Shown piece by piece: positions 1-64,000 of a stretch of DNA of 64,000 nucleotides. The notes under the pieces are model-generated. The model did no database searches. It saw only the letters and a program-made list of their open reading frames with translations, and was not told the origin of the DNA. Within the stretch, counting starts at the first letter, position 1; every line of letters starts with the position of its first letter. The position numbers and the translations under genes are program-made. The stretch covers positions 1-64,000 of the IMG/VR virus record IMGVR_UViG_3300045988_160394; one strand, 5' to 3'. This stretch comes from a virus.

Positions 1-114
1 ATAATGATGTATTGATGTTATTATCTGGCTTTTATTTAATATTATCTGTAATATGGACAGGATTAGCTATATTTTTAACTATTTTAAGAAAGCATTTATA
101 ATTAGGAGGACACT

Positions 115-306
115 ATGAAAAGACGTTTTATAATGAATGTTAAAATTGATGGTATGGTAGAAATGGAAGAAGGAAGCGAAGATTATACTTTAGAAGAATT
201 AAATGAGCTATTAGTAACTAAGTTTAATGATATGATAAAAGAAAATTTAAGTGTAAATTTAGATATACCAAAAGATATTATATCAGTAGAAAGTAGATAT
301 GAGTAG
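115..306 (+). CDS. hypothetical protein (63 aa, acidic)
   Basis: ATG shortly after AGGAGGA; ends TAG; no recognisable motif. Confidence 0.5.
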   Translation: MKRRFIMNVKIDGMVEMEEGSEDYTLEELNELLVTKFNDMIKENLSVNLDIPKDIISVESRYE

Positions 307-319
307 GAGAGAATGATAT

Positions 320-658
320 ATGACAACTGTAGAATTAAGAGAAAAGCTTTTAAAAACAAAATTAGGATTAAATATATTAGCACAAGGTTCAGATTTTGTT
401 GATATATACGATATGGATGCAGATATAGATTTTAAAATATTATTTAATGGTAAAGAAATAGCTGATCCATTTGCTTATATAGAAAATGTAAATAAAGCTA
501 TTGAAGACTTTTTAAATAATTTAGATAAAGAGATAGATGATTGTGCAAAGAATATTATTAATGAAAAATATGAAGATTTATATGTTCAATCTTTAGATAT
601 ATCTAGAGCAGTAGAAGAATTACATCGAAGAATACAATCAGAAATGGAGTGTAGATAA
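320..658 (+). CDS. hypothetical protein (112 aa, acidic)
   Basis: ATG after GGAGAG; tightly follows the upstream stop; no motif. Confidence 0.55.
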   Translation: MTTVELREKLLKTKLGLNILAQGSDFVDIYDMDADIDFKILFNGKEIADPFAYIENVNKAIEDFLNNLDKEIDDCAKNIINEKYEDLYVQSLDISRAVEELHRRIQSEMECR

Positions 659-673
659 TTATAGGAGGATAAA

Positions 674-787
674 ATGTTAGAAGATTATAATACTGAAAGA
701 AAAATAATATTTCATTTTAAACTATGGTGTGTATTATCAGCATTAATTATAATTTGTACAGCAATTTGTTTTGCAATATGGCTCTAG
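674..787 (+). CDS. small membrane protein (37 aa)
   Basis: ATG after TAGGAGGA; hydrophobic stretch LWCVLSALIIICTAICFAIW; below the ORF-track length cutoff. Confidence 0.4.
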   Translation: MLEDYNTERKIIFHFKLWCVLSALIIICTAICFAIWL

Positions 788-797
788 GAGGTTAAAT

Positions 798-1145
798 ATG
801 ACTACAGAACAGTTTATAGATTTAGTTAATAAAAAACATGTACAAGTTCTACTTAATTTACAAAAATTAAGCAGTATATATGAATTAGGTAATATTGAAT
901 TATATGAATTTAATGGTGAATCAAAAGATGTATGGTGTGATATAAAACCTATAAATAATTTTAGTTCATTATCATATAAAGTTTTATGTGTACCTACAGA
1001 AAAGAACTATAATAATAAAGACTTCTATACTATGGACTTATTAAGACTTATAGAAAAAGGAGTTATTAAATTAAGAGTAGTTTATGATAAAAAATATAAT
1101 GATATGATAGGAGAGAAATGTTATGAATATCAAGAAAGAGAATGA
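798..1145 (+). CDS. hypothetical protein
   Basis: ATG at 798 has TAGGAGG upstream, so it is preferred over the ORF-track TTG at 771; ends TGA. Confidence 0.55.
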   Translation: MTTEQFIDLVNKKHVQVLLNLQKLSSIYELGNIELYEFNGESKDVWCDIKPINNFSSLSYKVLCVPTEKNYNNKDFYTMDLLRLIEKGVIKLRVVYDKKYNDMIGEKCYEYQERE

Positions 1146-1362
1146 TTTTTGTTTAGAACCAGGAGATCTTATTACATATGATGATTATAAATGTATTATA
1201 GTAGATGATACAGATGATGGAGAAAGAGAATATGCATACTTATTAATGGATGTATTTACAGGCAAAGTTGTGGATGGATTTAAAACTTTAGAGGAGCTTA
1301 AAGATTGGCCAAATGTATTTTTAATAGCTAAAGCTAATAGAATAACTTTAACGATTAAGTAG
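1123..1362 (+). CDS. hypothetical protein, paralog family A (with 2877-3107)
   Basis: Shares GDL..C.(I/V)VD...DVFT.K.V.GF....L......LIAK....L.IK with ORF 2877-3107; AGGAGAG RBS. Confidence 0.55.
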   Translation: MNIKKENDFCLEPGDLITYDDYKCIIVDDTDDGEREYAYLLMDVFTGKVVDGFKTLEELKDWPNVFLIAKANRITLTIK

Positions 1363-1372
1363 GAGGTTTATT

Positions 1373-1615
1373 ATGATAGGATTTAATTGTGGACCAGGAA
1401 CACCAAAAGATAGAAAGAAAAGCTGTATTCAGTGTAAACATTTTTTAATGTATGGAATTGGATCAGGTTATTGCGTAAGAACAAATAAAAATGATGAGGA
1501 TGATATGATATCACCTCAAGGCCATTGCAAATATTATAAGAGAAACTCTGAATTGTTTTATTCTGATGGAAGAATAAAAGATGAAGAATTGTTTGAAGAA
1601 ACGATGTATATATAG
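1373..1615 (+). CDS. Cys-rich small protein
   Basis: TAGGAGG RBS; CIQC...GYC...HC cysteine pattern. Confidence 0.5.
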   Translation: MIGFNCGPGTPKDRKKSCIQCKHFLMYGIGSGYCVRTNKNDEDDMISPQGHCKYYKRNSELFYSDGRIKDEELFEETMYI

Positions 1616-1624
1616 GAGTTAGTT

Positions 1625-1789
1625 ATGGATTATAATATTATTTATTCTAAAGAAATATTAGATTATATAAAAAAGCATTCTTTAAAGCAATTAAAAGAAA
1701 TAAGAAATCTAACTGAGCTTTGCAATGGAGATACTCAAATTATAGATATTTATATAAAAGCTAAAGAGAGAATGAATAAGAAGAGGTAA
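1625..1789 (+). CDS. hypothetical protein (54 aa)
   Basis: ATG after TAGGAG; fills the gap between annotated ORFs. Confidence 0.4.
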   Translation: MDYNIIYSKEILDYIKKHSLKQLKEIRNLTELCNGDTQIIDIYIKAKERMNKKR

Positions 1790-1793
1790 GAGT

Positions 1794-2063
1794 ATGAAAT
1801 TAAAAGAAAATATAAATTTTAAAGATTTAGAAAAGTACGGGTTCATTGAGGACCCGTCTAATTGTGAACCTGGAGAAACTTATTATAAAGATAATAACTA
1901 CTATTATGAATTTAATAGCTGCTACAGTGCAGATTTTAGATTAGTATGCAATATGCATACAAGAGAATTTGAAATATTAGCTATGTCAAAAGAAATTGGA
2001 CTATTACAATTATGTAGTTTAGATATTTTTATAAAATTAATTAAAGACGAATTGATAGAATAG
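1794..2063 (+). CDS. hypothetical protein (89 aa)
   Basis: ATG after AAGAGG; no motif. Confidence 0.5.
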   Translation: MKLKENINFKDLEKYGFIEDPSNCEPGETYYKDNNYYYEFNSCYSADFRLVCNMHTREFEILAMSKEIGLLQLCSLDIFIKLIKDELIE

Positions 2064-2078
2064 GAGGTTATTATATTG

Positions 2079-2276
2079 ATGTATGTTTTAAAAGATAGAC
2101 AATGTGAAAGATGCGGAAGTGATATTCAAGTATTACCATATACAGATAAAGACGAATACGGCAGATCAGAAACTGTTGTAGATTGCGGTATGTGTGTTTA
2201 TTGTGGCAAAATAGATATATTACCTCAAGAAGATTATAGACAATTTGTTAGTCAGTTTTGCATAAGAAGATATTAG
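2079..2276 (+). CDS. zinc-ribbon small protein
   Basis: TAGGAGG RBS; CERCG...CGMCVYCG (two CxxC pairs). Confidence 0.5.
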   Translation: MYVLKDRQCERCGSDIQVLPYTDKDEYGRSETVVDCGMCVYCGKIDILPQEDYRQFVSQFCIRRY

Positions 2277-2303
2277 TATAGATTATTAAAGGAGAATAAG
2301 AAT

Positions 2304-2486
2304 ATGTCAAAAGTTGTTATGTTAGAAAATGTAGGTTATGAAAAGAATGGAAAAATGAAAACATTAAAGCAAGGAGAAACTTATAGATTAACATCAAGGT
2401 TAGGATGTCAATATGGAGTTATTCTAAATAAAGATGGCTATATAGTAGTTCCAGGTAGAGCTATTAAATCTGTAAAGGAGAATTAA
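2304..2486 (+). CDS. hypothetical protein (60 aa)
   Basis: AAGGAG RBS; no motif. Confidence 0.5.
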   Translation: MSKVVMLENVGYEKNGKMKTLKQGETYRLTSRLGCQYGVILNKDGYIVVPGRAIKSVKEN

Positions 2487-2487
2487 T

Positions 2488-2715
2488 ATGAGATTAATAT
2501 TAGCTTGTCCTTATTGTGGAAATACTAATTTTGAACAAGAAAAAGTTAATCATTTAATAGCTGATGTTAACGGTGTATTTTTAGAACAAGAGACAGCTCA
2601 TAATGAAAAATTACAATTTACTTGTGATCAATGTGGTTTAAGAGATTATATATTTAATTTTATTATTAAATTTACAGGCAGTTTGCCAAAAGGAGTTAGA
2701 AAAGATTATGAATAG
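2488..2715 (+). CDS. zinc-ribbon small protein
   Basis: AAGGAG RBS; CPYCG ... CDQCG. Confidence 0.5.
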   Translation: MRLILACPYCGNTNFEQEKVNHLIADVNGVFLEQETAHNEKLQFTCDQCGLRDYIFNFIIKFTGSLPKGVRKDYE

Positions 2716-2875
2716 ATTAGAACCAGGTACAAAAGTAATTGGATTAAAATATGAATTTAAAGATACTGAAGGTAAAGTGTTAAAACAAATAGCAGAAACT
2801 TTAGTAGCTGTAATGTTTGAAGGTTGTGCTTTACCAGTAATAACTACAAGAGATAATTTAAAGGAGATAGAATAA
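2708..2875 (+). CDS. hypothetical protein (55 aa)
   Basis: ATG overlaps the upstream 3' end; fills an ORF-track gap; ends TAA just before the next start. Confidence 0.4.
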   Translation: MNRLEPGTKVIGLKYEFKDTEGKVLKQIAETLVAVMFEGCALPVITTRDNLKEIE

Positions 2876-2876
2876 T

Positions 2877-3107
2877 ATGATATGTAAAGTTAATATTACA
2901 AATTCTCTAATCAATATTGGAGATTTAGTTATGCATGAAGGTAAGAGATGTTTTGTTGTTGATATAGGTAATTATATTAATTTAATAGATGTGTTTACAA
3001 TGAAAACAGTTAATGGATTCCCTAATATACAATCATTAAGAGAATCAGACAGTGTTATCTTAATAGCTAAAAATAGAGAATTAGAGTTAAGAATAAAGGA
3101 GGAATAA
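2877..3107 (+). CDS. hypothetical protein, paralog family A (with 1123-1362)
   Basis: Same conserved motif string as 1123-1362; AAGGAG RBS. Confidence 0.55.
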   Translation: MICKVNITNSLINIGDLVMHEGKRCFVVDIGNYINLIDVFTMKTVNGFPNIQSLRESDSVILIAKNRELELRIKEE

Positions 3108-3109
3108 TA

Positions 3110-3430
3110 ATGGACCAAAAAAAAGTACAATCAATAGATAAAAAGTCAAAAGAACTAGAAGAGAAAATAGGTTTTTCATTTGGAAGTTTATTATATATAG
3201 ATAGTCAAATAGAGAAAAGTTTAGAATTTAATTCTGTAGTATTAAATGAGTTAAAAGAAAATTTATCTAATTTGAAAAATAGTTCTTTACCAGATAATGT
3301 AGTAGAGCCTATAATAAAAGAGATGAATACTCAAATAGAACATGTAGAAAGCGAAATAAGATGTGCTGAAAAAGTTAGAGAAGGCGTAAAGAAAAATGCA
3401 GCTAGATACAAGGAGGAAATAGGATGGTAA
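3110..3430 (+). CDS. coiled-coil protein (106 aa)
   Basis: AAGGAGG RBS; heptad-like, E/K-rich sequence. Confidence 0.5.
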   Translation: MDQKKVQSIDKKSKELEEKIGFSFGSLLYIDSQIEKSLEFNSVVLNELKENLSNLKNSSLPDNVVEPIIKEMNTQIEHVESEIRCAEKVREGVKKNAARYKEEIGW

Positions 3431-3579
3431 TTGGATTTATAGTTACGATGGCCTTATCATTCGTAGGATATGAAATAAACAATGCATTACCAAATTACAA
3501 CTATTTATTCTGTACTGTTTGGGGATGTTTTATGACGTTAGTAAATTTATATTTAAATAAAACATTAGATTTTAAATAA
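3424..3579 (+). CDS. small membrane protein (51 aa)
   Basis: ATG overlaps the upstream stop (ATGGTAA); two hydrophobic segments. Confidence 0.4.
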   Translation: MVIGFIVTMALSFVGYEINNALPNYNYLFCTVWGCFMTLVNLYLNKTLDFK

Positions 3580-3595
3580 AAAGGAGAGAGGTATT

Positions 3596-4210
3596 ATGAA
3601 ATTAGAGTTTAAAGGGCCTTTAATGGTTAATCCAGATCTTGTATTATTTTTTGAATTAAAAGAAAGAGAGTTATTTGATAATATTAAAAAGACTTATGTT
3701 TTAGATAAAGATAATGATTTTGAAGAAAAGTTTGTTGTTGAAGAAGGTAATTTTTTAAATCCTAAAACTTTTCGCAAAATTCCATCATTTATAGTTAAAA
3801 AGACTTCAAAATGTACAGAAGAAGATGTAGCTTACTTAAAAGGTTTATATGAAGTTGAAAAGAAAAAATATATAGTTAAAATAAAAAATCAATTATCAGA
3901 AGTACCTTTATCAGTAAGAGTAGAACAAAATAGCGATATTGTAGTTTATGTTGAAGAAGAATATTTTGAAAAAGTGAATGAAGTGCCTTATTTAGATTAT
4001 TCAGATAAGGATTTATATATAATAAGATTATCTAGCATTCTTCAAGATCATATAACACCTTTAAATAATGCTTTTAAAGGAAAGACATTGACTGAAGATA
4101 ATATTAATTCATATAAATCTTATTTAGAACTAGAATACAACAATAATATGTTAAATAAAATAAGAGAATTAATAGATACAACAATAGATTACAAAGTAGC
4201 AGTTAGTTAA
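3596..4210 (+). CDS. hypothetical protein (204 aa)
   Basis: AAGGAGAGAGG RBS; no motif. Confidence 0.6.
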   Translation: MKLEFKGPLMVNPDLVLFFELKERELFDNIKKTYVLDKDNDFEEKFVVEEGNFLNPKTFRKIPSFIVKKTSKCTEEDVAYLKGLYEVEKKKYIVKIKNQLSEVPLSVRVEQNSDIVVYVEEEYFEKVNEVPYLDYSDKDLYIIRLSSILQDHITPLNNAFKGKTLTEDNINSYKSYLELEYNNNMLNKIRELIDTTIDYKVAVS

Positions 4211-4228
4211 TAACTGCTATTCTTTTTT
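4198..4228 (+). terminator. Rho-independent terminator
   Basis: 8-bp stem AGCAGTTA/TAACTGCT, 5-nt loop, followed by ATTCTTTTTT. Confidence 0.6.
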
Positions 4229-4238
4229 GGTGATTAAA

Positions 4239-4784
4239 ATGGAAATTTCTAAGAAGAAACTGTTTTTTGCTACTTTAAAAACAATGATTAGTGAACATGG
4301 ATTTTTTATAGCAATTATGTTATCTGTTTTAATATTTGCTATTAATAAAGGAGCTAATATTGTTTTTTATGTTTTTATTACTATAGTATACTCTATAATA
4401 TTTAGTTATATAATATATAATTCTAAACAAGTAACTAAATATTCTTTAACAAATAAATATTATGGAGATTTATTACGAGAAACAATAAATAAGATTGATG
4501 AAATAAATAAATTAATAAGAGATCATCAGGATATAACAGTCAGAAAGAATCTTGATTCTTATATAAAAAGAAGAAAGATAGAAGGTTGTAATTGTGTTAG
4601 ATGGAAAGAATGCCCCGTGTTATATCAAAATATAATGCAGGATATTCTAGATAACGCAGATCAAGAATGTACTGAATGTTATATATTTAAATTAAAAATG
4701 GAAGCTGATGTTTTAAATAAAAAAGCATTACAAATTGTAAACAAAATAGATAAGATAAAAAATGAAGCTTGGAAGTATTTATAA
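4239..4784 (+). CDS. membrane-anchored protein
   Basis: ATG 4239 (in-frame TTG at 4227 is an alternative); N-terminal TM segments, then a Cys-containing soluble region. Confidence 0.55.
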   Translation: MEISKKKLFFATLKTMISEHGFFIAIMLSVLIFAINKGANIVFYVFITIVYSIIFSYIIYNSKQVTKYSLTNKYYGDLLRETINKIDEINKLIRDHQDITVRKNLDSYIKRRKIEGCNCVRWKECPVLYQNIMQDILDNADQECTECYIFKLKMEADVLNKKALQIVNKIDKIKNEAWKYL

Positions 4785-4796
4785 AGGAGAAAATTT

Positions 4797-5024
4797 ATGC
4801 AATATAATAACAATAATAGTGGAGCCTATGTAGCTGGAATTAGTTTTACTAGTACATTAGGTTTAATATTTATAGTTTTAAAATTAGTAGGAGTTATTGA
4901 TTGGTCTTGGTGGTTAGTATTATTACCTATATACGGACCAACATTATTTATTGTAATTATAATAGCTATATTAATGGTTATTGGATTAATAATAAATGCT
5001 TTTGAAAAAAGAAAGGATAGATAA
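4797..5024 (+). CDS. small membrane protein (75 aa)
   Basis: AAGGAG RBS; two long hydrophobic helices. Confidence 0.55.
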   Translation: MQYNNNNSGAYVAGISFTSTLGLIFIVLKLVGVIDWSWWLVLLPIYGPTLFIVIIIAILMVIGLIINAFEKRKDR

Positions 5025-5026
5025 TA

Positions 5027-5392
5027 ATGAGAGATTTTAAAGAGGGGGATATTGTTAGATTTATTACTGATGAATATAATTTAACATGCGAAAGAAGAAA
5101 AACAGTAGCTGTAGTTAAAGAAGTCTTTTCAAAGAGTTGTATAATTGAAATAGTAGCAATGATGGATGAAAAACATTATAAATATTTAATAGAAGAAACT
5201 CCTGAACAAGGAGTATATCATGTTAATAAATCTCATATGAAATTATATCAAGGTGAATATGATGATATACTAACAGTTAAAGCATTGATAGAAGAAAATA
5301 CAGATTATTATGCTAGAATTTTAAAAATAAGAAGAGAGAAAAGGAAGAATAAACAGTATAATATAGATTCTTTTTTATTGGAGGGATTTTAA
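5027..5392 (+). CDS. hypothetical protein, paralog family B
   Basis: F(K)EGDIVRF...ERKTVA.V...LLEGF-stop, shared with 5392-5787 and 6050-6349. Confidence 0.6.
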   Translation: MRDFKEGDIVRFITDEYNLTCERRKTVAVVKEVFSKSCIIEIVAMMDEKHYKYLIEETPEQGVYHVNKSHMKLYQGEYDDILTVKALIEENTDYYARILKIRREKRKNKQYNIDSFLLEGF

Positions 5393-5787
5393 TGCCAAAG
5401 TACGATTTTAAAGAAGGAAACATTGTCAGATTTACAGATAATAGAGTATATAATTATACTAATGAAGAAAGAAAAACTGTAGCAAAAGTAGTATCTACAA
5501 AAGATTATTTAGACTACAATCCTTATTATGTACAACAAGATGATGAGCTTTTAGTTAAAATAATAGCAATGGATAGTATTGGCGGTTATGAAATGATTGT
5601 ATCAAGAGAAGAAAAAGGAATATTCCCTGTTAGAAAAAATTGCATATTACCTTATAAAGGAGAATATGATAATATCCCTGATGTGAAAATGTTATTATTA
5701 CTAAATGGATATGGAAAAGATACGATTAAAAAGCTAAATAAAAGAAAAAATCACGATATTAATAGTGTATTGCTGGAGGGTTTTTGA
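5392..5787 (+). CDS. hypothetical protein, paralog family B
   Basis: TAATG overlap with the upstream gene; ends LLEGF-TGA at the same position as the paralogs. Confidence 0.6.
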   Translation: MPKYDFKEGNIVRFTDNRVYNYTNEERKTVAKVVSTKDYLDYNPYYVQQDDELLVKIIAMDSIGGYEMIVSREEKGIFPVRKNCILPYKGEYDNIPDVKMLLLLNGYGKDTIKKLNKRKNHDINSVLLEGF

Positions 5788-5790
5788 TTA

Positions 5791-6057
5791 ATGAATGAAA
5801 ATATAAAACAATTATTAGATCATACGAAGAATTCTAAAGTTGCTAATGATAAAATACAAATAGTAACTAAGCATTATGTATATAATTTATCTAAAGATAG
5901 TAAAGTAAAAGTTGATTGGTCTAAAGGTATAGTCCTATTTACATTATCTCATCAAGTAGATAAACATTATAATATAGAGTTTTGTCCTATAATAACTTTA
6001 AAGCAAAAACAGGTATTAAGAGTATTATTAAATAATAGAGGTGAATGCAGTGCATAA
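5791..6057 (+). CDS. hypothetical protein (88 aa)
   Basis: GGAGGG RBS lies inside the upstream LLEGF codons; no motif. Confidence 0.5.
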   Translation: MNENIKQLLDHTKNSKVANDKIQIVTKHYVYNLSKDSKVKVDWSKGIVLFTLSHQVDKHYNIEFCPIITLKQKQVLRVLLNNRGECSA

Positions 6058-6349
6058 TGATTTTAATATAGGAGATATAGTAAGTTTTACTGAAGAAGCC
6101 AAAGATGTATATAGATATACTACTAAAGAATCTGGTTGCATAGGTAAAGTTATAAAAAAGAATAAAACATTATCTATAGAAATATTAGATATTTGTGATG
6201 AATATAAAAATGCAATTGGTGAAGAAGTAAATGGTATTAATCCTAGATATGTAGTATTTAAACAAAGTTATAAAAGTTACAAAGAAGAAAAAATAAACAA
6301 AAAGAAAAGTAATTTTAATTTAAACAATTTATTATTAAATGGTTTTTAA
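6050..6349 (+). CDS. hypothetical protein, paralog family B
   Basis: GTG 6050 sits 7 nt after AGAGGTG and gives MHNDFNIGDIVSF, matching the paralog N-termini; ORF-track start is 6041. Confidence 0.55.
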   Translation: MHNDFNIGDIVSFTEEAKDVYRYTTKESGCIGKVIKKNKTLSIEILDICDEYKNAIGEEVNGINPRYVVFKQSYKSYKEEKINKKKSNFNLNNLLLNGF

Positions 6350-6360
6350 GGAGGGATCAA

Positions 6361-6636
6361 ATGATGTTTTTTGGAGTTTATGAATTAGAAGGAGATTACT
6401 TTGTTGTATTATCTTATACACATAACGAAGTAGGAGAATATATATTAGAAGAAGATGAAGCAATAGAAGATTTTTTATCTGATTCATTTATATATGAAGC
6501 ATATCCATGCATATATCAAGCTTCTAAAGAAGATTATGATTCATTAGAAGAATTAATAGATACATTACAAGGATGTGCAAAATTAAATTACAGCGAGGAA
6601 TTGTCAAAAACAGCGGAACAACAAGCACAAGAATAA
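6361..6636 (+). CDS. acidic hypothetical protein (91 aa)
   Basis: GGAGGGA RBS; very D/E-rich. Confidence 0.5.
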   Translation: MMFFGVYELEGDYFVVLSYTHNEVGEYILEEDEAIEDFLSDSFIYEAYPCIYQASKEDYDSLEELIDTLQGCAKLNYSEELSKTAEQQAQE

Positions 6637-6700
6637 ATTAAATTATTGTAAGGAGCTGTTGATATGATTAGAAATTATAAGAAGGAGAAAGATTAAAGAA

Positions 6701-6979
6701 ATGATTATAAAAGATATTAATATAGAAAAACCTTGTGAGGTAAAAAGAAAAGAAGATGGAATTTCAATAGAATGTAATTCAACTACTATTGATCATTTAG
6801 TTGGTAAATTACAAAAAGATAAGGATGCAAATATATTATTTATATGTAGTAATGACCATCCTTATAATACTTTTCATCAAGGATATAATTTAAAAGAAAC
6901 AATACAAATAAGAAATTATTTAAATAAATTAATAGCTATAGGTAAAAGTGTTGTGTCAAATGTAGAATTAAGACATTAA
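6701..6979 (+). CDS. hypothetical protein (92 aa)
   Basis: AAGGAG RBS; no motif. Confidence 0.5.
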   Translation: MIIKDINIEKPCEVKRKEDGISIECNSTTIDHLVGKLQKDKDANILFICSNDHPYNTFHQGYNLKETIQIRNYLNKLIAIGKSVVSNVELRH

Positions 6980-6997
6980 TTATAGTAATAGTATAAT
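6968..6997 (+). promoter_or_regulatory. candidate sigma-A-type promoter
   Basis: TTAAGA, 18 nt spacer, TATAAT (6992-6997), upstream of ORF 7026; AT-rich background makes chance matches likely. Confidence 0.25.
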
Positions 6998-7025
6998 AAA
7001 CAACATATTTTGAGAGGTGTTTATT

Positions 7026-7172
7026 ATGATAGTGAAAATAGTTAAATGTCCAAAATGCTTACAACCAACATTAATAATTACTGCTACAAATTCTAATGTA
7101 ACAAAGGAATGTAGCAATCCAAAATGTGATTTTGCAGAAAGCAATCTATTGTCAGATTATAAAAAGAAATAG
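7026..7172 (+). CDS. zinc-ribbon small protein (48 aa)
   Basis: GAGAGGTG RBS; CPKC ... CSNPKC. Confidence 0.4.
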   Translation: MIVKIVKCPKCLQPTLIITATNSNVTKECSNPKCDFAESNLLSDYKKK

Positions 7173-7180
7173 TATTATAT

Positions 7181-7210
7181 AAGAGTACCGTAACTGGTAC
7201 TCTTTTTTAT
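7181..7210 (+). terminator. Rho-independent terminator
   Basis: AAGAGTACC / GGTACTCTT stem, 6-nt loop, TTTTATT tail. Confidence 0.65.
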
Positions 7211-7223
7211 TGAGGTGAAATTT

Positions 7224-7430
7224 ATGAAAATAAAAAGTAAGTGTAAGACATGTGGAAGAACAACTTATGTTTGTATATCAGAAGAAAAAAGAAAATTAGC
7301 TAGTAGAATTAAAAAAGATATAAAAAACATAAAAAAAGGAGATTATACATGTTACTTCTGCGATCAAACTGATGTTAATTTGCTTAATAATATATTAGGA
7401 CATAAATTATTTAAAGGAAAGAAGGATTAA
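7224..7430 (+). CDS. zinc-ribbon small protein
   Basis: ATG 7224 after GAGGTG (ORF-track GTG at 7215); CKTCG ... CYFCD. Confidence 0.5.
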   Translation: MKIKSKCKTCGRTTYVCISEEKRKLASRIKKDIKNIKKGDYTCYFCDQTDVNLLNNILGHKLFKGKKD

Positions 7431-7432
7431 TC

Positions 7433-7693
7433 ATGGGGAAGAAAAATATTTGTTTTATGTGTGGTAAAAAAGAAACTTTTAGAGATAAATTAAAATTCTT
7501 TTTTGAAACAATTAACCCGAGTCGTACAATAATAATGCCATTACATGGTTATGTTGATATTGGAGGGAAAACATTTTGTTCATTAGAATGTTATCAAAGA
7601 TATATGAGTATATACTCAATGGATAGTGATGAAGCATGGTTAGAAGAAGCTAAAAGACAAAATACATACGATAGAAAAAATGGAGGATGTTAA
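7433..7693 (+). CDS. Cys-rich small protein
   Basis: CFMCG ... CSLEC; purine-rich RBS. Confidence 0.5.
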   Translation: MGKKNICFMCGKKETFRDKLKFFFETINPSRTIIMPLHGYVDIGGKTFCSLECYQRYMSIYSMDSDEAWLEEAKRQNTYDRKNGGC

Positions 7694-7695
7694 TT

Positions 7696-8037
7696 ATGAA
7701 AAAAATATATGCTGTTAAAGTAGGTAAAATCCCAGGAATTTATGAATCATGGACTGATTGTGAAGCTCAAGTAAAAGGATTTAAAGGTGCTCAATATAAA
7801 TCATTTACTAATAGAAAAGAAGCAGAAGAATATTTAAATGAAGGAAAACAACAAGAAGGATTAACTGAAGAAACTAAAGAAAATGTTAAATGGGATTTAG
7901 TTGGAATCAGAGAAGCTCTTAAAGAAAGAGATATAATGACTATCTTAGATAAGGTAGATTCTATTGCAGATTCATTAGGTATAGAACTAGAAGAAGAAAG
8001 CTTAAATGATTATATTATAGTAGAAGAAGAGAATTAA
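7696..8037 (+). CDS. RNase H1 N-terminal (hybrid-binding, Cauli_VI-like) domain protein without an RNase H catalytic domain
   Basis: KIYAVKVGKIPGIYESWTDCEAQVKGFKGAQYKSFTNRKEAEEYL matches the HBD consensus (YAV..G...GIY.sW.ec...V.G....yK.F....eA..yl); acidic tail. Confidence 0.6.
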   Translation: MKKIYAVKVGKIPGIYESWTDCEAQVKGFKGAQYKSFTNRKEAEEYLNEGKQQEGLTEETKENVKWDLVGIREALKERDIMTILDKVDSIADSLGIELEEESLNDYIIVEEEN

Positions 8038-8038
8038 T

Positions 8039-8227
8039 ATGAGAGTTATAAATGATACTTATATTCTTAAAAGAATATATGAGTTCAATGATAAAGAAGA
8101 ATATGAAAATTCTTTAGATATGTTAAACAATAACGGTTTTACTCCTTGTGAAGATTTATATAAAGTTGGAGATAAATTGTATTGTAAATTTATTAGATTA
8201 GAGTTAGGATGTGTGTCTTATGAGTAA
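8039..8227 (+). CDS. hypothetical protein (62 aa)
   Basis: TAATATG junction with the upstream gene; no motif. Confidence 0.5.
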   Translation: MRVINDTYILKRIYEFNDKEEYENSLDMLNNNGFTPCEDLYKVGDKLYCKFIRLELGCVSYE

Positions 8228-8231
8228 ACGG

Positions 8232-8348
8232 ATGGAAATAGTAAAAGGAGCTTTAATGTTAGCAGGTATACTGTTTGTAGTTACTAACTTTCCAATAGTA
8301 ATAGTTCTTGGTATAGTATTCTTGCTATTAAAAGCTTTAAGTAGATAA
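8232..8348 (+). CDS. small membrane protein (38 aa)
   Basis: Single long hydrophobic helix; fills an ORF-track gap. Confidence 0.4.
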   Translation: MEIVKGALMLAGILFVVTNFPIVIVLGIVFLLLKALSR

Positions 8349-8393
8349 ATCATATATTAATGTATAAAGATAAAAACTAAAGGTGGTTTTAAT

Positions 8394-8870
8394 ATGAAAG
8401 ATACATTAATAATAAGTGGATTTCCTGGCGTAGGTAAAAGCTATTTTAAAAACAATAATAGCAAATTAACTATATTAGATAGTGATAGTAGTAATTTCAG
8501 TTGATTAAAAGATAAAGATGGAAATAATACAAAAGAAAGAGATCCTGAATTCCCTAATAATTATATACAGCATATAAAAGATAATATGGGCAAAGTAGAT
8601 ATTATTTTTGTAAGTAGTCATGATGTTGTTAGACAAGCATTAAAAGATAATAATATGTTTTATTATTTAGTTTATCCTTGTAGATGTATAAAGGATGAAT
8701 ATTTACAAAGATATAAGGATAGAGGAAACAATAATTCTTTTATAGAATTTATAGATAAAAATTGAGAAGATTTTATAAAAGATATAGAAAAAGAAACGTT
8801 CCCTAAATTAATATTATTAAGAAGAGGACAACATATGAGAGATGCAGTCGCATTGTTAAGAGAAGTTTAA
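8394..8870 (+). CDS. P-loop NTPase / nucleotide-kinase-like protein with two in-frame TGA codons (8502-8504, 8763-8765)
   Basis: AAAGGTGG RBS; Walker A GFPGVGKS. The frame stays open for 158 codons if TGA is read (..SSNFS-TGA-LKDKDG.., ..FIDKN-TGA-EDFIKD..). A terminator follows the TAA. Confidence 0.55.
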
Positions 8871-8890
8871 TAGCTTCTCTTTTTATTTTA
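8858..8890 (+). terminator. Rho-independent terminator
   Basis: AAGAGAAG / CTTCTCTT stem followed by TTTTATTTT. Confidence 0.6.
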
Positions 8891-8912
8891 TAAAAAACTA
8901 GGAGGAAATAGT

Positions 8913-9029
8913 ATGTTAGCATTTTTTCAAACATTATTTGTAGGATTTGTAGGTTTTGTTAAGGAGTTTGTAAAAACTTTAGTTATTGACACTTTAGTTG
9001 GTGTTGTATTAAGACCAGTAGGATTATAA
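8913..9029 (+). CDS. small membrane protein (38 aa)
   Basis: TAGGAGGA RBS; hydrophobic. Confidence 0.4.
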   Translation: MLAFFQTLFVGFVGFVKEFVKTLVIDTLVGVVLRPVGL

Positions 9030-9059
9030 GATTAAAAATAGAATAAGGAGAATTATAAG

Positions 9060-9407
9060 ATGAGTAAAGATTTTAGAATTGAATTGTCTAAAAAAGAAAA
9101 AATAGATGCTTTTAGGAGAATGCCTCTACAAGTAGGGGCATATGTCCTATCTATACAATGTAGTAAAGTACATAATTGTACGCCACCTATAAATACATCA
9201 GTTTATAATTATAAAACAATGGAAGTAGCTATGTATAAAGACGGTAAAAATGTTTCTGTATTAACAGATGAGTTCTTTAATGATTGGGAAGATAGAGAAG
9301 ATTTTGCAGATTGTTATACATTATTACTTGATATAGCAGACAATGTTCCTGTAGAATTAATTCAGTCTTTAATAGATTATATATATAAGAAAAGCTTAAA
9401 ATGGTAG
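9060..9407 (+). CDS. hypothetical protein (115 aa)
   Basis: AAGGAG RBS; no motif. Confidence 0.55.
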   Translation: MSKDFRIELSKKEKIDAFRRMPLQVGAYVLSIQCSKVHNCTPPINTSVYNYKTMEVAMYKDGKNVSVLTDEFFNDWEDREDFADCYTLLLDIADNVPVELIQSLIDYIYKKSLKW

Positions 9408-9419
9408 GAGGATTTCAAT

Positions 9420-9719
9420 ATGTCTAAATTAGAAGATTTAATGGAGAAATATACGAAAACAGAGGATAAGGATAATGCACAATTTATAATGTCTTATGAT
9501 AAAGATGGTAAACAATATATAACTTTAATAAGAGATTATTATAAAATAAGAGACGGTTTCATAGATTTAATACAAAAAGAGATGAATGAATATTTAAAAG
9601 AAAAAGAAACTCTAGATAAAAAGAATGTAGATGTCTCAGTATATGAAGGATATTTAATGGGATTAAATAGAGCATTAGCTTTATTATTAATAGCAGAAAA
9701 AGAAAATAGTAATAGATAA
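9420..9719 (+). CDS. hypothetical protein (99 aa)
   Basis: TAGGAGGA RBS; no motif. Confidence 0.55.
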   Translation: MSKLEDLMEKYTKTEDKDNAQFIMSYDKDGKQYITLIRDYYKIRDGFIDLIQKEMNEYLKEKETLDKKNVDVSVYEGYLMGLNRALALLLIAEKENSNR

Positions 9720-9736
9720 GAAGGAGAATAATTGAT

Positions 9737-9949
9737 ATGAATACTTATATGATAAACTTTAACTCAAAGAAATGTAGCAGAGAGAAATTAAGATCTTTAG
9801 GAAAGGTAGTATACGAATCAAAATATATGGATGTGTTATACTTAAGTACTGATATGTCTATTGATGAGTTAAGAAATATAAACGGAATAGACAACGTATG
9901 TATAGAAGCAAAAGGTATTATAGATGATAGAATAGGATGTTATAGATAG
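9737..9949 (+). CDS. hypothetical protein (70 aa)
   Basis: AAGGAG RBS; no motif. Confidence 0.5.
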   Translation: MNTYMINFNSKKCSREKLRSLGKVVYESKYMDVLYLSTDMSIDELRNINGIDNVCIEAKGIIDDRIGCYR

Positions 9950-9958
9950 GAGATAGTT

Positions 9959-10120
9959 ATGAGAAGTGTTAGAGATGTCTTAAAAAAGAAAAAGTGTAAA
10001 TTCGTTTCTACTGAAGAAGCATTAAAGAATGTAGAGCCATTCTTTGATGAAGAAACTATTAAAAAATTAACGCATAAAGAAACATTATTAAAAGGAAAAG
10101 AAGATTTAATGAAAAGATAG
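9959..10120 (+). CDS. hypothetical protein (53 aa)
   Basis: TAGGAGA RBS; followed directly by a terminator. Confidence 0.4.
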   Translation: MRSVRDVLKKKKCKFVSTEEALKNVEPFFDEETIKKLTHKETLLKGKEDLMKR

Positions 10121-10121
10121 T

Positions 10122-10150
10122 AAAAAGCCCAGTCATTGGGCTTTTATTTT
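10122..10150 (+). terminator. Rho-independent terminator
   Basis: AAAGCCCA / TGGGCTTT stem, GTCAT loop, TATTTTT tail. Confidence 0.7.
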
Positions 10151-10166
10151 TATGGAGGTATTAAAA

Positions 10167-10853
10167 ATGGCTATTAAAAGAATATATTCTAAGGATAGAT
10201 ATTATACAATTAATGATGAGGAACTAGTTTCAGTTATAAAAGATCTTCAAGAAGTAAGAAAAAATGATGAAAAAAGACATGATATTCTAATTAAAGAATT
10301 ATTTAATCAATTAAGAAAAGTTTTAAAAACAGATTGTTATTTAACAGCTTCTATTGTAGATGATAAAACAGTAGATGTAATAGAATTTGAAGCAAAGGCA
10401 GAAGAAGATAAAGTCTTTACAGAAGTAAAAATTGATGATGAAAAGAAAAAACTTTATATTGAAATAGAAGAAGATGATATAATAAAGTATTATTATAAAA
10501 TAGTATTTGCAGGATTTGATGAAAGGATTGTATATATTTTAACTCATAAAAAGAAATTTTCTAAAAATGAAATTCATGTTTTATTAAAAGCATTATCTAA
10601 ACGTAACGCTATGAAATATTTAATGAATCATGATTTTAGATATGTAAGTGTGGATGATATTCATGATTCCGTATATAAAGACTTATTAAATTTAGGATTT
10701 GAAGATTTCAGTAAAGAAATGACTATATCTGGTGTATTTTGTGGTGGAATTTATGATGACTTATTAAATGATATAACGAAGGATATGACAGAAGAGGAAG
10801 AGATAAGAATTATAAAGAAATATTATCCTGAAAGTATGTATTATGAAGATTAA
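10167..10853 (+). CDS. hypothetical protein (228 aa)
   Basis: ATG 10167 follows GGAGG (10154-10158); the ORF-track ATG at 10152 has no RBS. Confidence 0.6.
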   Translation: MAIKRIYSKDRYYTINDEELVSVIKDLQEVRKNDEKRHDILIKELFNQLRKVLKTDCYLTASIVDDKTVDVIEFEAKAEEDKVFTEVKIDDEKKKLYIEIEEDDIIKYYYKIVFAGFDERIVYILTHKKKFSKNEIHVLLKALSKRNAMKYLMNHDFRYVSVDDIHDSVYKDLLNLGFEDFSKEMTISGVFCGGIYDDLLNDITKDMTEEEEIRIIKKYYPESMYYED

Positions 10854-10954
10854 AAAGGTGGTATGATTATGGGTAGAAATAAGAAATGCTTATCATGATT
10901 TGATTGAAAATACTGACCAATTAGAATATCAATATGCGAAAAGAGGTTATAAAT

Positions 10955-11248
10955 ATGGCAAGTAAATTAAAACATTACAAAATAACTCTTAAAAAGAACA
11001 AAAAAGAAATTGATGCTTATATAGAATCTTATAGAAATATAGAAGATGAACTAAAAAACAAAGCTATATTATCATTTTTTGATGAAAATAATAAGCTTGC
11101 AATAGTATATATGAAAGATATACATAGCATAAATTCAGAAGAAGAACATGATTATTTTACAGCATGTAATAGTTGTGGAAAAGGATTTATTAAATATGGT
11201 CCGTATTACGGCAAATGTATTATTTGTGAACATATGGATCAATGGTAG
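10955..11248 (+). CDS. zinc-ribbon protein
   Basis: ATG 10955 after AAGAGG (ORF-track start 10934); CNSCG ... CIICEH. Confidence 0.5.
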   Translation: MASKLKHYKITLKKNKKEIDAYIESYRNIEDELKNKAILSFFDENNKLAIVYMKDIHSINSEEEHDYFTACNSCGKGFIKYGPYYGKCIICEHMDQW

Positions 11249-11260
11249 AGGAGAGATATT

Positions 11261-11926
11261 ATGTTATCAATATTAACTAACTTTGGATGTCATTTTGGTT
11301 GTAGTTATTGTGTATACAGAGATAATGGAATACAAATACCTAGAACTTTTCTTAAGACTTTTGGCTGGAATCAGTTAGAAGAAGAATTAAAACAAAGAAA
11401 AGGAGAAACTATCTCTATATCAGGAGGAGGAGACCCTTTATATGAATATTCTAAAACATATAATATGGAGTTCTATGATAAGTTATTTGAATTATTAGAT
11501 AAATATGATTGTAAAGTAGAATTGCATACATCTATATTAAATTCTGATTTTCCTTATGACTTATGTGAAAGAGTAGTGTTTCATCTTAATATGCCTACTC
11601 AAATAAGCATGTTATTAGAAAGAGATAGAAACTTCTGCCCATTTCCTGATAATGTAAGAGTTGTATTCGTAGTACAAGAACATTATACTAAACATTTAAT
11701 CGATGAAATCATTAAAGAAATAGATGATGATGTTACTTATGAAATTACAGAATTATCTTTTAGACAAATGATAGATAAAAATGGACAACCATGCTATTAT
11801 TTGCATGATTATTTAAAAGCTGGCCATGGTGATAGATGGTATTATATAGAACAAGCTGATTATAATGAATACTTCGTTAATGATCATATAGAAAGAGAAT
11901 ATTTAAAGATTAAAGGAGATAAATAA
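11261..11926 (+). CDS. radical SAM protein (small, 221 aa)
   Basis: CxxxCxxC cluster motif GCHFGCSYC near the N-terminus plus SISGGGDPL (GGE-like SAM motif). Confidence 0.65.
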   Translation: MLSILTNFGCHFGCSYCVYRDNGIQIPRTFLKTFGWNQLEEELKQRKGETISISGGGDPLYEYSKTYNMEFYDKLFELLDKYDCKVELHTSILNSDFPYDLCERVVFHLNMPTQISMLLERDRNFCPFPDNVRVVFVVQEHYTKHLIDEIIKEIDDDVTYEITELSFRQMIDKNGQPCYYLHDYLKAGHGDRWYYIEQADYNEYFVNDHIEREYLKIKGDK

Positions 11927-11928
11927 AT

Positions 11929-12402
11929 ATGGTTTATAATATTTATAGAAGAAAAGTTAATAAAATATATAACGTATATAAATTAAATGTAAAAAGATAT
12001 CCTGCATGTTGTAATAAAAAAGATTTTTCTGATATTGTTTATAATTTAGAACAATTAAATAATGAAGAAGATAATAATTTTTCTAATTTCTTTATAGATT
12101 ATGAATATGAAAATATTGGCTATGAGAAATTTGCTAAGAAAACAGTAGAAGGCTCAGCAACATATCCAAATGGAATGCATTATGCTATAGGAGACAAAGT
12201 CTTTATAGGAAATGTTAGATATGAAATCATTGGAGTAGGTGATGGAATACTATATGTAGATAATTCTAATATAGTTAAAGAAATAGGTAAAAACGAATCT
12301 AATAAATTATATGAAGAAATACGTAATAAATATGAACATAAAGAAGAAATAAAAAGAAAAGAAAGTTTTAAAGATAAAATAATGAAATTATTTAAGAAAT
12401 AA
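11929..12402 (+). CDS. hypothetical protein (157 aa)
   Basis: AAGGAG RBS; no motif. Confidence 0.55.
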   Translation: MVYNIYRRKVNKIYNVYKLNVKRYPACCNKKDFSDIVYNLEQLNNEEDNNFSNFFIDYEYENIGYEKFAKKTVEGSATYPNGMHYAIGDKVFIGNVRYEIIGVGDGILYVDNSNIVKEIGKNESNKLYEEIRNKYEHKEEIKRKESFKDKIMKLFKK

Positions 12403-12424
12403 ATTATATAAGGAGATTTAGATT

Positions 12425-12988
12425 ATGGAAGATAAAAAATATGAAGAAGTTCATTTTAGAGTTGGTATTGATTTAAAAGCCGTTGTCGATGAATTATTAA
12501 AATATAGAGAACAAGGTAAGTTAGTTTGTACTGTGTTTAATACACATAAGCTTTATTCTGATACAGTTGAACTAGAATCAGCTTACAAACAAGTAACTGG
12601 TAAAACTTATACAGAGTTTAGAAAAATGCTTGAAGAAATGTTTAAAGAGAATAAAGAAAGAAGACGTAAACTTGAGGAAGAAATGCCTAAATTAATAGAG
12701 CATTATCAAAAAAGAGGTAAAGAAGTATTAGATGAAAAATATATAGAGGAATGGAACAGAATAGTTCCTTTTAGATTAGATGACTTGTATGAAGGAATGG
12801 AGCTTAAAAATTCATTAGAAATAATAGAAATGCTTAATTCTGGTTGTACTTTAAAAGAAGCTGAAGATAAGATGTATCAACAAGGTCATTCTGGAATGTC
12901 TTATAGATTAACTCTTGCATTAATAGATAGTTTTTGCGATAGAGGTAAAGACCTTAAAGAATATTGTTGTAAGGAGGAGAATAAATAA
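12425..12988 (+). CDS. hypothetical protein (187 aa)
   Basis: AAGGAG RBS; no motif. Confidence 0.55.
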   Translation: MEDKKYEEVHFRVGIDLKAVVDELLKYREQGKLVCTVFNTHKLYSDTVELESAYKQVTGKTYTEFRKMLEEMFKENKERRRKLEEEMPKLIEHYQKRGKEVLDEKYIEEWNRIVPFRLDDLYEGMELKNSLEIIEMLNSGCTLKEAEDKMYQQGHSGMSYRLTLALIDSFCDRGKDLKEYCCKEENK

Positions 12989-13215
12989 TGCATTTAGAAG
13001 TTAATATACAAAATTATGTTTTCTATGCTATATTATTATTTTTCTGTTTATGGAATACATTTAATACTTACAAAGTTAGAAATGAAACAGGCATAGAATA
13101 TAAAAGTAAAAAACATGATATAAAAATTACTAATAAACCTGCTTTAGTATTATTAATACTTTTTGATATAATTATATTATTAGCATTAATAGGATCATTA
13201 TTAAATATAATTTAG
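12988..13215 (+). CDS. small membrane protein (75 aa)
   Basis: TAATG overlap; two hydrophobic helices. Confidence 0.5.
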   Translation: MHLEVNIQNYVFYAILLFFCLWNTFNTYKVRNETGIEYKSKKHDIKITNKPALVLLILFDIIILLALIGSLLNII

Positions 13216-13225
13216 GAGTGTTATT

Positions 13226-13858
13226 ATGAAACAATATATATATCAAACATTAGCTAAGAAAAGATATTATTTAAGTATAAATAGGAGTAGTAATGGGTAT
13301 TACAACTTATTTGATTCTACAAAAAGACCAGATAGATTATATGGTTGTAATCTAAGAAGCATGTCTTTTGAAGATTTGTTTGAAAAAATAAAGTATTACG
13401 CAGATGAAAATTCCTTAAACCAATTAGGATATATAAATTATGAAATAGAACAAAACAATTATGAATTAGTTGACACAATAGAGCAAGATATTTCGTTAGA
13501 AAGATCAGAATTTTTGTGGATAGATGATAATAAATATGAAGTGAATTCTACAAAAGAAAATGAAGATGGTTCATTAAATGTTTATATCAATAAAATAAGA
13601 TTCACAGAGGAAATAGGTTTAAAAGAATGTGAAGACTTCAAAGAAAAAGTTGAAGCTATGAAATATATAAATAAGCAAGTTAAGATTATGCAAGAAGCTT
13701 TTTTAAAGATAGAAAAAAATAAAGAAAAAACTTTTTTAAATAAAGATTATTTAGATAAAGATTATAAAGATCACTTAGATGAAGATTATTCAGATGAAGA
13801 AACTAAAGATGATAAAAAAACAATCTTTCGTGAAAAAATAAAAAGGATTTTTAAATAA
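13226..13858 (+). CDS. hypothetical protein (210 aa) with KDY/D-rich C-terminal repeats
   Basis: TAGGAG RBS; LNKDYLDKDYKDHLDEDYSDEE low-complexity tail. Confidence 0.55.
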   Translation: MKQYIYQTLAKKRYYLSINRSSNGYYNLFDSTKRPDRLYGCNLRSMSFEDLFEKIKYYADENSLNQLGYINYEIEQNNYELVDTIEQDISLERSEFLWIDDNKYEVNSTKENEDGSLNVYINKIRFTEEIGLKECEDFKEKVEAMKYINKQVKIMQEAFLKIEKNKEKTFLNKDYLDKDYKDHLDEDYSDEETKDDKKTIFREKIKRIFK

Positions 13859-13862
13859 AATT

Positions 13863-13988
13863 ATGTTAGATAAGTTAATTAAAAAATATGGCATCGTATT
13901 AGTAATACTTTACGGTGCCATTTTAGTTGAAACTTTTCTTTGTATAATCTTATATATTGTATTATTAAAAGTTAGAGGAGTATTATAG
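13863..13988 (+). CDS. small membrane protein (41 aa)
   Basis: Hydrophobic; fills an ORF-track gap; weak RBS. Confidence 0.35.
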   Translation: MLDKLIKKYGIVLVILYGAILVETFLCIILYIVLLKVRGVL

Positions 13989-13990
13989 TT

Positions 13991-14191
13991 ATGTTTTATT
14001 TTTTTGTATTTATAGCATGGATATTAAGCATTTATTTAAGTTATGATTTTATAGTTAAATTAAAACCCAAACAATCTTGGGTAAGAATCAAAGGTAAAAA
14101 AATATACTTAGATAGAACTTGTTTAATAACTATAACAGTTTTTATGTCAACATATTATACAATATTATTATTAGAAAAATTTATATTATAG
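13991..14191 (+). CDS. small membrane protein (66 aa)
   Basis: AGAGGAG RBS; two TM helices. Confidence 0.45.
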   Translation: MFYFFVFIAWILSIYLSYDFIVKLKPKQSWVRIKGKKIYLDRTCLITITVFMSTYYTILLLEKFIL

Positions 14192-14203
14192 GAGGATAAC
14201 ATT

Positions 14204-15550
14204 ATGATTATAAAGTTACCTAAAGATGTTCAATTAATATTATCAGAATTAAATAATGCAGGATATAAAGCATATGTAGTTGGAGGTTGTATTAGAGATA
14301 GGCTGTTAGGATTAAGACCTAAAGACTGGGATGTAACAACTAATGCTACTCCTAAACAAATGATGAAAGTATTTAAAGGTTATAAAATAATACCTACAGG
14401 AATAAAACATGGTACTATAACTGTTATGATTAATAACGAAGGCTATGAAATAACAACTTTTAGAGCTGAATCGGAATATGATGAGCATAGAAGACCTGAG
14501 AAAGTTGTTTTTATAGATGATATTAAAGAAGATCTAGCTAGAAGAGATTTTACTATAAATGCAATAGCTTATCATCCAGAAGAAGGATTGATAGATCCAT
14601 TTAATGGAGCAGAAGATTTAGTATTAAAAAAGATAAAGACAGTAAGAAGATTTGGAGAAGAGATTAATGCTAGATTTATAGAGGACCCATTAAGAGCTTT
14701 TAGAGCATTTAGATTTGCTGCAAGATATGGGTTTGAAATATGTAGTGGTACATTAATAGCTATTGAATCTTTAGAAAAAGAAGATTTTAAATGTCTATCT
14801 AAAGAAAGAATTAGAGACGAAATTAGTAAAATAATATTACACAATCCTTTAATGTTAGATAGAATGAGTTTTAATATGTTAGACGTTGCATTCCCTGATT
14901 TAATATACAATCTATATGTAAAACAGAATCATCCTTATCATATATATAATGTATATGTTCATACCATAAAAGCAGTCATGGAATGTTATGATTCATTAGA
15001 ATTAAGATTAGCTGCATTACTTCATGATGTAGGAAAGAGAGATACTAAGACTGTAGATGATTCAGGGATTACTCATTTCTACGGACATCCTAAAAAATCT
15101 GCCGAGATGGCAGAAAAATATCTTAAAGAGTTAAGATATGATAATAAAACTGTAGAAAAGATTGTTACTGCAATAAAATATCATGATTGTGAATTAAATT
15201 CTAAAAAAGCTATTAAAAGAATAATTAGTAGAATAGGTATAGAAAATTTTGAATTATTATTAGATTTAAAGACTGTAGATATATTAGCTCAAAATCCTAA
15301 ATACAAAAAGGAAAGAATGTGTCAATTATGGGATGCAGTAGAGATATTAAATGAAATAAGAAGAAATAATGAATGTATAGGATTGAAAGACTTAGCTATT
15401 AAAGGTGGAGATTTAATAAAATTAGGTATGAAAGAAGGTCCTGAAATAGGTCAAATGTTATTTAAGCTATTAGATAAAGTATTAGAGAATCCTGAGCTTA
15501 ATAATAAAGATGATTTAATAAAGTTATATAATGAATTGAAAGATTTATAG
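14204..15550 (+). CDS. cca: CCA-adding tRNA nucleotidyltransferase with HD domain
   Basis: Pol-beta head GGCIRDRLLG..PKDWDVTT, RRDFTINA, and a C-terminal HD region (HP..H...LLHDVGK); 448 aa is typical. Confidence 0.9.
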   Translation: MIIKLPKDVQLILSELNNAGYKAYVVGGCIRDRLLGLRPKDWDVTTNATPKQMMKVFKGYKIIPTGIKHGTITVMINNEGYEITTFRAESEYDEHRRPEKVVFIDDIKEDLARRDFTINAIAYHPEEGLIDPFNGAEDLVLKKIKTVRRFGEEINARFIEDPLRAFRAFRFAARYGFEICSGTLIAIESLEKEDFKCLSKERIRDEISKIILHNPLMLDRMSFNMLDVAFPDLIYNLYVKQNHPYHIYNVYVHTIKAVMECYDSLELRLAALLHDVGKRDTKTVDDSGITHFYGHPKKSAEMAEKYLKELRYDNKTVEKIVTAIKYHDCELNSKKAIKRIISRIGIENFELLLDLKTVDILAQNPKYKKERMCQLWDAVEILNEIRRNNECIGLKDLAIKGGDLIKLGMKEGPEIGQMLFKLLDKVLENPELNNKDDLIKLYNELKDL

Positions 15551-15563
15551 GAGGATATTATCA

Positions 15564-16049
15564 ATGAGTAATAAAGATTTAGAAACAAGAAGAAAAGAGT
15601 TAGAGAAGGATATACAGGAAGCTAGAAATGAGTTATATATTTTAAACGAGGAACATGTAAAACAATTAAAAGCTAAGTGTGAGGAACGTATAGGAGAAGC
15701 TTATAAAATTGTTTATGACGATAATATAAGAAGTATTAATTGTGGGAAAGCATATTATTTAATGATAATAGATACAGACGAAATTAAACATCAATTAGTA
15801 GGCAATACTTTGTTTAATCAATATCAATTTAAAGTATTAATTTTTTCTTTAGATGATATAGGTAAAGAATATCCTATAAAAACAGAAATGAGACATTTAT
15901 ATAAGATTATAAATAGATATTCATCAAAACCTAAAGATAGTAGAATACCTTACGATAGTTTTACTAGTAAAGAGATAACAATGAAAGAATTTCTTGAAAA
16001 AGCAAAAGAAGCTCATGCAATATGGGCAAAGAATATAACAGAGGTTTAA
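15564..16049 (+). CDS. hypothetical protein (161 aa)
   Basis: TAGGAGGA RBS; N-terminal coiled coil. Confidence 0.55.
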   Translation: MSNKDLETRRKELEKDIQEARNELYILNEEHVKQLKAKCEERIGEAYKIVYDDNIRSINCGKAYYLMIIDTDEIKHQLVGNTLFNQYQFKVLIFSLDDIGKEYPIKTEMRHLYKIINRYSSKPKDSRIPYDSFTSKEITMKEFLEKAKEAHAIWAKNITEV

Positions 16050-16064
16050 TAGCCTCTGTTTTTG
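16037..16064 (+). terminator. Rho-independent terminator
   Basis: ACAGAGG / CCTCTGT stem, 8-nt loop, TTTT tail; overlaps the stop codon. Confidence 0.6.
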
Positions 16065-16090
16065 AATTAAAATAATAGGAGACACAAAAG

Positions 16091-16207
16091 ATGGGGAGAG
16101 TAGCAAAATTGAATAATAGAAAATCTAATCAAAAAAGAAGAAGAATTATTTTAGTTTATTACATAGTATTAGCACTATGCATTACTTTTTTATTGAAAAT
16201 ATCATAG
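16091..16207 (+). CDS. small membrane protein (38 aa)
   Basis: TAGGAGA RBS; basic N-terminus followed by one TM helix. Confidence 0.35.
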   Translation: MGRVAKLNNRKSNQKRRRIILVYYIVLALCITFLLKIS

Positions 16208-16220
16208 GAGGTAATTTATT

Positions 16221-16538
16221 ATGAATTTAAAAGGTATTATAGTACCAGATTACATAAAATATAAAGATAATATTTATAAATTAGATAAAGATACTTTATG
16301 TTATAAAAATCCTCTTGTAGGTGGAATGAGGATAGCGGTAGCAAGTTTTTCAAATAATATTATAACTTCAGTTGTATTAAATACGGAATGTGATTATTCA
16401 TCGTCAACTGAAGAAGAATATAATCAGCATAACGATAATATAAGAAAATTAAAAATAGAATATAATGAACAAGAAATAGATAATCTAGAAAAAAGAATAG
16501 ATGAATTAAAAAAAGAAATTGATAAGTTAAAGGAGTAA
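16221..16538 (+). CDS. hypothetical protein (105 aa)
   Basis: TAGGAGG RBS; C-terminal coiled coil. Confidence 0.5.
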   Translation: MNLKGIIVPDYIKYKDNIYKLDKDTLCYKNPLVGGMRIAVASFSNNIITSVVLNTECDYSSSTEEEYNQHNDNIRKLKIEYNEQEIDNLEKRIDELKKEIDKLKE

Positions 16539-16545
16539 TTTTATT

Positions 16546-18720
16546 ATGAAACAAGAATTATTATTTGTAGAAGATTTAAGCAAAGTAAAACCTTTTTGGA
16601 ACGATTCAAACGATTTTACTCATACTTGTATTGATATTGGACAATTTACTCGTGGTAGAAGACGTAGTAAAGTATGTCTTAAAAATATAAAACCTGAAGT
16701 AAGATTAATAAATGAAAAAAACGATCCGTTTGCTAATTCAACAACAGATGAATATTATACTAAAGAAGATTTTGTTTTTTATCATAATTCTAAAAAGGTA
16801 ACTCCTTTAACAAAAGAAAGAGAGTTTACCGTTAACGCACAAATAGGGTTGAATGAAGTTTTATATATAAAATCATTAGACACTATAGATGATGAGCAAG
16901 AATATAAAGATGATACTATGTTTGAATTTATTACTTATAATATAATGGACAAGACTATTAAAAATTTTTATATAGTTAATTCAGGAGATTTATTATATGT
17001 AGAATTAGAAAATGATTTTAAATATTATTTAGATAAAATATCTAATTCAATAGAAGAAAAGAAAATGGATATGGATGAAATTCTTTCTAAAGATGAATTT
17101 ATATTTGTAACTGCAAAAATAACTAGAATTAGTTTTTATTGTCCAGAATGTAACACTAGAATGTTCTGCAAACAAAATACTTGTAAAGATGTAGCCAAAG
17201 TATTAACTAGTGCTACTGTTTTTGATGATGATGATAAGATTTCATTATCTTTAACTTTCTTAGAAAAAGATGTTAGATTTAAAGTTGTATGGATGAGAAG
17301 TTATAGAAAAAAATTTGTATTTAATAAAAATACTTTAATGACTTATATGATTTCAGGGTTAGGAGAAAAAGGTAATAAAGCTTTATTGAGTAAAAATAAA
17401 AGTGGAGCTGTAATAGTTAGAGTTAAAAGCCACGAAAAATTCTTTTCACTTGGTAATATAGGTGGAACTAGAGCTAAAGACCATTACTTAAATGCTCTTG
17501 TTTCATTTTTAGAATATAGAGACAATTATTTAAAAGATCTTTTAGGTAAAGAATATGAATATGCTGCAAAAGATATTAAAGTTATGGAAGATAATTTCTA
17601 TATTGAAGAGGAAGAAGAATTAGCTAGTTGGTATGCTTCTAACTTAGAGGAAAGAAAAAAGATTGTAAAATATAATACTGTTTATAATCATTTAACAGAT
17701 AAAAAAAGATATGGATTTAATAATTTCTATATGGAAAGTTTAATAGAAGCAGTTAAACTAATAAGACCTTCTTTAATGAAAAATATAAGAGGTAAATCAG
17801 AAAAAGAAATATTAAAATTCTTTAAATTAAGAAAAAAGGATTTAAAATATTTTGTAGGATGGAATAAGAACTATACTGACCATACAACTGGTAATAGTCT
17901 CGTAAAAGCTAAAATTAATGAAATATATTTAAAAGTATTTGATTTAATAGATGATATAAACTTTTGTCAAAGATTATTTAAATCATTAATTATTGATGAT
18001 ATTGATAAAAAGTTTTATATTTCTTATTATAAAATGAATATTCCAATAAGACTTTTAAAGATTCTTAGAAGAAATATGTCAGAGAAAAGATTTGTTAGAT
18101 TTATAGAAAAATCAGCTGATCAAAACAATTGGTATTGGCAAGATGCATATAGCGATTATTCTAGATTAGGCAAAGCTAAAAAGAAGGTTGATTTTTCAAA
18201 GATGGATAACATAATTCAATTACATGATTTATGTTCTAGTCTTTATAGAAAAATAAGACATGAAAATAAAGTAATACCTGAAGAAAAAGCTTTAAAAGAT
18301 ATATTCGATAAGAGTTATGTATTCAATAATGAAATAACATATTCATTAGCTAAGGATACGCATGAATTAATAGATGTAGGTGCATTTATGAATATATGTG
18401 TAGGAGGATATGATTATAGAGTGATGAATAAAGAATCATTTATAGTAGTTGGATATGACAACGAACATAATCCTGTTACTTGTATAGAAATAAATCCAAT
18501 GGAAAACGACTTTTTCGCTAAATATAAAGTTAATCAAGTAAAGAAAAAGTATAATTCTCATGCATCTTTTGAAGAACAAAAGTTTTTAATAGAAGAAGTA
18601 TTTATTAAAAATAATATTATAGCAACTGAAATGTATGATTTTCGTGAATATTATAATAATGATGATAATGTTAAATCAACAGAAACAGTTAATAGAGCAG
18701 TAGAAATAGATTTTGTATAA
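16546..18720 (+). CDS. large protein with C-terminal PcfJ-like domain
   Basis: C-terminal ..FMNICVGGYDYRVMNKESFIVVGYD..VTCIEIN resembles the PcfJ signature and the C-terminus of ORF 38231-39718; internal CPEC zinc ribbon. Confidence 0.6.
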   Translation: MKQELLFVEDLSKVKPFWNDSNDFTHTCIDIGQFTRGRRRSKVCLKNIKPEVRLINEKNDPFANSTTDEYYTKEDFVFYHNSKKVTPLTKEREFTVNAQIGLNEVLYIKSLDTIDDEQEYKDDTMFEFITYNIMDKTIKNFYIVNSGDLLYVELENDFKYYLDKISNSIEEKKMDMDEILSKDEFIFVTAKITRISFYCPECNTRMFCKQNTCKDVAKVLTSATVFDDDDKISLSLTFLEKDVRFKVVWMRSYRKKFVFNKNTLMTYMISGLGEKGNKALLSKNKSGAVIVRVKSHEKFFSLGNIGGTRAKDHYLNALVSFLEYRDNYLKDLLGKEYEYAAKDIKVMEDNFYIEEEEELASWYASNLEERKKIVKYNTVYNHLTDKKRYGFNNFYMESLIEAVKLIRPSLMKNIRGKSEKEILKFFKLRKKDLKYFVGWNKNYTDHTTGNSLVKAKINEIYLKVFDLIDDINFCQRLFKSLIIDDIDKKFYISYYKMNIPIRLLKILRRNMSEKRFVRFIEKSADQNNWYWQDAYSDYSRLGKAKKKVDFSKMDNIIQLHDLCSSLYRKIRHENKVIPEEKALKDIFDKSYVFNNEITYSLAKDTHELIDVGAFMNICVGGYDYRVMNKESFIVVGYDNEHNPVTCIEINPMENDFFAKYKVNQVKKKYNSHASFEEQKFLIEEVFIKNNIIATEMYDFREYYNNDDNVKSTETVNRAVEIDFV

Positions 18721-18732
18721 AGAGGTGATAAT

Positions 18733-19137
18733 ATGTTGAGCAATGATAAGAATTTTGACATTTGTGATATTATCGATGTTGTAGAAGAAGAGATGAATAA
18801 ACCTTTTGAATTGCCTTATTCTTTAACTAATTTTTTAGGAGAAAATACAAGTTTAATAACAAGAACAGTTTTAGATAAAAAAGTATTAGTCGTAAAAATT
18901 GGAATAAGAAGTTGGTTAGGATTAGCTTATGATTTAGTGATAGAACTAGATCATTTCCCTGACATATCAGAAAAAGATTTGGAATACAGAGAAAAATTAA
19001 GAGATGCTTTTGAAGAAAAAAATACTAATAAAGCAAAAGATTTATTAGCTAATGAAAATTGGTGTATAGATAGTAATAATGAAATAGCTGTTAAGTTTGA
19101 TAAAAGTGTACAAGTTCTAAATCATTTTATTTATTAA
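18733..19137 (+). CDS. hypothetical protein (134 aa)
   Basis: AGAGGTG RBS; no motif. Confidence 0.55.
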   Translation: MLSNDKNFDICDIIDVVEEEMNKPFELPYSLTNFLGENTSLITRTVLDKKVLVVKIGIRSWLGLAYDLVIELDHFPDISEKDLEYREKLRDAFEEKNTNKAKDLLANENWCIDSNNEIAVKFDKSVQVLNHFIY

Positions 19138-19155
19138 TATAGTAAAATAATAAGG

Positions 19156-19190
19156 ACAAGCATCATATAAAGTGGTGCTTGTTTTTTTAT
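19156..19190 (+). terminator. Rho-independent terminator
   Basis: ACAAGCATCA / TGGTGCTTGT stem (one G-U pair), 7-nt loop, TTTTTTTAT tail. Confidence 0.7.
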
Positions 19191-19207
19191 AAGTGGAGGG
19201 GTTTATT

Positions 19208-19447
19208 GTGAAGAAAATAAGAATAGATAAATGTAAAAGATTTTTAAGACTAGAAATAGGCGGTGGAAGATATTATGTTATTACAACAGTTTTAGATTAT
19301 ACAGACTTAAATACTAACAAACATTTTACTAAAAGATACTCTAAAAAATATAAAAGTAAATCAAGAGCTTATAGAGCTTTTGAAAATAGAAAAACATCTT
19401 TTTTAAATAAAGAGGTTATTAGATTACATTTAGAAGAATTATTTTAA
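19208..19447 (+). CDS. basic hypothetical protein
   Basis: GTG 19208 follows GGAGGGG by about 7 nt (ORF-track GTG at 19193 overlaps the RBS). Confidence 0.45.
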   Translation: MKKIRIDKCKRFLRLEIGGGRYYVITTVLDYTDLNTNKHFTKRYSKKYKSKSRAYRAFENRKTSFLNKEVIRLHLEELF

Positions 19448-19459
19448 AGGAGAATACAT

Positions 19460-20224
19460 ATGAAAAATAAAACAATCAAATTATTATTAGCAACTACAAT
19501 AGCAGGAACTATATTATATACAGCTACTAATGTTAGAGCTGGTAATAAAGAAATTGTTGAGGATAATAATCCTGAAATAGAACAAGTTGAAATAAGTGAA
19601 ATAGAAGATAACTCTATAAAACAATATGAACAACAAGAGTTTAAAAAAGAGCAAATAAGAATAAATAATATTGTAAAATTAAAAGCCATTCAAGATGAAA
19701 ATGATAGGAAAGAAAATGTTGCATATCATTATAGTAATGTTACAATTAAATCAGGAATAACAGCAGAAGAACTAAAAGAATGTATTGACACATATAATCC
19801 CAATAATAATATTTCTGGGTTAACAGAAACTTTAATAGAAGCTGAACAAAAATATAATATTAATGCATTCTTTTTAACAGCTATCATAGCTCATGAGAGT
19901 ACATGGGGTAAATCTAATAGAGCTGTTAACCAAAATAACTTAGGCGGAGTAGAAGTATATAGCCCTACTTCAGAAGGTAAGACATATAACAGTAAAGAGA
20001 ATTCAGTTTTAGGGATTGCTAATTTTCTTAGAAGAGATTATTTAAATACAGATGGCAAGTATTATAATGGATTATCAACATCAGATGTAAATACAGCTTA
20101 TTGTTTAAAAGCTGATAAAAAAACAACTGATTATCATTGGACAGAATCTATAAATAATATAGCAAATGGATTAGAAAGTTGTTATCATGATAAAGTTAAA
20201 AAGTTAGTAAAAGGAGATGAATAA
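19460..20224 (+). CDS. secreted peptidoglycan hydrolase, mannosyl-glycoprotein endo-beta-N-acetylglucosaminidase (LYZ2) domain
   Basis: Signal-peptide-like N-terminus MKNKTIKLLLATTIAGTILYTATNVRA; NINAFFLTAIIAHESTWGKSNRAVNQNNLGG matches the glucosaminidase core. Confidence 0.7.
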   Translation: MKNKTIKLLLATTIAGTILYTATNVRAGNKEIVEDNNPEIEQVEISEIEDNSIKQYEQQEFKKEQIRINNIVKLKAIQDENDRKENVAYHYSNVTIKSGITAEELKECIDTYNPNNNISGLTETLIEAEQKYNINAFFLTAIIAHESTWGKSNRAVNQNNLGGVEVYSPTSEGKTYNSKENSVLGIANFLRRDYLNTDGKYYNGLSTSDVNTAYCLKADKKTTDYHWTESINNIANGLESCYHDKVKKLVKGDE

Positions 20225-20225
20225 T

Positions 20226-20444
20226 ATGATGATGCATAAAGATTGCCCTTTATGTGGTAAACAAGCTTATGCTGAAGGAGTAGATATAGGAGTAGGAATT
20301 GTTTATCCTCCACTATATTGTCCTTTTTGCGGATGGTCTAGTAATGAAGAAGATTGTCCTAATTCAAAAAATATAGAATATTGTAAAAGTTGTACAGAAT
20401 ATGAAAAATGTTTTGATCCTAGACAAAATAAAGGAGAGAATTAA
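20226..20444 (+). CDS. Cys-rich zinc-binding small protein
   Basis: ATG 20226 has better spacing from GGAG than 20217; CPLCG ... CPFCG ... CKSC. Confidence 0.5.
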   Translation: MMMHKDCPLCGKQAYAEGVDIGVGIVYPPLYCPFCGWSSNEEDCPNSKNIEYCKSCTEYEKCFDPRQNKGEN

Positions 20445-20446
20445 AG

Positions 20447-20941
20447 ATGAAAGAGACAAGAATAATTGGAGTAGATAGATTAAAAAGTGATTTATTTGAT
20501 AAAGTAAAGGAAAGAAAAATAATAGAAAACTATATTGAAGGTGAATGGACAGAAAGAGCTGTTCAGAATGTAAAGAATATGACTGAAATGCATTTTGGAG
20601 AGTTAGAACCTTTAGATATAGATCAATCTGAAAGAGAAAATATATTAAATTCATTTTCTACTGATGAATTAATATATGGTTTTGCACCTATAGATGAATT
20701 TGGAGAAGAAGTTATTTTTGGTATAAAACAAATATGGCCTTGGGAAAAGATTGGAACAGTTACTTTTGAAGAAGCTATAGAAAGATTATATAAATTCTTA
20801 AAACCTGTATTAAAAGAAGAAGTGACTTTAAATCAATTAAAAGCTGAATGTTATGAACATTGCGTATCAGAAGATGAATATGGAGCTATAACATATTATA
20901 AAGATAATATAAAGTGGGGTAAAGAATTATGGAAGAGCTAA
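20447..20941 (+). CDS. hypothetical protein (164 aa)
   Basis: GGAGAG RBS; no motif. Confidence 0.55.
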   Translation: MKETRIIGVDRLKSDLFDKVKERKIIENYIEGEWTERAVQNVKNMTEMHFGELEPLDIDQSERENILNSFSTDELIYGFAPIDEFGEEVIFGIKQIWPWEKIGTVTFEEAIERLYKFLKPVLKEEVTLNQLKAECYEHCVSEDEYGAITYYKDNIKWGKELWKS

Positions 20942-21234
20942 TTACTAAAAAAGAAGAAGGATATTTACATTTAGTAAATGATTTAACTAAAGAGTTGGAT
21001 ACTTATCTTGATTTTAGTCAAAAATACGATCTTAATAACTATATATACGAACATCCATTTAATAATAGTTGGCCTATTAGATATCCAGGAGCAACTAGAG
21101 GTGGAATTAAAGTAGATGAAAATAATATTATAACAGATATAGTATTGTATAAAGATTCAGATGATATCTATAAAGAAAATGTTAGAGATATATTAGAAAA
21201 ATATATAGGAATGAAACTAGTAGTTATAAAATAA
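20929..21234 (+). CDS. hypothetical protein (101 aa)
   Basis: Overlaps the upstream 3' end by 13 nt; no motif. Confidence 0.5.
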   Translation: MEELITKKEEGYLHLVNDLTKELDTYLDFSQKYDLNNYIYEHPFNNSWPIRYPGATRGGIKVDENNIITDIVLYKDSDDIYKENVRDILEKYIGMKLVVIK

Positions 21235-21245
21235 TGGAGGGTTAT

Positions 21246-21788
21246 ATGTGTAAATATATAGAATATAATGATTTAAAAGCTATTGATAAGCTATCTACTA
21301 AACTGGTAGATAGCTTTGATAATAATACAATTATAATATGTATAGGAACTGATAAGCATATAGGAGATTGTTTAGGACCATTAGTTGGGACTATATTAAA
21401 AGAAAAGAATTTTCCTATTAATGTATTTGGTACATTAAAACAACCTATTCATGCACTTAATATAAATAAAAAATACAAAGAAATTATAAAGAATTATCCA
21501 GATTATAAAGTTATAGCTATAGATGCTTGTTTAGGTGAAGATAAAAATATAGGGAATATATTTGTTAAGGAAAATGGTATATCCCCTGGTAAAGGAGTAG
21601 GTAAGGAATTACCTCATGTAAAAGGATTAGGAATAGCAGGTATAATAGATAGTTCAGATAATTCTGAATCATTTATTACTAAACCAATAAGGTTAAGTTT
21701 TATTAAAGATATGGCAGAAGTTATAGCCAATTCTTTAATAAAAGCATATGAGATAAAAAATAAAAAAGAATTGATTTTATGCGAATAA
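21246..21788 (+). CDS. yyaC: YyaC-like putative sporulation protease (DUF1256, GPR-related)
   Basis: IIICIGTDKHIGDCLGPLVGT...FGTL..PIHA.N....VIAIDACLG...IG.I......I.PG.GV.K.LP.V is the YyaC family pattern; GGAGG RBS before ATG 21246. Confidence 0.7.
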   Translation: MCKYIEYNDLKAIDKLSTKLVDSFDNNTIIICIGTDKHIGDCLGPLVGTILKEKNFPINVFGTLKQPIHALNINKKYKEIIKNYPDYKVIAIDACLGEDKNIGNIFVKENGISPGKGVGKELPHVKGLGIAGIIDSSDNSESFITKPIRLSFIKDMAEVIANSLIKAYEIKNKKELILCE

Positions 21789-21800
21789 AGGAGTAACAAA

Positions 21801-21905
21801 ATGAATTTAATAGAAAGAATATGGTTGTTTAAAGAAGTTATTATACCTTTAATAATATTTATAGGATTTTTAATATATTTGGGCGTTTTATATATAAAAG
21901 ATTAA
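21801..21905 (+). CDS. small membrane protein (34 aa)
   Basis: AAGGAG RBS; one TM helix. Confidence 0.35.
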   Translation: MNLIERIWLFKEVIIPLIIFIGFLIYLGVLYIKD

Positions 21906-21916
21906 GGAGTAGAAAT

Positions 21917-22081
21917 ATGTTGTTTAAAGATATATGTTTCTGTGATAATAAAGAATGTAAAAAACGTAAGAAATGTGGAAGAGCTTTAGAAAATTATTCT
22001 GACGAAGAGAAGAAAGATAGATTATTTTCTATGGCTATTTTTAATTGTGAAGAAAATAATATGTTTATAAAAAGGAGATAG
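21917..22081 (+). CDS. Cys-containing small protein (54 aa)
   Basis: AAGGAG RBS; fills an ORF-track gap. Confidence 0.35.
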   Translation: MLFKDICFCDNKECKKRKKCGRALENYSDEEKKDRLFSMAIFNCEENNMFIKRR

Positions 22082-22086
22082 TTATT

Positions 22087-22428
22087 ATGCATGATTTATA
22101 TATAATGTTAGTAGATAGAGAATATAACAAAAAAGAAAAGAAAAAAGATGTTTTGTATTTTATAACTGAACCTATAAAAAAGAATACAGATCTAGGAAGT
22201 AAAGATACTTATTATAGTATTAGACCTCATTCTAAAAATGGAGAATTGTTTAATGTAGGTGGATATGTTAGAATATGCAAAAAAGAAGATGAGCAAAAAG
22301 TTAAACAAGAAATGCTTAATGCTTATGCTAAAGAATTAAAAAAGGAAAAAGAAGAGGTTTTAAATAAAGTTCGTAGAGTTATAAGATTTTCAACAAAAGA
22401 AAACTTCAATTTAAATGTTACGTTATAA
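22087..22428 (+). CDS. hypothetical protein, paralog family C
   Basis: LYIMLVDREYNKK...VLYFITEP parallels MKKLQVMLVDKEYHKN..VLYFVVNE in 22700-23032; both have a K/E-rich C-terminus. Confidence 0.55.
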   Translation: MHDLYIMLVDREYNKKEKKKDVLYFITEPIKKNTDLGSKDTYYSIRPHSKNGELFNVGGYVRICKKEDEQKVKQEMLNAYAKELKKEKEEVLNKVRRVIRFSTKENFNLNVTL

Positions 22429-22446
22429 GATTTAGGAGGATTACAT

Positions 22447-22686
22447 ATGAAGTTAAATTGTAATAAACCATGGCATGTTAAGATTAATAAAAGTGCTGGT
22501 TTAGCAAAAATAAGAAAGTTAAAGAATATGTGTAGTTTAAGATATGTAGAAGAAAACTCACACTATTCTGTTTATGAAGTATGGAGAAGTTTAGATATAT
22601 GTTTACCTTTAATATTAGAAATGTTTAAAGATAGAGAAATATCTTTAATTAATCTTGAAGAAGCTTTTATAATATATGTTTGGTAA
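22447..22686 (+). CDS. hypothetical protein (79 aa)
   Basis: TAGGAGGA RBS; no motif. Confidence 0.5.
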   Translation: MKLNCNKPWHVKINKSAGLAKIRKLKNMCSLRYVEENSHYSVYEVWRSLDICLPLILEMFKDREISLINLEEAFIIYVW

Positions 22687-22699
22687 TAAGGAGTTAGAT

Positions 22700-23032
22700 A
22701 TGAAAAAATTGCAGGTTATGTTAGTAGATAAAGAATATCATAAGAATAAAGTTAAACATGTTTTATATTTTGTTGTTAATGAAATTGAAGAAGATGATAA
22801 CAGAAGAACAGGTATATATCTACATGATATCGTATCAATAAAAGAAGAAGATTCAAATAATTATTATAACTTATCTGGATTAAATACAATATGTTATAAA
22901 AAAGATATAGAAGAAGTAAAAAAGAAAATGATAACAAAGCATCTTGAAGAATTAGAGGAAGAAAAAGAAAGATATGATAAAAGAGTTATATTAACAATAA
23001 ATTTAATCAATGAAGAAAATTATAACATATAA
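22700..23032 (+). CDS. hypothetical protein, paralog family C
   Basis: ATG 22700 after TAAGGAG (ORF-track start 22676); paralog of 22087-22428. Confidence 0.55.
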   Translation: MKKLQVMLVDKEYHKNKVKHVLYFVVNEIEEDDNRRTGIYLHDIVSIKEEDSNNYYNLSGLNTICYKKDIEEVKKKMITKHLEELEEEKERYDKRVILTINLINEENYNI

Positions 23033-23052
23033 AACGATAAGGAGAGTAGATA

Positions 23053-23214
23053 ATGAAAGATCATAAAACTTGGTTTAAAAGCCTATCTCAAACTAAAGAA
23101 GGTATAAGAATGATGGCAGAAAATATTGATTATGCTCATGAAGAATATTTGTTAACAGCTGCTTTTCATTATCTTGAAGAATACGAAAAGCTATTAAATT
23201 CTAAGGAGAAATAA
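23053..23214 (+). CDS. hypothetical protein (53 aa)
   Basis: AAGGAGAG RBS; fills an ORF-track gap. Confidence 0.4.
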   Translation: MKDHKTWFKSLSQTKEGIRMMAENIDYAHEEYLLTAAFHYLEEYEKLLNSKEK

Positions 23215-23216
23215 TT

Positions 23217-23450
23217 ATGAAAATAGAAAGCTTTGAAAAATACGGATTAAGTAAAAAAGACTTTATTTTAGATGTATATCAATACAATAACTCTGAGAAT
23301 AAATTCAAAAGAGGAGTGCAAATATCCATACCTAAATATGGTATAAGTGTTAGGAGTGAATATAAGAAATCTCAAAAACAGAACCATGATAGATGTTTAA
23401 GAATGATAAAAATACTTCTTGAACATAATAGTAATCTTAATGAAATATGA
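23217..23450 (+). CDS. hypothetical protein (77 aa)
   Basis: AAGGAG RBS; ends TGA. Confidence 0.5.
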   Translation: MKIESFEKYGLSKKDFILDVYQYNNSENKFKRGVQISIPKYGISVRSEYKKSQKQNHDRCLRMIKILLEHNSNLNEI

Positions 23451-23463
23451 GAGGAGAATTGAT

Positions 23464-23748
23464 ATGAGAAGCAAAATACAATTTATTAATGATGAAATAA
23501 AAAGACTTGAAATTGAAAAAGAAAAAATTATAAAAGAAAGTGAAAAAATACTAAATAAAATAATATTAGAAGAAGTTAATTTCGGTTTATCAGATCCTAA
23601 TGACCCTAATCCTACTGCATATTTTCCTTGTGAATTTGTATGTATAGTCGATAGAGAAAATTATATAGTTAAAATATATGAACCTAGTATTGATACTTAT
23701 CATGTTGTAGATGTGACTTCTTTGCATATTGATGAATATATAGAATAG
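23464..23748 (+). CDS. hypothetical protein
   Basis: ATG 23464 after GAGAGGAG (ORF-track start 23419 lies inside the upstream gene). Confidence 0.5.
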   Translation: MRSKIQFINDEIKRLEIEKEKIIKESEKILNKIILEEVNFGLSDPNDPNPTAYFPCEFVCIVDRENYIVKIYEPSIDTYHVVDVTSLHIDEYIE

Positions 23749-23762
23749 GAGGTTTGATTACT

Positions 23763-23975
23763 ATGTTTGGTATGGAAATGGTAGAAAATACAATGCTTAC
23801 AAAAGGAAAAACTATTGCTAGAAAACATAAAAAGAAAAGAATCCAAAAGAAATGGTTGAAAAAGTATGGGTATAAAGATATTCCTGATCCTAAAGTTTAT
23901 GTCTTTGATGGAAAGATAATTGGACATCCAAAAACATTGAAAAAGATCGAAAAGGTTGCGAACAAAATGGTTTAA
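23763..23975 (+). CDS. basic small protein
   Basis: ATG 23763 is 9 nt after GGAGG; K/R-rich. Confidence 0.45.
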   Translation: MFGMEMVENTMLTKGKTIARKHKKKRIQKKWLKKYGYKDIPDPKVYVFDGKIIGHPKTLKKIEKVANKMV

Positions 23976-23990
23976 GAGAGGAATCTGAAT

Positions 23991-24269
23991 ATGAAAAAGA
24001 GAGCTATGAAAAAATATATACCAGAAGGTATTTATTGTTATGATAATAATAAAAGTTGTAAATGGTGGAAAAGATTATATACTAAAAGACTTGATAGAAC
24101 TAATTGTGAATTCGCAAAAACTTGCGAAGAAAAATGCTGGGAGCAACCAGATACACAATGCGAAATTATAGTATGTAAATGTGAATACCTTAACTATATA
24201 GATAGAGAACAAGACAGTTTATTATTCGATTCAGTTAAAGAATGTGGAGTTAAAAGAGGAGATTTTTAG
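23991..24269 (+). CDS. Cys-rich protein (92 aa)
   Basis: GAGAGGAA RBS; many Cys (CYDNNKSCKW..CEFAKTCEEKCW..CEIIVCKCE). Confidence 0.5.
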   Translation: MKKRAMKKYIPEGIYCYDNNKSCKWWKRLYTKRLDRTNCEFAKTCEEKCWEQPDTQCEIIVCKCEYLNYIDREQDSLLFDSVKECGVKRGDF

Positions 24270-24279
24270 GAGGATTTTT

Positions 24280-24669
24280 ATGGCTAAATTTGATATAGAT
24301 ATGAGAAATACTTTAATAGAAAGATTACAAGAAAAAAATGAAGAAATGAAAAATATGCAGAATAAATTTATAAATAATATAGATTATTCAAACAGTATTT
24401 TAATTGAATTCGAATTAAAAGATTTATGCGAAGAGATGTCAAAGATATTAAGAAATATAAGAATTTGCAATATAGAAGATCGTAGAGACGAATATATAAA
24501 ACAAATAATAAGAAGAAATTTCAATATTGAAGATATTGATACATTAGAATCAGTATTAAATAGAATACCTCTTGATATAAGAGTAAGAGGTAGATCAGAA
24601 AAGAATTGTAAAAGTAAAGAGTTTGAAGAAGATATTATATATTTTGTAAAAAGAGAAAAGTTAGTTTAG
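24280..24669 (+). CDS. hypothetical protein
   Basis: ATG 24280 after TAGGAGGA (ORF-track start 24244 overlaps the upstream gene). Confidence 0.5.
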   Translation: MAKFDIDMRNTLIERLQEKNEEMKNMQNKFINNIDYSNSILIEFELKDLCEEMSKILRNIRICNIEDRRDEYIKQIIRRNFNIEDIDTLESVLNRIPLDIRVRGRSEKNCKSKEFEEDIIYFVKREKLV

Positions 24670-24683
24670 GAGGTAACTTTATT

Positions 24684-24992
24684 ATGTCTAATTCATGGCC
24701 AGGTATACCTAAAAAGTATATATATGAAGCAAAAACAACTCATTGGTTCCCTGACGAATTAAAATGGTTTGATGATTTAAAAAGAATACAAGAGAAATTA
24801 AAAAGGCTATTAAATAAGAAAGAGAATAGTTTTATTTCTATAACAGGTTACTTATGTACAATTAATAATAATAAATATGTATATAAAGCTATTTATGTTG
24901 ATAAAGATACTCATGAAAAGGAAAATATAACTGTTTATTTATATAAAAGAGATCATGAATTATTACAGTCATGCCCATGGATGTTTAATTAA
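24684..24992 (+). CDS. hypothetical protein (102 aa)
   Basis: TAGGAGG RBS; no motif. Confidence 0.5.
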   Translation: MSNSWPGIPKKYIYEAKTTHWFPDELKWFDDLKRIQEKLKRLLNKKENSFISITGYLCTINNNKYVYKAIYVDKDTHEKENITVYLYKRDHELLQSCPWMFN

Positions 24993-25005
24993 GGAGGATA
25001 AATAT

Positions 25006-25083
25006 ATGAAAAGAATATTATTTGTGTCTATTGCAGGAAACTCTTATACTGTTGAATGTGATAAAATTATAGATATATATTAA
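25006..25083 (+). CDS. possible micro-ORF (25 aa)
   Basis: Strong AAGGAGGA RBS 7 nt upstream, but very short. Confidence 0.3.
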   Translation: MKRILFVSIAGNSYTVECDKIIDIY

Positions 25084-25092
25084 GAGGTTATT

Positions 25093-25497
25093 ATGGATAA
25101 TAAAGAATTTTTAAATGATTTTTATTATAAAAAATTAAAATTTTGTGGATGTGGATGCCCTTCTGACACTTTATTTATAGTTAGAAACATGTTAAATGTA
25201 GTAAAAATAAGAGGCGATAGATGGAGAGATTCAAAATGTAAATTAACAAATCAAGAAGTCTATGAAGAATATAAAAAGGGCATTAAAGAAGCTTTAAATT
25301 TAAAAGAAGAAGATGATTCTGTTATTTATAGTATAAATGAAGGAATCATAGAATCATTTTATAATGTATTAACTAATGTAGATGTATTAGAACATGGTAG
25401 CTCAATAGGAGGATCATGGTTAACTGATTATGGTAAAGAATTATTAGTACATCTTAATAGTTTATCTGATGATGATTTAAAAGATATTTTAGATTAA
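25093..25497 (+). CDS. hypothetical protein (134 aa)
   Basis: AAGAGG RBS; FCGCGCP motif; no family recognised. Confidence 0.55.
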   Translation: MDNKEFLNDFYYKKLKFCGCGCPSDTLFIVRNMLNVVKIRGDRWRDSKCKLTNQEVYEEYKKGIKEALNLKEEDDSVIYSINEGIIESFYNVLTNVDVLEHGSSIGGSWLTDYGKELLVHLNSLSDDDLKDILD

Positions 25498-25510
25498 AGG
25501 AGCTGTTATT

Positions 25511-25822
25511 ATGATGGATATGTATGCAGAACAAGGACATAAAGTTATATTTACTGGACAAGGAGGAAGAGATTCTGATAAAGAATTTGCTAATAAATAC
25601 TTAAAAGTAGGAGAAGTATATACTGTTAAAACAACTAAAGTATTTGATTGGATTTCTTTTGTTGTTTTAGAAGAACTTCCTTTTAAAGATTTCAATACAG
25701 TAATGTTTGAAGATTTAGAAGATGATGATACTTTTTATTATAATGAAATAGACGATGTAGAAGTAAAATGTCCAGAATGTTATAATATGTGCGATATTCC
25801 TGAAGTTTATAAGAGAGATTAA
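25511..25822 (+). CDS. hypothetical protein (103 aa)
   Basis: AAGGAG RBS; C-terminal CPEC..C. Confidence 0.5.
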   Translation: MMDMYAEQGHKVIFTGQGGRDSDKEFANKYLKVGEVYTVKTTKVFDWISFVVLEELPFKDFNTVMFEDLEDDDTFYYNEIDDVEVKCPECYNMCDIPEVYKRD

Positions 25823-25916
25823 ATAATGGATAATAAGGATAGATATTTTTATTGGTTATTCTGGTATTATGCATTAATATTCTTTTTTATATATAATTAA
25901 AGAAGGAGGAATTATT

Positions 25917-27161
25917 ATGGATATAAAAGAAATAAAAGAGAAGTTAAAAAGTGAAGAATATAACTTCTTAAGAGAAAATGAACATCTGAAAGATAGAATA
26001 ATATTTTTAACTTTAGGTGGCTCACATTCTTATGGAACAAACGTTGAAACAAGTGATTTAGATGTAAGAGGTATAGCTTTAGAAAGACCAGAAGAAATAT
26101 TAGGTCTTAGTAGATTTGAACAATTTACTAATAAAAAAACAGATACTACTATATATGGATTAAGGAAAGTTATAAGCTTAATGCTAAATTGTAATCCTAA
26201 TGTAATAGAAATGTTAGGAACAAGAGATGATCAAATATTAATGTGTAATAAATACGGTAAGATATTAAAAGATAATGCACATTTGTTCTTATCAAAAAGA
26301 GCTATAAATAGTTTTGGAGGATATGCTACAGCACAATTAAGACGCTTACAAAATGCTTTAGCTAGAGATAGTTATCCTCAAGCAGAAAAAGAAGACCACA
26401 TACTTAAAAGCATAGAAAATCAATTAAGAACATTAGAAGATAGATATCAAGCTATAGACAATGGTTATTTAAAACTTACTTTAGAAGATTCTGAAAAAGA
26501 AGATTATGATAAAGAGATAATGATGAGTATAAACTTAGAAAATTATCCTTTAAGAGATTTTAAAAATATATATTCAGAAATGAATAACATAATAAAAGAT
26601 TATGGCAAATTAAATCATAGAAATTCTAAAAAGGATGAATTACATCTTAATAAGCATGCTATGCATTTAATAAGATTACTTATAATGGGTAAGGAAGTTT
26701 TAGAAGGTAAAGGTATAAATACTTATAGAGAAGAAGAAAGACAATTATTTTTAGATATAAGAGAAGGTAAATACTCTTATGAAGAAATATTTGAGATGGT
26801 AGATAAATACGAAGAAGAGTTTTCAAAAGCAGCTGACAACACAGAATTACCAGCTAATCCAAATTATAAAGAAATAGAAAAGCTATTAATAGATATATAT
26901 AAAGATGCTTTTGCAGAGAAAGAAAAGATAGAACCAGGTTCAAAAGTTTATTTAAATATAGATGAAATAAAAAATAATAAACAATTAGAAGGAATATTAA
27001 CAATGTTAGAACCTGATAAGATATATACTGTTGATAAGATTTTTGAATTTCAAGAATTATATGATAAAGACTGGAACAAATTAATGAATATATCTTATGT
27101 AACACTTAAAGGATATGATGAAGAATTTAAATTTCATATAAGTATTTTTAAACAAATATAA
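25917..27161 (+). CDS. Pol-beta-superfamily nucleotidyltransferase (RlaP / PF10127-like)
   Basis: IFLTLGGSHSYGTNVETSDLDVRGI matches the GS..yG....SD.D.rG nucleotidyltransferase motif of the RlaP family; AAGGAGGA RBS. Confidence 0.6.
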   Translation: MDIKEIKEKLKSEEYNFLRENEHLKDRIIFLTLGGSHSYGTNVETSDLDVRGIALERPEEILGLSRFEQFTNKKTDTTIYGLRKVISLMLNCNPNVIEMLGTRDDQILMCNKYGKILKDNAHLFLSKRAINSFGGYATAQLRRLQNALARDSYPQAEKEDHILKSIENQLRTLEDRYQAIDNGYLKLTLEDSEKEDYDKEIMMSINLENYPLRDFKNIYSEMNNIIKDYGKLNHRNSKKDELHLNKHAMHLIRLLIMGKEVLEGKGINTYREEERQLFLDIREGKYSYEEIFEMVDKYEEEFSKAADNTELPANPNYKEIEKLLIDIYKDAFAEKEKIEPGSKVYLNIDEIKNNKQLEGILTMLEPDKIYTVDKIFEFQELYDKDWNKLMNISYVTLKGYDEEFKFHISIFKQI

Positions 27162-27176
27162 AAAAGAAAGAGAGAG

Positions 27177-29273
27177 ATGATAATTATGATTAATGAGAGA
27201 GTAAATACACCAGAATCAAGACCAAACGATGGATATTTAGAGTTTGAACAACAAATCAAAGAAACACTTAAAGGTTTTACAGATCAACACTGTATATTAG
27301 TAAAAACAGATGTATCAGGAGAAGATTTATGGGATGCTTATATAAATAACATACCTGAAGAAGATGGAGCTAGACAACATTATACTTGTAATGCATGTAA
27401 ATACTTTATAACTAGATATGGTTCAATAGCAATAGTAAATACAGATGGATCAGTTACTTCTGCTTTATGGAATCCTTCAATAGCTCCTAAATTCTTTAAT
27501 AAATCAGCTAAGGCATTAAAGAAAATAGTAGAAAAGGCTCCAGTTAAAAACATCTTATTGGTAGATGATAAAGTATTAGGTATTCCTAAAACAGGAGAAT
27601 GGACTCATATATCAGCTGAATTACCTGCTAGATATTCTGCTATTAATACAAATAGATTAAAAACAGCTAAACAAGTATTAGCAGAAAAGAAAGAAGAAGT
27701 TAGATTATTAAGTATGGCTCTTAATGATTTCGATGAAGAAATAATACAACAAGCTATAGACTTATTAGAATCTGATTCATTATATAGAGGTAATAGATTT
27801 GTAGATATGGTTCAATGGTTTAAAGGCATAAAAGTATGTCTAAGAAATATAAAAGGTACTGTTAAAAGACATAATTTATTAGTATTGCTTGCTTCAAGTG
27901 CACCTTCTGGAGCTGCTCGTATAAAAAATACAGTAGTTGGAGAGTTAATGTATAACTTAAAAGAAGGAATGTCTACAGCTGAAGTAATAAATAAATTTAA
28001 TGCTATGATGGACCCTTCTAAATATATGAGAGCACAAAGCGATCCTTCAGTAAATGCTGTTGCAGAAGCTGAAAAAGTAATAGAATCTTTAGGATTAGCT
28101 CCTTCATTAGAAAGAAGATATCTAAAGATAGAAGAAATTCCTGAAGAAGAAGTATTATGGAGACATAGACATGCTTTAGAAAAAGATAAAATAGTAACTG
28201 CACAACCATTAACAGCTGGTGGAGTATTTGGAGGAGTATTAAATAAAGTACAAGCTTCAAAACCTAAGACTAGAAGAGATGATGTTCCTGCAACTAAAAT
28301 GACATGGGAAAAATTCAAGAAAACTATATTGCCTAATGCTTTAACTATGGAAGCAAAAATAGATAATCCAAATAAATTAATGGCATTAGTAACAGCTGTT
28401 TATCCTGGTGAAAATATATTACAATGGTCTAATCCAGTATCATGGTATTATCATGGTGGAATAGATTCTGAAATGAAAAAGAGAGTTGAAGAAGCTGGAG
28501 GAAGATATGAAGATAATAAGATAAGATGTTCTCTTATGTGGAATTCTTATACTGACTTAGATTTACATTGTATAACTCCTAGACGTAGTCATATATACTA
28601 TGGCTCAAAACAAAGAGATGGTGGTTATTTAGATGTAGATATGAATGTAAGTCCTACTACTCAAACTCCAGTAGAAAATATAAGATGGAAAGATTCAGCT
28701 CCTAATGGAAGATATCAATTCTATGTTCATAATTATACTGATAGAAATAATCGCAACAATCCATTCAAAGTAGAATTACAAGTAGGTTCTACTATATTAA
28801 CTTATGAAGGAGTATTAGGAAGAGAAGGAGATAAACAAGTTGTATTTGAATTTGATTATCGTGATGGTCAAATAGTAAATATGTTAACTACAGGTGCTAG
28901 CTTATCTAATTCTGAATCTTGGAACGTTGAAGATAATTCTTTTGTTAGTGTTGATCTTGTAACTACTTCACCTAATCTATGGGGAGATAATAATCTTACT
29001 CAATTTGGTGAACATACATTCTTTATCTTAGATGGATGTAAAGACATATCAGAAGGTAAAGGAAGAGGATTCTTCAATGAAACTCTTATTAAAGATTTAT
29101 ATCCAATAAGAAAGACTTTAGAAGCTTATACTTCAGTAACTCCTATACAAGGTGTTGATGAAGCTACTGCATGTGGATTAGGTTTCTCTAATAATTCTGA
29201 TTGGGACTTAACTTTAAGAGTAGGAACAAAAGATGGTGGAACTAAGATAATAAAAATAGACAGATTAGATTAA
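27177..29273 (+). CDS. large conserved-looking hypothetical protein (698 aa)
   Basis: Long ORF with less biased composition than its neighbours; C-terminal beta-rich region (..DLDLHCITP..GGYLDVDMN..ENIRW..GRYQFYVHNY..); no confident family. Confidence 0.6.
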   Translation: MIIMINERVNTPESRPNDGYLEFEQQIKETLKGFTDQHCILVKTDVSGEDLWDAYINNIPEEDGARQHYTCNACKYFITRYGSIAIVNTDGSVTSALWNPSIAPKFFNKSAKALKKIVEKAPVKNILLVDDKVLGIPKTGEWTHISAELPARYSAINTNRLKTAKQVLAEKKEEVRLLSMALNDFDEEIIQQAIDLLESDSLYRGNRFVDMVQWFKGIKVCLRNIKGTVKRHNLLVLLASSAPSGAARIKNTVVGELMYNLKEGMSTAEVINKFNAMMDPSKYMRAQSDPSVNAVAEAEKVIESLGLAPSLERRYLKIEEIPEEEVLWRHRHALEKDKIVTAQPLTAGGVFGGVLNKVQASKPKTRRDDVPATKMTWEKFKKTILPNALTMEAKIDNPNKLMALVTAVYPGENILQWSNPVSWYYHGGIDSEMKKRVEEAGGRYEDNKIRCSLMWNSYTDLDLHCITPRRSHIYYGSKQRDGGYLDVDMNVSPTTQTPVENIRWKDSAPNGRYQFYVHNYTDRNNRNNPFKVELQVGSTILTYEGVLGREGDKQVVFEFDYRDGQIVNMLTTGASLSNSESWNVEDNSFVSVDLVTTSPNLWGDNNLTQFGEHTFFILDGCKDISEGKGRGFFNETLIKDLYPIRKTLEAYTSVTPIQGVDEATACGLGFSNNSDWDLTLRVGTKDGGTKIIKIDRLD

Positions 29274-29279
29274 TTTTAT

Positions 29280-29318
29280 AAGGTATAAGGGGTATTTCCT
29301 CTTATGCCTTTATTTTTG
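29280..29318 (+). terminator. Rho-independent terminator
   Basis: 13-bp stem AAGGTATAAGGGG / CCTCTTATGCCTT (two G-U pairs), TATTT loop, TATTTTTG tail. Confidence 0.75.
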
Positions 29319-29340
29319 ATTATAGGAGAGTAATAAAACT

Positions 29341-29769
29341 ATGTTTAATAAATATAAAGAAAAAGTTATTAATAGGATAATAAGACATTGTATGACTACA
29401 TATACTCCAATTGATTTAGATGATATGGTTTTAGGAGATTTATTATTTAATCGTAAATGCCATCTAAATGCTGTTCAAAGAGTAAAAGAGAATAAGGCTA
29501 AAGAAGTTTATTTATGTGTTTGTATAGCAAGAGAAAGTAATGATGTTATAGTACACTTTATAAATAAAAATGAAGATGATAAATATGTAGATAACACATT
29601 AGGATGGTGTTATAAAGCTTATACTTACTATATTGTAAGAAAAATAGAAGAAAATGAATATAATAATATTTCAGATATTCTTGCAAATATGAAAAAAGAA
29701 TTAGTATTTAAACATTCTAACAAAATAATGAGAAAATTAGCACAAATAGATTATGACAATTATGTATAG
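29341..29769 (+). CDS. hypothetical protein (142 aa)
   Basis: TAGGAGAG RBS; no motif. Confidence 0.55.
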   Translation: MFNKYKEKVINRIIRHCMTTYTPIDLDDMVLGDLLFNRKCHLNAVQRVKENKAKEVYLCVCIARESNDVIVHFINKNEDDKYVDNTLGWCYKAYTYYIVRKIEENEYNNISDILANMKKELVFKHSNKIMRKLAQIDYDNYV

Positions 29770-29782
29770 GAGAGGTTAATCA

Positions 29783-30259
29783 ATGAAATACAAAAGAGTA
29801 ACTAAAAAAGACTATATTGAATATACAAAAGCTCATAGGAAAGCTTTTAAAGAAGTAGAAAGAGAACTTTTAGGTAGAAATACATGGAGAAGTAAGGTTC
29901 ATGATTTAGATAAACTTATATTATATAGATTTTTAAGTGTTAAAACAGTTAGTAAGATTCATAGAAAATTTGCTTGGCATCATAATAGAGCTAAATCTAA
30001 AAATGATTTTATAGAACAAATAATAGATTGGCAATGTGCAGGAAGAACAAAACCTGATAAGCCTTTAAATGCATATCAAACTTTAATGAAATATCGTAGA
30101 GATGAAACAGATATTTACATACCTTTAATGTTTCAATTAGGAATATTAACTCCAGATAGAAAAATGTTAGAACCAGATGGTACTTATAGTAAAGCTTCTT
30201 TAACTAAGTGTAGGGTTAAAGATTTTGAAACAGGAGAATGGAAAACTGTAGATTTATAA
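29783..30259 (+). CDS. hypothetical protein (158 aa), His-rich motifs
   Basis: TAGGAGAGG RBS; KVHDLDK ... FAWHHNRAKS; family not confidently recognised. Confidence 0.55.
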   Translation: MKYKRVTKKDYIEYTKAHRKAFKEVERELLGRNTWRSKVHDLDKLILYRFLSVKTVSKIHRKFAWHHNRAKSKNDFIEQIIDWQCAGRTKPDKPLNAYQTLMKYRRDETDIYIPLMFQLGILTPDRKMLEPDGTYSKASLTKCRVKDFETGEWKTVDL

Positions 30260-30278
30260 TAAACAAGGAGTGATCATA

Positions 30279-31115
30279 TTGTTAAATAGAATGATAAATC
30301 AATTAAAAGAAGAGTTAAACTTTGATTTTAATAACCCTTCTTATAAAAAATTAGATGAAGAATTATCTAATAATGTTAGAGCAATTTATCAACTTTATGC
30401 AAATCAATGTAATCTTGAAAAGAATAGACCTATATATAGTTCTAATGGTGTTTTAATAGCTAATGGATTTGATAGAATAGTTATTGGAGATTATGGACCA
30501 TATATAGAATTTACAAAAGAACAAGCAAATGAAAAAGAATTCGTTGTTGCTACAGGACAAGAATATAGATTAACTCCAAGATATCATAGTACAATTAAAT
30601 ATGAATGGTATTCAACTAAACATCAGGATTGTAAATTATATTGGCAATTGCGTCCAGTTGTTTATGCTGATTATAAACCAGAAAGATATTATATAAGTCC
30701 ATTTGAAGTACATCAAAAATTAGATAAAAAGACAGTAGGAATAATTATTGCTGGAGGAAGAGATTTTACAGATTACATGCTTTTAAAATCTAAATGTAAC
30801 TTTTATCTGTCTAAGCTAGTACAAGCAGGTTATACTATACAAATTATATCTGGAAGAGCTAAAGGAGCAGATGATTTTGGTGAAAGATATGCAAAAGAAA
30901 TGGGATATGGTATTGTAAGTTATCCAGTTAAATGGATATGGAAAGACGGTAAATGTATAAATAAATCAGCAGGATATGAAAGAAATAAGAAAATGGCAGA
31001 AGATCCTATTGCTTATGCTTTAATAGCCTTTTGGGATAAAAGAAGTAGAGGTACTAAACATATGATAGGTTTAGCCAAAGAACATGATTTACACGTAAAA
31101 ATAGTAAACTACTAG
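30279..31115 (+). CDS. protein with C-terminal SLOG (DUF2493/YspA-like) domain
   Basis: IIAGGRDFTDY.....ISGRAKGADDFGERYA...G......W......AGYERNKKMA....ALIAFWDKRSRGTKHMI matches the DUF2493 SLOG pattern; start uncertain (TTG 30279 after AAGGAG; alternatives 30270 and 30291). Confidence 0.6.
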   Translation: MLNRMINQLKEELNFDFNNPSYKKLDEELSNNVRAIYQLYANQCNLEKNRPIYSSNGVLIANGFDRIVIGDYGPYIEFTKEQANEKEFVVATGQEYRLTPRYHSTIKYEWYSTKHQDCKLYWQLRPVVYADYKPERYYISPFEVHQKLDKKTVGIIIAGGRDFTDYMLLKSKCNFYLSKLVQAGYTIQIISGRAKGADDFGERYAKEMGYGIVSYPVKWIWKDGKCINKSAGYERNKKMAEDPIAYALIAFWDKRSRGTKHMIGLAKEHDLHVKIVNY

Positions 31116-31158
31116 AATATATTAAATACAAGAATATATTTTAGGAGGATATTAATTT

Positions 31159-31329
31159 ATGTATTTAGGAGTTCCACAAGTAATAATGTTAGCATTAATG
31201 GTATTTAATATAACTTTAAATATTGTAAAAGACGGAGAACCAAAAGATGAAAAATATAGTTTTATAACTACATTAATAGCTACTGCTATTAGTTTTGGGT
31301 TATTATATTGGGGAGGATTCTTCGGATAA
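31159..31329 (+). CDS. small membrane protein (56 aa)
   Basis: TAGGAGGA RBS; two TM helices. Confidence 0.4.
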   Translation: MYLGVPQVIMLALMVFNITLNIVKDGEPKDEKYSFITTLIATAISFGLLYWGGFFG

Positions 31330-31384
31330 AATAAATAAGTCTCATATATTATATCTATATGTAATATAAGGAGGCTTATTTTTT

Positions 31385-31768
31385 ATGGATGAAGTAGTAT
31401 ACGCTGAAAGAGATAATAATAAATATACTGAAAAATACACTGTATTTGGAGGAATGGATGTAGTATTAGTTGTTGATAAGAAAATAAAAGGAGAGATACA
31501 ATCTATAGCAGTAGATAGTATGAAAAAAGAAATAACAATTGGTATACTTTCTTTTGTAGGATCTTACGAAAAAGAATCTGTAGATTTTTATAAAAGCATT
31601 AAAGATGCTTTCATATTAGAAGCTTTTGCGAACGAATATGGAGATCATGCATGCTTTAGATATAATAAAGTAACATACAAAGGTTATAGAAAAAATCATG
31701 ATATTGATTCTACAAGTTTTATTGACCAATATATATATTCTTATGAAGATGAAGAATATATTGAATGA
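31385..31768 (+). CDS. hypothetical protein (127 aa)
   Basis: AAGGAGG RBS; ends TGA. Confidence 0.55.
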   Translation: MDEVVYAERDNNKYTEKYTVFGGMDVVLVVDKKIKGEIQSIAVDSMKKEITIGILSFVGSYEKESVDFYKSIKDAFILEAFANEYGDHACFRYNKVTYKGYRKNHDIDSTSFIDQYIYSYEDEEYIE

Positions 31769-31811
31769 GAAAAAGGCACGCCTTTTAAAGAATTAGTGAA
31801 ATATAACTGTT

Positions 31812-31838
31812 AAGGACTAGTAATAGTCCTTTTTTTTA
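31812..31838 (+). terminator. Rho-independent terminator
   Basis: AAGGACTA / TAGTCCTT stem, GTAA loop, TTTTTTTAT tail. Confidence 0.75.
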
Positions 31839-31867
31839 TAAAAAAATAGAATAAGAGGAGAATATAT

Positions 31868-33976
31868 ATGAAGTTAAATACAATTGCTAGATTAAGCGAC
31901 AAGTATGTAAAAATAGATTTTCAGGAGGAATTAATACAAGTTATAAGAGAAGGTATTTATAATATGAATCAAAAAGCTTTAGTAAATAAGTTTGTGTTAA
32001 GAACTTTTGAAACTAAAGCTTGTGAACATGGCTATGTAGTATTAGCAAATTCAGGTTTAACTAACAATTTTGAATATGAAGAGAAACAAGGCAAAGTTCA
32101 AATCTATGGAGTAGATGTTGAATACGGCCCAAATAAATTAGCTAACTATACTACTGATTTAATAAGTGTAGACTTTGGTAAAGGTAAAGATAATATAGCT
32201 AAAACTATTAACTATGTAAAGAAATCAGGATTATATGTTAATTTAGAAACTAAAGAATGTTATTTCGTAGTTAACTCAGATGTTATAACTGATGGAATGA
32301 ATCTTATAGAAGGAGAAGAAGCTAAAAAAGTTTTATCTGATTGTACATTATATAAAGGATATAGTTGGTCAAACTCAGAGGAGAGAAATTTAAGAGCAAC
32401 TCTAGTTAATGCTTCTAAATATGGAGCTAAAGAAAGAATAGAAAAACTTAATAAACAATTAGGTGGTTCTTTAGATTACTGGATGCATAAATCATTAGAT
32501 TTTAAAGCTATTCAAAAATTAGCTGCTAGAAATGGATTACAAAATCCAGGTGCATTATTCTTAGGAGAGTTCGGAAATGAAGAATGGGGAGCTTTATTTT
32601 TAAAGAAGAAGATAAGTGGTAATGCAGATGCTACTGAAAAGTATGGTAAATACTTAGAAGAAAGAGGAATAGAATTAGATGATTATATAATAGATGGTCA
32701 GCATATTAAAAATGCTGCTTGGTTAGTAGATGTATTATATAAACATCATAATATACAAACTACAGAAAAGGCTGTTGCAGGTATAATGGAACAAGAAAGA
32801 GCAGCTGGAGCTGGTAATAAATCAGCTGGATGTTATGAATATGAAGATATATTTAATACTATATTAGAATATTTAAAAGCTACTTATCAATATGTTATAA
32901 TAGGCAATCCTAATAAAATAGCTGTTATACATGATACTAATAGTTCTAAAATACCTAATTATAATGGTAGTCATTTTAGAAGCATGGTATTAGATATAGC
33001 TAGTGCTAGTTCTTGTGCATATACATCAGGACAATTGTTATCTAAATTAATGTTTATAGATCAAATAGCTACTAGTAAATTCTTATATAAAAGAATGTAT
33101 GATAATATGATAGATATGGCTGATACAACTGTAGAAGAAAGTGAATTCAGTTTAACAGGAAGTTTATCTCAAGTATTATTTGGATTAAATAAAGATATGG
33201 CTAGTACAGATATATATGCATTATCATCATTAGGACAAGATTTGATGAAATTTGCTAAAGGAGCTATAACTAAAACTAGAGTCAAAATAAAAGGTTCTAA
33301 CTATAGAGCTCAATTTGAAAATACTTTTATGATTTCTGGAGATAAATATCAAAGATTATTAAAGACTACTCCAGAAGGATATGTTGAATGTTATAATTCT
33401 GATGTTATAGCAAAAAACAGAAAAGAAATAAGAAGAGTTGAGAAAGAATATAAAGCTAATTTAAAAATAATGAGTATAGCAGAAGCTAGAGAAATAAGAA
33501 GATTAGCTTTAAATGAATTTATGGTAGGTATGGCATTAAAATATCCTTGCCCTGGTAACTCAGAATTTGAATTATTCAGATTCTTAACTAATCAAGAAAT
33601 AGAAGAAAGAGCTTATGAACAATTAAACAAAGTAACTGCTGATAAAATATATAGATACTTTACTTCAAAAGCTGGCGGTTGTATTGTTATAGCTAATGAA
33701 AACATATTAAAACATAAACTAGCTGGTATGGATACAGATTTTGATGGCTTAACTGTTGTATTAGAAAAAGAATTAGTAGACATAGCTAAAACAGCTTATA
33801 TTTCTGGTTCTATCACTGGATTAAATAACATACCATCATATACTGTAATCTTAAACAAGATAAAGAATACTAGCTCTAATTTTAATATAGTTGAAAATTG
33901 TGTGGATTTAAAATTTAAACAAGAACTTAATCAAGAATTAAACAATATAAAATTATTGAATGGAGTTGATATCTAA
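31868..33976 (+). CDS. large protein (702 aa) with a DxDxD acidic loop; candidate nucleotide polymerase (two-barrel RNAP-like?)
   Basis: AAGAGGAG RBS; ..ALKYPCPGNSEFELFRF.. then ..GGCIVIANENILKHKLAGMDTDFDGLTVVL (D622/D624/D626, nt 33731-33745) resembles the beta-prime/RdRP-type metal loop. The function is inference only. Confidence 0.6.
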   Translation: MKLNTIARLSDKYVKIDFQEELIQVIREGIYNMNQKALVNKFVLRTFETKACEHGYVVLANSGLTNNFEYEEKQGKVQIYGVDVEYGPNKLANYTTDLISVDFGKGKDNIAKTINYVKKSGLYVNLETKECYFVVNSDVITDGMNLIEGEEAKKVLSDCTLYKGYSWSNSEERNLRATLVNASKYGAKERIEKLNKQLGGSLDYWMHKSLDFKAIQKLAARNGLQNPGALFLGEFGNEEWGALFLKKKISGNADATEKYGKYLEERGIELDDYIIDGQHIKNAAWLVDVLYKHHNIQTTEKAVAGIMEQERAAGAGNKSAGCYEYEDIFNTILEYLKATYQYVIIGNPNKIAVIHDTNSSKIPNYNGSHFRSMVLDIASASSCAYTSGQLLSKLMFIDQIATSKFLYKRMYDNMIDMADTTVEESEFSLTGSLSQVLFGLNKDMASTDIYALSSLGQDLMKFAKGAITKTRVKIKGSNYRAQFENTFMISGDKYQRLLKTTPEGYVECYNSDVIAKNRKEIRRVEKEYKANLKIMSIAEAREIRRLALNEFMVGMALKYPCPGNSEFELFRFLTNQEIEERAYEQLNKVTADKIYRYFTSKAGGCIVIANENILKHKLAGMDTDFDGLTVVLEKELVDIAKTAYISGSITGLNNIPSYTVILNKIKNTSSNFNIVENCVDLKFKQELNQELNNIKLLNGVDI

Positions 33977-34208
33977 TATGGTAAAGACTATAACTAAGAA
34001 TAATTACTATAAAGAATGTGAAAAAGGAGACGTATTAATAGTAGATTATAAAAATAGTGGAAAATATTTATTTCTTATAGAAAGAATAGATAAAGAAAAT
34101 AAAACATTAGTTTTAAGAGATAGATTTCATCCTAATTATAGAGCAGAAAGCTTTTTTAATTTTGATAATCTAGAAAACGTAAATAAAATAATAAGAGTTC
34201 GTTTATAA
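33960..34208 (+). CDS. hypothetical protein
   Basis: ORF overlaps the upstream 3' end; ATG 33978 is an alternative start. Confidence 0.45.
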   Translation: MELISNMVKTITKNNYYKECEKGDVLIVDYKNSGKYLFLIERIDKENKTLVLRDRFHPNYRAESFFNFDNLENVNKIIRVRL

Positions 34209-34235
34209 AAAAATAGTTTTTTAGGAGTGTAGAAT

Positions 34236-36113
34236 ATGTTTAATATAGATACTTTAAAACAAGGAATTAACTTAAAGGAATCTAAAAGTTTAATTAGAAT
34301 AGCCAATAATGGGCAAGAACTGATGTATAAGTATTTATCAGGAGCAGACGATAATAGTACATACACTGCTCAAAATGTTAAATACATTATGGAAATGCAC
34401 GGTAATATAGATTGGAATAAAGTAGAAGATAAATCAAATGCTTTATTTAGTATAGGATATTCAGATCAAGGTAATATAATAGGTTTATTGACTAATACAA
34501 ATGCATTATTACAAGATATGCTTATATATTCAGATTTAGCAACAGCTAAAAAGAATTTATCAACAGTATTAAGCATTGAAGTAGGAGTTAATAAAATACC
34601 AGGTAAAAGATATGCAGTTAATGGGGCCTCTCCATTAACTTTTTCTTTGCCTGTAATAACTAAAGGTGGATACAAAACTTTAGCTACAGTTATTCATAAA
34701 GCTCATGCTGATAAGTTTGTAGAAATATTAAAAACTATAGATATAAACGCATTAACAAAAGAAGATATGATTTTAATAGCTAAAGATTTCGGGTTTATAT
34801 CAAGAACTCAAGAATTAGCTATAGACGTAGCAAAAGATAAGACAATAGAAATTGTAGATACTTCTGAATGGTTAAATCCAGGAGTTAAGGCAAATAATTT
34901 CTGGTTAGCTAAACAAGATAATGTAGAAGGATGGTATGCTAAAGATAATCTTAATGAAATTATTAAATCATTTAAAGAATGCAAGCCAATGCCTGATTTT
35001 ATAATAGAACCAAATGTTCCTGAAGAAGTATTAGATAAGATTTATACTACAGTAAATACTTCTGAATCTTTAGCAAGAGAAGCATTAATGCAAGCTACTA
35101 AAGATTATTTTAATAATACTTATAAAGATATGATTAGATACTCTCAAGAAACTCATTTAAATAAAGTAGCTAAATCTAAAGCTTTAGAATATAAACTATT
35201 ATCAGAAGCTATTAGAAATGTATTATTTGCTTATAGAAGTTTTGTTATAGATAACATACCAAAAGAAATGCCAACAGATATAGAAACATCTATGTTATTA
35301 AATAAAGAAATAAAAGCTAAAACAAATGCTTTTGCTAAAATATGTAGAAACACTATATATAAATTAGGTGAGACAGCAGGATTGGATGCATGTCTTATAT
35401 CATTAATAGCTTATGGTACAGATTTAATAGAAGTATCTAAAGATGAAGGGAAATATTTCAGAGCTATAATGCCAGAAGAGTTCAAAAAATTATATGCTAA
35501 AGATAAAACTGTTGAAAAGAAAGAAAAATTATTCTTCGTAGATGATTTCGTTAAAGATATGATAGACGAAGGAGAAGAATATGTAGTTAACTTTGTTGAT
35601 GGACAAGCTTTTGATAAAGATGGCATATTAATAGCTAAAGCAAGTTACAAATATAATGCTACTAATGCTAAAATAGTAGAAGATGAGTTTTCAGGAAGAT
35701 ATTATGCTGTTATAGAAGAAAATATAGAATTATCTCCTGTAGGAAACGAAGTATTAATAAGAATAGAAAATGCTGATAAACAATTCGTAGAAAAAACTAA
35801 ATTAATATATATACCTAAAACAAATATGAATAACAACGTAATTGTTGAAAATTCATGTGGAGAAACTTTTGCTAGAGGTAATTTTGGTTATAGATCAGTT
35901 CTACCAATAAGTTATAAATTAATGCTTTTAAACAATCAGAATTTAAATGAATATTATAAAAATAATAAAGAATTTGTTGTAGAGCAATTAATCAATAATG
36001 TAGAACAAATTAAGCAATATAATTTATTAAATGAAATTTATATAGATAAAATTATTACTGTAAATCAAGATAATGAAGATTATAAAACAGATTACGCTGT
36101 TATAATATTATAA
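34236..36113 (+). CDS. large hypothetical protein (625 aa)
   Basis: TAGGAG RBS; long ORF; no motif recognised. Confidence 0.6.
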   Translation: MFNIDTLKQGINLKESKSLIRIANNGQELMYKYLSGADDNSTYTAQNVKYIMEMHGNIDWNKVEDKSNALFSIGYSDQGNIIGLLTNTNALLQDMLIYSDLATAKKNLSTVLSIEVGVNKIPGKRYAVNGASPLTFSLPVITKGGYKTLATVIHKAHADKFVEILKTIDINALTKEDMILIAKDFGFISRTQELAIDVAKDKTIEIVDTSEWLNPGVKANNFWLAKQDNVEGWYAKDNLNEIIKSFKECKPMPDFIIEPNVPEEVLDKIYTTVNTSESLAREALMQATKDYFNNTYKDMIRYSQETHLNKVAKSKALEYKLLSEAIRNVLFAYRSFVIDNIPKEMPTDIETSMLLNKEIKAKTNAFAKICRNTIYKLGETAGLDACLISLIAYGTDLIEVSKDEGKYFRAIMPEEFKKLYAKDKTVEKKEKLFFVDDFVKDMIDEGEEYVVNFVDGQAFDKDGILIAKASYKYNATNAKIVEDEFSGRYYAVIEENIELSPVGNEVLIRIENADKQFVEKTKLIYIPKTNMNNNVIVENSCGETFARGNFGYRSVLPISYKLMLLNNQNLNEYYKNNKEFVVEQLINNVEQIKQYNLLNEIYIDKIITVNQDNEDYKTDYAVIIL

Positions 36114-36141
36114 TAATATTTTTTAGGGGGAAGAAAAAATA

Positions 36142-36774
36142 ATGAAAAAAGACAATTTTGAAATTAAGATTGAGGGATTGAAATACGGTAGTTATAGTAA
36201 AGAATTAAATGATATAGATTACCGTACAGCAGTAAAAATTTATTGTGAAACGCAGCAAAAGTTTAAAGGGATTGATTGTGATGTAATACTCTATAGAGTA
36301 TCTATAGATAGTGAAACTGGTAAAAAGACTAGGAAGTTGGAATATAAGAATCATATAGGTCAAAACACTATTATAGATAATAAGTTGAGACAAGTATTAA
36401 AAATATTTAAAGAAATAGAGGATATAAAACAGTTTCATAGAGAAACATCTTATACTGGAACAAATGAGTTTAATGATGTTAGGCATGTTATAGAATTAGG
36501 GCATACTAATGACTTATCTCCAGAAGAATGTAAAAAGATTTTTAATAGTATTAGGGATAAGGCTTTAGTAAGAAGACATTCTAAATCTGAATATGAATTA
36601 ATAAAAGAAATAAATGATGAATTTGGTCATATTCAAATAAAAACAAAGAATGTATTAGATAAATGTAGAAAAATAAGACACAATTCTAAGACAGCTAAAG
36701 CTATTAACAATGCAGCTGTAGCTGATGAAAAGTATAAAAATACATTACAATTATTATTGAAAGAATACATATAG
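36142..36774 (+). CDS. hypothetical protein (210 aa)
   Basis: TAGGGGGAAG RBS; no motif. Confidence 0.55.
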   Translation: MKKDNFEIKIEGLKYGSYSKELNDIDYRTAVKIYCETQQKFKGIDCDVILYRVSIDSETGKKTRKLEYKNHIGQNTIIDNKLRQVLKIFKEIEDIKQFHRETSYTGTNEFNDVRHVIELGHTNDLSPEECKKIFNSIRDKALVRRHSKSEYELIKEINDEFGHIQIKTKNVLDKCRKIRHNSKTAKAINNAAVADEKYKNTLQLLLKEYI

Positions 36775-36789
36775 CAAGGAGAGATTGAT

Positions 36790-38229
36790 ATGGAATTATT
36801 ATTAAAAGAAGAATTAGATGAAGTTATAGAAGAAGTAGAACAAAAAGAATTTATAGAAAAGAAATATGATTTTCCTTATAAGCAATATGTTGCTGTTATG
36901 AGAGATAGAGGAAGAAGTGCCAATTATGTAGTATGTTTAGGATGTGGCGAGAAAAAACGTTCAGAAGGATATTTTTCAGATTACAATTTAAAAGGATTAC
37001 CTGATTGTGATTGTGCTAGAAGCAATACTTTGTTCTGTTCTTTTGTTAACTATGACCAACAAGTAGCTAGTGCTATTCATGTTTCGAAAGTTAAATACAA
37101 TAAAAAATACTTTGAAACCACTATTCAAAATATACGATTTACTTTTGATTATAATGAAAAAATAATGTTTTATGAAAAAACTTCTGAAAGAGTTGTTTCA
37201 GAAGTTACTGTTAAATTTGAAATATTAGAATATAGAGCTAAACAAAACAAAATGGGTGGTTTTATAGAAACTAAAAATTATAATTCAGATGGAACATTTT
37301 ATACTGATAGATATACTTTAACTAAAAATAATTTTAATGAAGCATTCAATTATTATTATAATAATGATTTGGTAGATTTTAAAGAAAACATTATTAAATT
37401 AGGGTTAGCTCCATATAGAAAAACATCTGCCATGGTTAGTGATAATTTATGGTTAATATATACAAACTATAGAAGATTTAATTTTTTAATAGAAAATAAT
37501 ATTGGAGTATTAGAAGCTGATAATTTAGAAGAAAAAGCTAGGAATATAGAATTTATAAAAAATAAACCATTTTATTTTAAAATAGTTTCTGAAAAAATAG
37601 AAAAAAGAAGAAAAGATATATTAGAAGAAGAATTTGATTCACTTGGATATGATGGATATCATGTATATATGAGTTGGATACTTAATGAATATCCAACTGA
37701 AGATCCAAGATATTATGAAGTTTATAAATTAATATGTGAAATTGAAGATGATGATAAATACTATTTTGGATATCAAAAAAAAGATTTAGCTTTATTATTT
37801 GTAAAATGTGGCTATACAGATGAAGAAATAGATGCATATATTGAAGCATGTTTAAGGCAGTCATATAAAATACAAAATACTCATCTTAAAGATACTAAAA
37901 AAGTATTAGATATAGCAAATATTCCAATTGTAAAAATACCTAAAGAAATGCATGTGTTTTATAACAAAATGGATTTCCTTGAGAGGTTTGCTGGTAGAGG
38001 CGATCAATATAAAGAAATAATTAAAAAAGCTTTTAATATGAAAAATGGACAAGATATATTAGATAAATTTATATATTTAATTCATAAAAAAGGATGTGCT
38101 CCTAGAATTACTAAAAGGAATAAAGTATTGATTTTTCAGAATTATGATTTTGTTACTTACTATAATAAAGAATTAAAAGAGATATCAGTAGAAGAAGCAA
38201 AAAAATTAGCTGGAAAGGAGTTAAAATAA
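36790..38229 (+). CDS. hypothetical protein (479 aa) with N-terminal Cys cluster
   Basis: AAGGAGAG RBS; CLGCGEKK...CDC; abuts the PcfJ-like gene. Confidence 0.6.
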   Translation: MELLLKEELDEVIEEVEQKEFIEKKYDFPYKQYVAVMRDRGRSANYVVCLGCGEKKRSEGYFSDYNLKGLPDCDCARSNTLFCSFVNYDQQVASAIHVSKVKYNKKYFETTIQNIRFTFDYNEKIMFYEKTSERVVSEVTVKFEILEYRAKQNKMGGFIETKNYNSDGTFYTDRYTLTKNNFNEAFNYYYNNDLVDFKENIIKLGLAPYRKTSAMVSDNLWLIYTNYRRFNFLIENNIGVLEADNLEEKARNIEFIKNKPFYFKIVSEKIEKRRKDILEEEFDSLGYDGYHVYMSWILNEYPTEDPRYYEVYKLICEIEDDDKYYFGYQKKDLALLFVKCGYTDEEIDAYIEACLRQSYKIQNTHLKDTKKVLDIANIPIVKIPKEMHVFYNKMDFLERFAGRGDQYKEIIKKAFNMKNGQDILDKFIYLIHKKGCAPRITKRNKVLIFQNYDFVTYYNKELKEISVEEAKKLAGKELK

Positions 38230-38230
38230 G

Positions 38231-39718
38231 ATGATTGAATCAAAAGATATAATAAATTCATTTAAAAATTATACTAATACAGCTATATCACATGCAATGC
38301 CAGGGTATAAATATAGATATGTCGAATGCACTTGTGGTTATAAATCACATGTAGATAAGAAAACTTATCTTTCTCATTGTCCAAATTGCGGATGTAAAGT
38401 TTATATAAAAGATGATATGTTTTTTGGAGAAGCAACTCATCAACATAACATATCAGAATCATTTCCATTAAATGATAAAGATTATTATAGATTCGGCATT
38501 CTTATCTCTTCAAAGAATATTAAATATAAAATAAATTTTTCAAAAAAAATATTAAAAGATTTTAGATGTGAAAATGATTCACTGTTAGTATTTTTCGATG
38601 GATATGAAAAAGAAGAAGATAAAATCATGAGATTTATTGATATGAATACTGAAAAAGAAATAACTAAAGAAGAGTTTTTATCATTATCATCTACTAAAGA
38701 AATAGTTAATCTTTGTTATAGAAATGAATCTAGATATAAAAGATTTGCAAATAATAGTTATAGTTATATGAGCATATATACTTTTATGAATATTCTTAAA
38801 TCAATGATGATTGATTTTATATCAAATCCATATTATGAAATATTAGTTAAGGCTGGTATAGACCCTTATGAAATTTCTTCAGGTTTTAATTTAACAGTTA
38901 ATAAAGAAGGTAAATCTCCTTCAGAAATATTAGGTATAAAGAAATATTCATTAAATAAACTTAAAAAATATAAAACTAAATATATACCAATTAGAGAGGT
39001 TGAAGAACGATTAGGCTCAAAAATGGTTCAATATTATGATATATTTGTTGATGATTCTAATTGGAGTAGTGATGCTTTATGCTCAGATAATGTTGAAAAA
39101 ATTTCTTATATAATAAAAAATACTGGTATATCATTAAGCAAATTACATGAATATATAGATAGTTGCTATTCAAAACAATATATGTATCACTATGGCGAAT
39201 CATATATTTTAAATCTATATTATGATAGCTTAATAATGGCAGAGCAATTAGAGATACCTTTTGATAAGACTCCTAGATCTTTACAAAGATATCATGATGT
39301 TTTAACAAAAGAATGTAAACTTGTTGAAGATGAAATTAAATCAAGACAAATAGCAGAACAAATGGATAAATATAATTCTTTAGAATTAATTTCTGAAAAA
39401 GATGAAGACGGTAAATTTAAGAATAAATATTCTATAATATTACCTAGAAGTACTGGAGATGTTATCAACGAGGGAAAAACAATGCATCATTGTGTAGGAA
39501 GTTATGTTGATAGAATAATAAGAGGTCAATCTATTATACTGTTCTTAAGAAAATCTGATGATATTAATGGAAGAAGTATAGCTACATTTGAAGTTAATCC
39601 TAAGAATAAAAGAATAGTTCAAATACAAGCTTCTTATAACCAAAGACCTGAACAATCAGCTATTGATTTTATAAAGAAATGGTGTAAAAAACACGAAATA
39701 GATTGCAGCAGATATTAA
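38231..39718 (+). CDS. PcfJ-like protein
   Basis: C-terminal GKTMHHCVGSYVDRIIRGQSIILFLRK....SIATFEV...IVQIQASYN is the PcfJ domain signature; N-terminal CTCG..HCPNCGC zinc ribbon. Confidence 0.65.
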   Translation: MIESKDIINSFKNYTNTAISHAMPGYKYRYVECTCGYKSHVDKKTYLSHCPNCGCKVYIKDDMFFGEATHQHNISESFPLNDKDYYRFGILISSKNIKYKINFSKKILKDFRCENDSLLVFFDGYEKEEDKIMRFIDMNTEKEITKEEFLSLSSTKEIVNLCYRNESRYKRFANNSYSYMSIYTFMNILKSMMIDFISNPYYEILVKAGIDPYEISSGFNLTVNKEGKSPSEILGIKKYSLNKLKKYKTKYIPIREVEERLGSKMVQYYDIFVDDSNWSSDALCSDNVEKISYIIKNTGISLSKLHEYIDSCYSKQYMYHYGESYILNLYYDSLIMAEQLEIPFDKTPRSLQRYHDVLTKECKLVEDEIKSRQIAEQMDKYNSLELISEKDEDGKFKNKYSIILPRSTGDVINEGKTMHHCVGSYVDRIIRGQSIILFLRKSDDINGRSIATFEVNPKNKRIVQIQASYNQRPEQSAIDFIKKWCKKHEIDCSRY

Positions 39719-39737
39719 AATTAGGAGGAATAAAACA

Positions 39738-40703
39738 ATGATAAAAGAAAGAATTAGAATATTTACTCATACAGATTTAGATGGAGTAGGGAGTGTAGTG
39801 CTAATGAATGCACTCTCTACTAAAACAGAATGTATTAATTATACATCTCATAATTATCAAAATATAGATAAATCTATTATAGATTTTTATGAATCCGATG
39901 AGTATTTAGAATATGATAAAGTTTATATAACAGATATTAGCGTAAGAGAAGAAAAAGCTATTAAAGCTATAATAGAGATGAGAAAATCAATAGAAGTGTT
40001 ATTATTTGATCATCATGAAACAGCTGAAGAATTGAATAAATATGATTGGGCTACTGTTATCCCTAATAATACTCAAGAAAAAGATACATGTGGTACAGAA
40101 CTATTTTATAGATATTTATTAGAACTTTATAAAAATGATGATTATATATCAGGGATATTAAATAACATGGCTACTATAAAATATGTAGAATTAACTAGAT
40201 CTTATGATACATGGGATTGGGCCGCAACTAATAATGAAGAAGCTAATGATTTAAATAAATTATTTAGCATAAATAAAAAATATGAATTTATAGATGAGAT
40301 GTCATCAATTATAAAGTATAATAAAGATATATTTTCAGTTGAAAGTGAAAGCATGTTAAAAGCTTATGAAAATATATATCAAAAATATGCTTATAGAAAA
40401 CTAAAAGAAGTTAAACATTGTCATATAAATGGAGAAGTAGCAGGAGTAGTTTTTGCAGAAGATTATCAATCTGCATTAGCTCATGATATGTTAGATAAAA
40501 TTCAAATAATAGACGTAGCTGTTTTAGTTAATCCATCTACAGGACAAGTATCTTTTAGATCAAGAGAAGGCGGCCCAAATGTAAGAGTAATAGCAGAAGA
40601 AAGAAATGGTGGAGGACATACTAATGCTTCTGGTTGCTATTTAGGAGACAAATTTGTTGAAAAATTAGAATTATTATTATGTGAAGAATTAGGATGTGAA
40701 TAA
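39738..40703 (+). CDS. DHH/DHHA1 family phosphoesterase (NrnA/RecJ-like)
   Basis: Motif I THTDLDGVGS, motif II YITDIS, motif III LFDHHET, DHHA1 GGGHTNASG. Confidence 0.8.
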   Translation: MIKERIRIFTHTDLDGVGSVVLMNALSTKTECINYTSHNYQNIDKSIIDFYESDEYLEYDKVYITDISVREEKAIKAIIEMRKSIEVLLFDHHETAEELNKYDWATVIPNNTQEKDTCGTELFYRYLLELYKNDDYISGILNNMATIKYVELTRSYDTWDWAATNNEEANDLNKLFSINKKYEFIDEMSSIIKYNKDIFSVESESMLKAYENIYQKYAYRKLKEVKHCHINGEVAGVVFAEDYQSALAHDMLDKIQIIDVAVLVNPSTGQVSFRSREGGPNVRVIAEERNGGGHTNASGCYLGDKFVEKLELLLCEELGCE

Positions 40704-41097
40704 ATTGAGTTTATTTAAAAGAATCGTAAAAAGATTTGAGAATAAAACAAAAGAATCAGAAAGATTTATTAGCAAAAGTAAAATAATAGCAAGAAATGAA
40801 GCTATAGAGAAATATTATGAATTAGAAAAAACTAATAGTTTAAAAAGTTGTTTAGCTTGTAAAAATAGAGCATCAACTATTGATTATGATTTTGGATTAA
40901 TGCATTATTGCGAACTTAAAAGCCCTTTTTACTCATCTGATAAAGGAATAGATTGTTCAAAACAATGTAGATATTTTAATCAAAGAGATATTCTTGCATT
41001 AGGAAAAGAATATCTAGAAGAAGATAAGAAATTTTTAGAAGAAAAACAATCACAAGAGGAGTTAATAGATCCTCCTCTTGAACATCACACTTATTAG
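40696..41097 (+). CDS. Cys-rich hypothetical protein
   Basis: Start uncertain (GTG 40696 or TTG 40705); CLACKN...YCE...CSKQC. Confidence 0.5.
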   Translation: MNKLSLFKRIVKRFENKTKESERFISKSKIIARNEAIEKYYELEKTNSLKSCLACKNRASTIDYDFGLMHYCELKSPFYSSDKGIDCSKQCRYFNQRDILALGKEYLEEDKKFLEEKQSQEELIDPPLEHHTY

Positions 41098-41106
41098 AGG
41101 TGTTAT

Positions 41107-41205
41107 ATGAAATATGTTAATTATATTTTAAACATAATAGTTATTTTTTTACTTATACTTATATTTGATAGGTTAGAATTTATTACTGAGGTGATTGTAA
41201 AATGA
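41107..41205 (+). CDS. possible small membrane protein (32 aa)
   Basis: Hydrophobic micro-ORF with an ATGA overlap onto the ligA start; ends TGA. Confidence 0.3.
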   Translation: MKYVNYILNIIVIFLLILIFDRLEFITEVIVK

Positions 41206-43238
41206 GTTTAGGAAAAGAAGCTCTAAGAGGCATATTAAAAGCATATGAAGAAGCTTATTATTCTGGTGAAAGTGTTGTATCAGATGAAGAATATGATGGA
41301 TTAAAAGACTTGTACGTAGAAATGTATGGGGAATACGACTTTGTTCCAGGAGAAGGAAATACAGAGTTTGAAAAAGTAAAGCATTTATATCCATTAAAAT
41401 CTTTAGAAAAAGTTCAATTAAATGATCCAGATTTAAAAGAGAAAGTTAGAAAAATGTTACCATTAGTTATTCAACCTAAATTTGATGGATTATCAATAGA
41501 AATAACTAAGGTTAATGGTAAACTTAAATTTGTTACTAGAGGTAACGGAGAAGAAGGAGACGATGTAACTGCTCAATGTATGCAAATAGAAGGAATAGAA
41601 GAGCTATTAAATTTATTTGACAATGAAGAACAATCATTTAGAGCAGAAATTTTAATGTTTCATTCCGATTTTGAAAAGCTAAATAAACAAAGAGCTGAAG
41701 ACGGTTTAGAATTATTTAAGAACTGTAGAAATGCTGCTGCTGGAATGCTTAGAAATACAAACGATTTATCTAAGATAAATGGATTAACAATAATGTTATA
41801 TGAAGATTTATCTTCAATAGATACTCAAACAAATGTAATATGTTATATGCAAAATAAATTAAAAAACCCTGAATCAAATATATTAATATCTCCAACATTT
41901 TTATATATAGATGATGAAGAATATTTAGAAAAAGCTATTAAAAAACTACATTCATTAGAAGAGTTTAGAACAGAAATCGATTATGATATAGATGGATGGG
42001 TTATTAAATCTAATAAGTATAACAGTTTAGAATTGTTTGGAGGATATACAGGGCATCATCCTAAAAACGCTTTTGCTGTTAAAGGAGAAGCTAAAGGAGA
42101 ATGGACTAAAATAAAATCTATTACATGGCAAGTAGGTAAAGAAAATATAACTCCTGTAGCAGAATTAGAACCAGTTGAAATAACAGGATCAACTATAGAA
42201 AGAGCTACACTTCATAATGTATCTTTCTTAAAAGCTATTGGATTAACATCTTTAGAGTACAAAGATAAATATGGAACACAACCTTTAACAATGGTTAGAG
42301 TAGTAAAAGCTAATGATGTTATACCTAGAATAATAGAAGTAAAAAATCCTGAAAATGAAGACAATGCTCATAGTTATTCTAATATAATTCATCCACCAAG
42401 TAAATGTCCAGTATGTGGAGCACCTACAGCTATTAAAGATACTGAATCAGATAGTGAAATACTTATATGTACAGGGAATAATTGTCCTGCTAAAATGCAA
42501 AGAAAAATGGAGCTTATGTCTTCAAGAGAAGCTTTTAATATAACAGGACTATCAGAAGGAACTATAGCTAAAATAATAGATACATTTGATTTAGAAAGCT
42601 ATAGAGATGTATTATTAATGAATAAAGAAGATATTTTAAAATTGGATGGTTTTGCTGAAAAATCAGCTGATAAATTAGAAAAGGCAATTTATAAAGCTAG
42701 AGAAACTCAACCAATAGATAAAGTATTGTATGCTTCATGTATTCCGTTAATAGGAAGAGATGCTTGTAAGAAAATATTTGAATATTATACTATAAAAGAG
42801 TTTGAAGAAATATTAGAGAAAGATGAAGAAGATGCATTAAAAGATTTAACAGCTATACCTACAATAGGAGAAAAAATGGCTAAATCTTTATATGATAATA
42901 AGATAGAATATTATTATACTTCAGAATATATTTATCGTATGACAGATATAAAGAAAGAAGATAAAAAAGAAGTAAAGAATCAAAAAACTTTTTGTATCAC
43001 AGGACAAAGAGAGCCATTTAAGACTATAATAGAAGAAGCTGGTCATAAAGTAACAGGTTCTGTTTCTAAGAAAACAGATGCTTTAGTATGCTATATACCA
43101 GACGAAGAAGACACTCCTGATAGAAAGAAATCATCTAAAGAAAAGAATGCAGAAAAATTAGGAATAAAGATACTAAGAACTGAACCAGCTTTAAGAAACT
43201 ATATCAATGGTATAGATTGTGGTTTTATGTTTAAATAA
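41202..43238 (+). CDS. ligA: NAD+-dependent DNA ligase
   Basis: Domain Ia (YY.GESVVSDEEYD.L), adenylation motif KFDG (K93, nt 41478-41480), OB fold, Cys4 zinc finger CPVCG...CTGNNCPA, HhH region, C-terminal BRCT (KTFCITGQ). Confidence 0.95.
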   Translation: MSLGKEALRGILKAYEEAYYSGESVVSDEEYDGLKDLYVEMYGEYDFVPGEGNTEFEKVKHLYPLKSLEKVQLNDPDLKEKVRKMLPLVIQPKFDGLSIEITKVNGKLKFVTRGNGEEGDDVTAQCMQIEGIEELLNLFDNEEQSFRAEILMFHSDFEKLNKQRAEDGLELFKNCRNAAAGMLRNTNDLSKINGLTIMLYEDLSSIDTQTNVICYMQNKLKNPESNILISPTFLYIDDEEYLEKAIKKLHSLEEFRTEIDYDIDGWVIKSNKYNSLELFGGYTGHHPKNAFAVKGEAKGEWTKIKSITWQVGKENITPVAELEPVEITGSTIERATLHNVSFLKAIGLTSLEYKDKYGTQPLTMVRVVKANDVIPRIIEVKNPENEDNAHSYSNIIHPPSKCPVCGAPTAIKDTESDSEILICTGNNCPAKMQRKMELMSSREAFNITGLSEGTIAKIIDTFDLESYRDVLLMNKEDILKLDGFAEKSADKLEKAIYKARETQPIDKVLYASCIPLIGRDACKKIFEYYTIKEFEEILEKDEEDALKDLTAIPTIGEKMAKSLYDNKIEYYYTSEYIYRMTDIKKEDKKEVKNQKTFCITGQREPFKTIIEEAGHKVTGSVSKKTDALVCYIPDEEDTPDRKKSSKEKNAEKLGIKILRTEPALRNYINGIDCGFMFK

Positions 43239-43264
43239 GAGGGGTTATCCCTCTTATTCTTTTT
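43237..43264 (+). terminator. Rho-independent terminator
   Basis: AAGAGGG / CCCTCTT stem, 5-nt loop, ATTCTTTTT tail. Confidence 0.7.
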
Positions 43265-43293
43265 ACATAATATATAGTAATGGGGGAGTAAAA

Positions 43294-43740
43294 ATGGCTT
43301 TAAAAGAAAAAGATATTGTAAATCATTTATGTGAAAATTGGGAAGCATATTTCCCTGAATTAAAAGGATGTAAAAAAGAATATTCTTTTAGAGATTCAAG
43401 AGTAGATATTTTATCTTCTATTCCTGTAGATTTGTATGAAGAAGGTATAAGAGAAGAAGATGATCCTTTTAGATATACAAATGCAGCTGTTTTTATAGAA
43501 GTGAAATTTAATTCTGAAATGAGAGACTTGCTATTTGAATTAAAAAAACATATAGATTTTAGAAATTGGTATATAGAATATGGAAAATCTTTATGCTATA
43601 TAGTTGTTATATCTGATAAGTTTGAACCTAATATGGTTAAATTTATGGAAGAGAATGATATAACAATGTTTAAATATACAATAGAAAACGAAGATTTAAA
43701 TACATTAAAAATTGAAGAATATGAAACTGTAAAAAGTTAA
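43294..43740 (+). CDS. hypothetical protein, possible PD-(D/E)xK nuclease fold
   Basis: ATG 43294 after GGGGGAG (ORF-track 43219 starts inside ligA and the terminator); RVDIL ... FIEVKF fits a D...ExK pattern. Weak evidence. Confidence 0.5.
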   Translation: MALKEKDIVNHLCENWEAYFPELKGCKKEYSFRDSRVDILSSIPVDLYEEGIREEDDPFRYTNAAVFIEVKFNSEMRDLLFELKKHIDFRNWYIEYGKSLCYIVVISDKFEPNMVKFMEENDITMFKYTIENEDLNTLKIEEYETVKS

Positions 43741-43758
43741 AGGGGAAGATTTGGACAT

Positions 43759-44178
43759 ATGTATATTAAAGATAAATATAGAAATAAAAAAAATATAACT
43801 CAAGTAAGAAGAGGAGATATAATATGGTTAGATAAGAAAACTATTTATAGAGTATTAGGAGAAAATGTACAAGACTTAAATAGACCTTATTTAGTAATAT
43901 CAAATGATACTAATAATAAAAATTCGCCTACAATAGGTATTGTTAGTATATCATCACAAACAAGAAAAGCTAAATATCCAATGCATGTATACTTATCTAA
44001 AGAGAAATATACTAATTTATCATATGATAGCATTGCATTGGTAGAACAAGTGAAAACAATTAATAAGGACTTCGTAGTAGAAGTTTCTGATAAATTAGAT
44101 CAAGAAGATATAAATGCTTTAAATAAAGCTATTTTTATTCAATACATAGACGAGACATTACAAACAAAAATTGTTTAG
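43759..44178 (+). CDS. MazF/PemK-family endoribonuclease toxin-like protein
   Basis: RRGDIIWLD...NRPYLVISND.NN....IGIVSISSQTRK..YPMHV.L......DSIALVEQVKTINK tracks the MazF/PemK consensus along its full length. Confidence 0.7.
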   Translation: MYIKDKYRNKKNITQVRRGDIIWLDKKTIYRVLGENVQDLNRPYLVISNDTNNKNSPTIGIVSISSQTRKAKYPMHVYLSKEKYTNLSYDSIALVEQVKTINKDFVVEVSDKLDQEDINALNKAIFIQYIDETLQTKIV

Positions 44179-44190
44179 GAGATGGAGTGT

Positions 44191-44382
44191 ATGAAAGCTA
44201 TATGTATTAATGATAGAAAATGTAGAAATTTATTAAGCTTGGGAGAAGAATATGATGTAGAACCATGTTCTTTTAATAAAAACTGCTTTTCTGTAAAATT
44301 AAAAAATAATACAAAGAAAGGAGTTACTGCTAAAAATCATATGAACTTTAAAAGAGATAGATTCGTAGTAGTAAAGAAATAA
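44191..44382 (+). CDS. hypothetical small protein
   Basis: ATG 44191 is 9 nt after AGGAG (ORF-track start 44182 abuts the RBS). Confidence 0.45.
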   Translation: MKAICINDRKCRNLLSLGEEYDVEPCSFNKNCFSVKLKNNTKKGVTAKNHMNFKRDRFVVVKK

Positions 44383-44384
44383 TT

Positions 44385-44747
44385 ATGTTTAAAGATTGGG
44401 ATAAAAAAGATTTAAAAATAGGACAAGAAGTATATATAGTAGATCAAGGATGGACTTCTAATTTAGATTTAGAAGTAGATACTTACATTGTTTCTGAAAT
44501 TAAAAAAACAGTTATGAAATGTAAAAAAGGTAATTTTGTATTATCTTTTAAAAAAGGTAAGGCTACTTGTTCTAAATATTTCGATAGTTATACTATGTAT
44601 GAAACAAAAGAAGAAGCTCAACAATCAATAGATAATTATTATAATAGAATTAATAATAAAAACTATATAAAAAATAATTTAGCATATTTAAGTGATGAGC
44701 AACTACAGAAAGTAGTTGATTTGATAAAAGAAAATATAAGTAAATAA
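44385..44747 (+). CDS. hypothetical protein (120 aa)
   Basis: ORF starts immediately after the upstream stop; weak RBS. Confidence 0.5.
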   Translation: MFKDWDKKDLKIGQEVYIVDQGWTSNLDLEVDTYIVSEIKKTVMKCKKGNFVLSFKKGKATCSKYFDSYTMYETKEEAQQSIDNYYNRINNKNYIKNNLAYLSDEQLQKVVDLIKENISK

Positions 44748-44766
44748 TACAAAAGGAGATTAAAAA

Positions 44767-45465
44767 ATGGAATCATTAAAAAGACAATTTAAAAATTGGA
44801 CGACGTTAGACTATGCATGGTTAGTCATAGCTAACGCAATAATACTAGGATTAAGTTTATATTGGCAAGATAGTGTTATATCTATAATATCTGCTATTAC
44901 AGGAGTTACATGTGTAATTTTTGTATCTAAAGGAATGATGGCAAACTATATTGTTGGTGCTATTAATGTAGCTTTATATGCATACTTAGCTTTTAAATCT
45001 AGAATATATGGAGACTTTATGTTAAATGCATTTTATTATTTTCCAATGCAATTCATAGGTTTATATATGTGGAGTAAAGCTAGAGATAAAGAAGAAGACC
45101 ATGAAATAAGATCTAAAGCTTTAGACCATAAACAAAGAATAATATTATTTTTAGTGAGTATAGCTGCTATATTAGTTTATGCTGAAATATTAAAGCTATT
45201 AGGAGGAAATGTTCCTATAATAGATTCTACATCAACTGTATTATCTGTAATTGCTATGATATTAATGGTTAAACAATACTTAGAACAATGGTACCTATGG
45301 GTTATAGTAAATGTAGTTTCTATAATAATGTGGGTAATTTCTCTTTCAGAAGGAAGTGGAGATGTAGCTACACTAATAATGTGGATATTATTCTTACTTA
45401 ATAGCTTATATGGTTTATGGAACTGGAAGAAAGAAAATAAAAAGCAAAACAGTAAGGATTGTTAA
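44767..45465 (+). CDS. pnuC: nicotinamide riboside/NMN transporter PnuC
   Basis: About 7 TM helices; W..LDYAWL..., YGDFMLNAFYYFPMQFIGLYMW, ...EQWYLWVIVNV..., C-terminal LYGLWNW, all typical of PnuC. Confidence 0.8.
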   Translation: MESLKRQFKNWTTLDYAWLVIANAIILGLSLYWQDSVISIISAITGVTCVIFVSKGMMANYIVGAINVALYAYLAFKSRIYGDFMLNAFYYFPMQFIGLYMWSKARDKEEDHEIRSKALDHKQRIILFLVSIAAILVYAEILKLLGGNVPIIDSTSTVLSVIAMILMVKQYLEQWYLWVIVNVVSIIMWVISLSEGSGDVATLIMWILFLLNSLYGLWNWKKENKKQNSKDC

Positions 45466-45467
45466 AA

Positions 45468-45728
45468 ATGCTTATAAATATTGAAGAATTAGATCAGTTA
45501 ATGCAAGAAGATACAACTGATTGGAAAAATGTAAAACCAGGCAGTAAAGTTATAGTAGTTAATAGATATCAAAGATATGCACTGAAAAGATATTTCCATT
45601 CTTATAATAAAGAAAATGAAGGTTTCCCTTTTACTGTAGCGTTAACAAAAGATGATAACTTTACTGGAATAAAAGCTATAATAGATGATACTAATTATTC
45701 TATATGTTTTTTATTAGAGGAGGAATAA
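45468..45728 (+). CDS. hypothetical protein
   Basis: ATG 45468 (ORF-track TTG at 45459); no motif. Confidence 0.5.
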   Translation: MLINIEELDQLMQEDTTDWKNVKPGSKVIVVNRYQRYALKRYFHSYNKENEGFPFTVALTKDDNFTGIKAIIDDTNYSICFLLEEE

Positions 45729-45731
45729 AAT

Positions 45732-45962
45732 ATGATGATAATAGATTTAAAATCAGCACATGTCTATCGTTCTATTAGTGAAGTATTTTATCAAAATCCT
45801 GAATTAGAAAAAAATAGACAAAAAGTTATAGATCAATTAAACAAAACAGATTATTATAAAGATAAAAATACTTTTTTATGTGATATAAATAAATATGAGC
45901 TTATAAAAAACGAATATGAAAGTTTTATAACAAAATTAAATGAAGTATTTAATTTAAAATAA
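45732..45962 (+). CDS. hypothetical protein (76 aa)
   Basis: GAGGAGGA RBS; no motif. Confidence 0.5.
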   Translation: MMIIDLKSAHVYRSISEVFYQNPELEKNRQKVIDQLNKTDYYKDKNTFLCDINKYELIKNEYESFITKLNEVFNLK

Positions 45963-45964
45963 AT

Positions 45965-45995
45965 AACAGCGGCTATATGTCGCTGTTTTATTTTT
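45965..45995 (+). terminator. Rho-independent terminator
   Basis: AACAGCG / CGCTGTT stem, 9-nt loop, TTATTTTT tail. Confidence 0.7.
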
Positions 45996-46008
45996 AAGAG
46001 GTGATAAA

Positions 46009-46344
46009 ATGAGTTTAGATGAAGCTATAGAACATTTAAAAGAAAAGTTAGATGAGAATGATTTTATATGTGAAGAATGCAAGAATGAACATAAACAATT
46101 ATTGAAATGGCTATTAGAATTAAAATCTTATAAGAAAAAAGAAGAAGAATACGGCTGTTATTATTTATGTTATTGGAAAAACGAATTTAATGATGATGAA
46201 TCTTTTAAAGATAAATTTATGACAACAACATTTATTGATACAGAAGAAGAATTAAAAAGTAAAATAAAAGAAATAGATGATCAGTTTCCATTATTAGAAG
46301 TTGATTTTTATGGAAGAATGATTGACTTTAAGGAGGATGTTTAA
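46009..46344 (+). CDS. hypothetical protein (111 aa)
   Basis: AAGAGGTG RBS; no motif. Confidence 0.5.
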   Translation: MSLDEAIEHLKEKLDENDFICEECKNEHKQLLKWLLELKSYKKKEEEYGCYYLCYWKNEFNDDESFKDKFMTTTFIDTEEELKSKIKEIDDQFPLLEVDFYGRMIDFKEDV

Positions 46345-46346
46345 TT

Positions 46347-46571
46347 ATGCCAAGAGAAAAAACTTTTTATTATTGCAATATTTGTGATGTATGTTATCAT
46401 GACAAAAATAAAGCTGAAGAATGCGAAAATTCACACTTTATAGTTAAAAACATTAAAAAAGTAAAATACAATCAAGACTATAAAGTAAGATATCCTGATT
46501 CAATACTTATTGAAATGGAAAACGGAAAAGGTGAAAAGAAAGAAATAAGATATTTTAGAAGAGGAGTTTAA
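46347..46571 (+). CDS. zinc-ribbon small protein
   Basis: AAGGAGGA RBS; CNICDVC ... CENSH. Confidence 0.5.
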   Translation: MPREKTFYYCNICDVCYHDKNKAEECENSHFIVKNIKKVKYNQDYKVRYPDSILIEMENGKGEKKEIRYFRRGV

Positions 46572-46575
46572 TATT

Positions 46576-46974
46576 ATGAAAGATATGTTAAAAAAGATAA
46601 TTCACAAGACATTAGATGTAATACTTTTTATTTTTAAACATATATTTTTGATCATAGGTTTAATATTTATAGCATTTTCTATTATTGGTTTAAATATTGG
46701 AGCTGATAAATATGATTGTTTATTTATAATGATTTATGGATTCTTTTTCATTTCATCTTATTATGCTGAAGCAATAGCTAAAGTAAAAGCTGATAAGGTA
46801 AAAATACAATATGAAGAAGATTTATGTGATTTAACAGAACATTTAATAAGAGTAGTAAAATCAATCAATAGAAGTGCTGCTACACAAAACAGACTTAATC
46901 AGCAACTTTGTAAAGAAATAAAAGCATTAAAAAAAGAAATTAAAGAATTAAAGGAAGAGAATAAAAATGGGTAA
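46576..46974 (+). CDS. membrane protein with C-terminal coiled coil
   Basis: AGAGGAG RBS; two or three TM helices, then a heptad region. Confidence 0.5.
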   Translation: MKDMLKKIIHKTLDVILFIFKHIFLIIGLIFIAFSIIGLNIGADKYDCLFIMIYGFFFISSYYAEAIAKVKADKVKIQYEEDLCDLTEHLIRVVKSINRSAATQNRLNQQLCKEIKALKKEIKELKEENKNG

Positions 46975-47395
46975 TAAAAACGTAAAAGGCAGTATGAGCT
47001 GCTTTGGATGTATTTTTTCATGTGCATTATTTATTTTTATAATTTGTATGGGAGTATTGTTTTTAGGAGCTGTTTCTAAAAGTGCAGAAGAAAATAATTC
47101 AACTTATGTTGCTCCAGAACCAGAAGTAATGTATTATAAAACAATTCCTGTTGAAGTTGTAGACATTAAAAATACATGGAACAATGCAAAAACTAATACA
47201 TATATTTATAGTATAACAGTTAAATCTGAAGAATATGGATTAAATAAAACATTAGATATAAAAAACGGTTATCCATATTTTTATGAAGCTTATACTGGAC
47301 AAATTAAACCAGGAGATATTATTAATGCTGAATTAATATCTTATAAGCAAGGTGATACTGTTACTCGAAGATATATAAATCAATTAAAAAATTAA
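46967..47395 (+). CDS. membrane-anchored protein
   Basis: Overlaps the upstream stop; N-terminal TM helix. Confidence 0.5.
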   Translation: MGNKNVKGSMSCFGCIFSCALFIFIICMGVLFLGAVSKSAEENNSTYVAPEPEVMYYKTIPVEVVDIKNTWNNAKTNTYIYSITVKSEEYGLNKTLDIKNGYPYFYEAYTGQIKPGDIINAELISYKQGDTVTRRYINQLKN

Positions 47396-47404
47396 TTATG
47401 ATAC

Positions 47405-47457
47405 AATATTAAGGGCGGCCCCTCTTTTTGGGCTTCGCCCAATATTATTTAAGGGGG
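47405..47457 (+). promoter_or_regulatory. conserved intergenic cassette, copy A (second copy at 62893-62957)
   Basis: AATATTAAG, GC-rich hairpin, T-run, GGGC-TTC-GCCC mini-hairpin, TTATTTAAGGGGG; copy B carries a compensatory change (GTGC-TTC-GCAC). Confidence 0.4.
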
Positions 47458-47465
47458 ATATTTTT

Positions 47466-47726
47466 ATGAAAAAACACAGATATTGACTAAGAAGAAAAGG
47501 ACGTACATATAGTGTTATTTTTAATAACAAAGAGAGGACCGATATGATAATATTATTTATGCAATTTAGTTTTAAAGACTTTTGTTTTAAACCTAAAGCA
47601 TTATCTTTAGATAAAGATACAATAGCTATTAAATGGTTATTTATATATTTCGGTTTTATGCAAAAAGATAGTAGATATAAATGGCATCATGTTTTAGATA
47701 TACCAGATAAAGAAAGAAAGGATTGA
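47466..47726 (+). CDS. hypothetical protein with in-frame TGA at codon 7 (47484-47486)
   Basis: ATG 47466 sits 7 nt after GGGGGA; the ORF-track start 47544 has no RBS; same frame throughout if TGA is read. Confidence 0.4.
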
Positions 47727-47733
47727 TATTTAT

Positions 47734-48030
47734 ATGGAGAAAAGTAAAGTTATAATAGATAGAATAAAATTTATTAAATGTATAGATTGTGGTAAACCAA
47801 TAGCTCTTTATATAAAAGGAGAATACAACGATACAGGTACTTGTAATGAATGCTTTGCTCCTAATAGCTGTTTAAGAAACGGTATTGATGAGATGACAGA
47901 AACAGATTTATTTGATAAATATAATACAGAAGCTTTATATGATATTATGTTTTATAAAGAAAAGTTATTAAAACATTTATCATTAAAAGATTATTATACA
48001 TTATGGAAAATATGGAGGGATAATAAATGA
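47734..48030 (+). CDS. Cys-containing hypothetical protein (98 aa)
   Basis: AAAGGA RBS; CIDCG...CNEC; ATGA overlap with the next gene. Confidence 0.5.
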   Translation: MEKSKVIIDRIKFIKCIDCGKPIALYIKGEYNDTGTCNECFAPNSCLRNGIDEMTETDLFDKYNTEALYDIMFYKEKLLKHLSLKDYYTLWKIWRDNK

Positions 48031-48545
48031 ATAGTGAAAAAGAAACTGTTTATAGATGTATGAAATGTGGATCGCTATATTATAGTTATGAAGCTGCTGA
48101 AACATGTTGTGGACCAAAGTTATGTAAAGAATGTGGTAAAGAAATACCATATTGGAAAGAAAGATGTTGTGAATGCCGTGACAAGAAAATATTTGATGAA
48201 GCAAAAAAGATTCATTTAGAAGATTATAAAGGAAGCTATGTTTATGACTATATAAGTGAAGATTACTTTAGTAGTATTGATGATTTAATAGATTTTTATC
48301 ATGCTAAAGAAGAAGAATTGCCTAAGTATTGTTATGCTTGTACTCCTATAAGCTATTCTTTAGATATATATTCTGTTATTGAAGATAGTATAGTAGATTT
48401 ATATGAAGAATATGAAGAGGTTATGGATAGTTTAGTTGATCTAGATAAGTTAGAAGCATTTGTTGAAGAATGGAACAAAAAACAAGTTGACATATGCTAT
48501 GAACAAGATCAGTCAACTGTTATATTATTAGATGATATTAAATAA
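48027..48545 (+). CDS. Cys-rich protein (172 aa)
   Basis: GGAGGGA RBS; CMKCG..CCGPKLCKECG...CCEC, then an acidic C-terminal half. Confidence 0.55.
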   Translation: MNSEKETVYRCMKCGSLYYSYEAAETCCGPKLCKECGKEIPYWKERCCECRDKKIFDEAKKIHLEDYKGSYVYDYISEDYFSSIDDLIDFYHAKEEELPKYCYACTPISYSLDIYSVIEDSIVDLYEEYEEVMDSLVDLDKLEAFVEEWNKKQVDICYEQDQSTVILLDDIK

Positions 48546-48555
48546 AAATTTAATA

Positions 48556-48585
48556 TATACAAAATAATGTACCGTATGGTATAAT
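48556..48585 (+). promoter_or_regulatory. candidate promoter with extended -10
   Basis: TATACA, 18 nt spacer, TGgTATAAT (48577-48585), in the 76-nt gap upstream of the SPFH gene. Confidence 0.35.
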
Positions 48586-48621
48586 ATTGAAATAATAAAT
48601 AAAATGTAAGGGAGAATTTTA

Positions 48622-49494
48622 ATGAAGACAAAAAACTTAATAAAATTATGTTGCGGAATCGCAGGAGCAGTAGTTGTAATAGGAGGAATAACGTTACTTA
48701 CTTGTACAACAATAATTAAACCAGGATATGTTGGTATTAAATACAACATGAACGGAGGTGTACAAGATGAAACTTTAACTCAAGGTTTTCACTTTGTAGG
48801 ACCTTTAACTAAAGTTAAACAATATACTGTAGCAACAGAACAAGCTTATTTGTCTAAGGACGCAGAAGAAGGATCAGAAAAGGATAATAGCTTTATAATT
48901 CCAACATCAGATGGAAAAACTGTTAACGTAGATATGGAGTTTTCATATCATTTCGATCCAGATATATTACCACAAACATACACAAGATTTAAAGGACAAA
49001 GTGGTAAAGATATAGAAGAAACATTTATTAGAGGTAAAATTAAAGCATGGGCATCAGAAGTATCATCTAACTTTAGCGTTATAGATATTTATGGATCAAA
49101 AAGAGCAGATTTAAATAACGCTGTTCTTGCACATGTTCAAGATGAATTTAAACCATATGGTATAGCAATTGATTCTGTTAACTTTACTAGAATAGGTTTA
49201 GATGAACAAACTGAAAAAGCTATTCAAGACAGAATCAATAAGCAACAAGAATTAGAATCAGCTAAAATAGAAACAGAAAAGGCGAAAGAAGCTGCTAAGA
49301 AGAAAGAAGTTGAAGCAGAAGCTAATGCTAAAGCTAAACAAATTGAAGCAGAAGGACAAGCTAAGGCTAACCAAGAATTAGCTAATTCTATTACTCCAGA
49401 GCTTATTCAAATGAAAGAAGCCGAAGCAAGATTACAACATGGATGGGTAACTGTACAAGGTGGAACTCCAGTTGTAGACGCTAAAAATAATTAA
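48622..49494 (+). CDS. SPFH/band-7 (prohibitin/stomatin-like) domain protein
   Basis: N-terminal TM helix, IIKPGYVGIKYNM..G....L.QGFHFVGPL..V..Y, then an Ala/Lys/Glu coiled coil (AEANAKAKQIEAEGQAKANQELA). Confidence 0.8.
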   Translation: MKTKNLIKLCCGIAGAVVVIGGITLLTCTTIIKPGYVGIKYNMNGGVQDETLTQGFHFVGPLTKVKQYTVATEQAYLSKDAEEGSEKDNSFIIPTSDGKTVNVDMEFSYHFDPDILPQTYTRFKGQSGKDIEETFIRGKIKAWASEVSSNFSVIDIYGSKRADLNNAVLAHVQDEFKPYGIAIDSVNFTRIGLDEQTEKAIQDRINKQQELESAKIETEKAKEAAKKKEVEAEANAKAKQIEAEGQAKANQELANSITPELIQMKEAEARLQHGWVTVQGGTPVVDAKNN

Positions 49495-49499
49495 TAAAT

Positions 49500-49528
49500 G
49501 AGATGGCTTAGTCCATCTCTTATTTTTA
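49500..49528 (+). terminator. Rho-independent terminator
   Basis: GAGATGG / CCATCTC stem, 6-nt loop, TTATTTTTAT tail. Confidence 0.7.
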
Positions 49529-49544
49529 TAAAGGAGTGTTTTTT

Positions 49545-49988
49545 ATGAATATAATAGAAGGATTTAGAGGGCAATATTATTTTCTATCTAATTTCTCTGA
49601 TAGTAAAATATGCTACAAAGGACATACATATAAAAATGGAGAAGCTGCTTTTCATTCTGAAAAGAATGGTTTTAGTGAATATAAAGAAAAGTTAGAAAAA
49701 GCAAATCCATCAGAAGCAAAGAAATTAGGAAGAAGAGTTAAACTTAGACCTGATTGGGAACAAGTTAAAGAAACTGTTATGCATGATATAGTTTATGCGA
49801 AATTTTCACAAAATGAAGATTTAAAAAGAAAGCTTTTAGCTACTGGCAATAAAATATTAATAGAAAGTAATACTTGGCATGATAACTATTGGGGAAACTG
49901 TATTTGTGCTAAATGCAAAAACAAATACGGTAAGAATATGCTAGGAATAACATTAATGAGAGTAAGAGAGGAATTGAAACAATGTTAG
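49545..49988 (+). CDS. NADAR (DUF1768/YbiA-like) family protein
   Basis: F.GQYYFLSNFS....Y.G..Y.NGEAAFHSEK....A..LGRRVKLRPDWE..K...M..IVYAKF.QN..L...LL.TG...L.E...HD.YWG is the NADAR signature. Confidence 0.8.
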   Translation: MNIIEGFRGQYYFLSNFSDSKICYKGHTYKNGEAAFHSEKNGFSEYKEKLEKANPSEAKKLGRRVKLRPDWEQVKETVMHDIVYAKFSQNEDLKRKLLATGNKILIESNTWHDNYWGNCICAKCKNKYGKNMLGITLMRVREELKQC

Positions 49989-50236
49989 CAATGTTTGCTT
50001 TTAGAGTAATGTTGATACTTATTTTGATATTAGCTTTTATAATAATATCAAATGTTATATTTGAAAGAAGAAAACAAAAAAGAAAATGGAATAATGGATA
50101 TTGTCCTGAATGTAAGGGACAATGGCTTTTATTAGAAAAATACAACAATGAAAATAGATATGTTTGTGAAAATAATAATGCACATAGATGTATTATAACT
50201 TACGAAGATATAGATAGAAAAAGAGAAGAAGGTTAA
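49982..50236 (+). CDS. membrane-anchored zinc-ribbon protein
   Basis: N-terminal TM helix; CPECKG ... CENNNAHRC. Confidence 0.5.
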   Translation: MLAMFAFRVMLILILILAFIIISNVIFERRKQKRKWNNGYCPECKGQWLLLEKYNNENRYVCENNNAHRCIITYEDIDRKREEG

Positions 50237-50254
50237 TATAGCCTTCTTTTTTTT
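50226..50254 (+). terminator. Rho-independent terminator
   Basis: AAGAAGG / CCTTCTT stem, 9-nt loop, TTTTTT tail. Confidence 0.65.
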
Positions 50255-50295
50255 GTACATATAAGAGGAAATTTATATTAAAGGAGATTATTGAT

Positions 50296-51636
50296 ATGGC
50301 AACTAAATGTATAAAAATAGCTTTTGATTTTGCAAAAGATAATACTATAGATAAAAAAGATTTTTATAAAGAATTAAGAGATATAAATTATAAAACATGG
50401 TTGGCTTGTAATAGAGCTATTACTTACTTTTATACTAACGATATGCAGAATATGGTTCAAAAAGATATTGGTATTCCTAAACAAGATGATAAAGAACTGT
50501 TTGGAAAAAGTTTCGGAGCTTGGGTAGAAAACAGAATGAATGAGTTAATGGAAGGATGTTTATCTACTAATGTAGCTCAAACAAGACAATTTGTTGCTAA
50601 TAGATATGCTCAAGATAAAAAGAATGGGCTATTTAAAGGTCAAGTATCTTTAACTCAATTTAAAAAAGATATACCAATAATAGTTCATAATAAAGCTTAT
50701 AATATTATAGATACTGATAAAGGATTAGGTGTAGAAGTAAGTCTTTTTAATAAAGAAAAACAGAAAGAATTAAACGTTAAAAAGATTAAATTAGTATTTC
50801 CTAAATTAGATGGATCTTCTAAAGCTACGCTAATTAAAATAATGGATAAAACTTATAAACAAGGTTCAATACAAATAACTTATAATGAAAGAAAAAGAAA
50901 ATGGATGATGATTATAAGTTATACTTTTGAAGCTATTAAAGATGAAACATTAAATGAAGATATTACATTAGGAATAGATTTAGGTATAGTTAATGTGGCT
51001 ACTATGTCTTTATATGATTCTAAAAATAATAGTTTTAATAGCATAGCTTGGAAAGAAAGAATTATACCAGGGGATGAGCTTATACATTATAGACAAAAGA
51101 TAGAAGCTAGAAGAAAATCTTTATATATAGCTACTAAATGGTCTAGTGATAATGCTTCAGGCCATGGTTATAAAAGAAAAACAAAGACAGCTAATAAAAT
51201 AAGTGATAAGTATTCAAGATTTAGAGATACTTATAATCATAAGATATCTAGATATATAGTAGATTTAGCTATTAAACATAAAGCTAAGAATATACAAATG
51301 GAAGACTTAAGTGGTTTTTCAGATTATCAATCAGAAAGTTTATTAGCTAACTGGAGTTACTACGATCTTCAACAAAAGATAAAATATAAAGCCGAAGGAA
51401 AAGGTATTAATGTTATATTCATTAATCCACAATATACTTCTAAAAGATGTAGTAAATGTGGTAATATACACGAAGAGAATAGAGATTGTAAAAACAATCA
51501 GGCTAAATTCGAATGTATAGTATGCGGTCATAAAGAGAATGCAGATATAAATGCTAGTAAGAATATAGCTATACCACAAATTGATACTGTAATAAAAGAA
51601 TATATAAAAGATAAAAAAGAGGCTGCTATAAGTTAG
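50296..51636 (+). CDS. cas12f: miniature RNA-guided nuclease, Cas12f-type (TnpB-derived), 446 aa
   Basis: RuvC-I GIDLG (D228, nt 50977-50979), RuvC-II IQMEDL (E336, 51301-51303), zinc ribbon YTSKRCSKCG...CIVCG, RuvC-III NADINASKNIA (D417, 51544-51546). From memory, the C-terminal 220 aa run collinear with Firmicute Cas12f1 proteins (..FRDT.NH..SRYIVD.AIK.....IQMEDL...NW.YYDLQQKI.YKAE..GI.V..I.PQYTS.RCS.CG). Confidence 0.85.
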   Translation: MATKCIKIAFDFAKDNTIDKKDFYKELRDINYKTWLACNRAITYFYTNDMQNMVQKDIGIPKQDDKELFGKSFGAWVENRMNELMEGCLSTNVAQTRQFVANRYAQDKKNGLFKGQVSLTQFKKDIPIIVHNKAYNIIDTDKGLGVEVSLFNKEKQKELNVKKIKLVFPKLDGSSKATLIKIMDKTYKQGSIQITYNERKRKWMMIISYTFEAIKDETLNEDITLGIDLGIVNVATMSLYDSKNNSFNSIAWKERIIPGDELIHYRQKIEARRKSLYIATKWSSDNASGHGYKRKTKTANKISDKYSRFRDTYNHKISRYIVDLAIKHKAKNIQMEDLSGFSDYQSESLLANWSYYDLQQKIKYKAEGKGINVIFINPQYTSKRCSKCGNIHEENRDCKNNQAKFECIVCGHKENADINASKNIAIPQIDTVIKEYIKDKKEAAIS

Positions 51637-51717
51637 TAGTCTCTTTAGCTATATTTAAAGACCGTAGGGCAGGAAGAACTATATCTAAAAATGGAATGAT
51701 AGAATTGGTTATAAAAT

Positions 51718-51856
51718 AAAGGTTGATTTACCAGCCTAAAGATGAGATAGTGATTTCTATTAGAAATAATACTCTCATTAAACGCTCCAACTAGATTGGT
51801 AAAAGGCTAGTGCAAAACAATAATATTATTGGGCGTGTACTAGGATATAGCTTTTG
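51718..51856 (+). ncRNA. tracrRNA/omegaRNA-like structured RNA, copy 1
   Basis: Nested stems TTTACCA(51727-33)/TGGTAAA(51797-803) and ATGAGA(51742-47)/TCTCAT(51773-78); conserved in copy 2 with compensatory changes; ends in CTTTTG. Strand and ends are inferred. Confidence 0.55.
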
Positions 51857-52018
51857 TTAATATTTAATAAAATGATTTAAATATAAGGGTTTAATATTAA
51901 CATAAGATGTATTTAAATTTAAACAATCTATGTGTAGGACAGTTCCTGTACTAAGTTTAATATTAACATAGGATGTATTTAAATGTAGAATCAATATTAG
52001 CATAAGGTATATTTTAAT
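51855..52018 (+). CRISPR. mini CRISPR-like array 1
   Basis: Two 30-nt repeats, GTTTAATATTAACATAAGATGTATTTAAAT (51889-51918) and the same with one mismatch (51955-51984), separated by 36 nt. Degenerate repeat copies flank them at 51855-51882 and 51989-52018. Confidence 0.5.
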
Positions 52019-52081
52019 TTACTCCAAGTAGTTCATTATAAAAGCATATTTAATGACTTTCAATATAATTTATAAAAAGAT

Positions 52082-52246
52082 AAAGGGTGTTTTACCATCC
52101 TAAAAGTGAGAAAGTGATTTTGGAAACGGCTTAAATGATAAGCTTAAAATAAATTTAATACTCTCACTAAACGCTCCAATAAAGTTATTGGTAAAAAGCT
52201 AGTGCAAAATGATTAAATTCAGGCGTGTACTAGAATACATTTTTTA
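52082..52246 (+). ncRNA. tracrRNA/omegaRNA-like structured RNA, copy 2
   Basis: Homologous to copy 1 with a roughly 25-nt larger variable loop; stems TTTACCA(52091-97)/TGGTAAA(52189-95) and AGTGAGA(52105-11)/TCTCACT(52162-68); ends in a small hairpin plus TTTTTATT. Confidence 0.55.
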
Positions 52247-52277
52247 TTAAAGTAAACGGATTGGCTTAAATATACTG

Positions 52278-52338
52278 GTTGAACTTTAACAAGAATTGTA
52301 TTTAAAGATGTGCTCTTTTGGCACTAATGTATTTAAAG
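52278..52338 (+). CRISPR. degenerate CRISPR-like unit 2
   Basis: GTTGAACTTTAACAAGAATTGTATTTAAAG (about 22/30 identity to the array-1 repeat), then 20 nt (ATGTGCTCTTTTGGCACTAA), then an 11-nt repeat 3' fragment TGTATTTAAAG. Confidence 0.35.
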
Positions 52339-52382
52339 AAATATTAATTAAGATTTGATATTGATATATATGTTAAAATAAA

Positions 52383-52408
52383 TACTCTTCCCAATTGAGG
52401 GAAGAGTA
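52383..52408. other. GC-containing hairpin closing the non-coding locus
   Basis: TACTCTTCCC / GGGAAGAGTA stem with AATTGA loop; no T-run on the + strand (an A-run lies upstream), so its terminator role is unclear. Confidence 0.35.
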
Positions 52409-52426
52409 AAGTTAAAGGAGATTTTT

Positions 52427-52993
52427 ATGATATTGTATCATGTAAGTGAAAATTTGAACAATTATATTGATGTTTTCTATCCAAGAATACCATCTGAAGA
52501 TAGAATGTGTCTAGGAGAAAATATTTCCATAAAAAGAGTATGCGTATCATCAAATATAGCTGGAGCTTTTTCTGCTATGCCAAGAGAAGATGATATAGCT
52601 AATAAGAAGTTTAGAGTATATGAATTTGAATTAGACGAAAAAGATAAAGATTTATTAGATTATAAAACAATATATAATAGAAATTATGTTCAAGATAGTT
52701 TATGTACTAAAGAACATTGGATATTAAAAAATATTAAGCCATCAAGGCATTATGATATAATAGTAAAAAGTTATGATAATGAATTGATACCTGTTTTACG
52801 TAAAGATTTATGGAAAACTTATTTTAATACATACGCAGATGATCAAGATGCTTTCTTAGAGAAAAACGGTGGCTTTTTAATGTCAGCTTTTAAAAAAGTA
52901 TTTTATATAAAAGATAATGTCGAATTTATATCTGAAAATGATATATATGAATATTTAAATTATGATAGGAGTGATATTAATGGTTTATATTAA
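52427..52993 (+). CDS. hypothetical protein (188 aa)
   Basis: AAAGGAG RBS; no motif recognised. Confidence 0.55.
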   Translation: MILYHVSENLNNYIDVFYPRIPSEDRMCLGENISIKRVCVSSNIAGAFSAMPREDDIANKKFRVYEFELDEKDKDLLDYKTIYNRNYVQDSLCTKEHWILKNIKPSRHYDIIVKSYDNELIPVLRKDLWKTYFNTYADDQDAFLEKNGGFLMSAFKKVFYIKDNVEFISENDIYEYLNYDRSDINGLY

Positions 52994-53207
52994 AGTTTAT
53001 GATAGATATATAAACAAGCCAATAGATCAATTTAAATTAAATATAAATGCAGAAAAGCTTTCAGTTGGAGATCGTATTATTTGTAATAAAAAGAATGGTA
53101 CATCAGAAGAGTATAGGATTAAATCAATACGCCATGAAATAGCATTTGAAGGCGGATATGAAGAAGATGTAGCTGCATATAAAAAAACAATAATAGAAGT
53201 AAATTAA
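52980..53207 (+). CDS. hypothetical protein
   Basis: ATG 52980 is 7 nt after TAGGAGTG (ORF-track start 52962). Confidence 0.5.
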   Translation: MVYIKVYDRYINKPIDQFKLNINAEKLSVGDRIICNKKNGTSEEYRIKSIRHEIAFEGGYEEDVAAYKKTIIEVN

Positions 53208-53233
53208 TACTTATAAATAAGGGGAGATATTAT

Positions 53234-54466
53234 ATGAGCCGTAAATATTGTACAAGAAACGCTTGTGAAAACGAAAAATTAATAGATAAATGTACATGTT
53301 GTTTCGATTGTGATCTTATTGGAGAATGTGAAGCAGAAGTTAAATGTATCATAAGAACAAAGGACAATTATATGGATTGTCCTTTTATAGGAAAAAGAAT
53401 TAATGAAGGGGAGACTACTATGAATAAAATAAATGATTTACCTAAGGTTGGAGTATTCTTTGGTAAGATGATACCACCTCACAGAGGACATTTAACAGCT
53501 ATTATTAATGCAGCTACTAGATGTCAAAAACTTTATGTTGTAGTAAGTGATAATAAACATACAACAGAAGAAATATGCAGAGAATCAGGTATAAAAAATA
53601 TACCTGTAGAATTAAGAATTCAATGGCTATGTCAAGAGCTTCAAGACTTAGATCATATTAAAGTTGTTGCTCTTGATGAAACACATATACCTGCATATCC
53701 TAATGGATGGGATGAATGGTGTGATTTAATGAGAAAGGCTGTTAAAGAAGATATTGATACTTTCTTTTGTGGAGAAGAAGAATATTGTAAGCAATTAAAA
53801 GAGCATTTCCCAGGTTCAGATGTAATTCTATTTGATCCACAAAGAAATACTTATAATATAAGTGCTACTACAATAAGAACTAATCCTCAAAAACATTGGG
53901 ATCATATATTAGGACCTGCTAGACCATTCTTTGCTAAGAGAGTATTAATAGCAGGGACTGAAAGTACAGGGAAGACTACAATGGTTAAGTACTTAGCTAA
54001 ATTATATAATACTTCATGGTCAGAAGAAGTAGGAAGATATTATGCTTCTAAATTCCTAGGAGGAAATGAAGAAATTTTTACTGATGAAGATTTTACTAGA
54101 ATAGCATATCAACAAATAGAACAAGATTACGCAGCTCTTAGAAGTTGTAATAGAGTTTGTTTCTTTGATACTGATCCAACAGTTACTCAATACTATTCTA
54201 CTTTATATATGGGGCATAAAAACCTTGAAGTAGAATCAGCTATTAATCCAACTAAATATGATATTGTTATATTATTAAAACCAGATGTTGAATGGGTTGA
54301 TGATGGACAAAGATTAAATGGTGATCAAGAAAAAAGAGAAGAATTACACAATAGATTAAAATATATGTATCTTGAAAGAGGTTTTAAGAACGTTGTTGAA
54401 GTATCTGGAGATTATAATGAAAGATTAACAGCTATTATAAATATTGTTGATGATTTATTAAAGTAA
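53234..54466 (+). CDS. nadR: NadR-type bifunctional NMN adenylyltransferase / ribosylnicotinamide kinase, with Cys-rich N-terminal extension and no HTH domain
   Basis: Nucleotidyltransferase motif GVFFGKMIPPHRGH...VVVSD, ISATTIR, then Walker A IAGTESTGKTT plus EEVGRYY and a D..P..T..Y region typical of the RNK domain. Confidence 0.85.
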   Translation: MSRKYCTRNACENEKLIDKCTCCFDCDLIGECEAEVKCIIRTKDNYMDCPFIGKRINEGETTMNKINDLPKVGVFFGKMIPPHRGHLTAIINAATRCQKLYVVVSDNKHTTEEICRESGIKNIPVELRIQWLCQELQDLDHIKVVALDETHIPAYPNGWDEWCDLMRKAVKEDIDTFFCGEEEYCKQLKEHFPGSDVILFDPQRNTYNISATTIRTNPQKHWDHILGPARPFFAKRVLIAGTESTGKTTMVKYLAKLYNTSWSEEVGRYYASKFLGGNEEIFTDEDFTRIAYQQIEQDYAALRSCNRVCFFDTDPTVTQYYSTLYMGHKNLEVESAINPTKYDIVILLKPDVEWVDDGQRLNGDQEKREELHNRLKYMYLERGFKNVVEVSGDYNERLTAIINIVDDLLK

Positions 54467-54518
54467 TCAACATAATCTTATTGATATATAATTATTGAAA
54501 TTGAAAGGATGATTTGAA

Positions 54519-55124
54519 ATGAGAAAGAATAAATACGGAGAGATAACAGAAATAAATAGTGGTAAAACATATACATCTATCAATGAAGTTTGTAATACTT
54601 TAAAAGTAAATAGAAATAGACTTTATAAATTATTTAGAGAAGTAGATATTAATAAACCATATTTAATAGAAATAGATGGATTTAAATTCTCTAAAGCTAT
54701 GAATGTTGATACAACGTTAGCTTATAATAAAGCTAGCAATGTTCAAGTCGTAAAAGATGAAGAAGGTACTTTAGCTCAGCCAGCTAAAGAGGTTGTAGAA
54801 ATGTATTCTGGTAAAACTTTTTCTAGTATTAGAAAGTGTTGTGAATATTATGGTATGTCTATTAATGTTGCGTATAAAAAGCTTTCAAAGACAGGCGTTT
54901 ATGAAGATGAAGATAAAACATTGTTTTTATGTTTAAAAGACTGTATTACTGTTGAAATAACAGATTTAGTAAACAAAAGAATTAAAGAGAAAGAAAATGA
55001 ATATGAAATATTAACAAGTAATAATGGCTCTGTATTTATACTAAAAGAAGATCAAATAGTAAAGAAATGTGTTTCTGCTAAAGATCTATTAGAGAGTGTA
55101 AAGATAAAAGAAGTGATTATTTAA
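54519..55124 (+). CDS. DNA-binding-like protein with two NUMOD1-like HTH repeats
   Basis: Internal repeat: EINSGKTYTSINEVCNTLKVNRNRLYKLF versus EMYSGKTFSSIRKCCEYYGMSINVAYKKL; no nuclease motif seen. Confidence 0.5.
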   Translation: MRKNKYGEITEINSGKTYTSINEVCNTLKVNRNRLYKLFREVDINKPYLIEIDGFKFSKAMNVDTTLAYNKASNVQVVKDEEGTLAQPAKEVVEMYSGKTFSSIRKCCEYYGMSINVAYKKLSKTGVYEDEDKTLFLCLKDCITVEITDLVNKRIKEKENEYEILTSNNGSVFILKEDQIVKKCVSAKDLLESVKIKEVII

Positions 55125-55196
55125 TATATTATAGTATTTGATTGTTAATATAATAATTATTAAAGAATTATTATTAGCAAGAGAGGATTATGGTAT

Positions 55197-55685
55197 ATGA
55201 TAAATAAAGAAATTGGAAAACAAATATTAAATCAAGTTCATTTTGAATTTCAAAGTGAAAGACAATATATAGCTATGGAATATTATTTTAGAAAATTAGA
55301 TCTTAATGGATACGCAGATTTATTTCATGAATATGCATTAGAAGAAAGAAGACATGGATATGATATGTTAGCTTTCCTTGATGATTGGAATTATCCTATT
55401 ATAATTAATATGGACCAAAGAGAAATTATTAATACATTCCAATCACCATTAGATGTATTTGAAAAAGCTTTAGAACATGAAAAAGAAATAACAGCTGCTA
55501 TCGTAAAGATATGCAACAATGCTGTTAAATGTGGAGACGTTATATCTAAAGAATTCTTAAATAAGTATTTAACAGAACAAAGAGAAGAAGAAGATAAGAT
55601 GCAAACTAGATTAATGAGATTGAAATTAGCTGGTTCAGATAGCTCAGCAATTTTATTGTTAGATCATGAAGATGGTAAGCATTAA
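55197..55685 (+). CDS. ferritin-like protein (non-heme ferritin family)
   Basis: Four-helix ferroxidase pattern: E..SERQYIAME.YF....L.GYA..F...A.EERRHG..M..FL ... ALEHEKEIT. Confidence 0.8.
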   Translation: MINKEIGKQILNQVHFEFQSERQYIAMEYYFRKLDLNGYADLFHEYALEERRHGYDMLAFLDDWNYPIIINMDQREIINTFQSPLDVFEKALEHEKEITAAIVKICNNAVKCGDVISKEFLNKYLTEQREEEDKMQTRLMRLKLAGSDSSAILLLDHEDGKH

Positions 55686-55692
55686 TATTTAT

Positions 55693-55727
55693 AGGCTATT
55701 ATTAATTTAATAGCCTTATTTTTTTAG
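55693..55727 (+). terminator. Rho-independent terminator
   Basis: AGGCTATT / AATAGCCT stem, 8-nt loop, TATTTTTTT tail. Confidence 0.7.
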
Positions 55728-55739
55728 GAGGGAAAATAT

Positions 55740-56111
55740 ATGTATGATTTACTGTACTACTATGATAGATTAGAATTAGATGAAGTCCTAGAAATCTTTT
55801 TAAAAGATAATGTTAGTAAAGATCATGTAATATCTATATCAAAAAATGATAGTATAAACATTACATCTGCTGTTATTAATGGTAAAATATTTTATGGTAC
55901 AAAGCATTTATCATTTAGTAAAGATAAAACAGGTAACTATCATATTAAAAATAGAAGATATTCACTTAGAGGTAACTGTACTGATAATGAATTAGTTACA
56001 GAAGCAGTTTCTGACAATATGGAATACATTATTAATCCTAACAATATTAGTTTTATAAGAAAATCAAATATAAAAGGAGTTAGTTTTTTTGATGAACAAT
56101 ATCGTCAATAA
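55740..56111 (+). CDS. hypothetical protein (123 aa)
   Basis: TAGGAGGGA RBS; no motif. Confidence 0.5.
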   Translation: MYDLLYYYDRLELDEVLEIFLKDNVSKDHVISISKNDSINITSAVINGKIFYGTKHLSFSKDKTGNYHIKNRRYSLRGNCTDNELVTEAVSDNMEYIINPNNISFIRKSNIKGVSFFDEQYRQ

Positions 56112-56177
56112 AATATAGACAAGTTGTAATGCTTATGGTAAAATTAAACAAGTTAAAGTTGAAAGGTTGTGTTTTAT

Positions 56178-56792
56178 ATGAAAATGACAGTACATGCTGC
56201 ATTAGCAGAATTAAAAAAATTAGATCAAAGAATAAATAGAGCGATTAGGACTGGTAGATTTGTAGGAACTATAAAAGGGGAAAAATCTACTGAAAAAGTT
56301 CAAAATACTACAGAAACCAGAGAAGAATTCAAAGTTAGTGCAAAAGCAGATTTCGATTCAGCTACTGATTTAATAAATAGAAGAAATGAAATTAAGAAAG
56401 CTATTACATTATCTAATGCTACTACTAAAGCACAAGTCGGAACATTAGAAATGACAGTAGCAGAAGCGATCGAAATGAAATCTTCTATAGAGTATAAAAA
56501 AGATTTCAAAAGAGCTTTAGAAATACAATATAGTTCAGCTATTTCTAATATAGAAAGAGCTAATGAAAAAGTTGAAGCTAATATGGATAAAATATTAGAA
56601 TCAATGGGTAAGGATGCTAATAAAGAGTTTATAGATAACTATAGAGCTACTTATAGTTTTTCAATAATAGATCCAATATCTATTAAAGAAAAGATAGAAT
56701 CATTAGCTAAAGAAATAGAAGATTTCGAAAGTAATGTAGATATAGCTTTATCTGTATCTAATGCTACTACTTTTATAGAAATAGAAGATTAA
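56178..56792 (+). CDS. hypothetical helical protein
   Basis: ATG 56178 (ORF-track GTG at 56169); predicted helical/coiled-coil composition. Confidence 0.55.
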   Translation: MKMTVHAALAELKKLDQRINRAIRTGRFVGTIKGEKSTEKVQNTTETREEFKVSAKADFDSATDLINRRNEIKKAITLSNATTKAQVGTLEMTVAEAIEMKSSIEYKKDFKRALEIQYSSAISNIERANEKVEANMDKILESMGKDANKEFIDNYRATYSFSIIDPISIKEKIESLAKEIEDFESNVDIALSVSNATTFIEIED

Positions 56793-57243
56793 TATATAAA
56801 TGGAGATGAGGCTCTTGCCAAAACTCTCCTTTTATGTTAATATATATATAAATTAAATAACACACAATATCTGACTTATTGTGGGCATAGCGAAAAGACA
56901 AACTATAAGATCCTTTAAAAGATAGGTTAATTCTTTTGCTAACAAGTGATATTTTGGGATATATCAAATAATAGATTTTATTGTTTTTAAAGATGAAAAA
57001 CAAGCTATAACATCTTTTCTGAATGAGAAAACATGTTTACCTTAGTGTTTTTTAAATATGTATTAAAAGCTTAAATCTTAAAGATTAAATCTCATAAGTT
57101 CAAGCATTAAAGTTCTTTATTTTATTTAAAGGTTAAGAGTTAAAAGATAAAGATTGATAAAATCCTGGGTTAAAGGTTATGAGGTAATCTTATATTGCTC
57201 TGTTTAATCCTCCAGGCAGCTATGTTCACAATATATATACATA

Positions 57244-57275
57244 AGGAGAGCCATTGTGGTTCTCTTTTTTATTTT
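57244..57275 (+). terminator. Rho-independent terminator-like hairpin
   Basis: AGGAGAGCC / GGTTCTCTT stem (two G-U pairs), 5-nt loop, TTTTATTTT tail, directly followed by AAGGAGGAG. Confidence 0.5.
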
Positions 57276-57289
57276 AAGGAGGAGATAAA

Positions 57290-57577
57290 GTGGGTAGAAT
57301 TATTTATTGCAGACAACCTAAATATCCTAAACCGCCTATTCCAGGTAGTAGGAAAGATACTTATAATGAAATAGTTAAAAAAGAACATTATGGAGTAGAA
57401 GTTTGAGAAAATGTAATTACAGACAAAGTAAGAAAAACTAAATGCTTATGTTTTAATTGCAGAAAACTAGGTAAATGTGATATAGCAAATCATTTATATC
57501 AATTTTGCAAAAAGAATAATATCGCACTAATGATGACAAGATGTAAGGAATTTGATTTTGAAGGAGAGTGTAATTAA
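57290..57577 (+). CDS. Cys-rich protein with in-frame TGA (57404-57406)
   Basis: GTG start 7 nt after AAGGAGGAG; the frame is open for 95 codons if TGA is read (..HYGVEV-TGA-ENVITDK..); CLCFNC..C..C motif downstream of the TGA. Confidence 0.45.
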
Positions 57578-57578
57578 A

Positions 57579-57824
57579 ATGAACGTTAGAATAGGTATAG
57601 ATGAACAACCATGTCTTGAAGTTGGAGATGCTGTTGTAGCAAAAGACAAGTTTTATATAGTACGTGTTGAGAGTGGACAATATATAGCAAGATGTATTAA
57701 TGATGGCTATGGACTTACTGGATTACATGGAACATTAAGAAGATTACAAGAATCTTTAGAAAAAGAAAATGCAAAAATATATCCTAAGAGTAAATACGAA
57801 TTAGTCTTAAGAGAAAAAAGATAA
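57579..57824 (+). CDS. hypothetical protein
   Basis: ATG 57579 after GAAGGAGAG (ORF-track TTG at 57552 lies inside the upstream ORF). Confidence 0.5.
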   Translation: MNVRIGIDEQPCLEVGDAVVAKDKFYIVRVESGQYIARCINDGYGLTGLHGTLRRLQESLEKENAKIYPKSKYELVLREKR

Positions 57825-57838
57825 AGGGAGATAAACTA

Positions 57839-58420
57839 ATGAATAAATTAAAGTCTTTAGAACAGCAAACTAATAATAGATATTTAAACGTTTATAAAGC
57901 TAAATATGAAAATAAAGAAAAGAAAACTGAATATGAATATTATATAGCTACTAGAAGAAAAAGAGAAGATATGGCTTGTGTAGCTAAAGATAAAAATAAA
58001 ACAGATGCTGTTATGATAGTTCCAACTGATCCAGTTACTGACAACATGTATTTAATAAAACAGTTTAGACCTGCTGTTAATGATTATGTAATAGAATTCC
58101 CTGCTGGTTTAGTTGATCCTGGTGAAACAGAAGAGCAAACAGTAGCGAGAGAATTATATGAAGAAACTGGATTAATAGCTGAAATGATAAACTTAACCGT
58201 ACCTTCATCATATACTTCTGTTGGAATGACAGATGAAAAAGTAGCAGTATATACAGCTATTGTTTCAGGTAAACCTAATACAAATAATCTTATGGATAAT
58301 GAAGACATAGAAATATTAACTATTAAATCTTCTGATTTAAATGATGTTATTAATGGAGTATATGGTGAAGTATCTATAAAGACAAGAATAATATTAACGT
58401 TTTTAAATCTAACATGTTAA
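57839..58420 (+). CDS. Nudix hydrolase, ADP-ribose pyrophosphatase-like
   Basis: Perfect Nudix box GLVDPGETEEQTVARELYEETGL (Gx5Ex7REUxEExGU), preceded by EFPAG as in the NudF/ADPRase subfamily. Confidence 0.75.
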   Translation: MNKLKSLEQQTNNRYLNVYKAKYENKEKKTEYEYYIATRRKREDMACVAKDKNKTDAVMIVPTDPVTDNMYLIKQFRPAVNDYVIEFPAGLVDPGETEEQTVARELYEETGLIAEMINLTVPSSYTSVGMTDEKVAVYTAIVSGKPNTNNLMDNEDIEILTIKSSDLNDVINGVYGEVSIKTRIILTFLNLTC

Positions 58421-58432
58421 GGAGGTTATTAT

Positions 58433-59299
58433 ATGCTATTAAAATGTAATCAACATAGAGATGATTTAGCGAAAAATCTAAAGAGTTATTGTAAAATTGA
58501 TGGCATAAGCATGTTTATTCAAGTAGGAGATAATCCTGCTAGTACCACTTATATTAATCAAAAAAAGAAAGCATGTGATAAAGCAGGAATACAATATGAT
58601 CATGTTGTATTAAATAAAGATATAACAGAAGAACAATTAATAGCTAAAATAAAAGAATATAACGATTGTACAGATGTTATAGGAATAATGGTTCAACTTC
58701 CTTTACCAGTTCATATTAATGAAGAAGCTATTATTAATGCTATCAAACCAGAAAAAGACATAGATGGATTCACTCATGTTAACAAAGGTAAACTAATGGT
58801 TGCAGATGAATCTGTTGTAGTTCCTTGTACTCCATACGGAATTGACGTTTTACTTGATACAATAGGCTTTGGTTATGAAGGAAAAAATGTTGTAGTGGTA
58901 GGTAGAAGTAATATAGTAGGAAAACCTATGACTCAGCTATTAATAAACAGAGGAGCTACTGTTACTTGTTGTAATAGCAAAACTTCTAAAGAAACATTAA
59001 CAAACTTAATATTAAATTCAGATTTATTTATATCTGCTATAGACAAGCCTAACTATTTTGATATACAATATTTTGGAAAGGATAATTTAGCCAAGTTATC
59101 AAATGTAATAGCTATAGATGTAGGAATATTTAGAATAGAAGATAAACTCCATGGGAATATAAACAAGGAATTATATGATTATTTTAAAGCTATTACGCCT
59201 GTTCCAGGTGGAGTAGGACCTATGACTATAGTAGGTGTATTATCTAATATTACAAAATGTGCTTCATTACAAAATAAAATAGAATTTATAGAGAAATAA
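58433..59299 (+). CDS. folD: bifunctional 5,10-methylene-THF dehydrogenase / methenyl-THF cyclohydrolase
   Basis: VGDNPAS..Y...K.KAC...GI, GIMVQLPLP, KDIDGF, PCTP.G, VVVVGRSNIVGKPM, ISA..KP, TPVPGGVGPMT: the full set of FolD motifs. Confidence 0.9.
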   Translation: MLLKCNQHRDDLAKNLKSYCKIDGISMFIQVGDNPASTTYINQKKKACDKAGIQYDHVVLNKDITEEQLIAKIKEYNDCTDVIGIMVQLPLPVHINEEAIINAIKPEKDIDGFTHVNKGKLMVADESVVVPCTPYGIDVLLDTIGFGYEGKNVVVVGRSNIVGKPMTQLLINRGATVTCCNSKTSKETLTNLILNSDLFISAIDKPNYFDIQYFGKDNLAKLSNVIAIDVGIFRIEDKLHGNINKELYDYFKAITPVPGGVGPMTIVGVLSNITKCASLQNKIEFIEK

Positions 59300-59508
59300 T
59301 GATAGACATTATAACTAATACTAGAGAAGCACAGGCTAATTATTTTGCATTATGTTTGTTAATGCCTAAGAAAGAATTTAAAGATGAAATGTATAAAGCT
59401 TTTAATAAAAAAGATTATACTTATGATATGCAATTAGTAGCTAATCATTTTAATGTTCCATTAGAAGCTGCTATTGTACGAGCTAGAGATTTAAGGATTA
59501 TAAAATAG
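59299..59508 (+). CDS. ImmA/IrrE-like C-terminal fragment (no HExxH)
   Basis: EAQANYFALCLLMPKKEF resembles the motif downstream of the ImmA/IrrE metalloprotease active site; only 69 aa and the catalytic motif is absent. Confidence 0.45.
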   Translation: MIDIITNTREAQANYFALCLLMPKKEFKDEMYKAFNKKDYTYDMQLVANHFNVPLEAAIVRARDLRIIK

Positions 59509-59526
59509 GAGGTTGTTTTTAAGACA

Positions 59527-60258
59527 ATGGATAAGTTTCAGATTAAGATATTAAACCCAGAAGAAGTAAAGACATTATTTAAACGTTGAGGGACGTTCGC
59601 ATGTAAATGTTATGACACTCCTGCTAAATATGCAGAAAGAGTTGGTAAATCATGCTTACAATCAGGACACTTTTCAGGATCAAGAAGTATATATATAGAA
59701 ATAGATGTTAGTAATGTACCTAGAGCTCTTGTAGATCAAATAATAAGAAGAGAACAAGGATGCGTTAAAAACGTTGAATCTGGTAGATATGTAGATTTCT
59801 CAGATTTTGATTATTATACTTCACCATTAATAGCTAATGATCCAATAGCTAAAGAGATATATGATGAACACATGAAAGCTACTAGAGAAGTTTATTCTTT
59901 ATTAGTTAAAAGATTAAATGAAAAAGGGATAACTGGTGAAAGAGCCTTTGAAGCAGCTAGAGGAGTTGCTCCTATGAACTATAGAACAGGTATGGTTCTA
60001 GGATTAACATTAGAAGCTTTAATAGGCTTATGTCATGAAAGATTATGTAGTAGAACTCAAGAACATTCTAGACATTTAATCAAGATGATAAGAGATGAGG
60101 TTCTAAAGCTTATACCTGAGTTAGAGCCATATTTAGTAGTGAAATGTGATTATCTACAATGGTGTCCAGAAGGAAGTAAATGTTGTGGTAGAAAACCAAC
60201 TAGAAAAGAATTCTTAGAATTTATTGATTCTAATAAAGTTAAAGGGAGTGTTAAGTAA
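59527..60258 (+). CDS. thyX: flavin-dependent thymidylate synthase ThyX with in-frame TGA (59587-59589)
   Basis: ATG after AGGAGG; the frame is continuous with ORF-track 59872-60258 if TGA is read; ..SGHFSGSRS.., ThyX-motif-like RREQGCVKNVESGRY, ..ARGVAPMNYRT.. helical region. Confidence 0.7.
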
Positions 60259-62888
60259 TGGCAAAGAATATAGTATTTAATTCAGATGCAAGAGAAAAGA
60301 TAAGACAAGGTGTCAATGTATTAGGAGATGCTGTTAGAGCAACTATGGGACCTAAAGGTAGAAATGCTATCTTAGAAAGAACACCTGGTTCTCCATTAAT
60401 AACTAACGATGGAGTTACTATAGCTAAAGAAATAGAATTAATAGACAATATAGAAAATATGGGAGCTCAAATAGTAAAAGAAGCAGCTATTAAGACTAAT
60501 GATGAGGCAGGAGATGGGCCACAACCTTTATATTCTAAAATATTAACACCTAATGGTTGGACTACTATGGGTGAAATAAAAAAAGGTGATGTTATATGTG
60601 GTACAAATAATACTCATCAAACAGTATTAGAAGTTTATCCTAAAGGGAAAAAAGAATTGGTTATAATTACATTCTCTAATGGCAAACAAGTTCATTGCTG
60701 TCAAGATCATTTATGGACTATAAATACAAGCTATGGAAAAAGAAAAACCATGACAACAAGAGAAATGATAAACAAAGGCGTATACAAACTTAATAGCCAA
60801 GGTGATAAAAGATATAATTTCTATACACCTTCTAACACAGTAGAGTTTCAAGAAAAAGAATTACCGATACATCCATACCTTTTAGGTGCTCTATTAGGAG
60901 ATGGCTCATTAACTGGGACAGGGAATATAGAATTAAGCTTAGGATATAATAAAGAGCACATAATAGAAAAAATATATCCGATATTACCTGACAATATACA
61001 AATATCAATACAGGATTGTTTAGACAAGAATTGTTATAGAGTCAAATTTTCAAAAATAGATAAAACTAATCCTATTTCTATGGAAAGTTTACTTAATGAA
61101 TTAAATCTATTAGGAACTAATAGTAAAAATAAATTTATACCTGAAATTTATTTATATAATTCAGTTGAAAATAGAACACAATTGTTAAATGGTTTAATAG
61201 ATACAGATGGATATAACAATAATAGAGGATTGTTTGAATTTTCTACTGTTAGCGATAAACTTAATGAATCCTTCACAGAATTAGTTAATAGCTTAGGAAT
61301 TCAAACATCATATACTTTACACAAAAGAGATAATGACTTATTATCTTATTCTTTCAATCCTATTCATAGACATACTCAATTAAAAGGTTATAAATATGGA
61401 ATAAAAATAGTAGATATTGAAGTTGTTAATAAACTAGAAGAAATGAAATGTATAAAAGTATCAAATCAAGATAATTTATATATAACAGATGGATATATAG
61501 TAACACACAACACTACTACAGCTACAGTTTTAGCACAAGCAATCATAAATGAAGGTTATAATGCTCTTTCTACAACTGAAGATGTTTCAGAAGAAGAAAA
61601 GAATCAATCTATATACAAAGGTGCCAATCCTGTTTTATTAAAGAAAGGTATAGAAATAGCTACTAAAATAGCAATAGATGAATTAAAAGCTATAGCTAAG
61701 CCTATAGAAACAGATGAAGAAATAAAACAAATAGCAACTATATCTTCTGCTAGTGATGATATAGGAGAATTAATATCTCAAGCTATTAAAAGAGTAGGTA
61801 AAGACGGTATAATTACTACTACTGAATCACATACTATAGAAACTACTTTAGAAGTTAAAGAAGGTTTTGAATTTGACAGAGGTTTTTATTCACCTTACTT
61901 TGCTGATGATCAAGAAAAAATAGAATCTGTTTTTTATAATCCATTAATACTTGTAAGTGATCAAAAGATGAGAACTCAACAAGAAATAGTACCTTTATTA
62001 GAACAAGTGTTAAAAGTTCAAAGACCTATAGTGTTTATAGTTGATGAAATAGAACAAATCGTATTCTCTTCTTTATTAAGAAATAAAATGAATGGGAATA
62101 TGGATGTAGCAGTAATAAAAGCACCTGGATTTGGGGCAAAAAGAAAAGAGCTATTACAAGATATAGCTATTTTAACAGGAGCAACTTTTATATCTGAAGA
62201 ATACGCTTTAACTATGTCAGAAGCTAGAATAAACTTATTAGGTTCATGCGAGTCTATAAAGATAACTAAAAATAATACTATTATATTTAATGGTTCTGGA
62301 GATAAAGAAGAAATAAATAAAAGAGCAGAACACATTAAGAATAGTATTAATGCTGATAATATATCAGAATACGATAAAGAAAAACTAGAAGAAAGATTAG
62401 CTAAAATAACAGGTGGTATAGCTACTATAAAAATAGGAGCTGCTACAGAGCCTGAATTAAAAGAGAAAAAGTTAAGAATAGAAGATGCTATTAATGCCAC
62501 TAAAGCAGCTATAGAAGAAGGAATAGTTGCAGGTGGTGGAACAGCTTTATTTAATCTTTCACCAGTAATATTAGAAAAGACTAAAAACTTAGTAGGAGAT
62601 GTATATCAAGGAGCATTATGTGTAGCATTAGCTGTTAATTCTCCAATAATACAAATAGCTATGAATGCAGGTGTAAATGCTACTAAGGTTATGGAAAATG
62701 TTTTAAAGACAGCTAAAGAAAAAAGCAATCCTAATATAGGATATGATGCTTATAATGATGCTTATGTTGATATGTTAGAAGTAGGAATAATAGATCCTGT
62801 AAAAGTTACTAGAAATGCATTACAAAATGCAGCTTCAGTAGCTGCTATACTGTTAACAACAGATGTAACTATAAGCAACTTTCAATAA
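60258..62888 (+). CDS. groEL: chaperonin GroEL (Cpn60) precursor interrupted by an intein
   Basis: Exteins (87 + 458 aa) carry GroEL signatures: AR....GV..L.DAV..T.GPKGRN, ITNDGVTIAKEIEL, AGDG|TTTATVLA, GGG.ALF, IIDP.KVTR.ALQNAASVA. TAATG overlap with thyX. Confidence 0.95.
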   Translation: MAKNIVFNSDAREKIRQGVNVLGDAVRATMGPKGRNAILERTPGSPLITNDGVTIAKEIELIDNIENMGAQIVKEAAIKTNDEAGDGPQPLYSKILTPNGWTTMGEIKKGDVICGTNNTHQTVLEVYPKGKKELVIITFSNGKQVHCCQDHLWTINTSYGKRKTMTTREMINKGVYKLNSQGDKRYNFYTPSNTVEFQEKELPIHPYLLGALLGDGSLTGTGNIELSLGYNKEHIIEKIYPILPDNIQISIQDCLDKNCYRVKFSKIDKTNPISMESLLNELNLLGTNSKNKFIPEIYLYNSVENRTQLLNGLIDTDGYNNNRGLFEFSTVSDKLNESFTELVNSLGIQTSYTLHKRDNDLLSYSFNPIHRHTQLKGYKYGIKIVDIEVVNKLEEMKCIKVSNQDNLYITDGYIVTHNTTTATVLAQAIINEGYNALSTTEDVSEEEKNQSIYKGANPVLLKKGIEIATKIAIDELKAIAKPIETDEEIKQIATISSASDDIGELISQAIKRVGKDGIITTTESHTIETTLEVKEGFEFDRGFYSPYFADDQEKIESVFYNPLILVSDQKMRTQQEIVPLLEQVLKVQRPIVFIVDEIEQIVFSSLLRNKMNGNMDVAVIKAPGFGAKRKELLQDIAILTGATFISEEYALTMSEARINLLGSCESIKITKNNTIIFNGSGDKEEINKRAEHIKNSINADNISEYDKEKLEERLAKITGGIATIKIGAATEPELKEKKLRIEDAINATKAAIEEGIVAGGGTALFNLSPVILEKTKNLVGDVYQGALCVALAVNSPIIQIAMNAGVNATKVMENVLKTAKEKSNPNIGYDAYNDAYVDMLEVGIIDPVKVTRNALQNAASVAAILLTTDVTISNFQ
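60519..61511 (+). mobile_element. intein (331 aa) with LAGLIDADG homing-endonuclease domain; class-3-like W/C/T signature
   Basis: Inserted between G87 and T of the DG|TTT loop. Block A-like PQPLYSKILTPNGW; block B ..QDHLW (W, nt 60714-60716); LAGLIDADG motifs LLGALLGDGSL and LNGLIDTDGY; block F MKCIKV (C, nt 61449-61451); block G GYIVTHN followed by +1 Thr. Confidence 0.85.
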
Positions 62889-62892
62889 ATAA

Positions 62893-62957
62893 AATATTAA
62901 GTGGGCAACTAGTTAAGGGGGCCCACTTTTTTTGTGCTTCGCACTTATTTAAGGAGG
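62893..62957 (+). promoter_or_regulatory. conserved intergenic cassette, copy B
   Basis: AATATTAAG, terminator hairpin, T-run, GTGC-TTC-GCAC (62934-62944), TTATTTAAGGAGG; same order as the copy at 47405-47457. Confidence 0.4.
62900..62933 (+). terminator. Rho-independent terminator
   Basis: AGTGGGC / GCCCACT stem, 14-nt loop, TTTTTTT tail. Confidence 0.7.
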
Positions 62958-62965
62958 TGAATTGT

Positions 62966-63859
62966 ATGTGAGAAAGAAAGCTAACGAATAAACAGAAGAA
63001 AAAAGAAAAACAATTGAAGAAACAAAAAGAAAAAGCTGAAAGAGAACAATTTATTAATAGCTGTATGAAAGAGATTAATGATGAATTAGACAGAAGTTAT
63101 ATTGTAATTGACGATATGCTAGAAAAAATAAGTAAAGATTTTGTTGATTCTGCTATTAAAATAGAAGAATATAAACAGTCACTAATTCATATTGCATACA
63201 GAGATGATTTGGATAAAGAAAGTTATTCAGATTATAAAGAAGTTAAAGATATTATTACTAATATAGAAGAGATTAGAAAAAATATGAATTCTAAATATAT
63301 AGATATGTTTTCTGATAGTACAGAGAATTCTATACTCCAATTAGCAGAAGAATCTATAAATAAAATTGCTGATATTATTAAAAGCATTCAAGCAGATATA
63401 AAAGGCCAAAAGAATGACTTTTTAATACTTTCTATATTATTGGATAGGTCTAAGAGAATATTAGAAGAATATAACACATACATAGTAGAATCTGTCTTAG
63501 AATCTAATCCTTATATTGATGCGTATATAGAAACAGAAGAATCTTATTATAATTTCTTATTAGAAATAGTAGGAGATAAAGAAGATAATCCTGAAGATAT
63601 TACACAAGAAGAAATAAGAAAATACAATGATAGATTAAGAGTAGAATATTCTGATTTATCAAGATTTCTTACTTTAAAGGGATATGTATGCGTTAGACAA
63701 AATAGTACGACTCATGCAATATGGAGAAACGAAGAATTAGGAATATCTGTTCCATTACCTAATAAATCTGGTACAGTTCCACAAGGAACAGTTTCTAAGC
63801 TATTAAGAATAATAAATAGTAATAGATATGAATTAGCAGAATTTATAATGGAGGAATAG
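62966..63859 (+). CDS. coiled-coil protein with C-terminal HicA-like domain; TGA as second codon if the start is 62966
   Basis: ATG 62966 is 6 nt after AAGGAGGTG and in frame with ORF-track TTG 63014 through TGA 62969-62971. C-terminal FLTLKGYVCVRQNSTTHAIWRNEELGISVPLPNKSGTVPQGTVSKLLRII fits the HicA/YcfA pattern. Confidence 0.5.
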
Positions 63860-63861
63860 TT

Positions 63862-64000
63862 ATGGTTGTATTTGTTATAATAGAAGAAACATTGTTTGAA
63901 AATGAAAATCCATTAAATGAAATTGTATATATAACTTCAAGTAAAGAAGATTGTTTAAGTACTCTTAATAGACAATATCGTTTAGCAATAGCTGATATGT
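63862..64000 (+). CDS. hypothetical protein, 5' partial at window end
   Basis: ATG after GGAGGAA; the ORF runs off the window. Confidence 0.4.
   Translation, partial: MVVFVIIEETLFENENPLNEIVYITSSKEDCLSTLNRQYRLAIADM

What the first reader, a model, noticed from the sequence alone, without database searches (positions are those of the whole stretch)
8394..8870. In-frame TGA codons in several otherwise intact genes: candidate TGA read-through or Trp recoding
The P-loop kinase-like gene 8394-8870 has a good RBS, a Walker A motif and a terminator, but contains two in-frame TGAs (8502-8504, 8763-8765). Both sit in contexts where Trp is plausible (SSNFS-x-LKDKDG; FIDKN-x-EDFIKD). The same situation recurs in thyX (59587-59589), in the Cys-rich ORF 57290-57577 (57404-57406), in ORF 47466-47726 (47484-47486) and possibly as codon 2 of ORF 62966-63859. 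In every case the zero frame stays open across the TGA, and the RBS-bearing start lies upstream of it. By my reading only seven ORFs end in TGA: 798-1145, 5392-5787, 23217-23450, 31385-31768, 41107-41205, 47466-47726 and 47734-48030. All others use TAA or TAG, and TGG remains the normal Trp codon. That pattern does not fit a fully code-4 genome. It fits partial or stage-specific suppression, as described for stop-codon-recoded phages that carry suppressor tRNAs, or leaky UGA decoding by tRNA-Trp in low-GC Gram-positives. No tRNA gene is visible in this window.
Basis: partly seen in the sequence, partly recalled or inferred. Interest (0 to 1): 0.75.

Follow-up and report, generated by a model that had tools for sequence, protein, structure and literature searches.

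The report
Phage opal-suppressor tRNA reads TGA as tryptophan
A 263-kb gut phage keeps a few intact genes that contain in-frame TGA "stop" codons at conserved tryptophan positions, and just past the window it carries its own unusual tRNA that can read TGA, so this is a sparse form of the stop-codon recoding already known in gut phages.

Summary
The in-frame TGAs at 8502, 8763, 57404 and 59587 each align with a conserved Trp in homologues. The TGA at 62969 is probably a sense codon, and the one at 47484 is unresolved.

They are not assembly errors. The same TGAs occur in independent assemblies from other samples.

They are not pseudogenes. A diverged relative (dS 0.35) keeps both kinase TGAs, and pN/pS is 0.11-0.19 in all three segments of the gene. 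No gene in the window is broken by TAA, TAG or a frameshift.

The decoder lies 2.1 kb beyond the window end on the same contig. It is a 119-nt tRNA with anticodon UCA, a tRNA-Trp-like anticodon arm, discriminator G73 and a conserved 46-nt three-helix variable arm. ARAGORN misses it at default settings. Rfam's tRNA model finds it at 47.9 bits.

In this phage the tRNA has no encoded CCA and is followed at the next base by an HDV-like ("theta"-type) ribozyme. The window encodes a CCA-adding enzyme at 14204-15550.

TGG remains the usual Trp codon (153 TGG against 4-6 TGA), and six or seven genes still end in TGA. This is therefore sparse, probably partial or timed, TGA-to-Trp suppression. It is a variant of known phage recoding, not a new principle.

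The parts
8394..8870 (+). P-loop (AAA_18-like) kinase-like gene, 158 codons, read through two TGAs
   Evidence: It is one open frame apart from the two TGAs. Pfam AAA_18 matches at E 3e-4, below the cut-off. Phage homologues at 45-57% identity cover the full length. The orthologue in relative L014 keeps both TGAs, with dS 0.35 and pN/pS of 0.11, 0.19 and 0.12 in the three segments.
8502..8504 (+). Sense TGA (Trp) in the kinase-like gene
   Evidence: The column is W in 7 of 8 homologues (motif DSDSSxFSW) and a gap in the eighth. The TGA is also present in L014, L020 and L021.
8763..8765 (+). Sense TGA (Trp) in the kinase-like gene
   Evidence: The column is W in 7 of 8 homologues (motif NW[DE]xFI) and F in the eighth. 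The TGA is also present in L014, L020 and L021.
57290..57577 (+). Small Cys-rich ORF with a sense TGA at 57404-57406
   Evidence: The orthologue in relative L016 (8032-8298) reads GATVWENTFTD where the window reads GVEV*ENVITD. The next in-frame start is 42 codons after the TGA.
59527..60258 (+). thyX (flavin-dependent thymidylate synthase) with a sense TGA at 59587-59589 (codon 21)
   Evidence: Pfam Thy1 matches at 2e-23. W21 is nearly invariant across 32 homologues. The codon is TGA in the window and in two independent assemblies, and TGG in four relatives. No in-frame start occurs for 95 codons after the TGA. pN/pS against L016 is 0.22.
62966..63859 (+). HicA-domain protein gene; probable sense TGA at 62969-62971 (codon 2)
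   Evidence: The RBS AAGGAGGTG lies 8 nt upstream of the ATG at 62966. Orthologues of 296 and 289 aa have N-termini of the same length, with K or N rather than W at codon 2. The alternative start, TTG at 63014, has no RBS. I rate this probable, not proven.
47466..47726 (+). ORF with an in-frame TGA at 47484-47486; status unresolved
   Evidence: An RBS-like AAGGGGGA precedes the ATG at 47466, but a second RBS-like site precedes the ATG at 47544. The homology search returned only near-identical copies of the same gene. Variant L144 keeps the TGA.
14204..15550 (+). tRNA nucleotidyltransferase (CCA-adding enzyme); presumed to complete the suppressor tRNA, which lacks an encoded CCA
   Evidence: PHROG 2244 matches at E 1.2e-71. 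Kienbeck et al. 2024 (PMC10879173) report this gene about 250-fold enriched in phages with tRNA-associated theta ribozymes.
5392..5787 (+). Gene that ends in TGA (5785-5787). The next gene is in the same frame, with its own RBS and an ATG two codons later.
   Evidence: It shows that TGA still serves as a terminator in this genome.
771..1145 (+). Gene ending in TGA
   Evidence: The next TAA or TAG is 15 codons downstream.
23217..23450 (+). Gene ending in TGA
31385..31768 (+). Gene ending in TGA
47734..48030 (+). Gene ending in TGA

Best explanation
The window is part of a circular phage genome of about 263 kb with 25% G+C (ENA ERZ1756024 NODE_19). In this genome a small number of Trp codons have drifted from TGG to TGA.

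These TGAs are translated as tryptophan by a phage-encoded opal-suppressor tRNA. The tRNA lies 2.1 kb beyond the window end, at L009 15872-15990, which corresponds to window position 66129-66247. It has:
- anticodon loop CUUCAAA, giving anticodon UCA;
- the GGUCU-N-CAAAACC anticodon arm typical of tRNA-Trp;
- discriminator G73;
- a normal 7/4/5/5 cloverleaf;
- a conserved 46-nt, three-helix variable arm.

In this phage the tRNA gene has no encoded CCA. An HDV-like (theta-type) ribozyme starts at the very next base. The ribozyme would cut exactly after G73, and the phage CCA-adding enzyme (14204-15550) would then finish the 3' end.

TGA still terminates six or seven genes in the window, and TGG remains about 97% of Trp codons. 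Suppression is therefore probably incomplete or confined to part of the infection cycle, so the TGA-bearing genes (kinase-like, ThyX, a Cys-rich protein and a sigma-like factor) would be made only once the suppressor is present.

Shown: the TGAs are real, conserved and under purifying selection; they sit at Trp positions; the tRNA has anticodon UCA and a covariation-supported fold; the ribozyme fold is supported.

Inferred: charging with Trp, ribozyme cleavage followed by CCA addition, and any timing or regulatory role.
For: - Trp positions: both kinase TGAs align with W in 7 of 8 homologues. The thyX TGA aligns with a nearly invariant W21 in 32 homologues. The Cys-rich ORF TGA aligns with W in its orthologue. 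Two TGAs in the sigma-like gene align with invariant W33 and W72 in 16 homologues.
- Derived from TGG: relatives carry TGG at the thyX site and at the sigma sites (searches report 'translates_to_query yes').
- Not an error: the thyX TGA occurs in three assemblies from different samples. The kinase TGAs occur in L014, L020 and L021.
- Selection: kinase dN/dS against L014 is 0.13 at dS 0.35, with no indels. pN/pS is 0.11-0.19 in each segment, including downstream of both TGAs.
- Only TGA interrupts genes. The chance that four random nonsense hits are all TGA and all come from TGG is about 1e-6 or less.
- tRNA: Rfam's tRNA model scores 47.9 bits here and 42.6-56.4 bits in four relatives, against a gathering score of 29. 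RNAalifold gives a cloverleaf plus variable arm, with 17 of 35 pairs compensatory. The window and L009 are identical over 13,743 nt, so they are the same genome.
- Ribozyme: Rfam HDV-F-prausnitzii hits of 31-36 bits fall below the gathering score of 44. On five copies the double-pseudoknot fold has 94.5% of cells paired and 12 of 22 pairs compensatory, against 33-56% paired in the slid controls.
- CCA pattern: lineages with the ribozyme lack an encoded CCA. Lineages without it encode CCA.
- CCA-adding enzyme in the window.
- Precedent: Borges et al. preprint 10.1101/2021.08.26.457843 and Kienbeck et al. PMC10879173.
Against: - No experiment shows that the tRNA is expressed, processed, charged with Trp or used.
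- A long variable arm is an identity element for SerRS, and the anticodon arm plus the following bases also resemble tRNA-Sec. The tRNA features alone therefore do not fix the amino acid.
- One lineage-specific TGA in L014's sigma-like gene aligns with S, A, Y or W in relatives. One in the window phage's sigma-like gene aligns with a variable column. Codon 2 of 62966 aligns with K or N.
- The TGAs are followed by G or T, which are not known leaky contexts. That fits a dedicated tRNA but gives no independent support.
- TGA still ends genes that have no nearby back-up stop, so efficient suppression would add 7-63 residues to them.
- Relatives L017 and L018 carry the same kind of tRNA but show no in-frame TGA in the roughly 20 kb seen.
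- About 180 kb of the genome, including the structural and lysis genes and any RF1 or TrpRS gene, could not be examined.
Confidence: 0.8

Rival explanations
1. Host-only leaky decoding. The TGAs are read at low efficiency by the host's normal tRNA-Trp(CCA), as described for Bacillus subtilis (from my own knowledge), and the phage tRNA plays no part.
For: The TGAs sit at Trp positions. TGA is rare and still acts as a stop. No RF1 or TrpRS gene was seen in the roughly 83 kb examined.
Against: A structurally conserved tRNA with anticodon UCA is present in this genome and in four related lineages. The kinase has two TGAs, so its yield would be the square of an already low read-through rate, yet all three segments are under purifying selection. 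The 3' contexts (TGA-G, TGA-T) are not the weak-termination contexts known from E. coli (my own knowledge).
Confidence: 0.07
2. TGA is decoded, but as an amino acid other than Trp. Candidates are Ser (the long variable arm recruits SerRS, as it does for tRNA-Sec), Sec, or Gly (code 25).
For: The tRNA has a long variable arm and G73. Its anticodon arm plus the next bases match many bacterial selC genes. One L014-specific TGA aligns with Ser in sister lineages.
Against: Six of six TGAs in conserved columns are at W, and relatives have TGG there, not TCA, TGT or GGA. The window has 299 TCA against 153 TGG codons, so a Ser meaning predicts TGAs at Ser columns. The fold is 7/5 with a 4-bp D stem and a 10-nt D loop, not the 8/5 with a 6-bp D stem of bacterial tRNA-Sec. 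No Cys or Sec columns are involved.
Confidence: 0.06
3. The host itself reads TGA as Trp (a code-4 bacterium), and the phage simply follows its host.
For: The genome has very low G+C (25%). Some public gene calls on these contigs used code 4.
Against: TGG outnumbers sense TGA 153 to 4-6, the opposite of known code-4 genomes (from my own knowledge). Six or seven genes end in TGA, one followed directly by an RBS and start codon. The phage's CRISPR-type repeat matches exactly only arrays in two Clostridium genomes among 185,579 species. Related lineages carry tRNA-Trp(CCA).
Confidence: 0.04
4. The interrupted genes are pseudogenes, or the TGAs are sequencing or assembly errors.
For: TGG to TGA is a single G-to-A transition, which is favoured in an AT-rich genome.
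Against: The same TGAs occur in independent assemblies. Both kinase TGAs are kept across dS 0.35 with dN/dS 0.13 and no indels. No gene carries a TAA or TAG nonsense codon or a frameshift. The observed pattern has a probability of about 1e-6 under random nonsense mutation.
Confidence: 0.02

Closest known systems
TGA-recoded (code-4-type) gut phages with suppressor tRNAs, e.g. the Jade and Agate clades (Borges et al., preprint 10.1101/2021.08.26.457843)
   Same: It is a large, low-G+C gut phage. In-frame TGA aligns with Trp. The phage encodes a tRNA that reads TGA. TGA and TAG are depleted as stop codons. Close relatives carry TGG at the same sites, and some relatives have the tRNA but no visible recoding.
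   Different: - Use is far sparser: about 4% of genes in this 64-kb region have an in-frame TGA, against 26-71% of genes in the described clades.
- The coding gain under code 4 is only about 4%, below the 5-10% threshold used to call recoding.
- The TGA-bearing genes seen here are metabolic or regulatory (kinase-like, ThyX, sigma-like), not structural or lysis genes.
- TGA is still used as a stop.
- No RF1 or TrpRS gene was seen in the 83 kb examined.
- The suppressor has a 46-nt variable arm and escapes ARAGORN at default settings.
tRNA-associated HDV-like 'theta' ribozymes of gut phages (Kienbeck et al. 2024, PMC10879173)
   Same: A minimal HDV-like fold starts at the base after the tRNA's discriminator. 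The tRNA lacks an encoded CCA. The phage encodes a tRNA nucleotidyltransferase. A second copy sits in the tRNA cluster.
   Different: In that study 99.7% of ribozyme-associated suppressors were amber (UAG), about 90% of predicted hosts were Bacteroidota, and no code-4 genome was found among phages with ribozyme-linked suppressors. Here the partner is an opal suppressor in a phage with Clostridium-type CRISPR repeats. The Rfam score is below the family's gathering score, and self-cleavage was not tested.
Mycoplasma/Spiroplasma tRNA-Trp(UCA) and genetic code 4
   Same: The anticodon arm GGUCUUCAAAACC and the G73 discriminator are as in tRNA-Trp(UCA) (from my own knowledge). TGA means Trp.
   Different: TGA is a minor Trp codon here and is still a stop. 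The tRNA has a long structured variable arm. The system is carried by a virus.
Bacterial tRNA-Sec (selC)
   Same: It has anticodon UCA, a long variable arm and G73. Many selC genes contain the same 20-nt stretch of the anticodon arm plus the next bases.
   Different: The fold is 7/5 rather than 8/5, with a 4-bp D stem and a 10-nt loop. The variable arm is twice as long and has three helices. The TGAs are at Trp positions, not Cys positions.

Membership tests
Stop-codon-recoded phage, TGA to Trp, with suppressor tRNA | In-frame TGA in conserved genes aligns with Trp | tested here: met
   Six of six sites in conserved columns align with W.
Stop-codon-recoded phage, TGA to Trp, with suppressor tRNA | The phage genome encodes a tRNA with anticodon UCA | tested here: met
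   L009 15872-15990, on the same contig as the window. Rfam tRNA scores 47.9 bits, and the fold has covariation support.
Stop-codon-recoded phage, TGA to Trp, with suppressor tRNA | Coding density rises by at least 5-10% under the alternative code (the operational criterion of Borges and of Kienbeck) | tested here: not met
   In the window, plus-strand ORFs of at least 100 codons cover 51,786 nt under code 11 and 53,934 nt under code 4, a gain of about 4%. The whole genome was not available.
Stop-codon-recoded phage, TGA to Trp, with suppressor tRNA | Recoded stops are concentrated in structural and lysis genes | not testable with these tools
   The window holds early, metabolic-type genes. 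The rest of the 263-kb contig could not be fetched.
Stop-codon-recoded phage, TGA to Trp, with suppressor tRNA | The host uses the standard code | tested here: inconclusive
   The phage-borne CRISPR repeat matches only two Clostridium genomes. There is no direct link to a host.
tRNA-associated theta (minimal HDV-like) ribozyme | Nested double-pseudoknot fold (P1, P1.1, P2, P3, P4) with a conserved C in J4/2 | tested here: met
   On five copies, 94.5% of cells are paired and 12 of 22 pairs are compensatory. P1.1 CC/GG and the C of G[G/A]CUAA are invariant. The Rfam score of 31-36 bits is below the gathering score of 44.
tRNA-associated theta (minimal HDV-like) ribozyme | Cleavage site within 5 nt of a tRNA end, and a tRNA without an encoded CCA | tested here: met
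   The ribozyme's G1 is the base after G73. No CCA is encoded in the window phage or in L016, while ribozyme-free lineages encode CCA.
tRNA-associated theta (minimal HDV-like) ribozyme | Self-cleavage activity | not testable with these tools
   This needs an in vitro transcription and cleavage assay.
Genuine code-4 genome | TGA is a major Trp codon and never a terminator | tested here: not met
   There are 153 TGG against 4-6 sense TGA. Six or seven genes end in TGA, including 5392-5787, which is followed by an RBS and ATG.
Selenocysteine decoding (tRNA-Sec plus SECIS) | 8/5 acceptor/T arms, a 6-bp D stem, and UGA at Cys/Sec positions | tested here: not met
   The fold is 7/5 with a 4-bp D stem. 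All informative TGAs are at W. SECIS elements were not searched for.
Pseudogene | Relaxed selection, and mixed kinds of disruption | tested here: not met
   pN/pS is 0.11-0.19 downstream of the TGAs. Only TGA disrupts genes.

The most novel reading that the evidence does not exclude
This phage clade may capture the earliest stage of a codon reassignment. A structurally new suppressor tRNA (UCA, with a 46-nt three-helix variable arm, matured by a ribozyme) is already fixed, while only a handful of TGG codons have drifted to TGA, different ones in different lineages. Those TGAs sit in regulatory and nucleotide-metabolism genes (a sigma-like factor, ThyX, a kinase-like protein), so the suppressor would act as a translational timer for a middle or late programme. 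The extra arm could be a handle for a phage factor, or a shield against host nucleases that target tRNAs.
Probability: 0.3. Interest if true: 0.75.

Novelty: new variant of a known kind. Interest (0 to 1): 0.55.

Why it matters
- Recoding can be missed. A phage can use a reassigned stop codon so sparingly that the usual test, a coding-density gain under code 4, would class it as standard code, and its suppressor tRNA escapes a standard tRNA finder. Surveys may therefore undercount recoding and suppressor tRNAs.
- Annotation. Public gene calls for this clade are inconsistent. thyX is truncated to 128 aa on some contigs and called under code 4 on others.
- Evolution. Sister lineages with TGG or TGA at the same Trp positions, all carrying the tRNA, form a natural series for studying how reassignment begins.
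- The ribozyme-linked opal suppressor extends the theta-ribozyme association from amber to opal suppression and to a likely Clostridium phage.

Tried and rejected
- Megablast of window 1-25000 against GenBank phages found no match.
- ARAGORN at default settings found no suppressor in the window or in L009. At low thresholds with introns allowed it called the locus tRNA-Leu(caa) with an intron, among many false positives.
- I first suspected the odd 95-nt tRNA-like element at L009 17084-17178, but it contains no UCA anticodon.
- The 10 kb upstream of the window holds no tRNA.
- A scan of IMG/VR for the anticodon arm gave 0 hits. The kinase has only distant relatives there.
- The homology search for ORF 47466 returned only near-identical copies of the same gene, and variant L144 is too similar to help.
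- I could not walk along the rest of the contig, because look-ups accept only window proteins or search hits. The structural and lysis modules, and any RF1 or TrpRS gene, remain unseen.
- Rejected explanations: a code-4 host, selenocysteine, code 25 (Gly), pseudogenes and assembly error. The reasons are given under the rival explanations.

Full report
**What is in the sequence.** The window has 25% G+C and strong G-over-C skew, and essentially all genes lie on the + strand. The frame 8394-8870 is open apart from TGA at 8502 and 8763. I scanned all + strand frames using only TAA and TAG as stops. Among 115 called genes of at least 45 aa, 80 end in TAA, 28 in TAG and 7 in TGA, and one of those seven is the internal kinase TGA. 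There are 153 in-frame TGG codons. Neither ARAGORN nor Rfam finds a tRNA in the window.

**Which residue aligns with TGA.**
- Kinase-like protein: it has full-length homologues at 45-57% identity in AR9/PBS1, Clostridium phage c-st, SP-10, staphylococcal and Vibrio jumbo phages and others. Aligned with eight of them, both TGA columns are W in seven (motifs DSDSSxFSW and NW[DE]xFI).
- ThyX: it matches Pfam Thy1 only from residue 34 onward, and the next in-frame start is 95 codons after the TGA. A code-11 product would therefore lack the N-terminal 115 residues, including most of the Thy1 domain. In 32 homologues W21 is nearly invariant.
- Cys-rich ORF: its orthologue in a related phage has W at the TGA position.
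- Sigma-like gene: just outside the window a sigma-70-region-4-like gene carries three TGAs. Two of them fall on invariant W33 and W72 in 16 homologues.
- Weaker sites: codon 2 of 62966 aligns with K or N in orthologues. It is supported only by a strong RBS 8 nt upstream of the ATG and by matching N-terminal lengths. 47484 is unresolved. 5785 looks like a true stop, because an RBS and an ATG follow two codons later.

**Not an artefact and not decay.**
- The window is identical to ENA contig ERZ1756024 NODE_19 (263,172 bp). That contig is circularly permuted relative to the window, and coordinates computed from the two fetched loci differ by 55 nt, which fits a terminal overlap of the assembly.
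- The thyX TGA is also present in two short contigs from other samples. There the public gene call used code 4, which is why a full-length "W" protein exists in the protein collection. Relatives at 75-86% amino-acid identity have TGG at that codon.
- Both kinase TGAs are present in L020, L021 and the more diverged L014.
- Against L014 the kinase shows dS 0.35 and dN/dS 0.13 with no indels. pN/pS is 0.11, 0.19 and 0.12 before, between and after the two TGAs.
- Every same-frame junction made by TAA or TAG between two real genes has a start 2-10 codons downstream, so these are simply neighbouring genes. The four exceptions have downstream segments of only 30-32 codons. The TGA junctions do not show this pattern.
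- From the window's codon usage, TGA would account for 27-28% of random nonsense events, and only 5-16% of those would arise from TGG.
- Random pseudogenisation is therefore excluded. The pattern is what synonymous drift from TGG to TGA predicts if TGA means Trp.

**The decoder.**
- ARAGORN finds tRNA-Gln, Ile, Met and Asn 3 kb past the window end but nothing with anticodon UCA.
- Rfam's tRNA model finds a fifth tRNA at L009 15872-15990 (47.9 bits against a gathering score of 29). That corresponds to window position 66129-66247.
- Its anticodon arm is CUGGU-CUUCAAA-ACCAG, which gives anticodon UCA. It has discriminator G73 and a G1-U72 pair. A 46-nt insertion sits in the variable region.
- The same tRNA occurs in four other lineages of this phage clade at 42.6-56.4 bits.
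- RNAalifold on the five sequences returns a standard cloverleaf plus a three-helix variable arm, with 17 of 35 pairs showing compensatory change.
- The anticodon arm matches that of tRNA-Trp (from my own knowledge of E. coli, B. subtilis and Mycoplasma sequences).
- The long arm and the match to many selC genes raise Ser or Sec as alternatives. The fold, however, is 7/5 with a 4-bp D stem, and all informative TGAs sit at TGG-derived Trp positions, so Trp is by far the best reading.

**Maturation.**
- In the window phage and in L016 the tRNA gene has no CCA. It is followed at the next base by an RNA that matches Rfam's HDV-F-prausnitzii ribozyme below its gathering score (31-35 bits against 44). 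Further copies lie in the tRNA clusters.
- On five copies the HDV-type double pseudoknot is 94.5% paired, with 12 of 22 pairs compensatory, against 33-56% paired in the slid controls. P1.1 and the putative catalytic C are invariant.
- Lineages without the ribozyme after this tRNA encode CCA.
- The window encodes a CCA-adding enzyme at 14204-15550.
- This arrangement matches the tRNA-associated theta ribozymes of Kienbeck et al. (PMC10879173). That study found almost only amber suppressors and mostly Bacteroidota hosts.

**Context and limits.**
- The window holds non-structural genes: CCA-adding enzyme, nucleotidyltransferases, NAD-dependent DNA ligase, FolD, NUDIX, ThyX and an intein-containing GroEL.
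- The described TGA-recoded clades have in-frame stops in 26-71% of genes, mostly structural and lysis genes. Here about 4% of genes in 64 kb carry an in-frame TGA, the code-4 coding gain is about 4%, and TGA still ends genes.
- I could not reach the other roughly 180 kb. Whether the late genes are heavily recoded, and whether RF1 or TrpRS are present, remains open.
- A Clostridium host is only suggested. The phage-borne CRISPR-type repeat matches exactly only two Clostridium genomes.
- More distant relatives have TGG at the sigma positions, carry tRNA-Trp(CCA), and show no in-frame TGA in the stretches fetched.

**Verdict.** The mechanism is a phage opal-suppressor tRNA that reads TGA as Trp. 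It is a variant of known phage recoding, notable for three things: how sparingly TGA is used, the atypical tRNA, and the ribozyme-linked opal suppressor.

Noticed in passing
window 51640-52430 (and the gene at 50296-51636): This is a non-coding gap with Clostridium-type CRISPR repeats. Rfam CRISPR-DR3 matches at 51889-51918, 51955-51984 and 52278-52307, with degenerate copies nearby. They form one or two mini-arrays directly downstream of a TnpB-like gene (OrfB_IS605 / Cas12f1-like_TNB). The exact repeat occurs only in Clostridium thermopalmarium and Clostridium sp. 19966 among 185,579 species genomes.
   Followed up: partly
window 51715-51862 and 52078-52252; L009 17262-17408: A motif of about 130-170 nt (AAGGNTGNTT..CCAGCC..GTGAGA...ACTCTCAnTAAACGC...) is repeated twice, each copy just upstream of a mini-array, and once inside the tRNA cluster. 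It has apparent compensatory changes in a hairpin and no Rfam match. It could be a TnpB omega-RNA or right-end remnant, or a new structured RNA.
   Followed up: partly
window 60258-62888: The GroEL-type chaperonin gene (876 aa) is interrupted by an intein with a homing-endonuclease domain (Hom_end / LAGLIDADG). Relatives have intein-free versions of 534-543 aa.
   Followed up: no
L009 17084-17178 (window-equivalent 67341-67435): A 95-nt tRNA-like element lies between tRNA-Ile and tRNA-Met. It has good acceptor, D and T arms but a long extended anticodon-arm hairpin. ARAGORN calls it tRNA-Ile(tat) with an 18-nt insert, and only at a lowered threshold. L016 has tRNA-Tyr at the same place.
   Followed up: partly
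L016 16756-16884: Rfam 'drum RNA' (RF02958) matches above its gathering score (51.5 against 43 bits), between two tRNA-Ser genes of a related phage.
   Followed up: no
L009 19916-20620 and 19124-19915 (window-equivalent about 69.4-70.9 kb): A sigma-like gene carries three in-frame TGAs, two of them shared by three lineages. The neighbouring acidic protein gene carries two, one at an equivalent place in L016. TGA use therefore continues outside the window and includes a likely transcription regulator.
   Followed up: partly
window 59527-60258 and its homologues (alignment A2): This ThyX family has R-[RKH]-E where I recall the canonical ThyX motif as RHR, and a Cys-rich C-terminal tail (CPEG-x-CCG). 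It may be a divergent subfamily.
   Followed up: no
public gene calls on L012, L013 and L014 versus L009 and L016: The protein collection holds both code-4 and code-11 gene calls for this phage clade. thyX is 243 aa on some contigs and 128 aa on others, and the kinase is 170 aa on one and three fragments on another. Database annotation of the clade is therefore inconsistent.
   Followed up: yes
window 59299-59508: A 69-aa ORF matches only the C-terminal part of the IrrE/M78 peptidase domain. It lies between folD and thyX, is conserved in L016, and is absent in L014 and L017.
   Followed up: no

Follow-up and report, generated by a model that had tools for sequence, protein, structure and literature searches.

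A split PnuC–NadR route to NAD+ predicted for a gut jumbo phage, probably of Clostridium

The window analyzed here, a stretch of 64,000 nucleotides from the IMG/VR record IMGVR_UViG_3300045988_160394, stems from a jumbo phage of ~263 kb and 25% G+C that infects a gut Clostridium, probably C. perfringens. Its plus strand carries five genuine open reading frames (ORFs) tied to NAD+ (Table 1), and family models as well as matches to solved structures support the assignment of their products as LigA, PnuC, a NADAR-domain protein, a NadR lacking the HTH domain and an ADP-ribose-pyrophosphatase-like Nudix hydrolase. A previous sequence-only reading had placed and named all five genes in the same way.

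Table 1. Positions of the features discussed, counted from the first nucleotide of the window.
Feature	Position	Strand	Basis
LigA, NAD+-dependent DNA ligase, 678 aa	41202–43238	+	Pfam and NCBIfam models
pnuC, nicotinamide riboside (NR) transporter, 232 aa	44767–45465	+	PF04973, TIGR01528, 4QTN
NADAR-domain protein, YbiA-like, 147 aa	49545–49988	+	PF08719, TIGR02464
Cas12f effector and CRISPR, Type V-F, between NADAR and NadR	50296–52340		
nadR, whole ORF including N-terminal extension	53234–54466	+	
NadR N-terminal extension, 62 residues, 9 Cys, orphan	53234–53419	+	Uninterrupted and in frame; separate SD and ATG
nadR core, NMN adenylyltransferase (NMNAT) and ribosylnicotinamide kinase (RNK) without HTH, residues 63–410	53420–54466	+	NF005988, PDB matches
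Nudix hydrolase, ADP-ribose/ADP-sugar pyrophosphatase-like, 193 aa	57839–58420	+	PF00293, Nudix box, PDB matches

A phage pathway composed of PnuC and NadR was hypothesized by Osterman et al. (2024) and has since been proven experimentally as NARP3 (Bas30_86/87), with crystal structures, import of NR, its conversion to NMN and on to NAD+, and rescue from the defenses Sir2-HerA and DSR1 (Yan et al., Sci Adv 2026, PMC13464706). The earlier prediction that PnuC imports NR and NadR makes first NMN and then NAD+ follows the right pathway logic, and the counter-defense effect has been demonstrated for the homologous NARP3 genes (PMC13464706). The accompanying view, in which the described pathways rely on different enzymes and PnuC with NadR would be a different solution, is outdated by the hypothesis of 2024 and its validation in 2026. 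The window holds a distant new example of NARP3, a mechanism that is already published.

PnuC matches PF04973 over its full length (170 bits) and TIGR01528 with 165 bits (cut-off 42), and its residues 7–227 align with the PnuC of N. mucosa (4QTN; E = 3e-48). Of three NR-binding residues probed in Bas30_87, it keeps two (Q94 as Q95 and N180 as N182); the third, N45, corresponds to G46, a position also occupied by Gly in N. mucosa PnuC. By TIGR01528, 4QTN and the pair Q95 and N182, the phage thus encodes an NR transporter of the PnuC type, as NARP3 phages do. Identity to the transporters of the sister phages L001 and L005 is 87–90%.

The second component of NARP3, a bifunctional NadR-like enzyme (NMNAT and RNK) without HTH, is likewise present. 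NadR scores 249 bits against NF005988 (cut-off 201) and covers positions 63–406 of this 411-position profile; since the match begins only at profile position 63, the enterobacterial HTH domain is missing, just as the first reading had it. The absence of this domain is, however, no peculiarity of this phage enzyme, because it is also missing from Bas30_86, from almost every one of the top 120 metagenomic homologs (342–362 aa long in most cases) and from the closest cellular NadRs (Christensenellales, ~347 aa, 57–63% identity). The best structural matches are Bas30_86 (PDB 9x6f/9x6h; E = 1e-70) and H. influenzae NadR (1LW7; E = 5e-57). The HxGH (H83–H86), ISxTxxR (ISATTIR, 209–215), P-loop (GTESTGKT, 241–248) and lid motifs are intact, FFDTD and WVDDGQR are also found, and most mutationally tested residues are kept. 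Of 17 residues that the Bas30_86 study singles out, eight are identical and four conservatively substituted, and several of the site-1 residues are changed (K163 to P, S112 to G). Overall identity to NadRs of T5-like phages that are nearly identical to the crystallized Bas30_86 is ~38%. The AF2 model of the core is mostly confident (pTM of the whole protein, 0.70).

In 50,697 deposited phage records searched by tblastn, NadR was found in 779 and PnuC in 878 (~1.5–1.7%), and the records bearing one or the other have near-identical host profiles. In bacteria, the 80 closest NadR loci all lack a PnuC within 3 kb; by this measure the pairing of PnuC with NadR is phage-linked.

NadR also possesses a Cys-rich N-terminal extension, whose existence had been noted before; its length up to the internal Met63 is 62 residues rather than the 65 first given. 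Such a module might act as a metal-binding or redox-sensing regulatory domain replacing the HTH of enterobacterial NadR. Its 62 codons stay open in DNA of 25% G+C and are preceded by an SD and ATG, and a variant that is 91% identical at the nucleotide level keeps 9/9 Cys, one of them with a synonymous codon change. Within the NadR clade, further members have N-terminal additions of unrelated kinds, zinc-ribbon-like in three cases (P0007, P0021, P0023). Nevertheless, we consider this regulatory role improbable. The extension is missing from the 89% identical NadR of L001, where homology starts only at 53423, and from nearly all other homologs; it has no Pfam match and no detectable homolog or fold (AF2 pLDDT ~30), and when 1.84 billion representatives were searched exhaustively with HMMER, nothing but this variant emerged, 90% identical with all nine Cys kept, on a truncated, adapter-ended contig. 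The two copies differ by six synonymous and six nonsynonymous changes, so that constraint on the extension is weak. Moreover, a strong SD (GGGGAG) lies 6 nt upstream of the ATG at 53420, which provides the core with a start of its own at Met63 and allows the short enzyme to be made without the extension. The extension is lineage-specific.

LigA uses NAD+ and yields NMN. The enzyme of the window is complete in its domains, with the Pfam adenylation, OB, Zn-finger, HhH and BRCT domains, a KxDG motif with its lysine (KFDG, residue 93) as well as a domain-Ia-like segment near the N terminus (SDEEYDGL); against NF005932 it reaches 352 bits over residues 7–661, slightly below the cut-off of 369 bits. 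The NADAR-domain protein, for which a GTG at 49536 is an alternative to the ATG start at 49545, exceeds the curated thresholds of PF08719 (110 bits, cut-off 35) and TIGR02464 (95 bits, cut-off 74), and its sequence fits either an ADP-ribosyl-guanine hydrolase or a YbiA N-glycosidase. NADARs undo guanine ADP-ribosylation, and phage NADARs neutralize DarTG1 (PMC11543638, PMC11125620, PMC11825919). Most plausibly, therefore, the phage protein takes ADP-ribose off DNA rather than serving salvage. What counts against such an activity on DNA is that its nearest relative is YbiA (E. coli, 2B3W, E = 1e-16; NADAR 8BAU, E = 7e-10), which is also an N-glycosidase of riboflavin intermediates. The Nudix hydrolase has a complete Nudix box (GLVDPGETEEQTVARELYEETGL, residues 90–112) and scores 55 bits against PF00293; the best 25 of its 33 PDB matches are ADP-sugar/ADP-ribose pyrophosphatases or close kin, headed by NUDT5 (E = 1e-14), and its score against the ADPRase family TIGR00052 (47.7 bits) stays under the cut-off of 79.6.

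The span between the NADAR gene and nadR contains a locus that the first reading had overlooked, a Cas12f effector with CRISPR arrays. The ORF labeled TnpB in fact codes for Cas12f, and tracr-like scaffolds and mini CRISPR arrays accompany it. The effector matches AsCas12f structures (E = 5e-69) and has the residues D228, E336 and D417; its repeats match Rfam CRISPR-DR3, a tracr-like anti-repeat pairs with the repeat, and the spacers vary between sister phages. One spacer matches a C. perfringens plasmid, and protospacers in C. perfringens plasmids are flanked by 5′-TTYA. Miniature RuvC effector, variable-spacer array, anti-repeat and 5′ T-rich PAM, all present here, are the hallmarks of Type V-F; neither cas1 nor cas2 occurs in the 20 kb around Cas12f.

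The adjacent two-gene cassette or operon typical of NARP3 is not found in the window. The 7,768 bp between pnuC and nadR hold 15 genes and no fewer than four terminator-like hairpins as well as the Cas12f-CRISPR insertion, so that co-expression of the two genes is not assured. The two genes do adjoin in more distant jumbo-phage relatives (L006, L092, L093), in L099 and in Bacillus phage C30-3; their adjacency is a matter of organization that the chemistry does not require. Of the five genes, which had been presented as one set, PnuC, NADAR, NadR and Nudix follow one another in unchanged order within 7–9 kb in L001 and L005 in spite of different intervening genes, with the NADAR gene (64–69% identity) between PnuC and NadR and the Nudix gene downstream of NadR. 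The grouping of these four genes is beyond chance. LigA does not belong to it: in L001 and L005 the sequenced part upstream of PnuC lacks it and has a dCMP deaminase between DHH and PnuC instead, and its tie to the other four is thematic, not syntenic. The five genes are therefore not one unit, the less so as NADAR most plausibly de-ADP-ribosylates DNA.

These observations bear on the question whether there is a single system at all. The genes might instead be independent modules in a variable early-gene region: PnuC and NadR for NR salvage, NADAR for DNA de-ADP-ribosylation, the Nudix enzyme for nucleotide-sugar housekeeping or the decapping of RNA, and LigA for replication. The non-syntenic LigA, the hairpins and the unrelated cargo between the genes (PemK toxin, SPFH, Cas12f-CRISPR, HNH-like endonuclease, ferritin) would agree with such an arrangement, as would L006, L092 and L093, which retain PnuC and NadR only, and the general co-occurrence of NADAR, Macro, SLOG and Nudix domains in large phages (PMC9503650). 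However, the order of the four genes has survived in L001 and L005 while what lies between them was replaced, and the Nudix gene, 3.4 kb downstream of nadR in the window, directly follows NadR in L094. We consider independent modules a possibility that falls somewhat short of even chances.

Judging from homology, motifs and conserved synteny, we think it likely that the window encodes a split NARP3 pathway of a gut Clostridium jumbo phage with a counter-defense role in its host. NR would diffuse into the infected cell through PnuC and be trapped as NMN by the kinase domain of NadR, whose adenylyltransferase domain would then join NMN with AMP from ATP to form NAD+. The rebuilt NAD+ would remain available despite host NADase defenses (SIR2, TIR, DSR-type), and NMN freed by the phage NAD+-dependent ligase could be re-adenylated by the same route. 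The Nudix hydrolase would probably convert free ADP-ribose or ADP-sugars to AMP and sugar phosphate, and NADAR would probably remove ADP-ribose from guanine in DNA, acting against DarT-type toxins. Against this reading weigh the distance between pnuC and nadR, the Gly in place of N45 in PnuC, the changed site-1 residues of NadR, the Nudix score under the family cut-off and the closeness of NADAR to YbiA.

Alternatively, the pathway could mainly provision metabolism with NAD+, for LigA, FolD-type dehydrogenases and replication of the 263-kb genome, a role proposed for the “NAD-jumbo phages” and for vibriophage KVP40. LigA and FolD are encoded in the same region, no host NADase defense is documented here, and for gut jumbo phages the set of pnuC, nadR and LigA has been read in this sense (Li et al., Microbiome 2024, PMC11662467). 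Yet the homologous pair has a demonstrated anti-defense phenotype, and the linked ADPR-processing genes (Nudix, NADAR) make most sense against NAD+-derived immunity; we regard provisioning in place of counter-defense as rather unlikely, and the two are compatible. A wider reading of the counter-defense pathway, in which two-gene NARP3 has expanded in this Clostridium jumbo-phage lineage to a conserved four-part island (PnuC, NADAR, NadR, Nudix) that rebuilds NAD+ and clears the ADP-ribose products of NAD+-based immunity, tuned by a metal- or redox-sensing Cys-rich NadR module and a short isoform from the internal start, seems very improbable as a whole; if true, module and isoform would form a regulatory layer undescribed for any phage NAD+ pathway.

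The interest of this example of NARP3 is modest, as the known mechanism is unchanged by it. It extends the range of NARP3, published for 124 phages mostly of Salmonella and Escherichia, to a distant lineage of gut jumbo phages with Gram-positive hosts. Because its two genes need not adjoin, surveys based on operons undercount the pathway. That NADAR and an ADPR-pyrophosphatase-like Nudix are conserved neighbors of the pair suggests that such phages may combine the rebuilding of NAD+ with the clearance of ADP-ribose.

NARP3 of Escherichia phage TrudiRoth and other T5-like phages consists of the same two families, with a NadR devoid of HTH, the catalytic motifs of both NadR domains and the Gln and Asn of the PnuC pocket in common, and the predicted chemistry is alike, NR import followed by conversion via NMN to NAD+. 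The low identity of only ~38% apart, the systems differ in their hosts (Enterobacteriaceae against Gram-positive Clostridium), in the abutting two-gene cassette as opposed to genes 7.8 kb apart, and in the Cys-rich N-terminus of 62 residues and the conserved NADAR and Nudix neighbors found here. Where the genes are adjacent, related phages have pnuC before nadR, whereas T5-like phage Wa28 has nadR before pnuC. The NAD-jumbo phages (PMC11662467) resemble the present phage in their size (>200 kb), their origin from animal and human gut metagenomes and their pnuC, nadR or nadM and NAD+-dependent DNA ligase; that study is a catalog without biochemical tests and stresses clustered nadR-nadM-pnuC sets, whereas the window has dispersed genes and neither NadM nor NadV. 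NARP2 and the NadV-NatV pair of KVP40 likewise form a salvage route ending in an NMN adenylyltransferase, together with an ADPR-pyrophosphatase-type Nudix. NARP2, however, gains NMN from nicotinamide and PRPP via Nampt and has its Nudix fused to the NMNAT, whereas here the kinase would make NMN from imported NR and a gene of its own encodes the Nudix. NadR-PnuC salvage in bacteria (Haemophilus influenzae, Salmonella) employs the same transporter and bifunctional enzyme and traps NR by phosphorylation; the enterobacterial NadR carries an HTH repressor domain, unlike the cellular enzymes most closely related to the phage NadR, which lack this domain and have no PnuC within 3 kb of their genes. 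Finally, the orphan NADARs of phages acting against DarTG1 (PMC11825919, PMC11543638) are stand-alone NADAR-domain proteins, as is the protein encoded here, which is nearest to the YbiA subfamily.

The window carries a distant, split member of NARP3, the published phage route in which PnuC and NadR convert nicotinamide riboside (NR) via NMN to NAD+; it belongs to a Gram-positive jumbo phage, keeps NADAR and Nudix genes as conserved neighbours and has an orphan Cys-rich N-terminus on its NadR. All five NAD+/ADP-ribose genes named in the sequence-only reading are present as ORFs, and curated models back their family assignments. LigA contains adenylation, OB, Zn-finger, HhH and BRCT domains (NF005932, 352 bits over residues 7–661), with KFDG at residue 93 and a domain-Ia-like SDEEYDGL motif. 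PnuC scores 165 bits against TIGR01528 (cut-off 42) and matches Neisseria mucosa PnuC (4QTN, E = 3e-48), NADAR exceeds both its Pfam and its NCBIfam cut-off, and NadR reaches 249 bits against NF005988 (cut-off 201). The Nudix protein has a perfect Nudix box, scores under the TIGR00052 cut-off and resembles NUDT5, Ndx4 and NudF; its best 25 solved-structure matches are ADP-sugar/ADP-ribose pyrophosphatases or close kin, and it is predicted to be an ADP-ribose (ADPR) pyrophosphatase-like enzyme.

Coordinates of the features discussed (window positions)
Feature	Position	Details
CCA-adding enzyme with HD domain	14204-15550	
RlaP-type RNA-repair nucleotidyltransferase	25917-27161	
YAcAr (SLOG-superfamily) protein	30270-31115	
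DHH/DHHA1 phosphoesterase	39738-40703	
LigA	41202-43238	+ strand
PemK/MazF-type toxin ORF	43759-44178	139 aa; PF02452 (precomputed annotation); between LigA and PnuC
PnuC	44767-45465	+ strand
NADAR	49545-49988	+ strand
Cas12f effector (Pfam: TnpB/OrfB_IS605)	50296-51636	446 aa; AsCas12f structures E = 5e-69, full length
CRISPR repeats (Rfam CRISPR-DR3)	51889-51918, 51955-51984, 52278-52307	
NadR	53234-54466	+ strand; extension 53234-53419
Probable homing endonuclease	54519-55124	201 aa; directly 3' of NadR
Conserved non-coding stretch	57066-57242	~180 nt; before terminator-like hairpin 57243-57267
Nudix	57839-58420	+ strand
Thy1/ThyX-domain ORF	59872-60258	128 aa, ~half of normal length; abuts GroEL gene
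Intein-containing GroEL/Cpn60	60258-62888	876 aa; LAGLIDADG/Hom_end intein-like insertion at ~residues 294-357 (Pfam)

The top solved-structure match of NadR is 9x6f/9x6h (E = 1e-70), with H. influenzae NadR (1LW7) behind it. We identify 9x6f as Bas30_86, the NadR-like enzyme of NARP3, because 17 of the 17 residues named in the NARP3 paper sit there at their published numbers (offset 6). The NadR of E. coli phage Wa28 served as stand-in for Bas30_86; aligned with PDB 9x6f over 343 residues, it differs at a single one, and all 17 quoted residue identities and numbers fit. The window NadR is identical to Bas30_86 at K78, S105, E149, P153, G158, F178, I209 and D343 (window numbering), changed conservatively at D115 (E183), E230 (D298) and R167/K168 (K235/R236), and different at K163 (P231), D164 (F232), S112 (G180), V139 (Y207) and F11 (M79). 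The canonical motifs HxGH, ISxTxxR, Walker A, FxDTD and WVDDGxR are all intact. Of the three residues that experiments showed to be essential in Bas30_87, the NARP3 transporter, PnuC keeps two (Q95, N182); the third, N45, is replaced by Gly, which likewise occupies this position in the structurally characterised N. mucosa transporter. Judged from sequence, NadR and PnuC thus both look catalytically competent.

The nearest NadR homologues sit on metagenomic contigs of 226–264 kb. Two sister-phage loci, L001 (251 kb; NadR core 89% identical) and L005 (249.5 kb), share the order YAcAr-DHH-...-PnuC-...-NADAR-...-NadR-AAA-...-Nudix within 7–9 kb, and although the small intervening genes vary, the succession of PnuC, NADAR, NadR and Nudix stays. 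LigA is absent from the sequenced flank upstream of PnuC in both loci, and the conserved neighbourhood thus comprises four genes rather than the five that had been read as one set. LigA would be tied to the others by chemistry only, as it uses NAD+, and the NMN that it sets free could be taken up again by the NadR adenylyltransferase. Among more distant jumbo-phage relatives, pnuC lies directly 5' of nadR in three loci (L006, L092 and L093; NadR 68–69% identical). In L094, Nudix is immediately 3' of NadR. The backbone of the window has been stretched by added cargo (an SPFH protein, a Cas12f-CRISPR locus, an HNH-like endonuclease and ferritin), and the gap between pnuC and nadR therefore spans 7,768 bp and 15 genes. 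The ORF directly 3' of NadR has a weak I-HmuI NUMOD-like match and probably encodes a homing endonuclease; together with its 40% identical homologue, located upstream of NadR in L005, it points to a traffic of selfish elements around nadR.

The region holds more terminator-like hairpins than expected (15 versus 2.8), at least four of them on the coding strand between pnuC and nadR. A sigma-70 promoter scan gave no signal beyond chance (135 found versus 137 expected in shuffled sequence), and neither an NAD+ riboswitch (nadA or pnuC motif) nor any other Rfam family was detected near the NAD+ genes. The non-coding stretch upstream of Nudix is 66% identical to the L001 intergenic region 17705–17900; it matches no Rfam family and may represent a small RNA or regulatory region. 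Among 20 more ORFs outside the span, Pfam revealed no extra NAD+ salvage enzymes (NadV, NadM, PRPP synthetase).

NADAR is nearest to E. coli YbiA (2B3W), with a further match to 8BAU, a DarT-associated NADAR. Enzymes of this family remove ADP-ribose from guanine, and DarTG1 is neutralised by its phage members (PMC11543638, PMC11125620, PMC11825919); the likeliest job of the window protein would be the removal of ADP-ribose adducts rather than salvage. A predicted Nudix ADPR pyrophosphatase beside an NMNAT echoes the NadM/NatV fusions of NARP2 (PMC9503650).

The sequence-only reading had described the phage NadR as lacking the enterobacterial HTH repressor domain. Its absence holds for the window, as the NF005988 alignment is confined to profile positions 63–406, but it does not set the phage enzyme apart. 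Using a 17-sequence alignment as query (the single NadR protein returned nothing), the closest cellular NadRs were found in gut and rumen Christensenellales, e.g., Candidatus Limiplasma and Egerieenecus (57–63% identity, ~347 aa, loci of ~58% G+C). Since these lack the HTH domain too, its absence is ancestral to the branch and not a phage innovation. PnuC occurs within 3 kb in none of the 80 closest cellular NadR loci, and Nudix nearby in seven; the PnuC-NadR linkage is a phage-side feature.

The Cys-rich N-terminal extension of NadR is borne out, with 62 residues and nine cysteines (C6, C11, C20, C22, C23, C26, C32, C38 and C49). Ahead of the ORF stands AAGGGGAG(N7)ATG, and an internal start, GGGGAG(N6)ATG at Met63, coincides with the onset of L001 homology at 53423; the core enzyme can thus probably also be produced from Met63. 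The chance of 62 open codons in such A+T-rich DNA is ~0.1%, as estimated from base composition. Nine contigs carry the exact protein, and 22 members make up its 90%-identity cluster; a variant 91% identical at the nucleotide level, from a truncated contig with adapter at its end, retains the nine cysteines with six synonymous and six nonsynonymous differences. An exhaustive HMMER search of 1.84 billion representative proteins yielded no real homologue of the extension besides this variant, P0241, which was rejected as a free-standing 72-aa gene (its 756-bp contig is truncated and ends in Illumina adapter sequence); a second match was discarded as a spurious repeat protein. Neither Pfam (E ≤ 1) nor the related loci contained a match, and AlphaFold2 was uninformative (pLDDT ~30 for residues 1–61). 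An apparent match of Bacillus phage C30-3 to NadR residues 24–68 proved to be a tblastn over-extension into non-coding DNA, the true ORF having 345 aa and no extension. The missing Pfam match, the lack of other homologues and the low pLDDT count against a conserved function. The extension is real coding sequence, yet an orphan that was added recently and is specific to this lineage; it may have a regulatory role, but support for one is lacking. Elsewhere in the phage clade, NadRs have N-terminal additions of unrelated kinds, two of them ~150-aa domains and three of zinc-ribbon/treble-clef type (70–270 aa), and several NadRs (~660 aa) have an intein within the kinase P-loop. The N-terminus is a hot spot for unrelated additions in this clade (the window, P0003, P0005, P0007, P0021, P0023 and P0034).

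The Cas12f-CRISPR locus at 50296–52340 is not part of the NAD+ finding, though it lies inside its coordinates. The Pfam identification of the effector as TnpB was replaced by Cas12f on its full-length match to AsCas12f structures, and the RuvC residues D228, E336 and D417 are kept. Two duplicated ~220-nt tracr-like scaffold units follow 3', each then followed by CRISPR repeats, and pairing between the anti-repeat and the first repeat gives a stable fold (z = −3.45). No cas1 or cas2 was found near the locus, which is missing from the corresponding position in L001 and L005. Sister jumbo phages with 96–99% identical effectors have different spacers, one of which matches a gene on C. perfringens plasmid pCPCPN17a_1 at 34 of 35 positions. 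The nearest cellular homologues (74–77% identity) reside, in the same architecture, on ~50-kb C. perfringens phage-plasmids, whose spacers correspond to genes for tape-measure, DUF6673 and PH-domain proteins on rival phage-plasmids. A 5'-TTYA flank is present at each of the four protospacers examined. The window's own spacer has no protospacer in INPHARED, PLSDB, IMG/VR or JGI metagenomes, and GTDB genomes contain no exact copy of its repeat. The spacer data speak for active arrays and show a phage-borne type V-F system directed at competing mobile elements, and the spacer matches and C. perfringens homologues point to this species or a close relative as jumbo-phage host.

The window has 25% G+C, a strong purine skew and nearly all ORFs on the + strand, and its remaining genes are consistent with a jumbo phage that infects a spore-forming Firmicute. 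A 263,172-bp metagenomic contig (ENA ERZ1756024 NODE_19) encodes the exact NadR protein; no close deposited relative was found, megablast of the 17-kb span against INPHARED giving only a 78-bp chance-level match. In the sister phages, the YAcAr and DHH genes are neighbours directly upstream of the PnuC region (L001 4701–5994; L005 2094–3417), with a dCMP deaminase between DHH and PnuC. SLOG domains are predicted to sense or process nucleotides derived from ADPR, and both genes may belong to the same conflict theme as the NAD+ genes. No obvious antitoxin was identified for the PemK ORF, homologues of which also occur in L006, L092 and L093, ~8 kb downstream of NadR. The ThyX-domain ORF may encode a thymidylate synthase that is truncated or split. 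The CCA-adding enzyme and RlaP suggest that the phage can repair tRNA/RNA; no tRNA genes were detected in the window by ARAGORN. Further genes encode two PcfJ-like proteins, FolD, ferritin and a YyaC-like DUF1256 protein.

By tblastn, 779 of 50,697 deposited phage records contain a NadR homologue and 878 a PnuC homologue, with near-identical host profiles (Vibrio, Salmonella, Klebsiella, Escherichia, Bacillus, Prevotella, Erwinia and others); many of the homologues already bear a nadR or pnuC annotation, and the two genes abut in E. coli phage Wa28, Bacillus phage C30-3 and Vibrio phage 11895-B1. Phage NadR, NADAR, Nudix and NAD+-dependent ligases have been catalogued (Iyer et al., 2022; PMC9503650), and gut "NAD-jumbo phages" encode pnuC, nadR and LigA (Li et al., 2024; PMC11662467). 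The view that described phage pathways use other enzyme pairs is outdated, as a NadR-PnuC operon was proposed as an additional NAD+ reconstitution pathway (Osterman et al., 2024) and the pair was later named NARP3, with NR binding and import, conversion of NR via NMN to NAD+ and crystal structures (Yan et al., 2026; PMC13464706). NARP3 rescues from Sir2-HerA and DSR1 (Yan et al., 2026). The proposal that PnuC and NadR rebuild NAD+ was therefore right, and the homologous pair is experimentally validated. Compared with NARP3, whose mechanism is already known, the window adds the separation of pnuC and nadR and a new lineage, but no new chemistry.

Follow-up and report, generated by a model that had tools for sequence, protein, structure and literature searches.

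The cas12f1 locus and its phage context

The window analysed here, a stretch of 64,000 nucleotides, belongs to a 263-kb phage with jumbo-phage genes. One of its proteins (698 aa) occurs in 513 phage records, the best of which are Bacillus phages of 220–234 kb, and the phage context proposed in an earlier, sequence-only reading of this DNA was borne out by phage-type genes. The locus comprises one predicted nuclease gene followed by two tandem modules, each with a putative tracrRNA and a short repeat-spacer array (Table 1). Its neighbours encode a NADAR protein, an 84-aa zinc-ribbon ORF and a 188-aa ORF without Pfam match. As had been claimed, none of cas1, cas2, cas4 and tnpA (Y1 transposase) was found among the families listed for the 97 ORFs of the 64 kb (the best 25 of 31 PADLOC and the best 25 of 29 Pfam families).

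Table 1 Predicted features of the cas12f1 locus, in window coordinates
Feature	Position	Strand	Remarks
cas12f1 gene (predicted)	50296..51636	+	446 aa; type V-F1/V-U3 effector; RuvC triad and CxxC..CxxC zinc ribbon intact
Terminator-like hairpin	51616..51646	+	Spans the cas12f stop codon; 13-bp stem, then T-rich tail; consensus match
tracrRNA module 1 scaffold (predicted)	51716..51843	+	Stem 1, long stem 2, pseudoknot strand, stem 3, stem 4
Anti-repeat 1	51844..51870	+	3' end of predicted tracrRNA 1
Repeat R1a (GTTTAATATTAACATAAGATGTATTTAAAT)	51889..51918	+	Type I-B repeat family of Clostridium, by sequence
Module-1 spacer	51919..51954	+	36 nt; sole full spacer; flanked by R1a and R1b
Repeat R1b	51955..51984	+	1 mismatch to R1a
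Degenerate terminal repeat R1c	51989..52018	+	4 nt past R1b; conserved in L010
tracrRNA module 2 scaffold (predicted)	52080..52233	+	Module-1 architecture with longer stem 2
Anti-repeat 2	52234..52262	+	Predicted to pair with R2a
Repeat R2a (GTTGAACTTTAACAAGAATTGTATTTAAAG)	52278..52307	+	Module 2
Module-2 guide-like sequence (ATGTGCTCTTTTGGCACTAA)	52308..52327	+	20 nt; between R2a and the repeat stump
Truncated repeat (TGTATTTAAAGA)	52328..52339	+	3' 12 nt of the repeat
Possible second module-2 guide unit	52340..52382	+	Extends to the terminal hairpin; speculative assignment
Closing hairpin	52383..52408		10 bp, GC-rich; T-tract only on the minus strand

To judge by its sequence, the nuclease gene encodes a full-length Cas12f1 of type V-F1/V-U3, and its size lies within the 400–550 aa of Cas12f1 effectors. 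A phmmer search matched the AsCas12f1 structures 8j12, 8dzj and 7wju over residues 9–438 (E=4.5e-69), with other Cas12f1 entries as the next-best structures (1e-59 and 4.5e-52). The PADLOC models Cas12u3 (4.1e-119) and Cas12f (1.9e-118) matched as well, and the Cas12f1-like_TNB model gave 77 bits, so that the comparison against Cas12f and TnpB models suggested in the sequence-only reading favoured Cas12f1. The likeness to Cas12f1, which that reading had located in the C-terminal half, is real but spans the full length. Alignment to AsCas12f1 also supported the intact motifs claimed before: D228 (within GIDLG), E336 (within QMEDL) and D417 (within NADINA) of the RuvC triad as well as the zinc-ribbon cysteines C385/C388 and C407/C410 align with their counterparts. 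The ORF is intact and 96–99% conserved in independent samples.

Between cas12f1 and the next ORF, which starts at 52427, lie 790 nt without a plus-strand ORF of at least 30 aa. At a 70-aa ORF cut-off this gap is the second-longest in the window; its earlier description as the longest non-coding stretch is nevertheless fair, because the longer gap (8038–9059) is occupied by a chain of small plus-strand ORFs. The hairpin at the cas12f stop codon may separate the cas12f mRNA from the tracr transcripts. Promoter-like sites in the locus were not enriched over shuffled sequence. As previously described, module 1 carries two near-identical repeats (R1a and R1b) that start 66 nt apart and differ at one position. 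R1a, R1b and R2a match the Rfam family CRISPR-DR3 with 42.2–42.7 bits (cut-off 41) and are the only Rfam gathering-score matches of the window. A CRISPR array directly adjoins the effector gene, as in V-F1. In module 2, the truncated repeat retains the bases pairing with the scaffold-proximal part of the anti-repeat, and the closing hairpin is kept in the related loci L010 and L166. Module 2 looks partly decayed, with a single 20-nt spacer and a truncated repeat, and is unchanged in this respect between the window and L010.

Two putative tracrRNA paralogues

Both scaffolds were recognized by the covariance model R1, module 1 with 135.2 bits (E=2.7e-33) and module 2 with 162.5 bits (E=1.9e-40). 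The tracr-core model found exactly two strong copies in the 64-kb window, which confirms the two tandem tracr-plus-array modules of the sequence-only reading, and no match in 120 chromosomal loci bearing I-B-type arrays. The nearest counterpart of the module 2 scaffold among the relatives is the module that bears the array in C. perfringens cassettes.

The structural model was assessed on an alignment of 14 modules from 9 loci, using slid alignments and 500 shuffles as controls. Every module is predicted to fold into an identical helix set. Seven helices covary, including the anti-repeat:repeat duplex (helix 7), and so does the pseudoknot. Paired cells amounted to 95.4%, compared with 23–44% in the slid controls, and compensatory changes occurred in 14 pairs compared with 2–4; none of the 500 shuffles matched the observed pairing and covariation values. 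Anti-repeat 2 likewise covaries with the repeat across modules.

In module 1, an inverted repeat (I1) makes 51845–51867 complementary to 51890–51912, and the duplex of anti-repeat 1 with R1a has a predicted energy of −15.6 kcal/mol, compared with −6.3 ± 2.1 in shuffles. For anti-repeat 2 the predicted duplex is stronger with R2a (−16.1 kcal/mol) than with R1a (−12.2 kcal/mol). As anti-repeat 1 is predicted to bind R1 and R2a equally well, the modules show no clear orthogonality. The computed tracrRNA with its repeat-complementary anti-repeat sits between nuclease and array, as in V-F1, and the locus layout agrees with the V-F gene order (nuclease, tracr-like RNA, array) stated earlier.

The sequence-only reading had called the locus unusual. 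Mobile-element carriage, missing adaptation genes and tiny arrays are, however, typical of V-F1/V-U3 systems and virus-borne arrays (PMC7229846, PMC8473940, PMC11656645), and the locus is therefore less unusual than first claimed; the duplicated tracrRNA is the unusual part.

Probable link to host type I-B systems

By sequence, the array repeats are of the type I-B family of Clostridium, which is widespread in this genus. R1a is identical at 27/30 positions, and R2a at 25/30, to the I-B repeat of locus L099, which lies directly downstream of Cas7-Cas5b-Cas3-Cas4-Cas1b-Cas2. Cassette repeats are oriented to transcription as in bona fide I-B arrays. The spacers of the cassette arrays measure 35–37 nt, as in I-B; for comparison, the I-B repeat of C. 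autoethanogenum (GTTGAACCTCAACATGAGATGTATTTAAAT) is combined with spacers of 35–38 nt (PMC4022347). The PAM of Clostridium I-B systems is TCA, with the variants TCG, TCT and TTA (PMC4860712, PMC10328091), and co-occurrence of V-F1 and I-B with a common PAM has been noted earlier (bioRxiv 10.1101/2024.04.09.587696).

Taken together, I-B repeats, I-B spacer length and the I-B PAM seen in relatives (below) point to the host I-B machinery as the most likely source of the spacers, which would have been either inserted in trans by Cas1-Cas2-Cas4 or acquired through recombination with the arrays of the host. A lytic lifestyle of the jumbo phage, if it applies, would possibly be a difficulty for spacer supply by host Cas1-Cas2. 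The host itself would be a low-GC Clostridium, probably C. perfringens.

Spacer turnover, and targets and PAM of related cassettes

Two relatives encode nucleases nearly identical to that of the window, L010 with 99% and L005 with 96% identity. The three share common flanks, yet their module-1 spacers differ: the 36-nt spacer of the window is swapped for unrelated ones in both relatives, and the number of module-1 spacers is one in the window, one in L010 and at least five in L005. This exchange between near-identical phages argues for recent activity of the cassette. The 20-nt guide of module 2 is kept in L010 (1 SNP and a 4-nt insertion) and different in L166, and the units equivalent to 52340–52382 differ in both. 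In the C. perfringens cassettes, the tracr-proximal spacer varies and the distal spacer is common.

For the window's own guides, the target search proposed in the sequence-only reading was run and returned no match: neither the 36-nt spacer nor the module-2 guide has a protospacer in phages, plasmids, IMG/VR, JGI metagenomes or the window itself, and the target search for the possible second unit of module 2 gave none either. Targeting by the window's cassette is for this reason inferred from its relatives. The sole module-1 spacer of L010 matches the C. perfringens plasmid pCPCPN17a_1 at 34/35 positions with a TTTA flank. Among the spacers of related cassettes, nine more have matches on mobile elements of Clostridium: tail or capsid genes of phage-plasmids, the phages LPCPA58 and vB_CpeS-1181, and plasmids of C. 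botulinum, C. tetani and C. estertheticum. The bases at −3 to −1 are TCA in seven of the ten pairs, and the other three pairs have one each of TTA, TCG and TCT (P about 2e-11 for the TCA excess over the background TCA frequency). In keeping with type V geometry, this PAM is found on the protospacer strand that has the sequence of the plus-strand spacer.

With respect to the roles suggested earlier, competition with other phages or plasmids is supported indirectly by the relatives, whose ten spacers match mobile elements with a consistent PAM; the searches returned no target for the window's own spacer. Support for homing comes from C. perfringens relatives only and not from the window's guides, and host targeting found no support.

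A proposed role in conflicts between mobile elements

We consider the locus to be probably a functional type V-F1 Cas12f cassette used in conflicts between mobile elements and, as part of the same explanation, an accessory ‘moron’ of the ~263-kb jumbo phage. A single Cas12f1 nuclease would be produced from the gene, and plus-strand transcription would yield two paralogous tracrRNAs (51716–51870 and 52080–52262), each ending in an anti-repeat that would pair with the 30-nt repeats in the mini-array of the same module. The repeat-spacer crRNAs would then direct the nuclease to dsDNA protospacers beside a 5' T-rich PAM (TTCA or TTTA), where cleavage would hit rival mobile elements in the same host cell, i.e. 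plasmids, phage-plasmids and other phages. New spacers would reach the arrays through host I-B Cas1-Cas2-Cas4 acting in trans or recombination with host arrays, and the invariant module-2 guide presumably has a role in the cassette as well.

Several other readings have to be weighed against this one. Relatives are named ‘transposase’ or ‘TnpB family’ in databases, the protein reaches 31.4 bits with Pfam OrfB_IS605 and exceeds the cut-off of the generic NCBIfam guided_TnpB subfamily model, and in some relatives the tracr begins at the nuclease stop codon, in the fashion of an omega-RNA. That the locus is an IS200/IS605-type TnpB insertion sequence with omega-RNA, carried by the phage as a transposon passenger, is nevertheless very improbable. 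TnpB-labelled entries match at 1e-34 or worse, compared with 4.5e-69 for Cas12f1 structures; the models IS200_TnpB and IS607_TnpB reach 66.8 and 38.5 bits, below their respective cut-offs of 425 and 350; the best 25 of 29 Pfam families include no Y1 transposase; the element is present as a single copy in the window and at one place per plasmid record; and the gene is followed by separate anti-repeats and repeat-spacer arrays, whose spacers in relatives are variable and match mobile elements. Cas12f1 affinity, single copy, lack of a Y1 transposase among the listed families and variable arrays effectively refute an ordinary IS605 TnpB element. We also find it quite unlikely that the cassette is a decaying relic without function in this phage. 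The single module-1 spacer, the degenerate repeat 4 nt past R1b, the reduction of module 2 to a 20-nt spacer and a 12-nt repeat stump and the negative target searches would fit such decay, but the conserved intact ORF (96–99% in independent samples), the retention of all helices in both scaffolds, the module-1 spacer exchange between near-identical phages and the longer array in L005 speak against it.

Somewhat less improbable, though still unlikely, is that the I-B-type mini-arrays arm the host Cascade against rivals, or sequester Cas6 and Cascade as RNA anti-CRISPRs, with Cas12f being secondary. Viral mini-arrays with host-type repeats against related viruses and solitary-repeat RNA anti-CRISPRs are established (PMC11656645), and the repeats are 25–27/30 identical to bona fide I-B repeats in the same orientation to transcription, with I-B spacer length and I-B PAM (PMC4860712). 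Against this, a tracrRNA precedes each array with an anti-repeat that covaries with that array's repeat, the tracr is found only beside cas12f and never at the 120 loci with chromosomal I-B arrays, the synteny of nuclease, tracr and array is maintained in at least ten diverse elements, and the Cas12f active site is intact. Virus-borne mini-arrays are further marked by having no effector of their own, whereas here an intact cas12f1 with matching tracrRNAs lies directly upstream. Cas12f and a host I-B effector might also both use the arrays.

Selfish homing is a minority reading to which we give slightly more weight: a hard-wired guide would direct cleavage of the allele lacking the cassette, at the cassette's own insertion point, and the cassette would be copied in during recombinational repair. 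For the window, the invariant module-2 guide would be the homing guide, which is compatible with a competition role. Nine C. perfringens cassettes contain a naturally fused single guide whose spacer is matched in cassette-less phage-plasmids by sequence spanning the precise point of insertion (29/30 in L162; 24/24 PAM-proximal in L012), in a comparison covering one of two C. perfringens insertion sites. The junction falls at about protospacer position 23–24, the Cas12f1 cut position (PMC7229846), and at the own site of the cassette-bearing element at least four of the first 20 nt are mismatched. By chance, a given point of a 50-kb element would be covered by one of ~14 targeted protospacers with a probability of ~0.008. 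In addition, C. perfringens phage-plasmids have the cassette in either of two slots, a related jumbo phage has a NUMOD-domain ORF in the slot equivalent to that of the window's cassette, and TnpB ancestors home in just such a manner (PMC10690162). However, the window's guides match neither the cassette flanks nor the sole available cassette-less relative (L164/L165), whose divergence shows in the 77% identity of the neighbouring protein; the NUMOD match is borderline (27.1 bits, cut-off 27) and comes without a detected nuclease domain; and an empty-site spacer could merely exclude cassette-less competitors without copying. Extending this idea, Clostridium-phage Cas12f cassettes might, at a similarly low probability, be self-propagating RNA-guided homing elements with a duplicated and retargeted tracrRNA, one paralogue being fitted to I-B for host-loaded anti-rival spacers (adaptive module 1 of the window) and the other serving a hard-wired homing guide (52308–52327 in the window), which in some cassettes would be part of a natural single-guide RNA.

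Comparison with known systems

The proposed conflict cassette resembles AsCas12f1 and other V-F1 systems of Clostridia and Bacilli (Karvelis et al. 2020, PMC7229846) in its nuclease of the 420–500 aa class with RuvC triad and zinc ribbon, in the order of nuclease, tracrRNA and array without cas1, cas2 and cas4, and, to judge by the spacers of relatives, probably in the T-rich PAM 5' of the protospacer. AsCas12f1, SpCas12f1 and Un1Cas12f1 act as an asymmetric homodimer on one guide RNA and cut ~24 nt from the PAM (PMC7229846, PMC12255294). Unlike AsCas12f1-type systems, the window combines a single nuclease gene with two tracrRNA paralogues and a separate mini-array, of only one or two spacers, for each of them; the 30-nt repeats are of the I-B family with 35–37-nt spacers, and a jumbo phage is the carrier.

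A TnpB/Cas12f-like nuclease beside an array is also found in the V-U ‘Cas14a-like’ genes on C. botulinum group III BoNT phages and PICI, which co-occur with type I-B and whose spacers match the mobilome of the species (PMC8473940). There, however, the phage family differs, the PICI arrays have other repeats, and two nuclease genes accompany two arrays, in contrast to one gene with two tracrRNAs here; that paper reports no tracrRNA analysis. With virus-borne mini-arrays (PMC11656645) the window shares one or two spacers and repeats that are probably of host type, and the spacers of relatives match related mobile elements. In contrast to these, the phage brings its own effector and a tracrRNA fitted to the host-type repeat, and therefore would not depend on a host effector.

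Spacer acquisition in trans by CRISPR systems without an adaptation module is represented by type IV-A3 plasmids (bioRxiv 10.1101/2023.06.23.546257), by type III and type VI cooperation and, as a hypothesis, by V-F1 with I-B (PAMPHLET, 10.1101/2024.04.09.587696). The window is like these in lacking the module, in its proposed role in conflict between mobile elements, and in a repeat, a spacer length and a PAM that would suit a type I system in the same cell. It differs in that the carrier is a phage and the donor would be host-chromosomal, and the relation is supported here by sequence comparison. TnpB/omega-RNA homing (PMC10690162) is similar in that TnpB is ancestral to Cas12f and that a fixed, cis-fused guide of the C. 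perfringens relatives targets the vacant site. It differs in that the cassette has no transposase and no IS ends, its guide is the spacer of a CRISPR-type unit, and the window showed no vacant-site match in L164/L165 and the flanks.

Mobile-element-borne V-F systems and the I-B link have already been published, whereas we found no earlier description in the literature of dual tracrRNAs, naturally fused single guides or, in the relatives, a guide against the own empty insertion site. Under the proposed role in element conflicts, the phage would bring along a miniature nuclease but apparently leave spacer acquisition to host type I-B, and the published hypothesis that V-F1 borrows I-B adaptation becomes directly testable in a defined phage-host pair. 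If functional, the empty-site guide of the C. perfringens phage-plasmids would be a natural CRISPR-based homing system or gene drive, and the toxin genes on C. perfringens plasmids lend applied interest to nucleases policing element coexistence. For the engineering of a 446-aa editor related to AsCas12f1, the scaffolds offer variants that already exist in nature. One nuclease with two tracrRNA paralogues represents a natural case of guide-RNA diversification, and tracr duplication and fusion bear on the evolution of type V from TnpB. Among the relatives, tracrRNA paralogues fit two different repeat families, and deletion has twice fused tracr units into natural single guides.

The nuclease and its class

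To assign the nuclease, its sequence was compared with all PDB chains using phmmer. The best match was AsCas12f1 (E=4.5e-69, residues 9-438; 8j12, 8j1j, 8j3r, 8dzj, 7wju), followed by other Cas12f1 entries (1e-59 and 4.5e-52), with Un1Cas12f1/Cas14a matching only at ~1e-26. Among the PADLOC models, Cas12u3, the old name of V-F1, scored best (4e-119). The curated TnpB models remained far under their cut-offs (IS200/IS605, 66.8 bits vs 425; IS607, 38.5 bits vs 350), and the profile comparison between Cas12f and TnpB proposed in the sequence-only reading of this DNA thus came out in favor of Cas12f. The RuvC triad (D228, E336, D417) and the two CxxC pairs, which that reading had described as intact, were all found and line up with the corresponding motifs of AsCas12f1. 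It had also stated that cas1, cas2, cas4 and tnpA are absent, and indeed no Cas1, Cas2, Cas4 or Y1 transposase was detected in the 97 window ORFs among the families listed. V-U3/V-F1 systems without adaptation genes are known from Clostridia and Bacilli (PMC7229846). We consider the window locus a genuine type V-F1 system.

Positions of the nuclease, its repeats and related features
Feature	Sequence	Position	Strand	Remarks
Cas12f ORF	window	50296-51636	plus	446 aa
Repeat R1a	window	51889-51918		
Repeat R1b	window	51955-51984		1 mismatch to R1a, starts 66 nt after R1a
Degenerate repeat R1c	window	51989-52018		
Repeat R2a	window	52278-52307		
12-nt repeat stump	window	52328-52339		
Homolog, Bacillus phage Mgbh1	L001	3992-5293		
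Homolog, Alicyclobacillus phage MMB025	L002	3986-5329		annotated CRISPR directly upstream at 3751-3921
36-nt-repeat module	L007	6337-6535		
36-nt-repeat module	L016	5201-5620	reverse	
36-nt-repeat module	L153	2827-3075		

Two structured RNA modules follow the nuclease gene

A gap of 790 nt separates the nuclease gene from the next gene (start 52427) and contains no plus-strand ORF of at least 30 aa. It had been called the longest non-coding stretch of the window; its lack of ORFs stands, but at a threshold of 70 aa one longer gap exists at 8038-9059, which is filled by chained small plus-strand ORFs. These ORFs (62, 45, 36, 59 and 38 aa) are arranged head to tail, and no Rfam family is found there. 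In the whole 64 kb, only R1a, R1b and R2a reached the Rfam gathering score (CRISPR-DR3), a match that denotes a Clostridium-type repeat. The direct-repeat positions agree exactly with those read from the sequence before, including the 66-nt spacing of R1a and R1b. No tRNA genes were found in the window.

The gap holds two tracrRNA paralogues, one per module. Both modules fold separately into the same series of helices, ending in a duplex between the anti-repeat and the first downstream repeat. These helices were recovered by RNAalifold on an alignment of 14 modules from the window, two sister phages, elements of C. perfringens, C. baratii, C. botulinum, C. tetani and C. estertheticum, and one IMG/VR contig. 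Standard pairs occupied 95.4% of the cells (seven helices, 39 pairs), compared with 23–44% when the partners were slid by 1–3 columns, and changes on both sides were seen at 14 pairs compared with 2–4 in the slid controls; the observed pairing and covariation values were reached by 0/500 shuffles. Covariation extended to a candidate pseudoknot (ACGC-type/GCGU-type strands) and to the anti-repeat:repeat helix. A covariance model of the scaffold identified exactly two strong copies in the window, at 52080-52233 (162.5 bits) and 51716-51843 (135.2 bits), in line with the two tandem structured-RNA modules already noticed. A third match (62720-62841, 18.6 bits) lies inside an ORF and was taken as noise.

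Each anti-repeat pairs with its own repeat at about -16 kcal/mol, while shuffled repeats reach about -6. Strict orthogonality of the two modules was ruled out: the pairing of anti-repeat 1 is equally good with R2a and with R1, and orthogonality is therefore only partial. The gap also contains a GC-rich closing hairpin of 10 bp (52383-52408), which is kept in the sister phage L010 and the sister jumbo-phage contig L166. Its T-tract lies on the minus strand only, whereas all other signs point to plus-strand transcription of the array.

Paired modules and natural single guides in the clade

According to the covariance model, two modules are present in the window, its sister phages L005 and L010, L166, most C. 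perfringens cassettes, C. baratii (one module on each side of the cas12f gene) and C. tetani, and only one in L004, L016, L019, L018 and L150. Two guide-RNA modules per nuclease gene are thus the rule in the window's clade. In C. perfringens, the first module (module A) has its own family of 36-nt repeats (GTTAAAGTACACTTTAGTTTAAAGGTATAGTAGAAC) with 30-nt spacers and the second (module B) carries the I-B-type 30-nt repeat, so that a single cas12f gene is accompanied by a pair of tracrRNA paralogues, each with a repeat family of its own; L016 contains the 36-nt type only. An initial reading of module A as lacking a repeat was rejected, as its own repeat family is partly deleted in some loci.

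In addition, two independent deletions fused the anti-repeat to the 3' end of its own repeat, resulting in natural single guides. The first concerns module A of the C. perfringens phage-plasmid cassettes L006-L009 and L145-L149, with a deletion of ~39 nt (L007 6470-6513). The second concerns module 2 of L166 (1560-1600), which reads GAATACA-TTA-TTGTATTTAAAG, followed by a guide unlike that of the window. A literature search for dual or duplicated tracrRNAs brought up nothing relevant to natural Cas12f loci, and we found no published account of the paired tracrRNA paralogues, their fit to I-B repeats on a jumbo phage, the natural single-guide fusions or the empty-site guide presented below.

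Relatives of the nuclease and mobility of the cassette

An ENA contig of 263,172 bp includes the whole window at full identity, and nuclease copies of 96–99% identity occur on contigs of 257–264 kb from other samples. More distant relatives comprise a large family of ~75% identity in C. perfringens and proteins of 40–60% identity in C. botulinum, C. tetani, C. baratii and C. estertheticum, all carried by plasmids, prophages or phage-plasmids. A nucleotide search with the locus against 50,697 phage records gave no match, and full-length homologs of ~33% identity, annotated as "transposase", are found in the cultured phages Mgbh1 and MMB025, where the covariance model detected no tracr of the type of the window's clade. 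Previous studies reported an enrichment of V-F systems on plasmids (PMC11656645) and array-associated V-U "Cas14a-like" genes in BoNT phages of C. botulinum and in a PICI (PMC8473940).

In C. perfringens, the cassette is located inside the phage head-tail module. In L006-L009 and L145-L152, its neighbors are the minor-capsid gene on one side and the tail genes on the other; in L153-L155, where a small HTH gene accompanies it, it is found between Phage_Mu_F and the DUF6275/DUF4355 scaffold genes. These two different positions indicate that it behaves as a mobile moron. Genes for counter-defence were also noted near cassettes of relatives: a C. perfringens phage-plasmid encodes a protein of the Acb2/Tad1-hairpin family (L007 228-605), and a C. 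estertheticum plasmid has an annotated AcrIIA9-family protein (L018 6422-6760).

Spacers, targets and PAM

The sister phages keep the two-module layout and its flanks and differ in their module-1 spacers: the window and L010 have one each, which are unrelated, and L005 has at least five others. Among C. perfringens strains, the tracr-proximal spacer varies and the distal one is common, a polarity as expected for acquisition at the leader end. The L010 spacer matches the C. perfringens plasmid pCPCPN17a_1 at 34/35 positions, and nine more spacers of relatives have targets in C. perfringens phage-plasmids of 40–55 kb (tail, tape-measure and DUF6673 genes), in the phages LPCPA58 and vB_CpeS-1181, and in plasmids of C. 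botulinum, C. tetani and C. estertheticum. One perfect target, pZ1323HCP0095-4, is the same phage-plasmid backbone without the cassette. On the spacer-identical strand, the 5' flank is TCA in 7/10 pairs and TTA, TCG or TCT in 1/10 each (P ~2e-11 for such TCA-type flanks by chance), with T at position -4 in 8/10. This geometry implies a crRNA consisting of the plus-strand repeat followed by the spacer, as in type V. As judged from these sequences, the relatives show a Cas12f system that appears to be alive.

For the window itself, the 36-nt inter-repeat sequence had been suggested as a query for protospacers. It yielded no target in the window (up to three mismatches), in phages and plasmids (blastn), in IMG/VR (two different 20-21-mers) or in JGI metagenomes (two different 21-22-mers). 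The proposed role in inter-phage or plasmid competition is therefore backed indirectly, by the relatives, whose spacers match plasmids, phage-plasmids and phages, but not by the window's own spacers. The 20-nt guide of module 2 has no target within the window, and its two IMG/VR matches were dismissed as chance (contigs of 58–59% GC, no T-rich flank). A seed scan with this guide found one other window match, 11 nt (ATGTGCTCTTT) at 60961 on the minus strand, inside the GroEL-fusion gene and with a poor PAM (flank ..CTATT). With ~0.03–0.1 matches expected, it is probably due to chance and provides no basis for autoregulation by the module-2 guide. Guides of L005, L010 and L166 did not match the window, each other or L164/L165, a jumbo-phage relative without the cassette. 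Likewise, the L166 guides, the second-unit guides and the sequence following R1c had no match in plasmids; a single 25-nt match of these queries to a phage record (E=3) was regarded as chance.

A probable link to host type I-B systems

A pattern scan using one genome per species revealed at least 120 stretches with the window's repeat family. Nearly all were from Clostridium, and the longest array counted 121 repeats. Of the loci checked for cas genes beside chromosomal arrays, L048 and L035 were uninformative, whereas L099 had a clean I-B operon. Here, the array lies on the same strand, 3' of Cas7-Cas5b-Cas3-Cas4-Cas1b-Cas2, and its repeat (GTTGAACTTTAACATAAGATGTATTTAAAT) is identical to R1a at 27/30, to R2a at 25/30 and to the C. 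perfringens cassette repeat at 28/30 positions. These matches place the cassette repeats among the type I-B repeats. For each of the 120 chromosomal stretches, up to 8 kb were fetched, and no Cas12f tracr was present in any of this sequence, which marks the tracr as particular to the cassettes. The repeats of published Clostridium I-B systems come from this 30-nt family as well, with spacers of 35–38 nt and the PAMs 5'-TCA, TCG, TCT or TTA (PMC4022347, PMC4860712, PMC10328091), and viral mini-arrays with host-type repeats were found to target related viruses (PMC11656645).

The simplest reading of these data is that the cassette tracrRNA would be fitted to the host I-B repeat, with the arrays being loaded in trans by host Cas1-Cas2-Cas4. 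Alternatively, the spacers could have been captured by recombination with host arrays. Co-occurrence of V-F1 and I-B, the shared PAM and the same hypothesis were presented in a 2024 preprint (10.1101/2024.04.09.587696).

An empty-site guide and the question of homing

The spacer of the fused module-A guide (30 nt, TATACTTTCAATAACGGTCATACTCTTTTT) matches cassette-less phage-plasmids, with 29/30 positions at L162 2501-2530 (flank TTCT) and 24/24 PAM-proximal positions at L012 4201-4224. The matched span covers the minor-capsid stop codon plus codons 1–7 of the following gene and is the exact insertion point of the cassette in carriers. This junction corresponds to protospacer position ~23-24, the cleavage site of Cas12f1 enzymes (PMC7229846), and the probability of a random coincidence of guide and junction is ~0.008. 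In the carriers themselves, this site is mismatched at positions 4, 10, 15, 16 and from 22 onward. Such a guide could serve the exclusion of cassette-less rivals or true homing, and TnpB is known to behave in the same way (PMC10690162). For the window lineage, however, homing is a minority hypothesis: the C. perfringens guide speaks for it, but no window-lineage guide matches L164/L165, the only cassette-less relative found.

In L164/L165, which has neither cas12f nor the RNAs, the corresponding slot (3345-3989), between the NADAR gene and a homolog of window ORF 52427-52993, is occupied by an ORF of 214 aa whose match to an I-HmuI/NUMOD-like DNA-binding domain is borderline (27.1 bits vs a cut-off of 27). 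No nuclease domain was detected in this ORF, which may be another selfish gene at the same site. Besides that, the module-A spacers of L016 have 5' flanks of CCA or CTA (one spacer) and CCA (second) instead of TCA, with targets at L162 2983-3013 and in tape-measure genes, and the flank of the empty-site guide is TCT. These flanks may mean that the spacers come from another source, or that one and the same nuclease accepts a relaxed YCA-type PAM.

Other genes of the window

The window has a GC content of 26% and encodes an NAD-dependent DNA ligase, tRNA nucleotidyltransferase, ThyX, FolD and an NMN transporter, as well as NADAR, NUDIX, ferritin and GroEL-fusion proteins. A 698-aa protein is found in 513 phage records vs 20 plasmid records, with the best matches in Bacillus jumbo phages, e.g. 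SP-15 and vB_BceM_WH1. One ORF matches the PADLOC Csx1 model (E=1.3e-24, flagged "found elsewhere"), and others match PDC-M42C, PDC-S07 and a PemK/MazF-type toxin. The GroEL fusion (60258-62888, 876 aa) combines a C-terminal GroEL/Cpn60 chaperonin domain with an N-terminal P-loop region matching terminase, DnaC and primase PHROGs, an arrangement unusual for a phage chaperonin.
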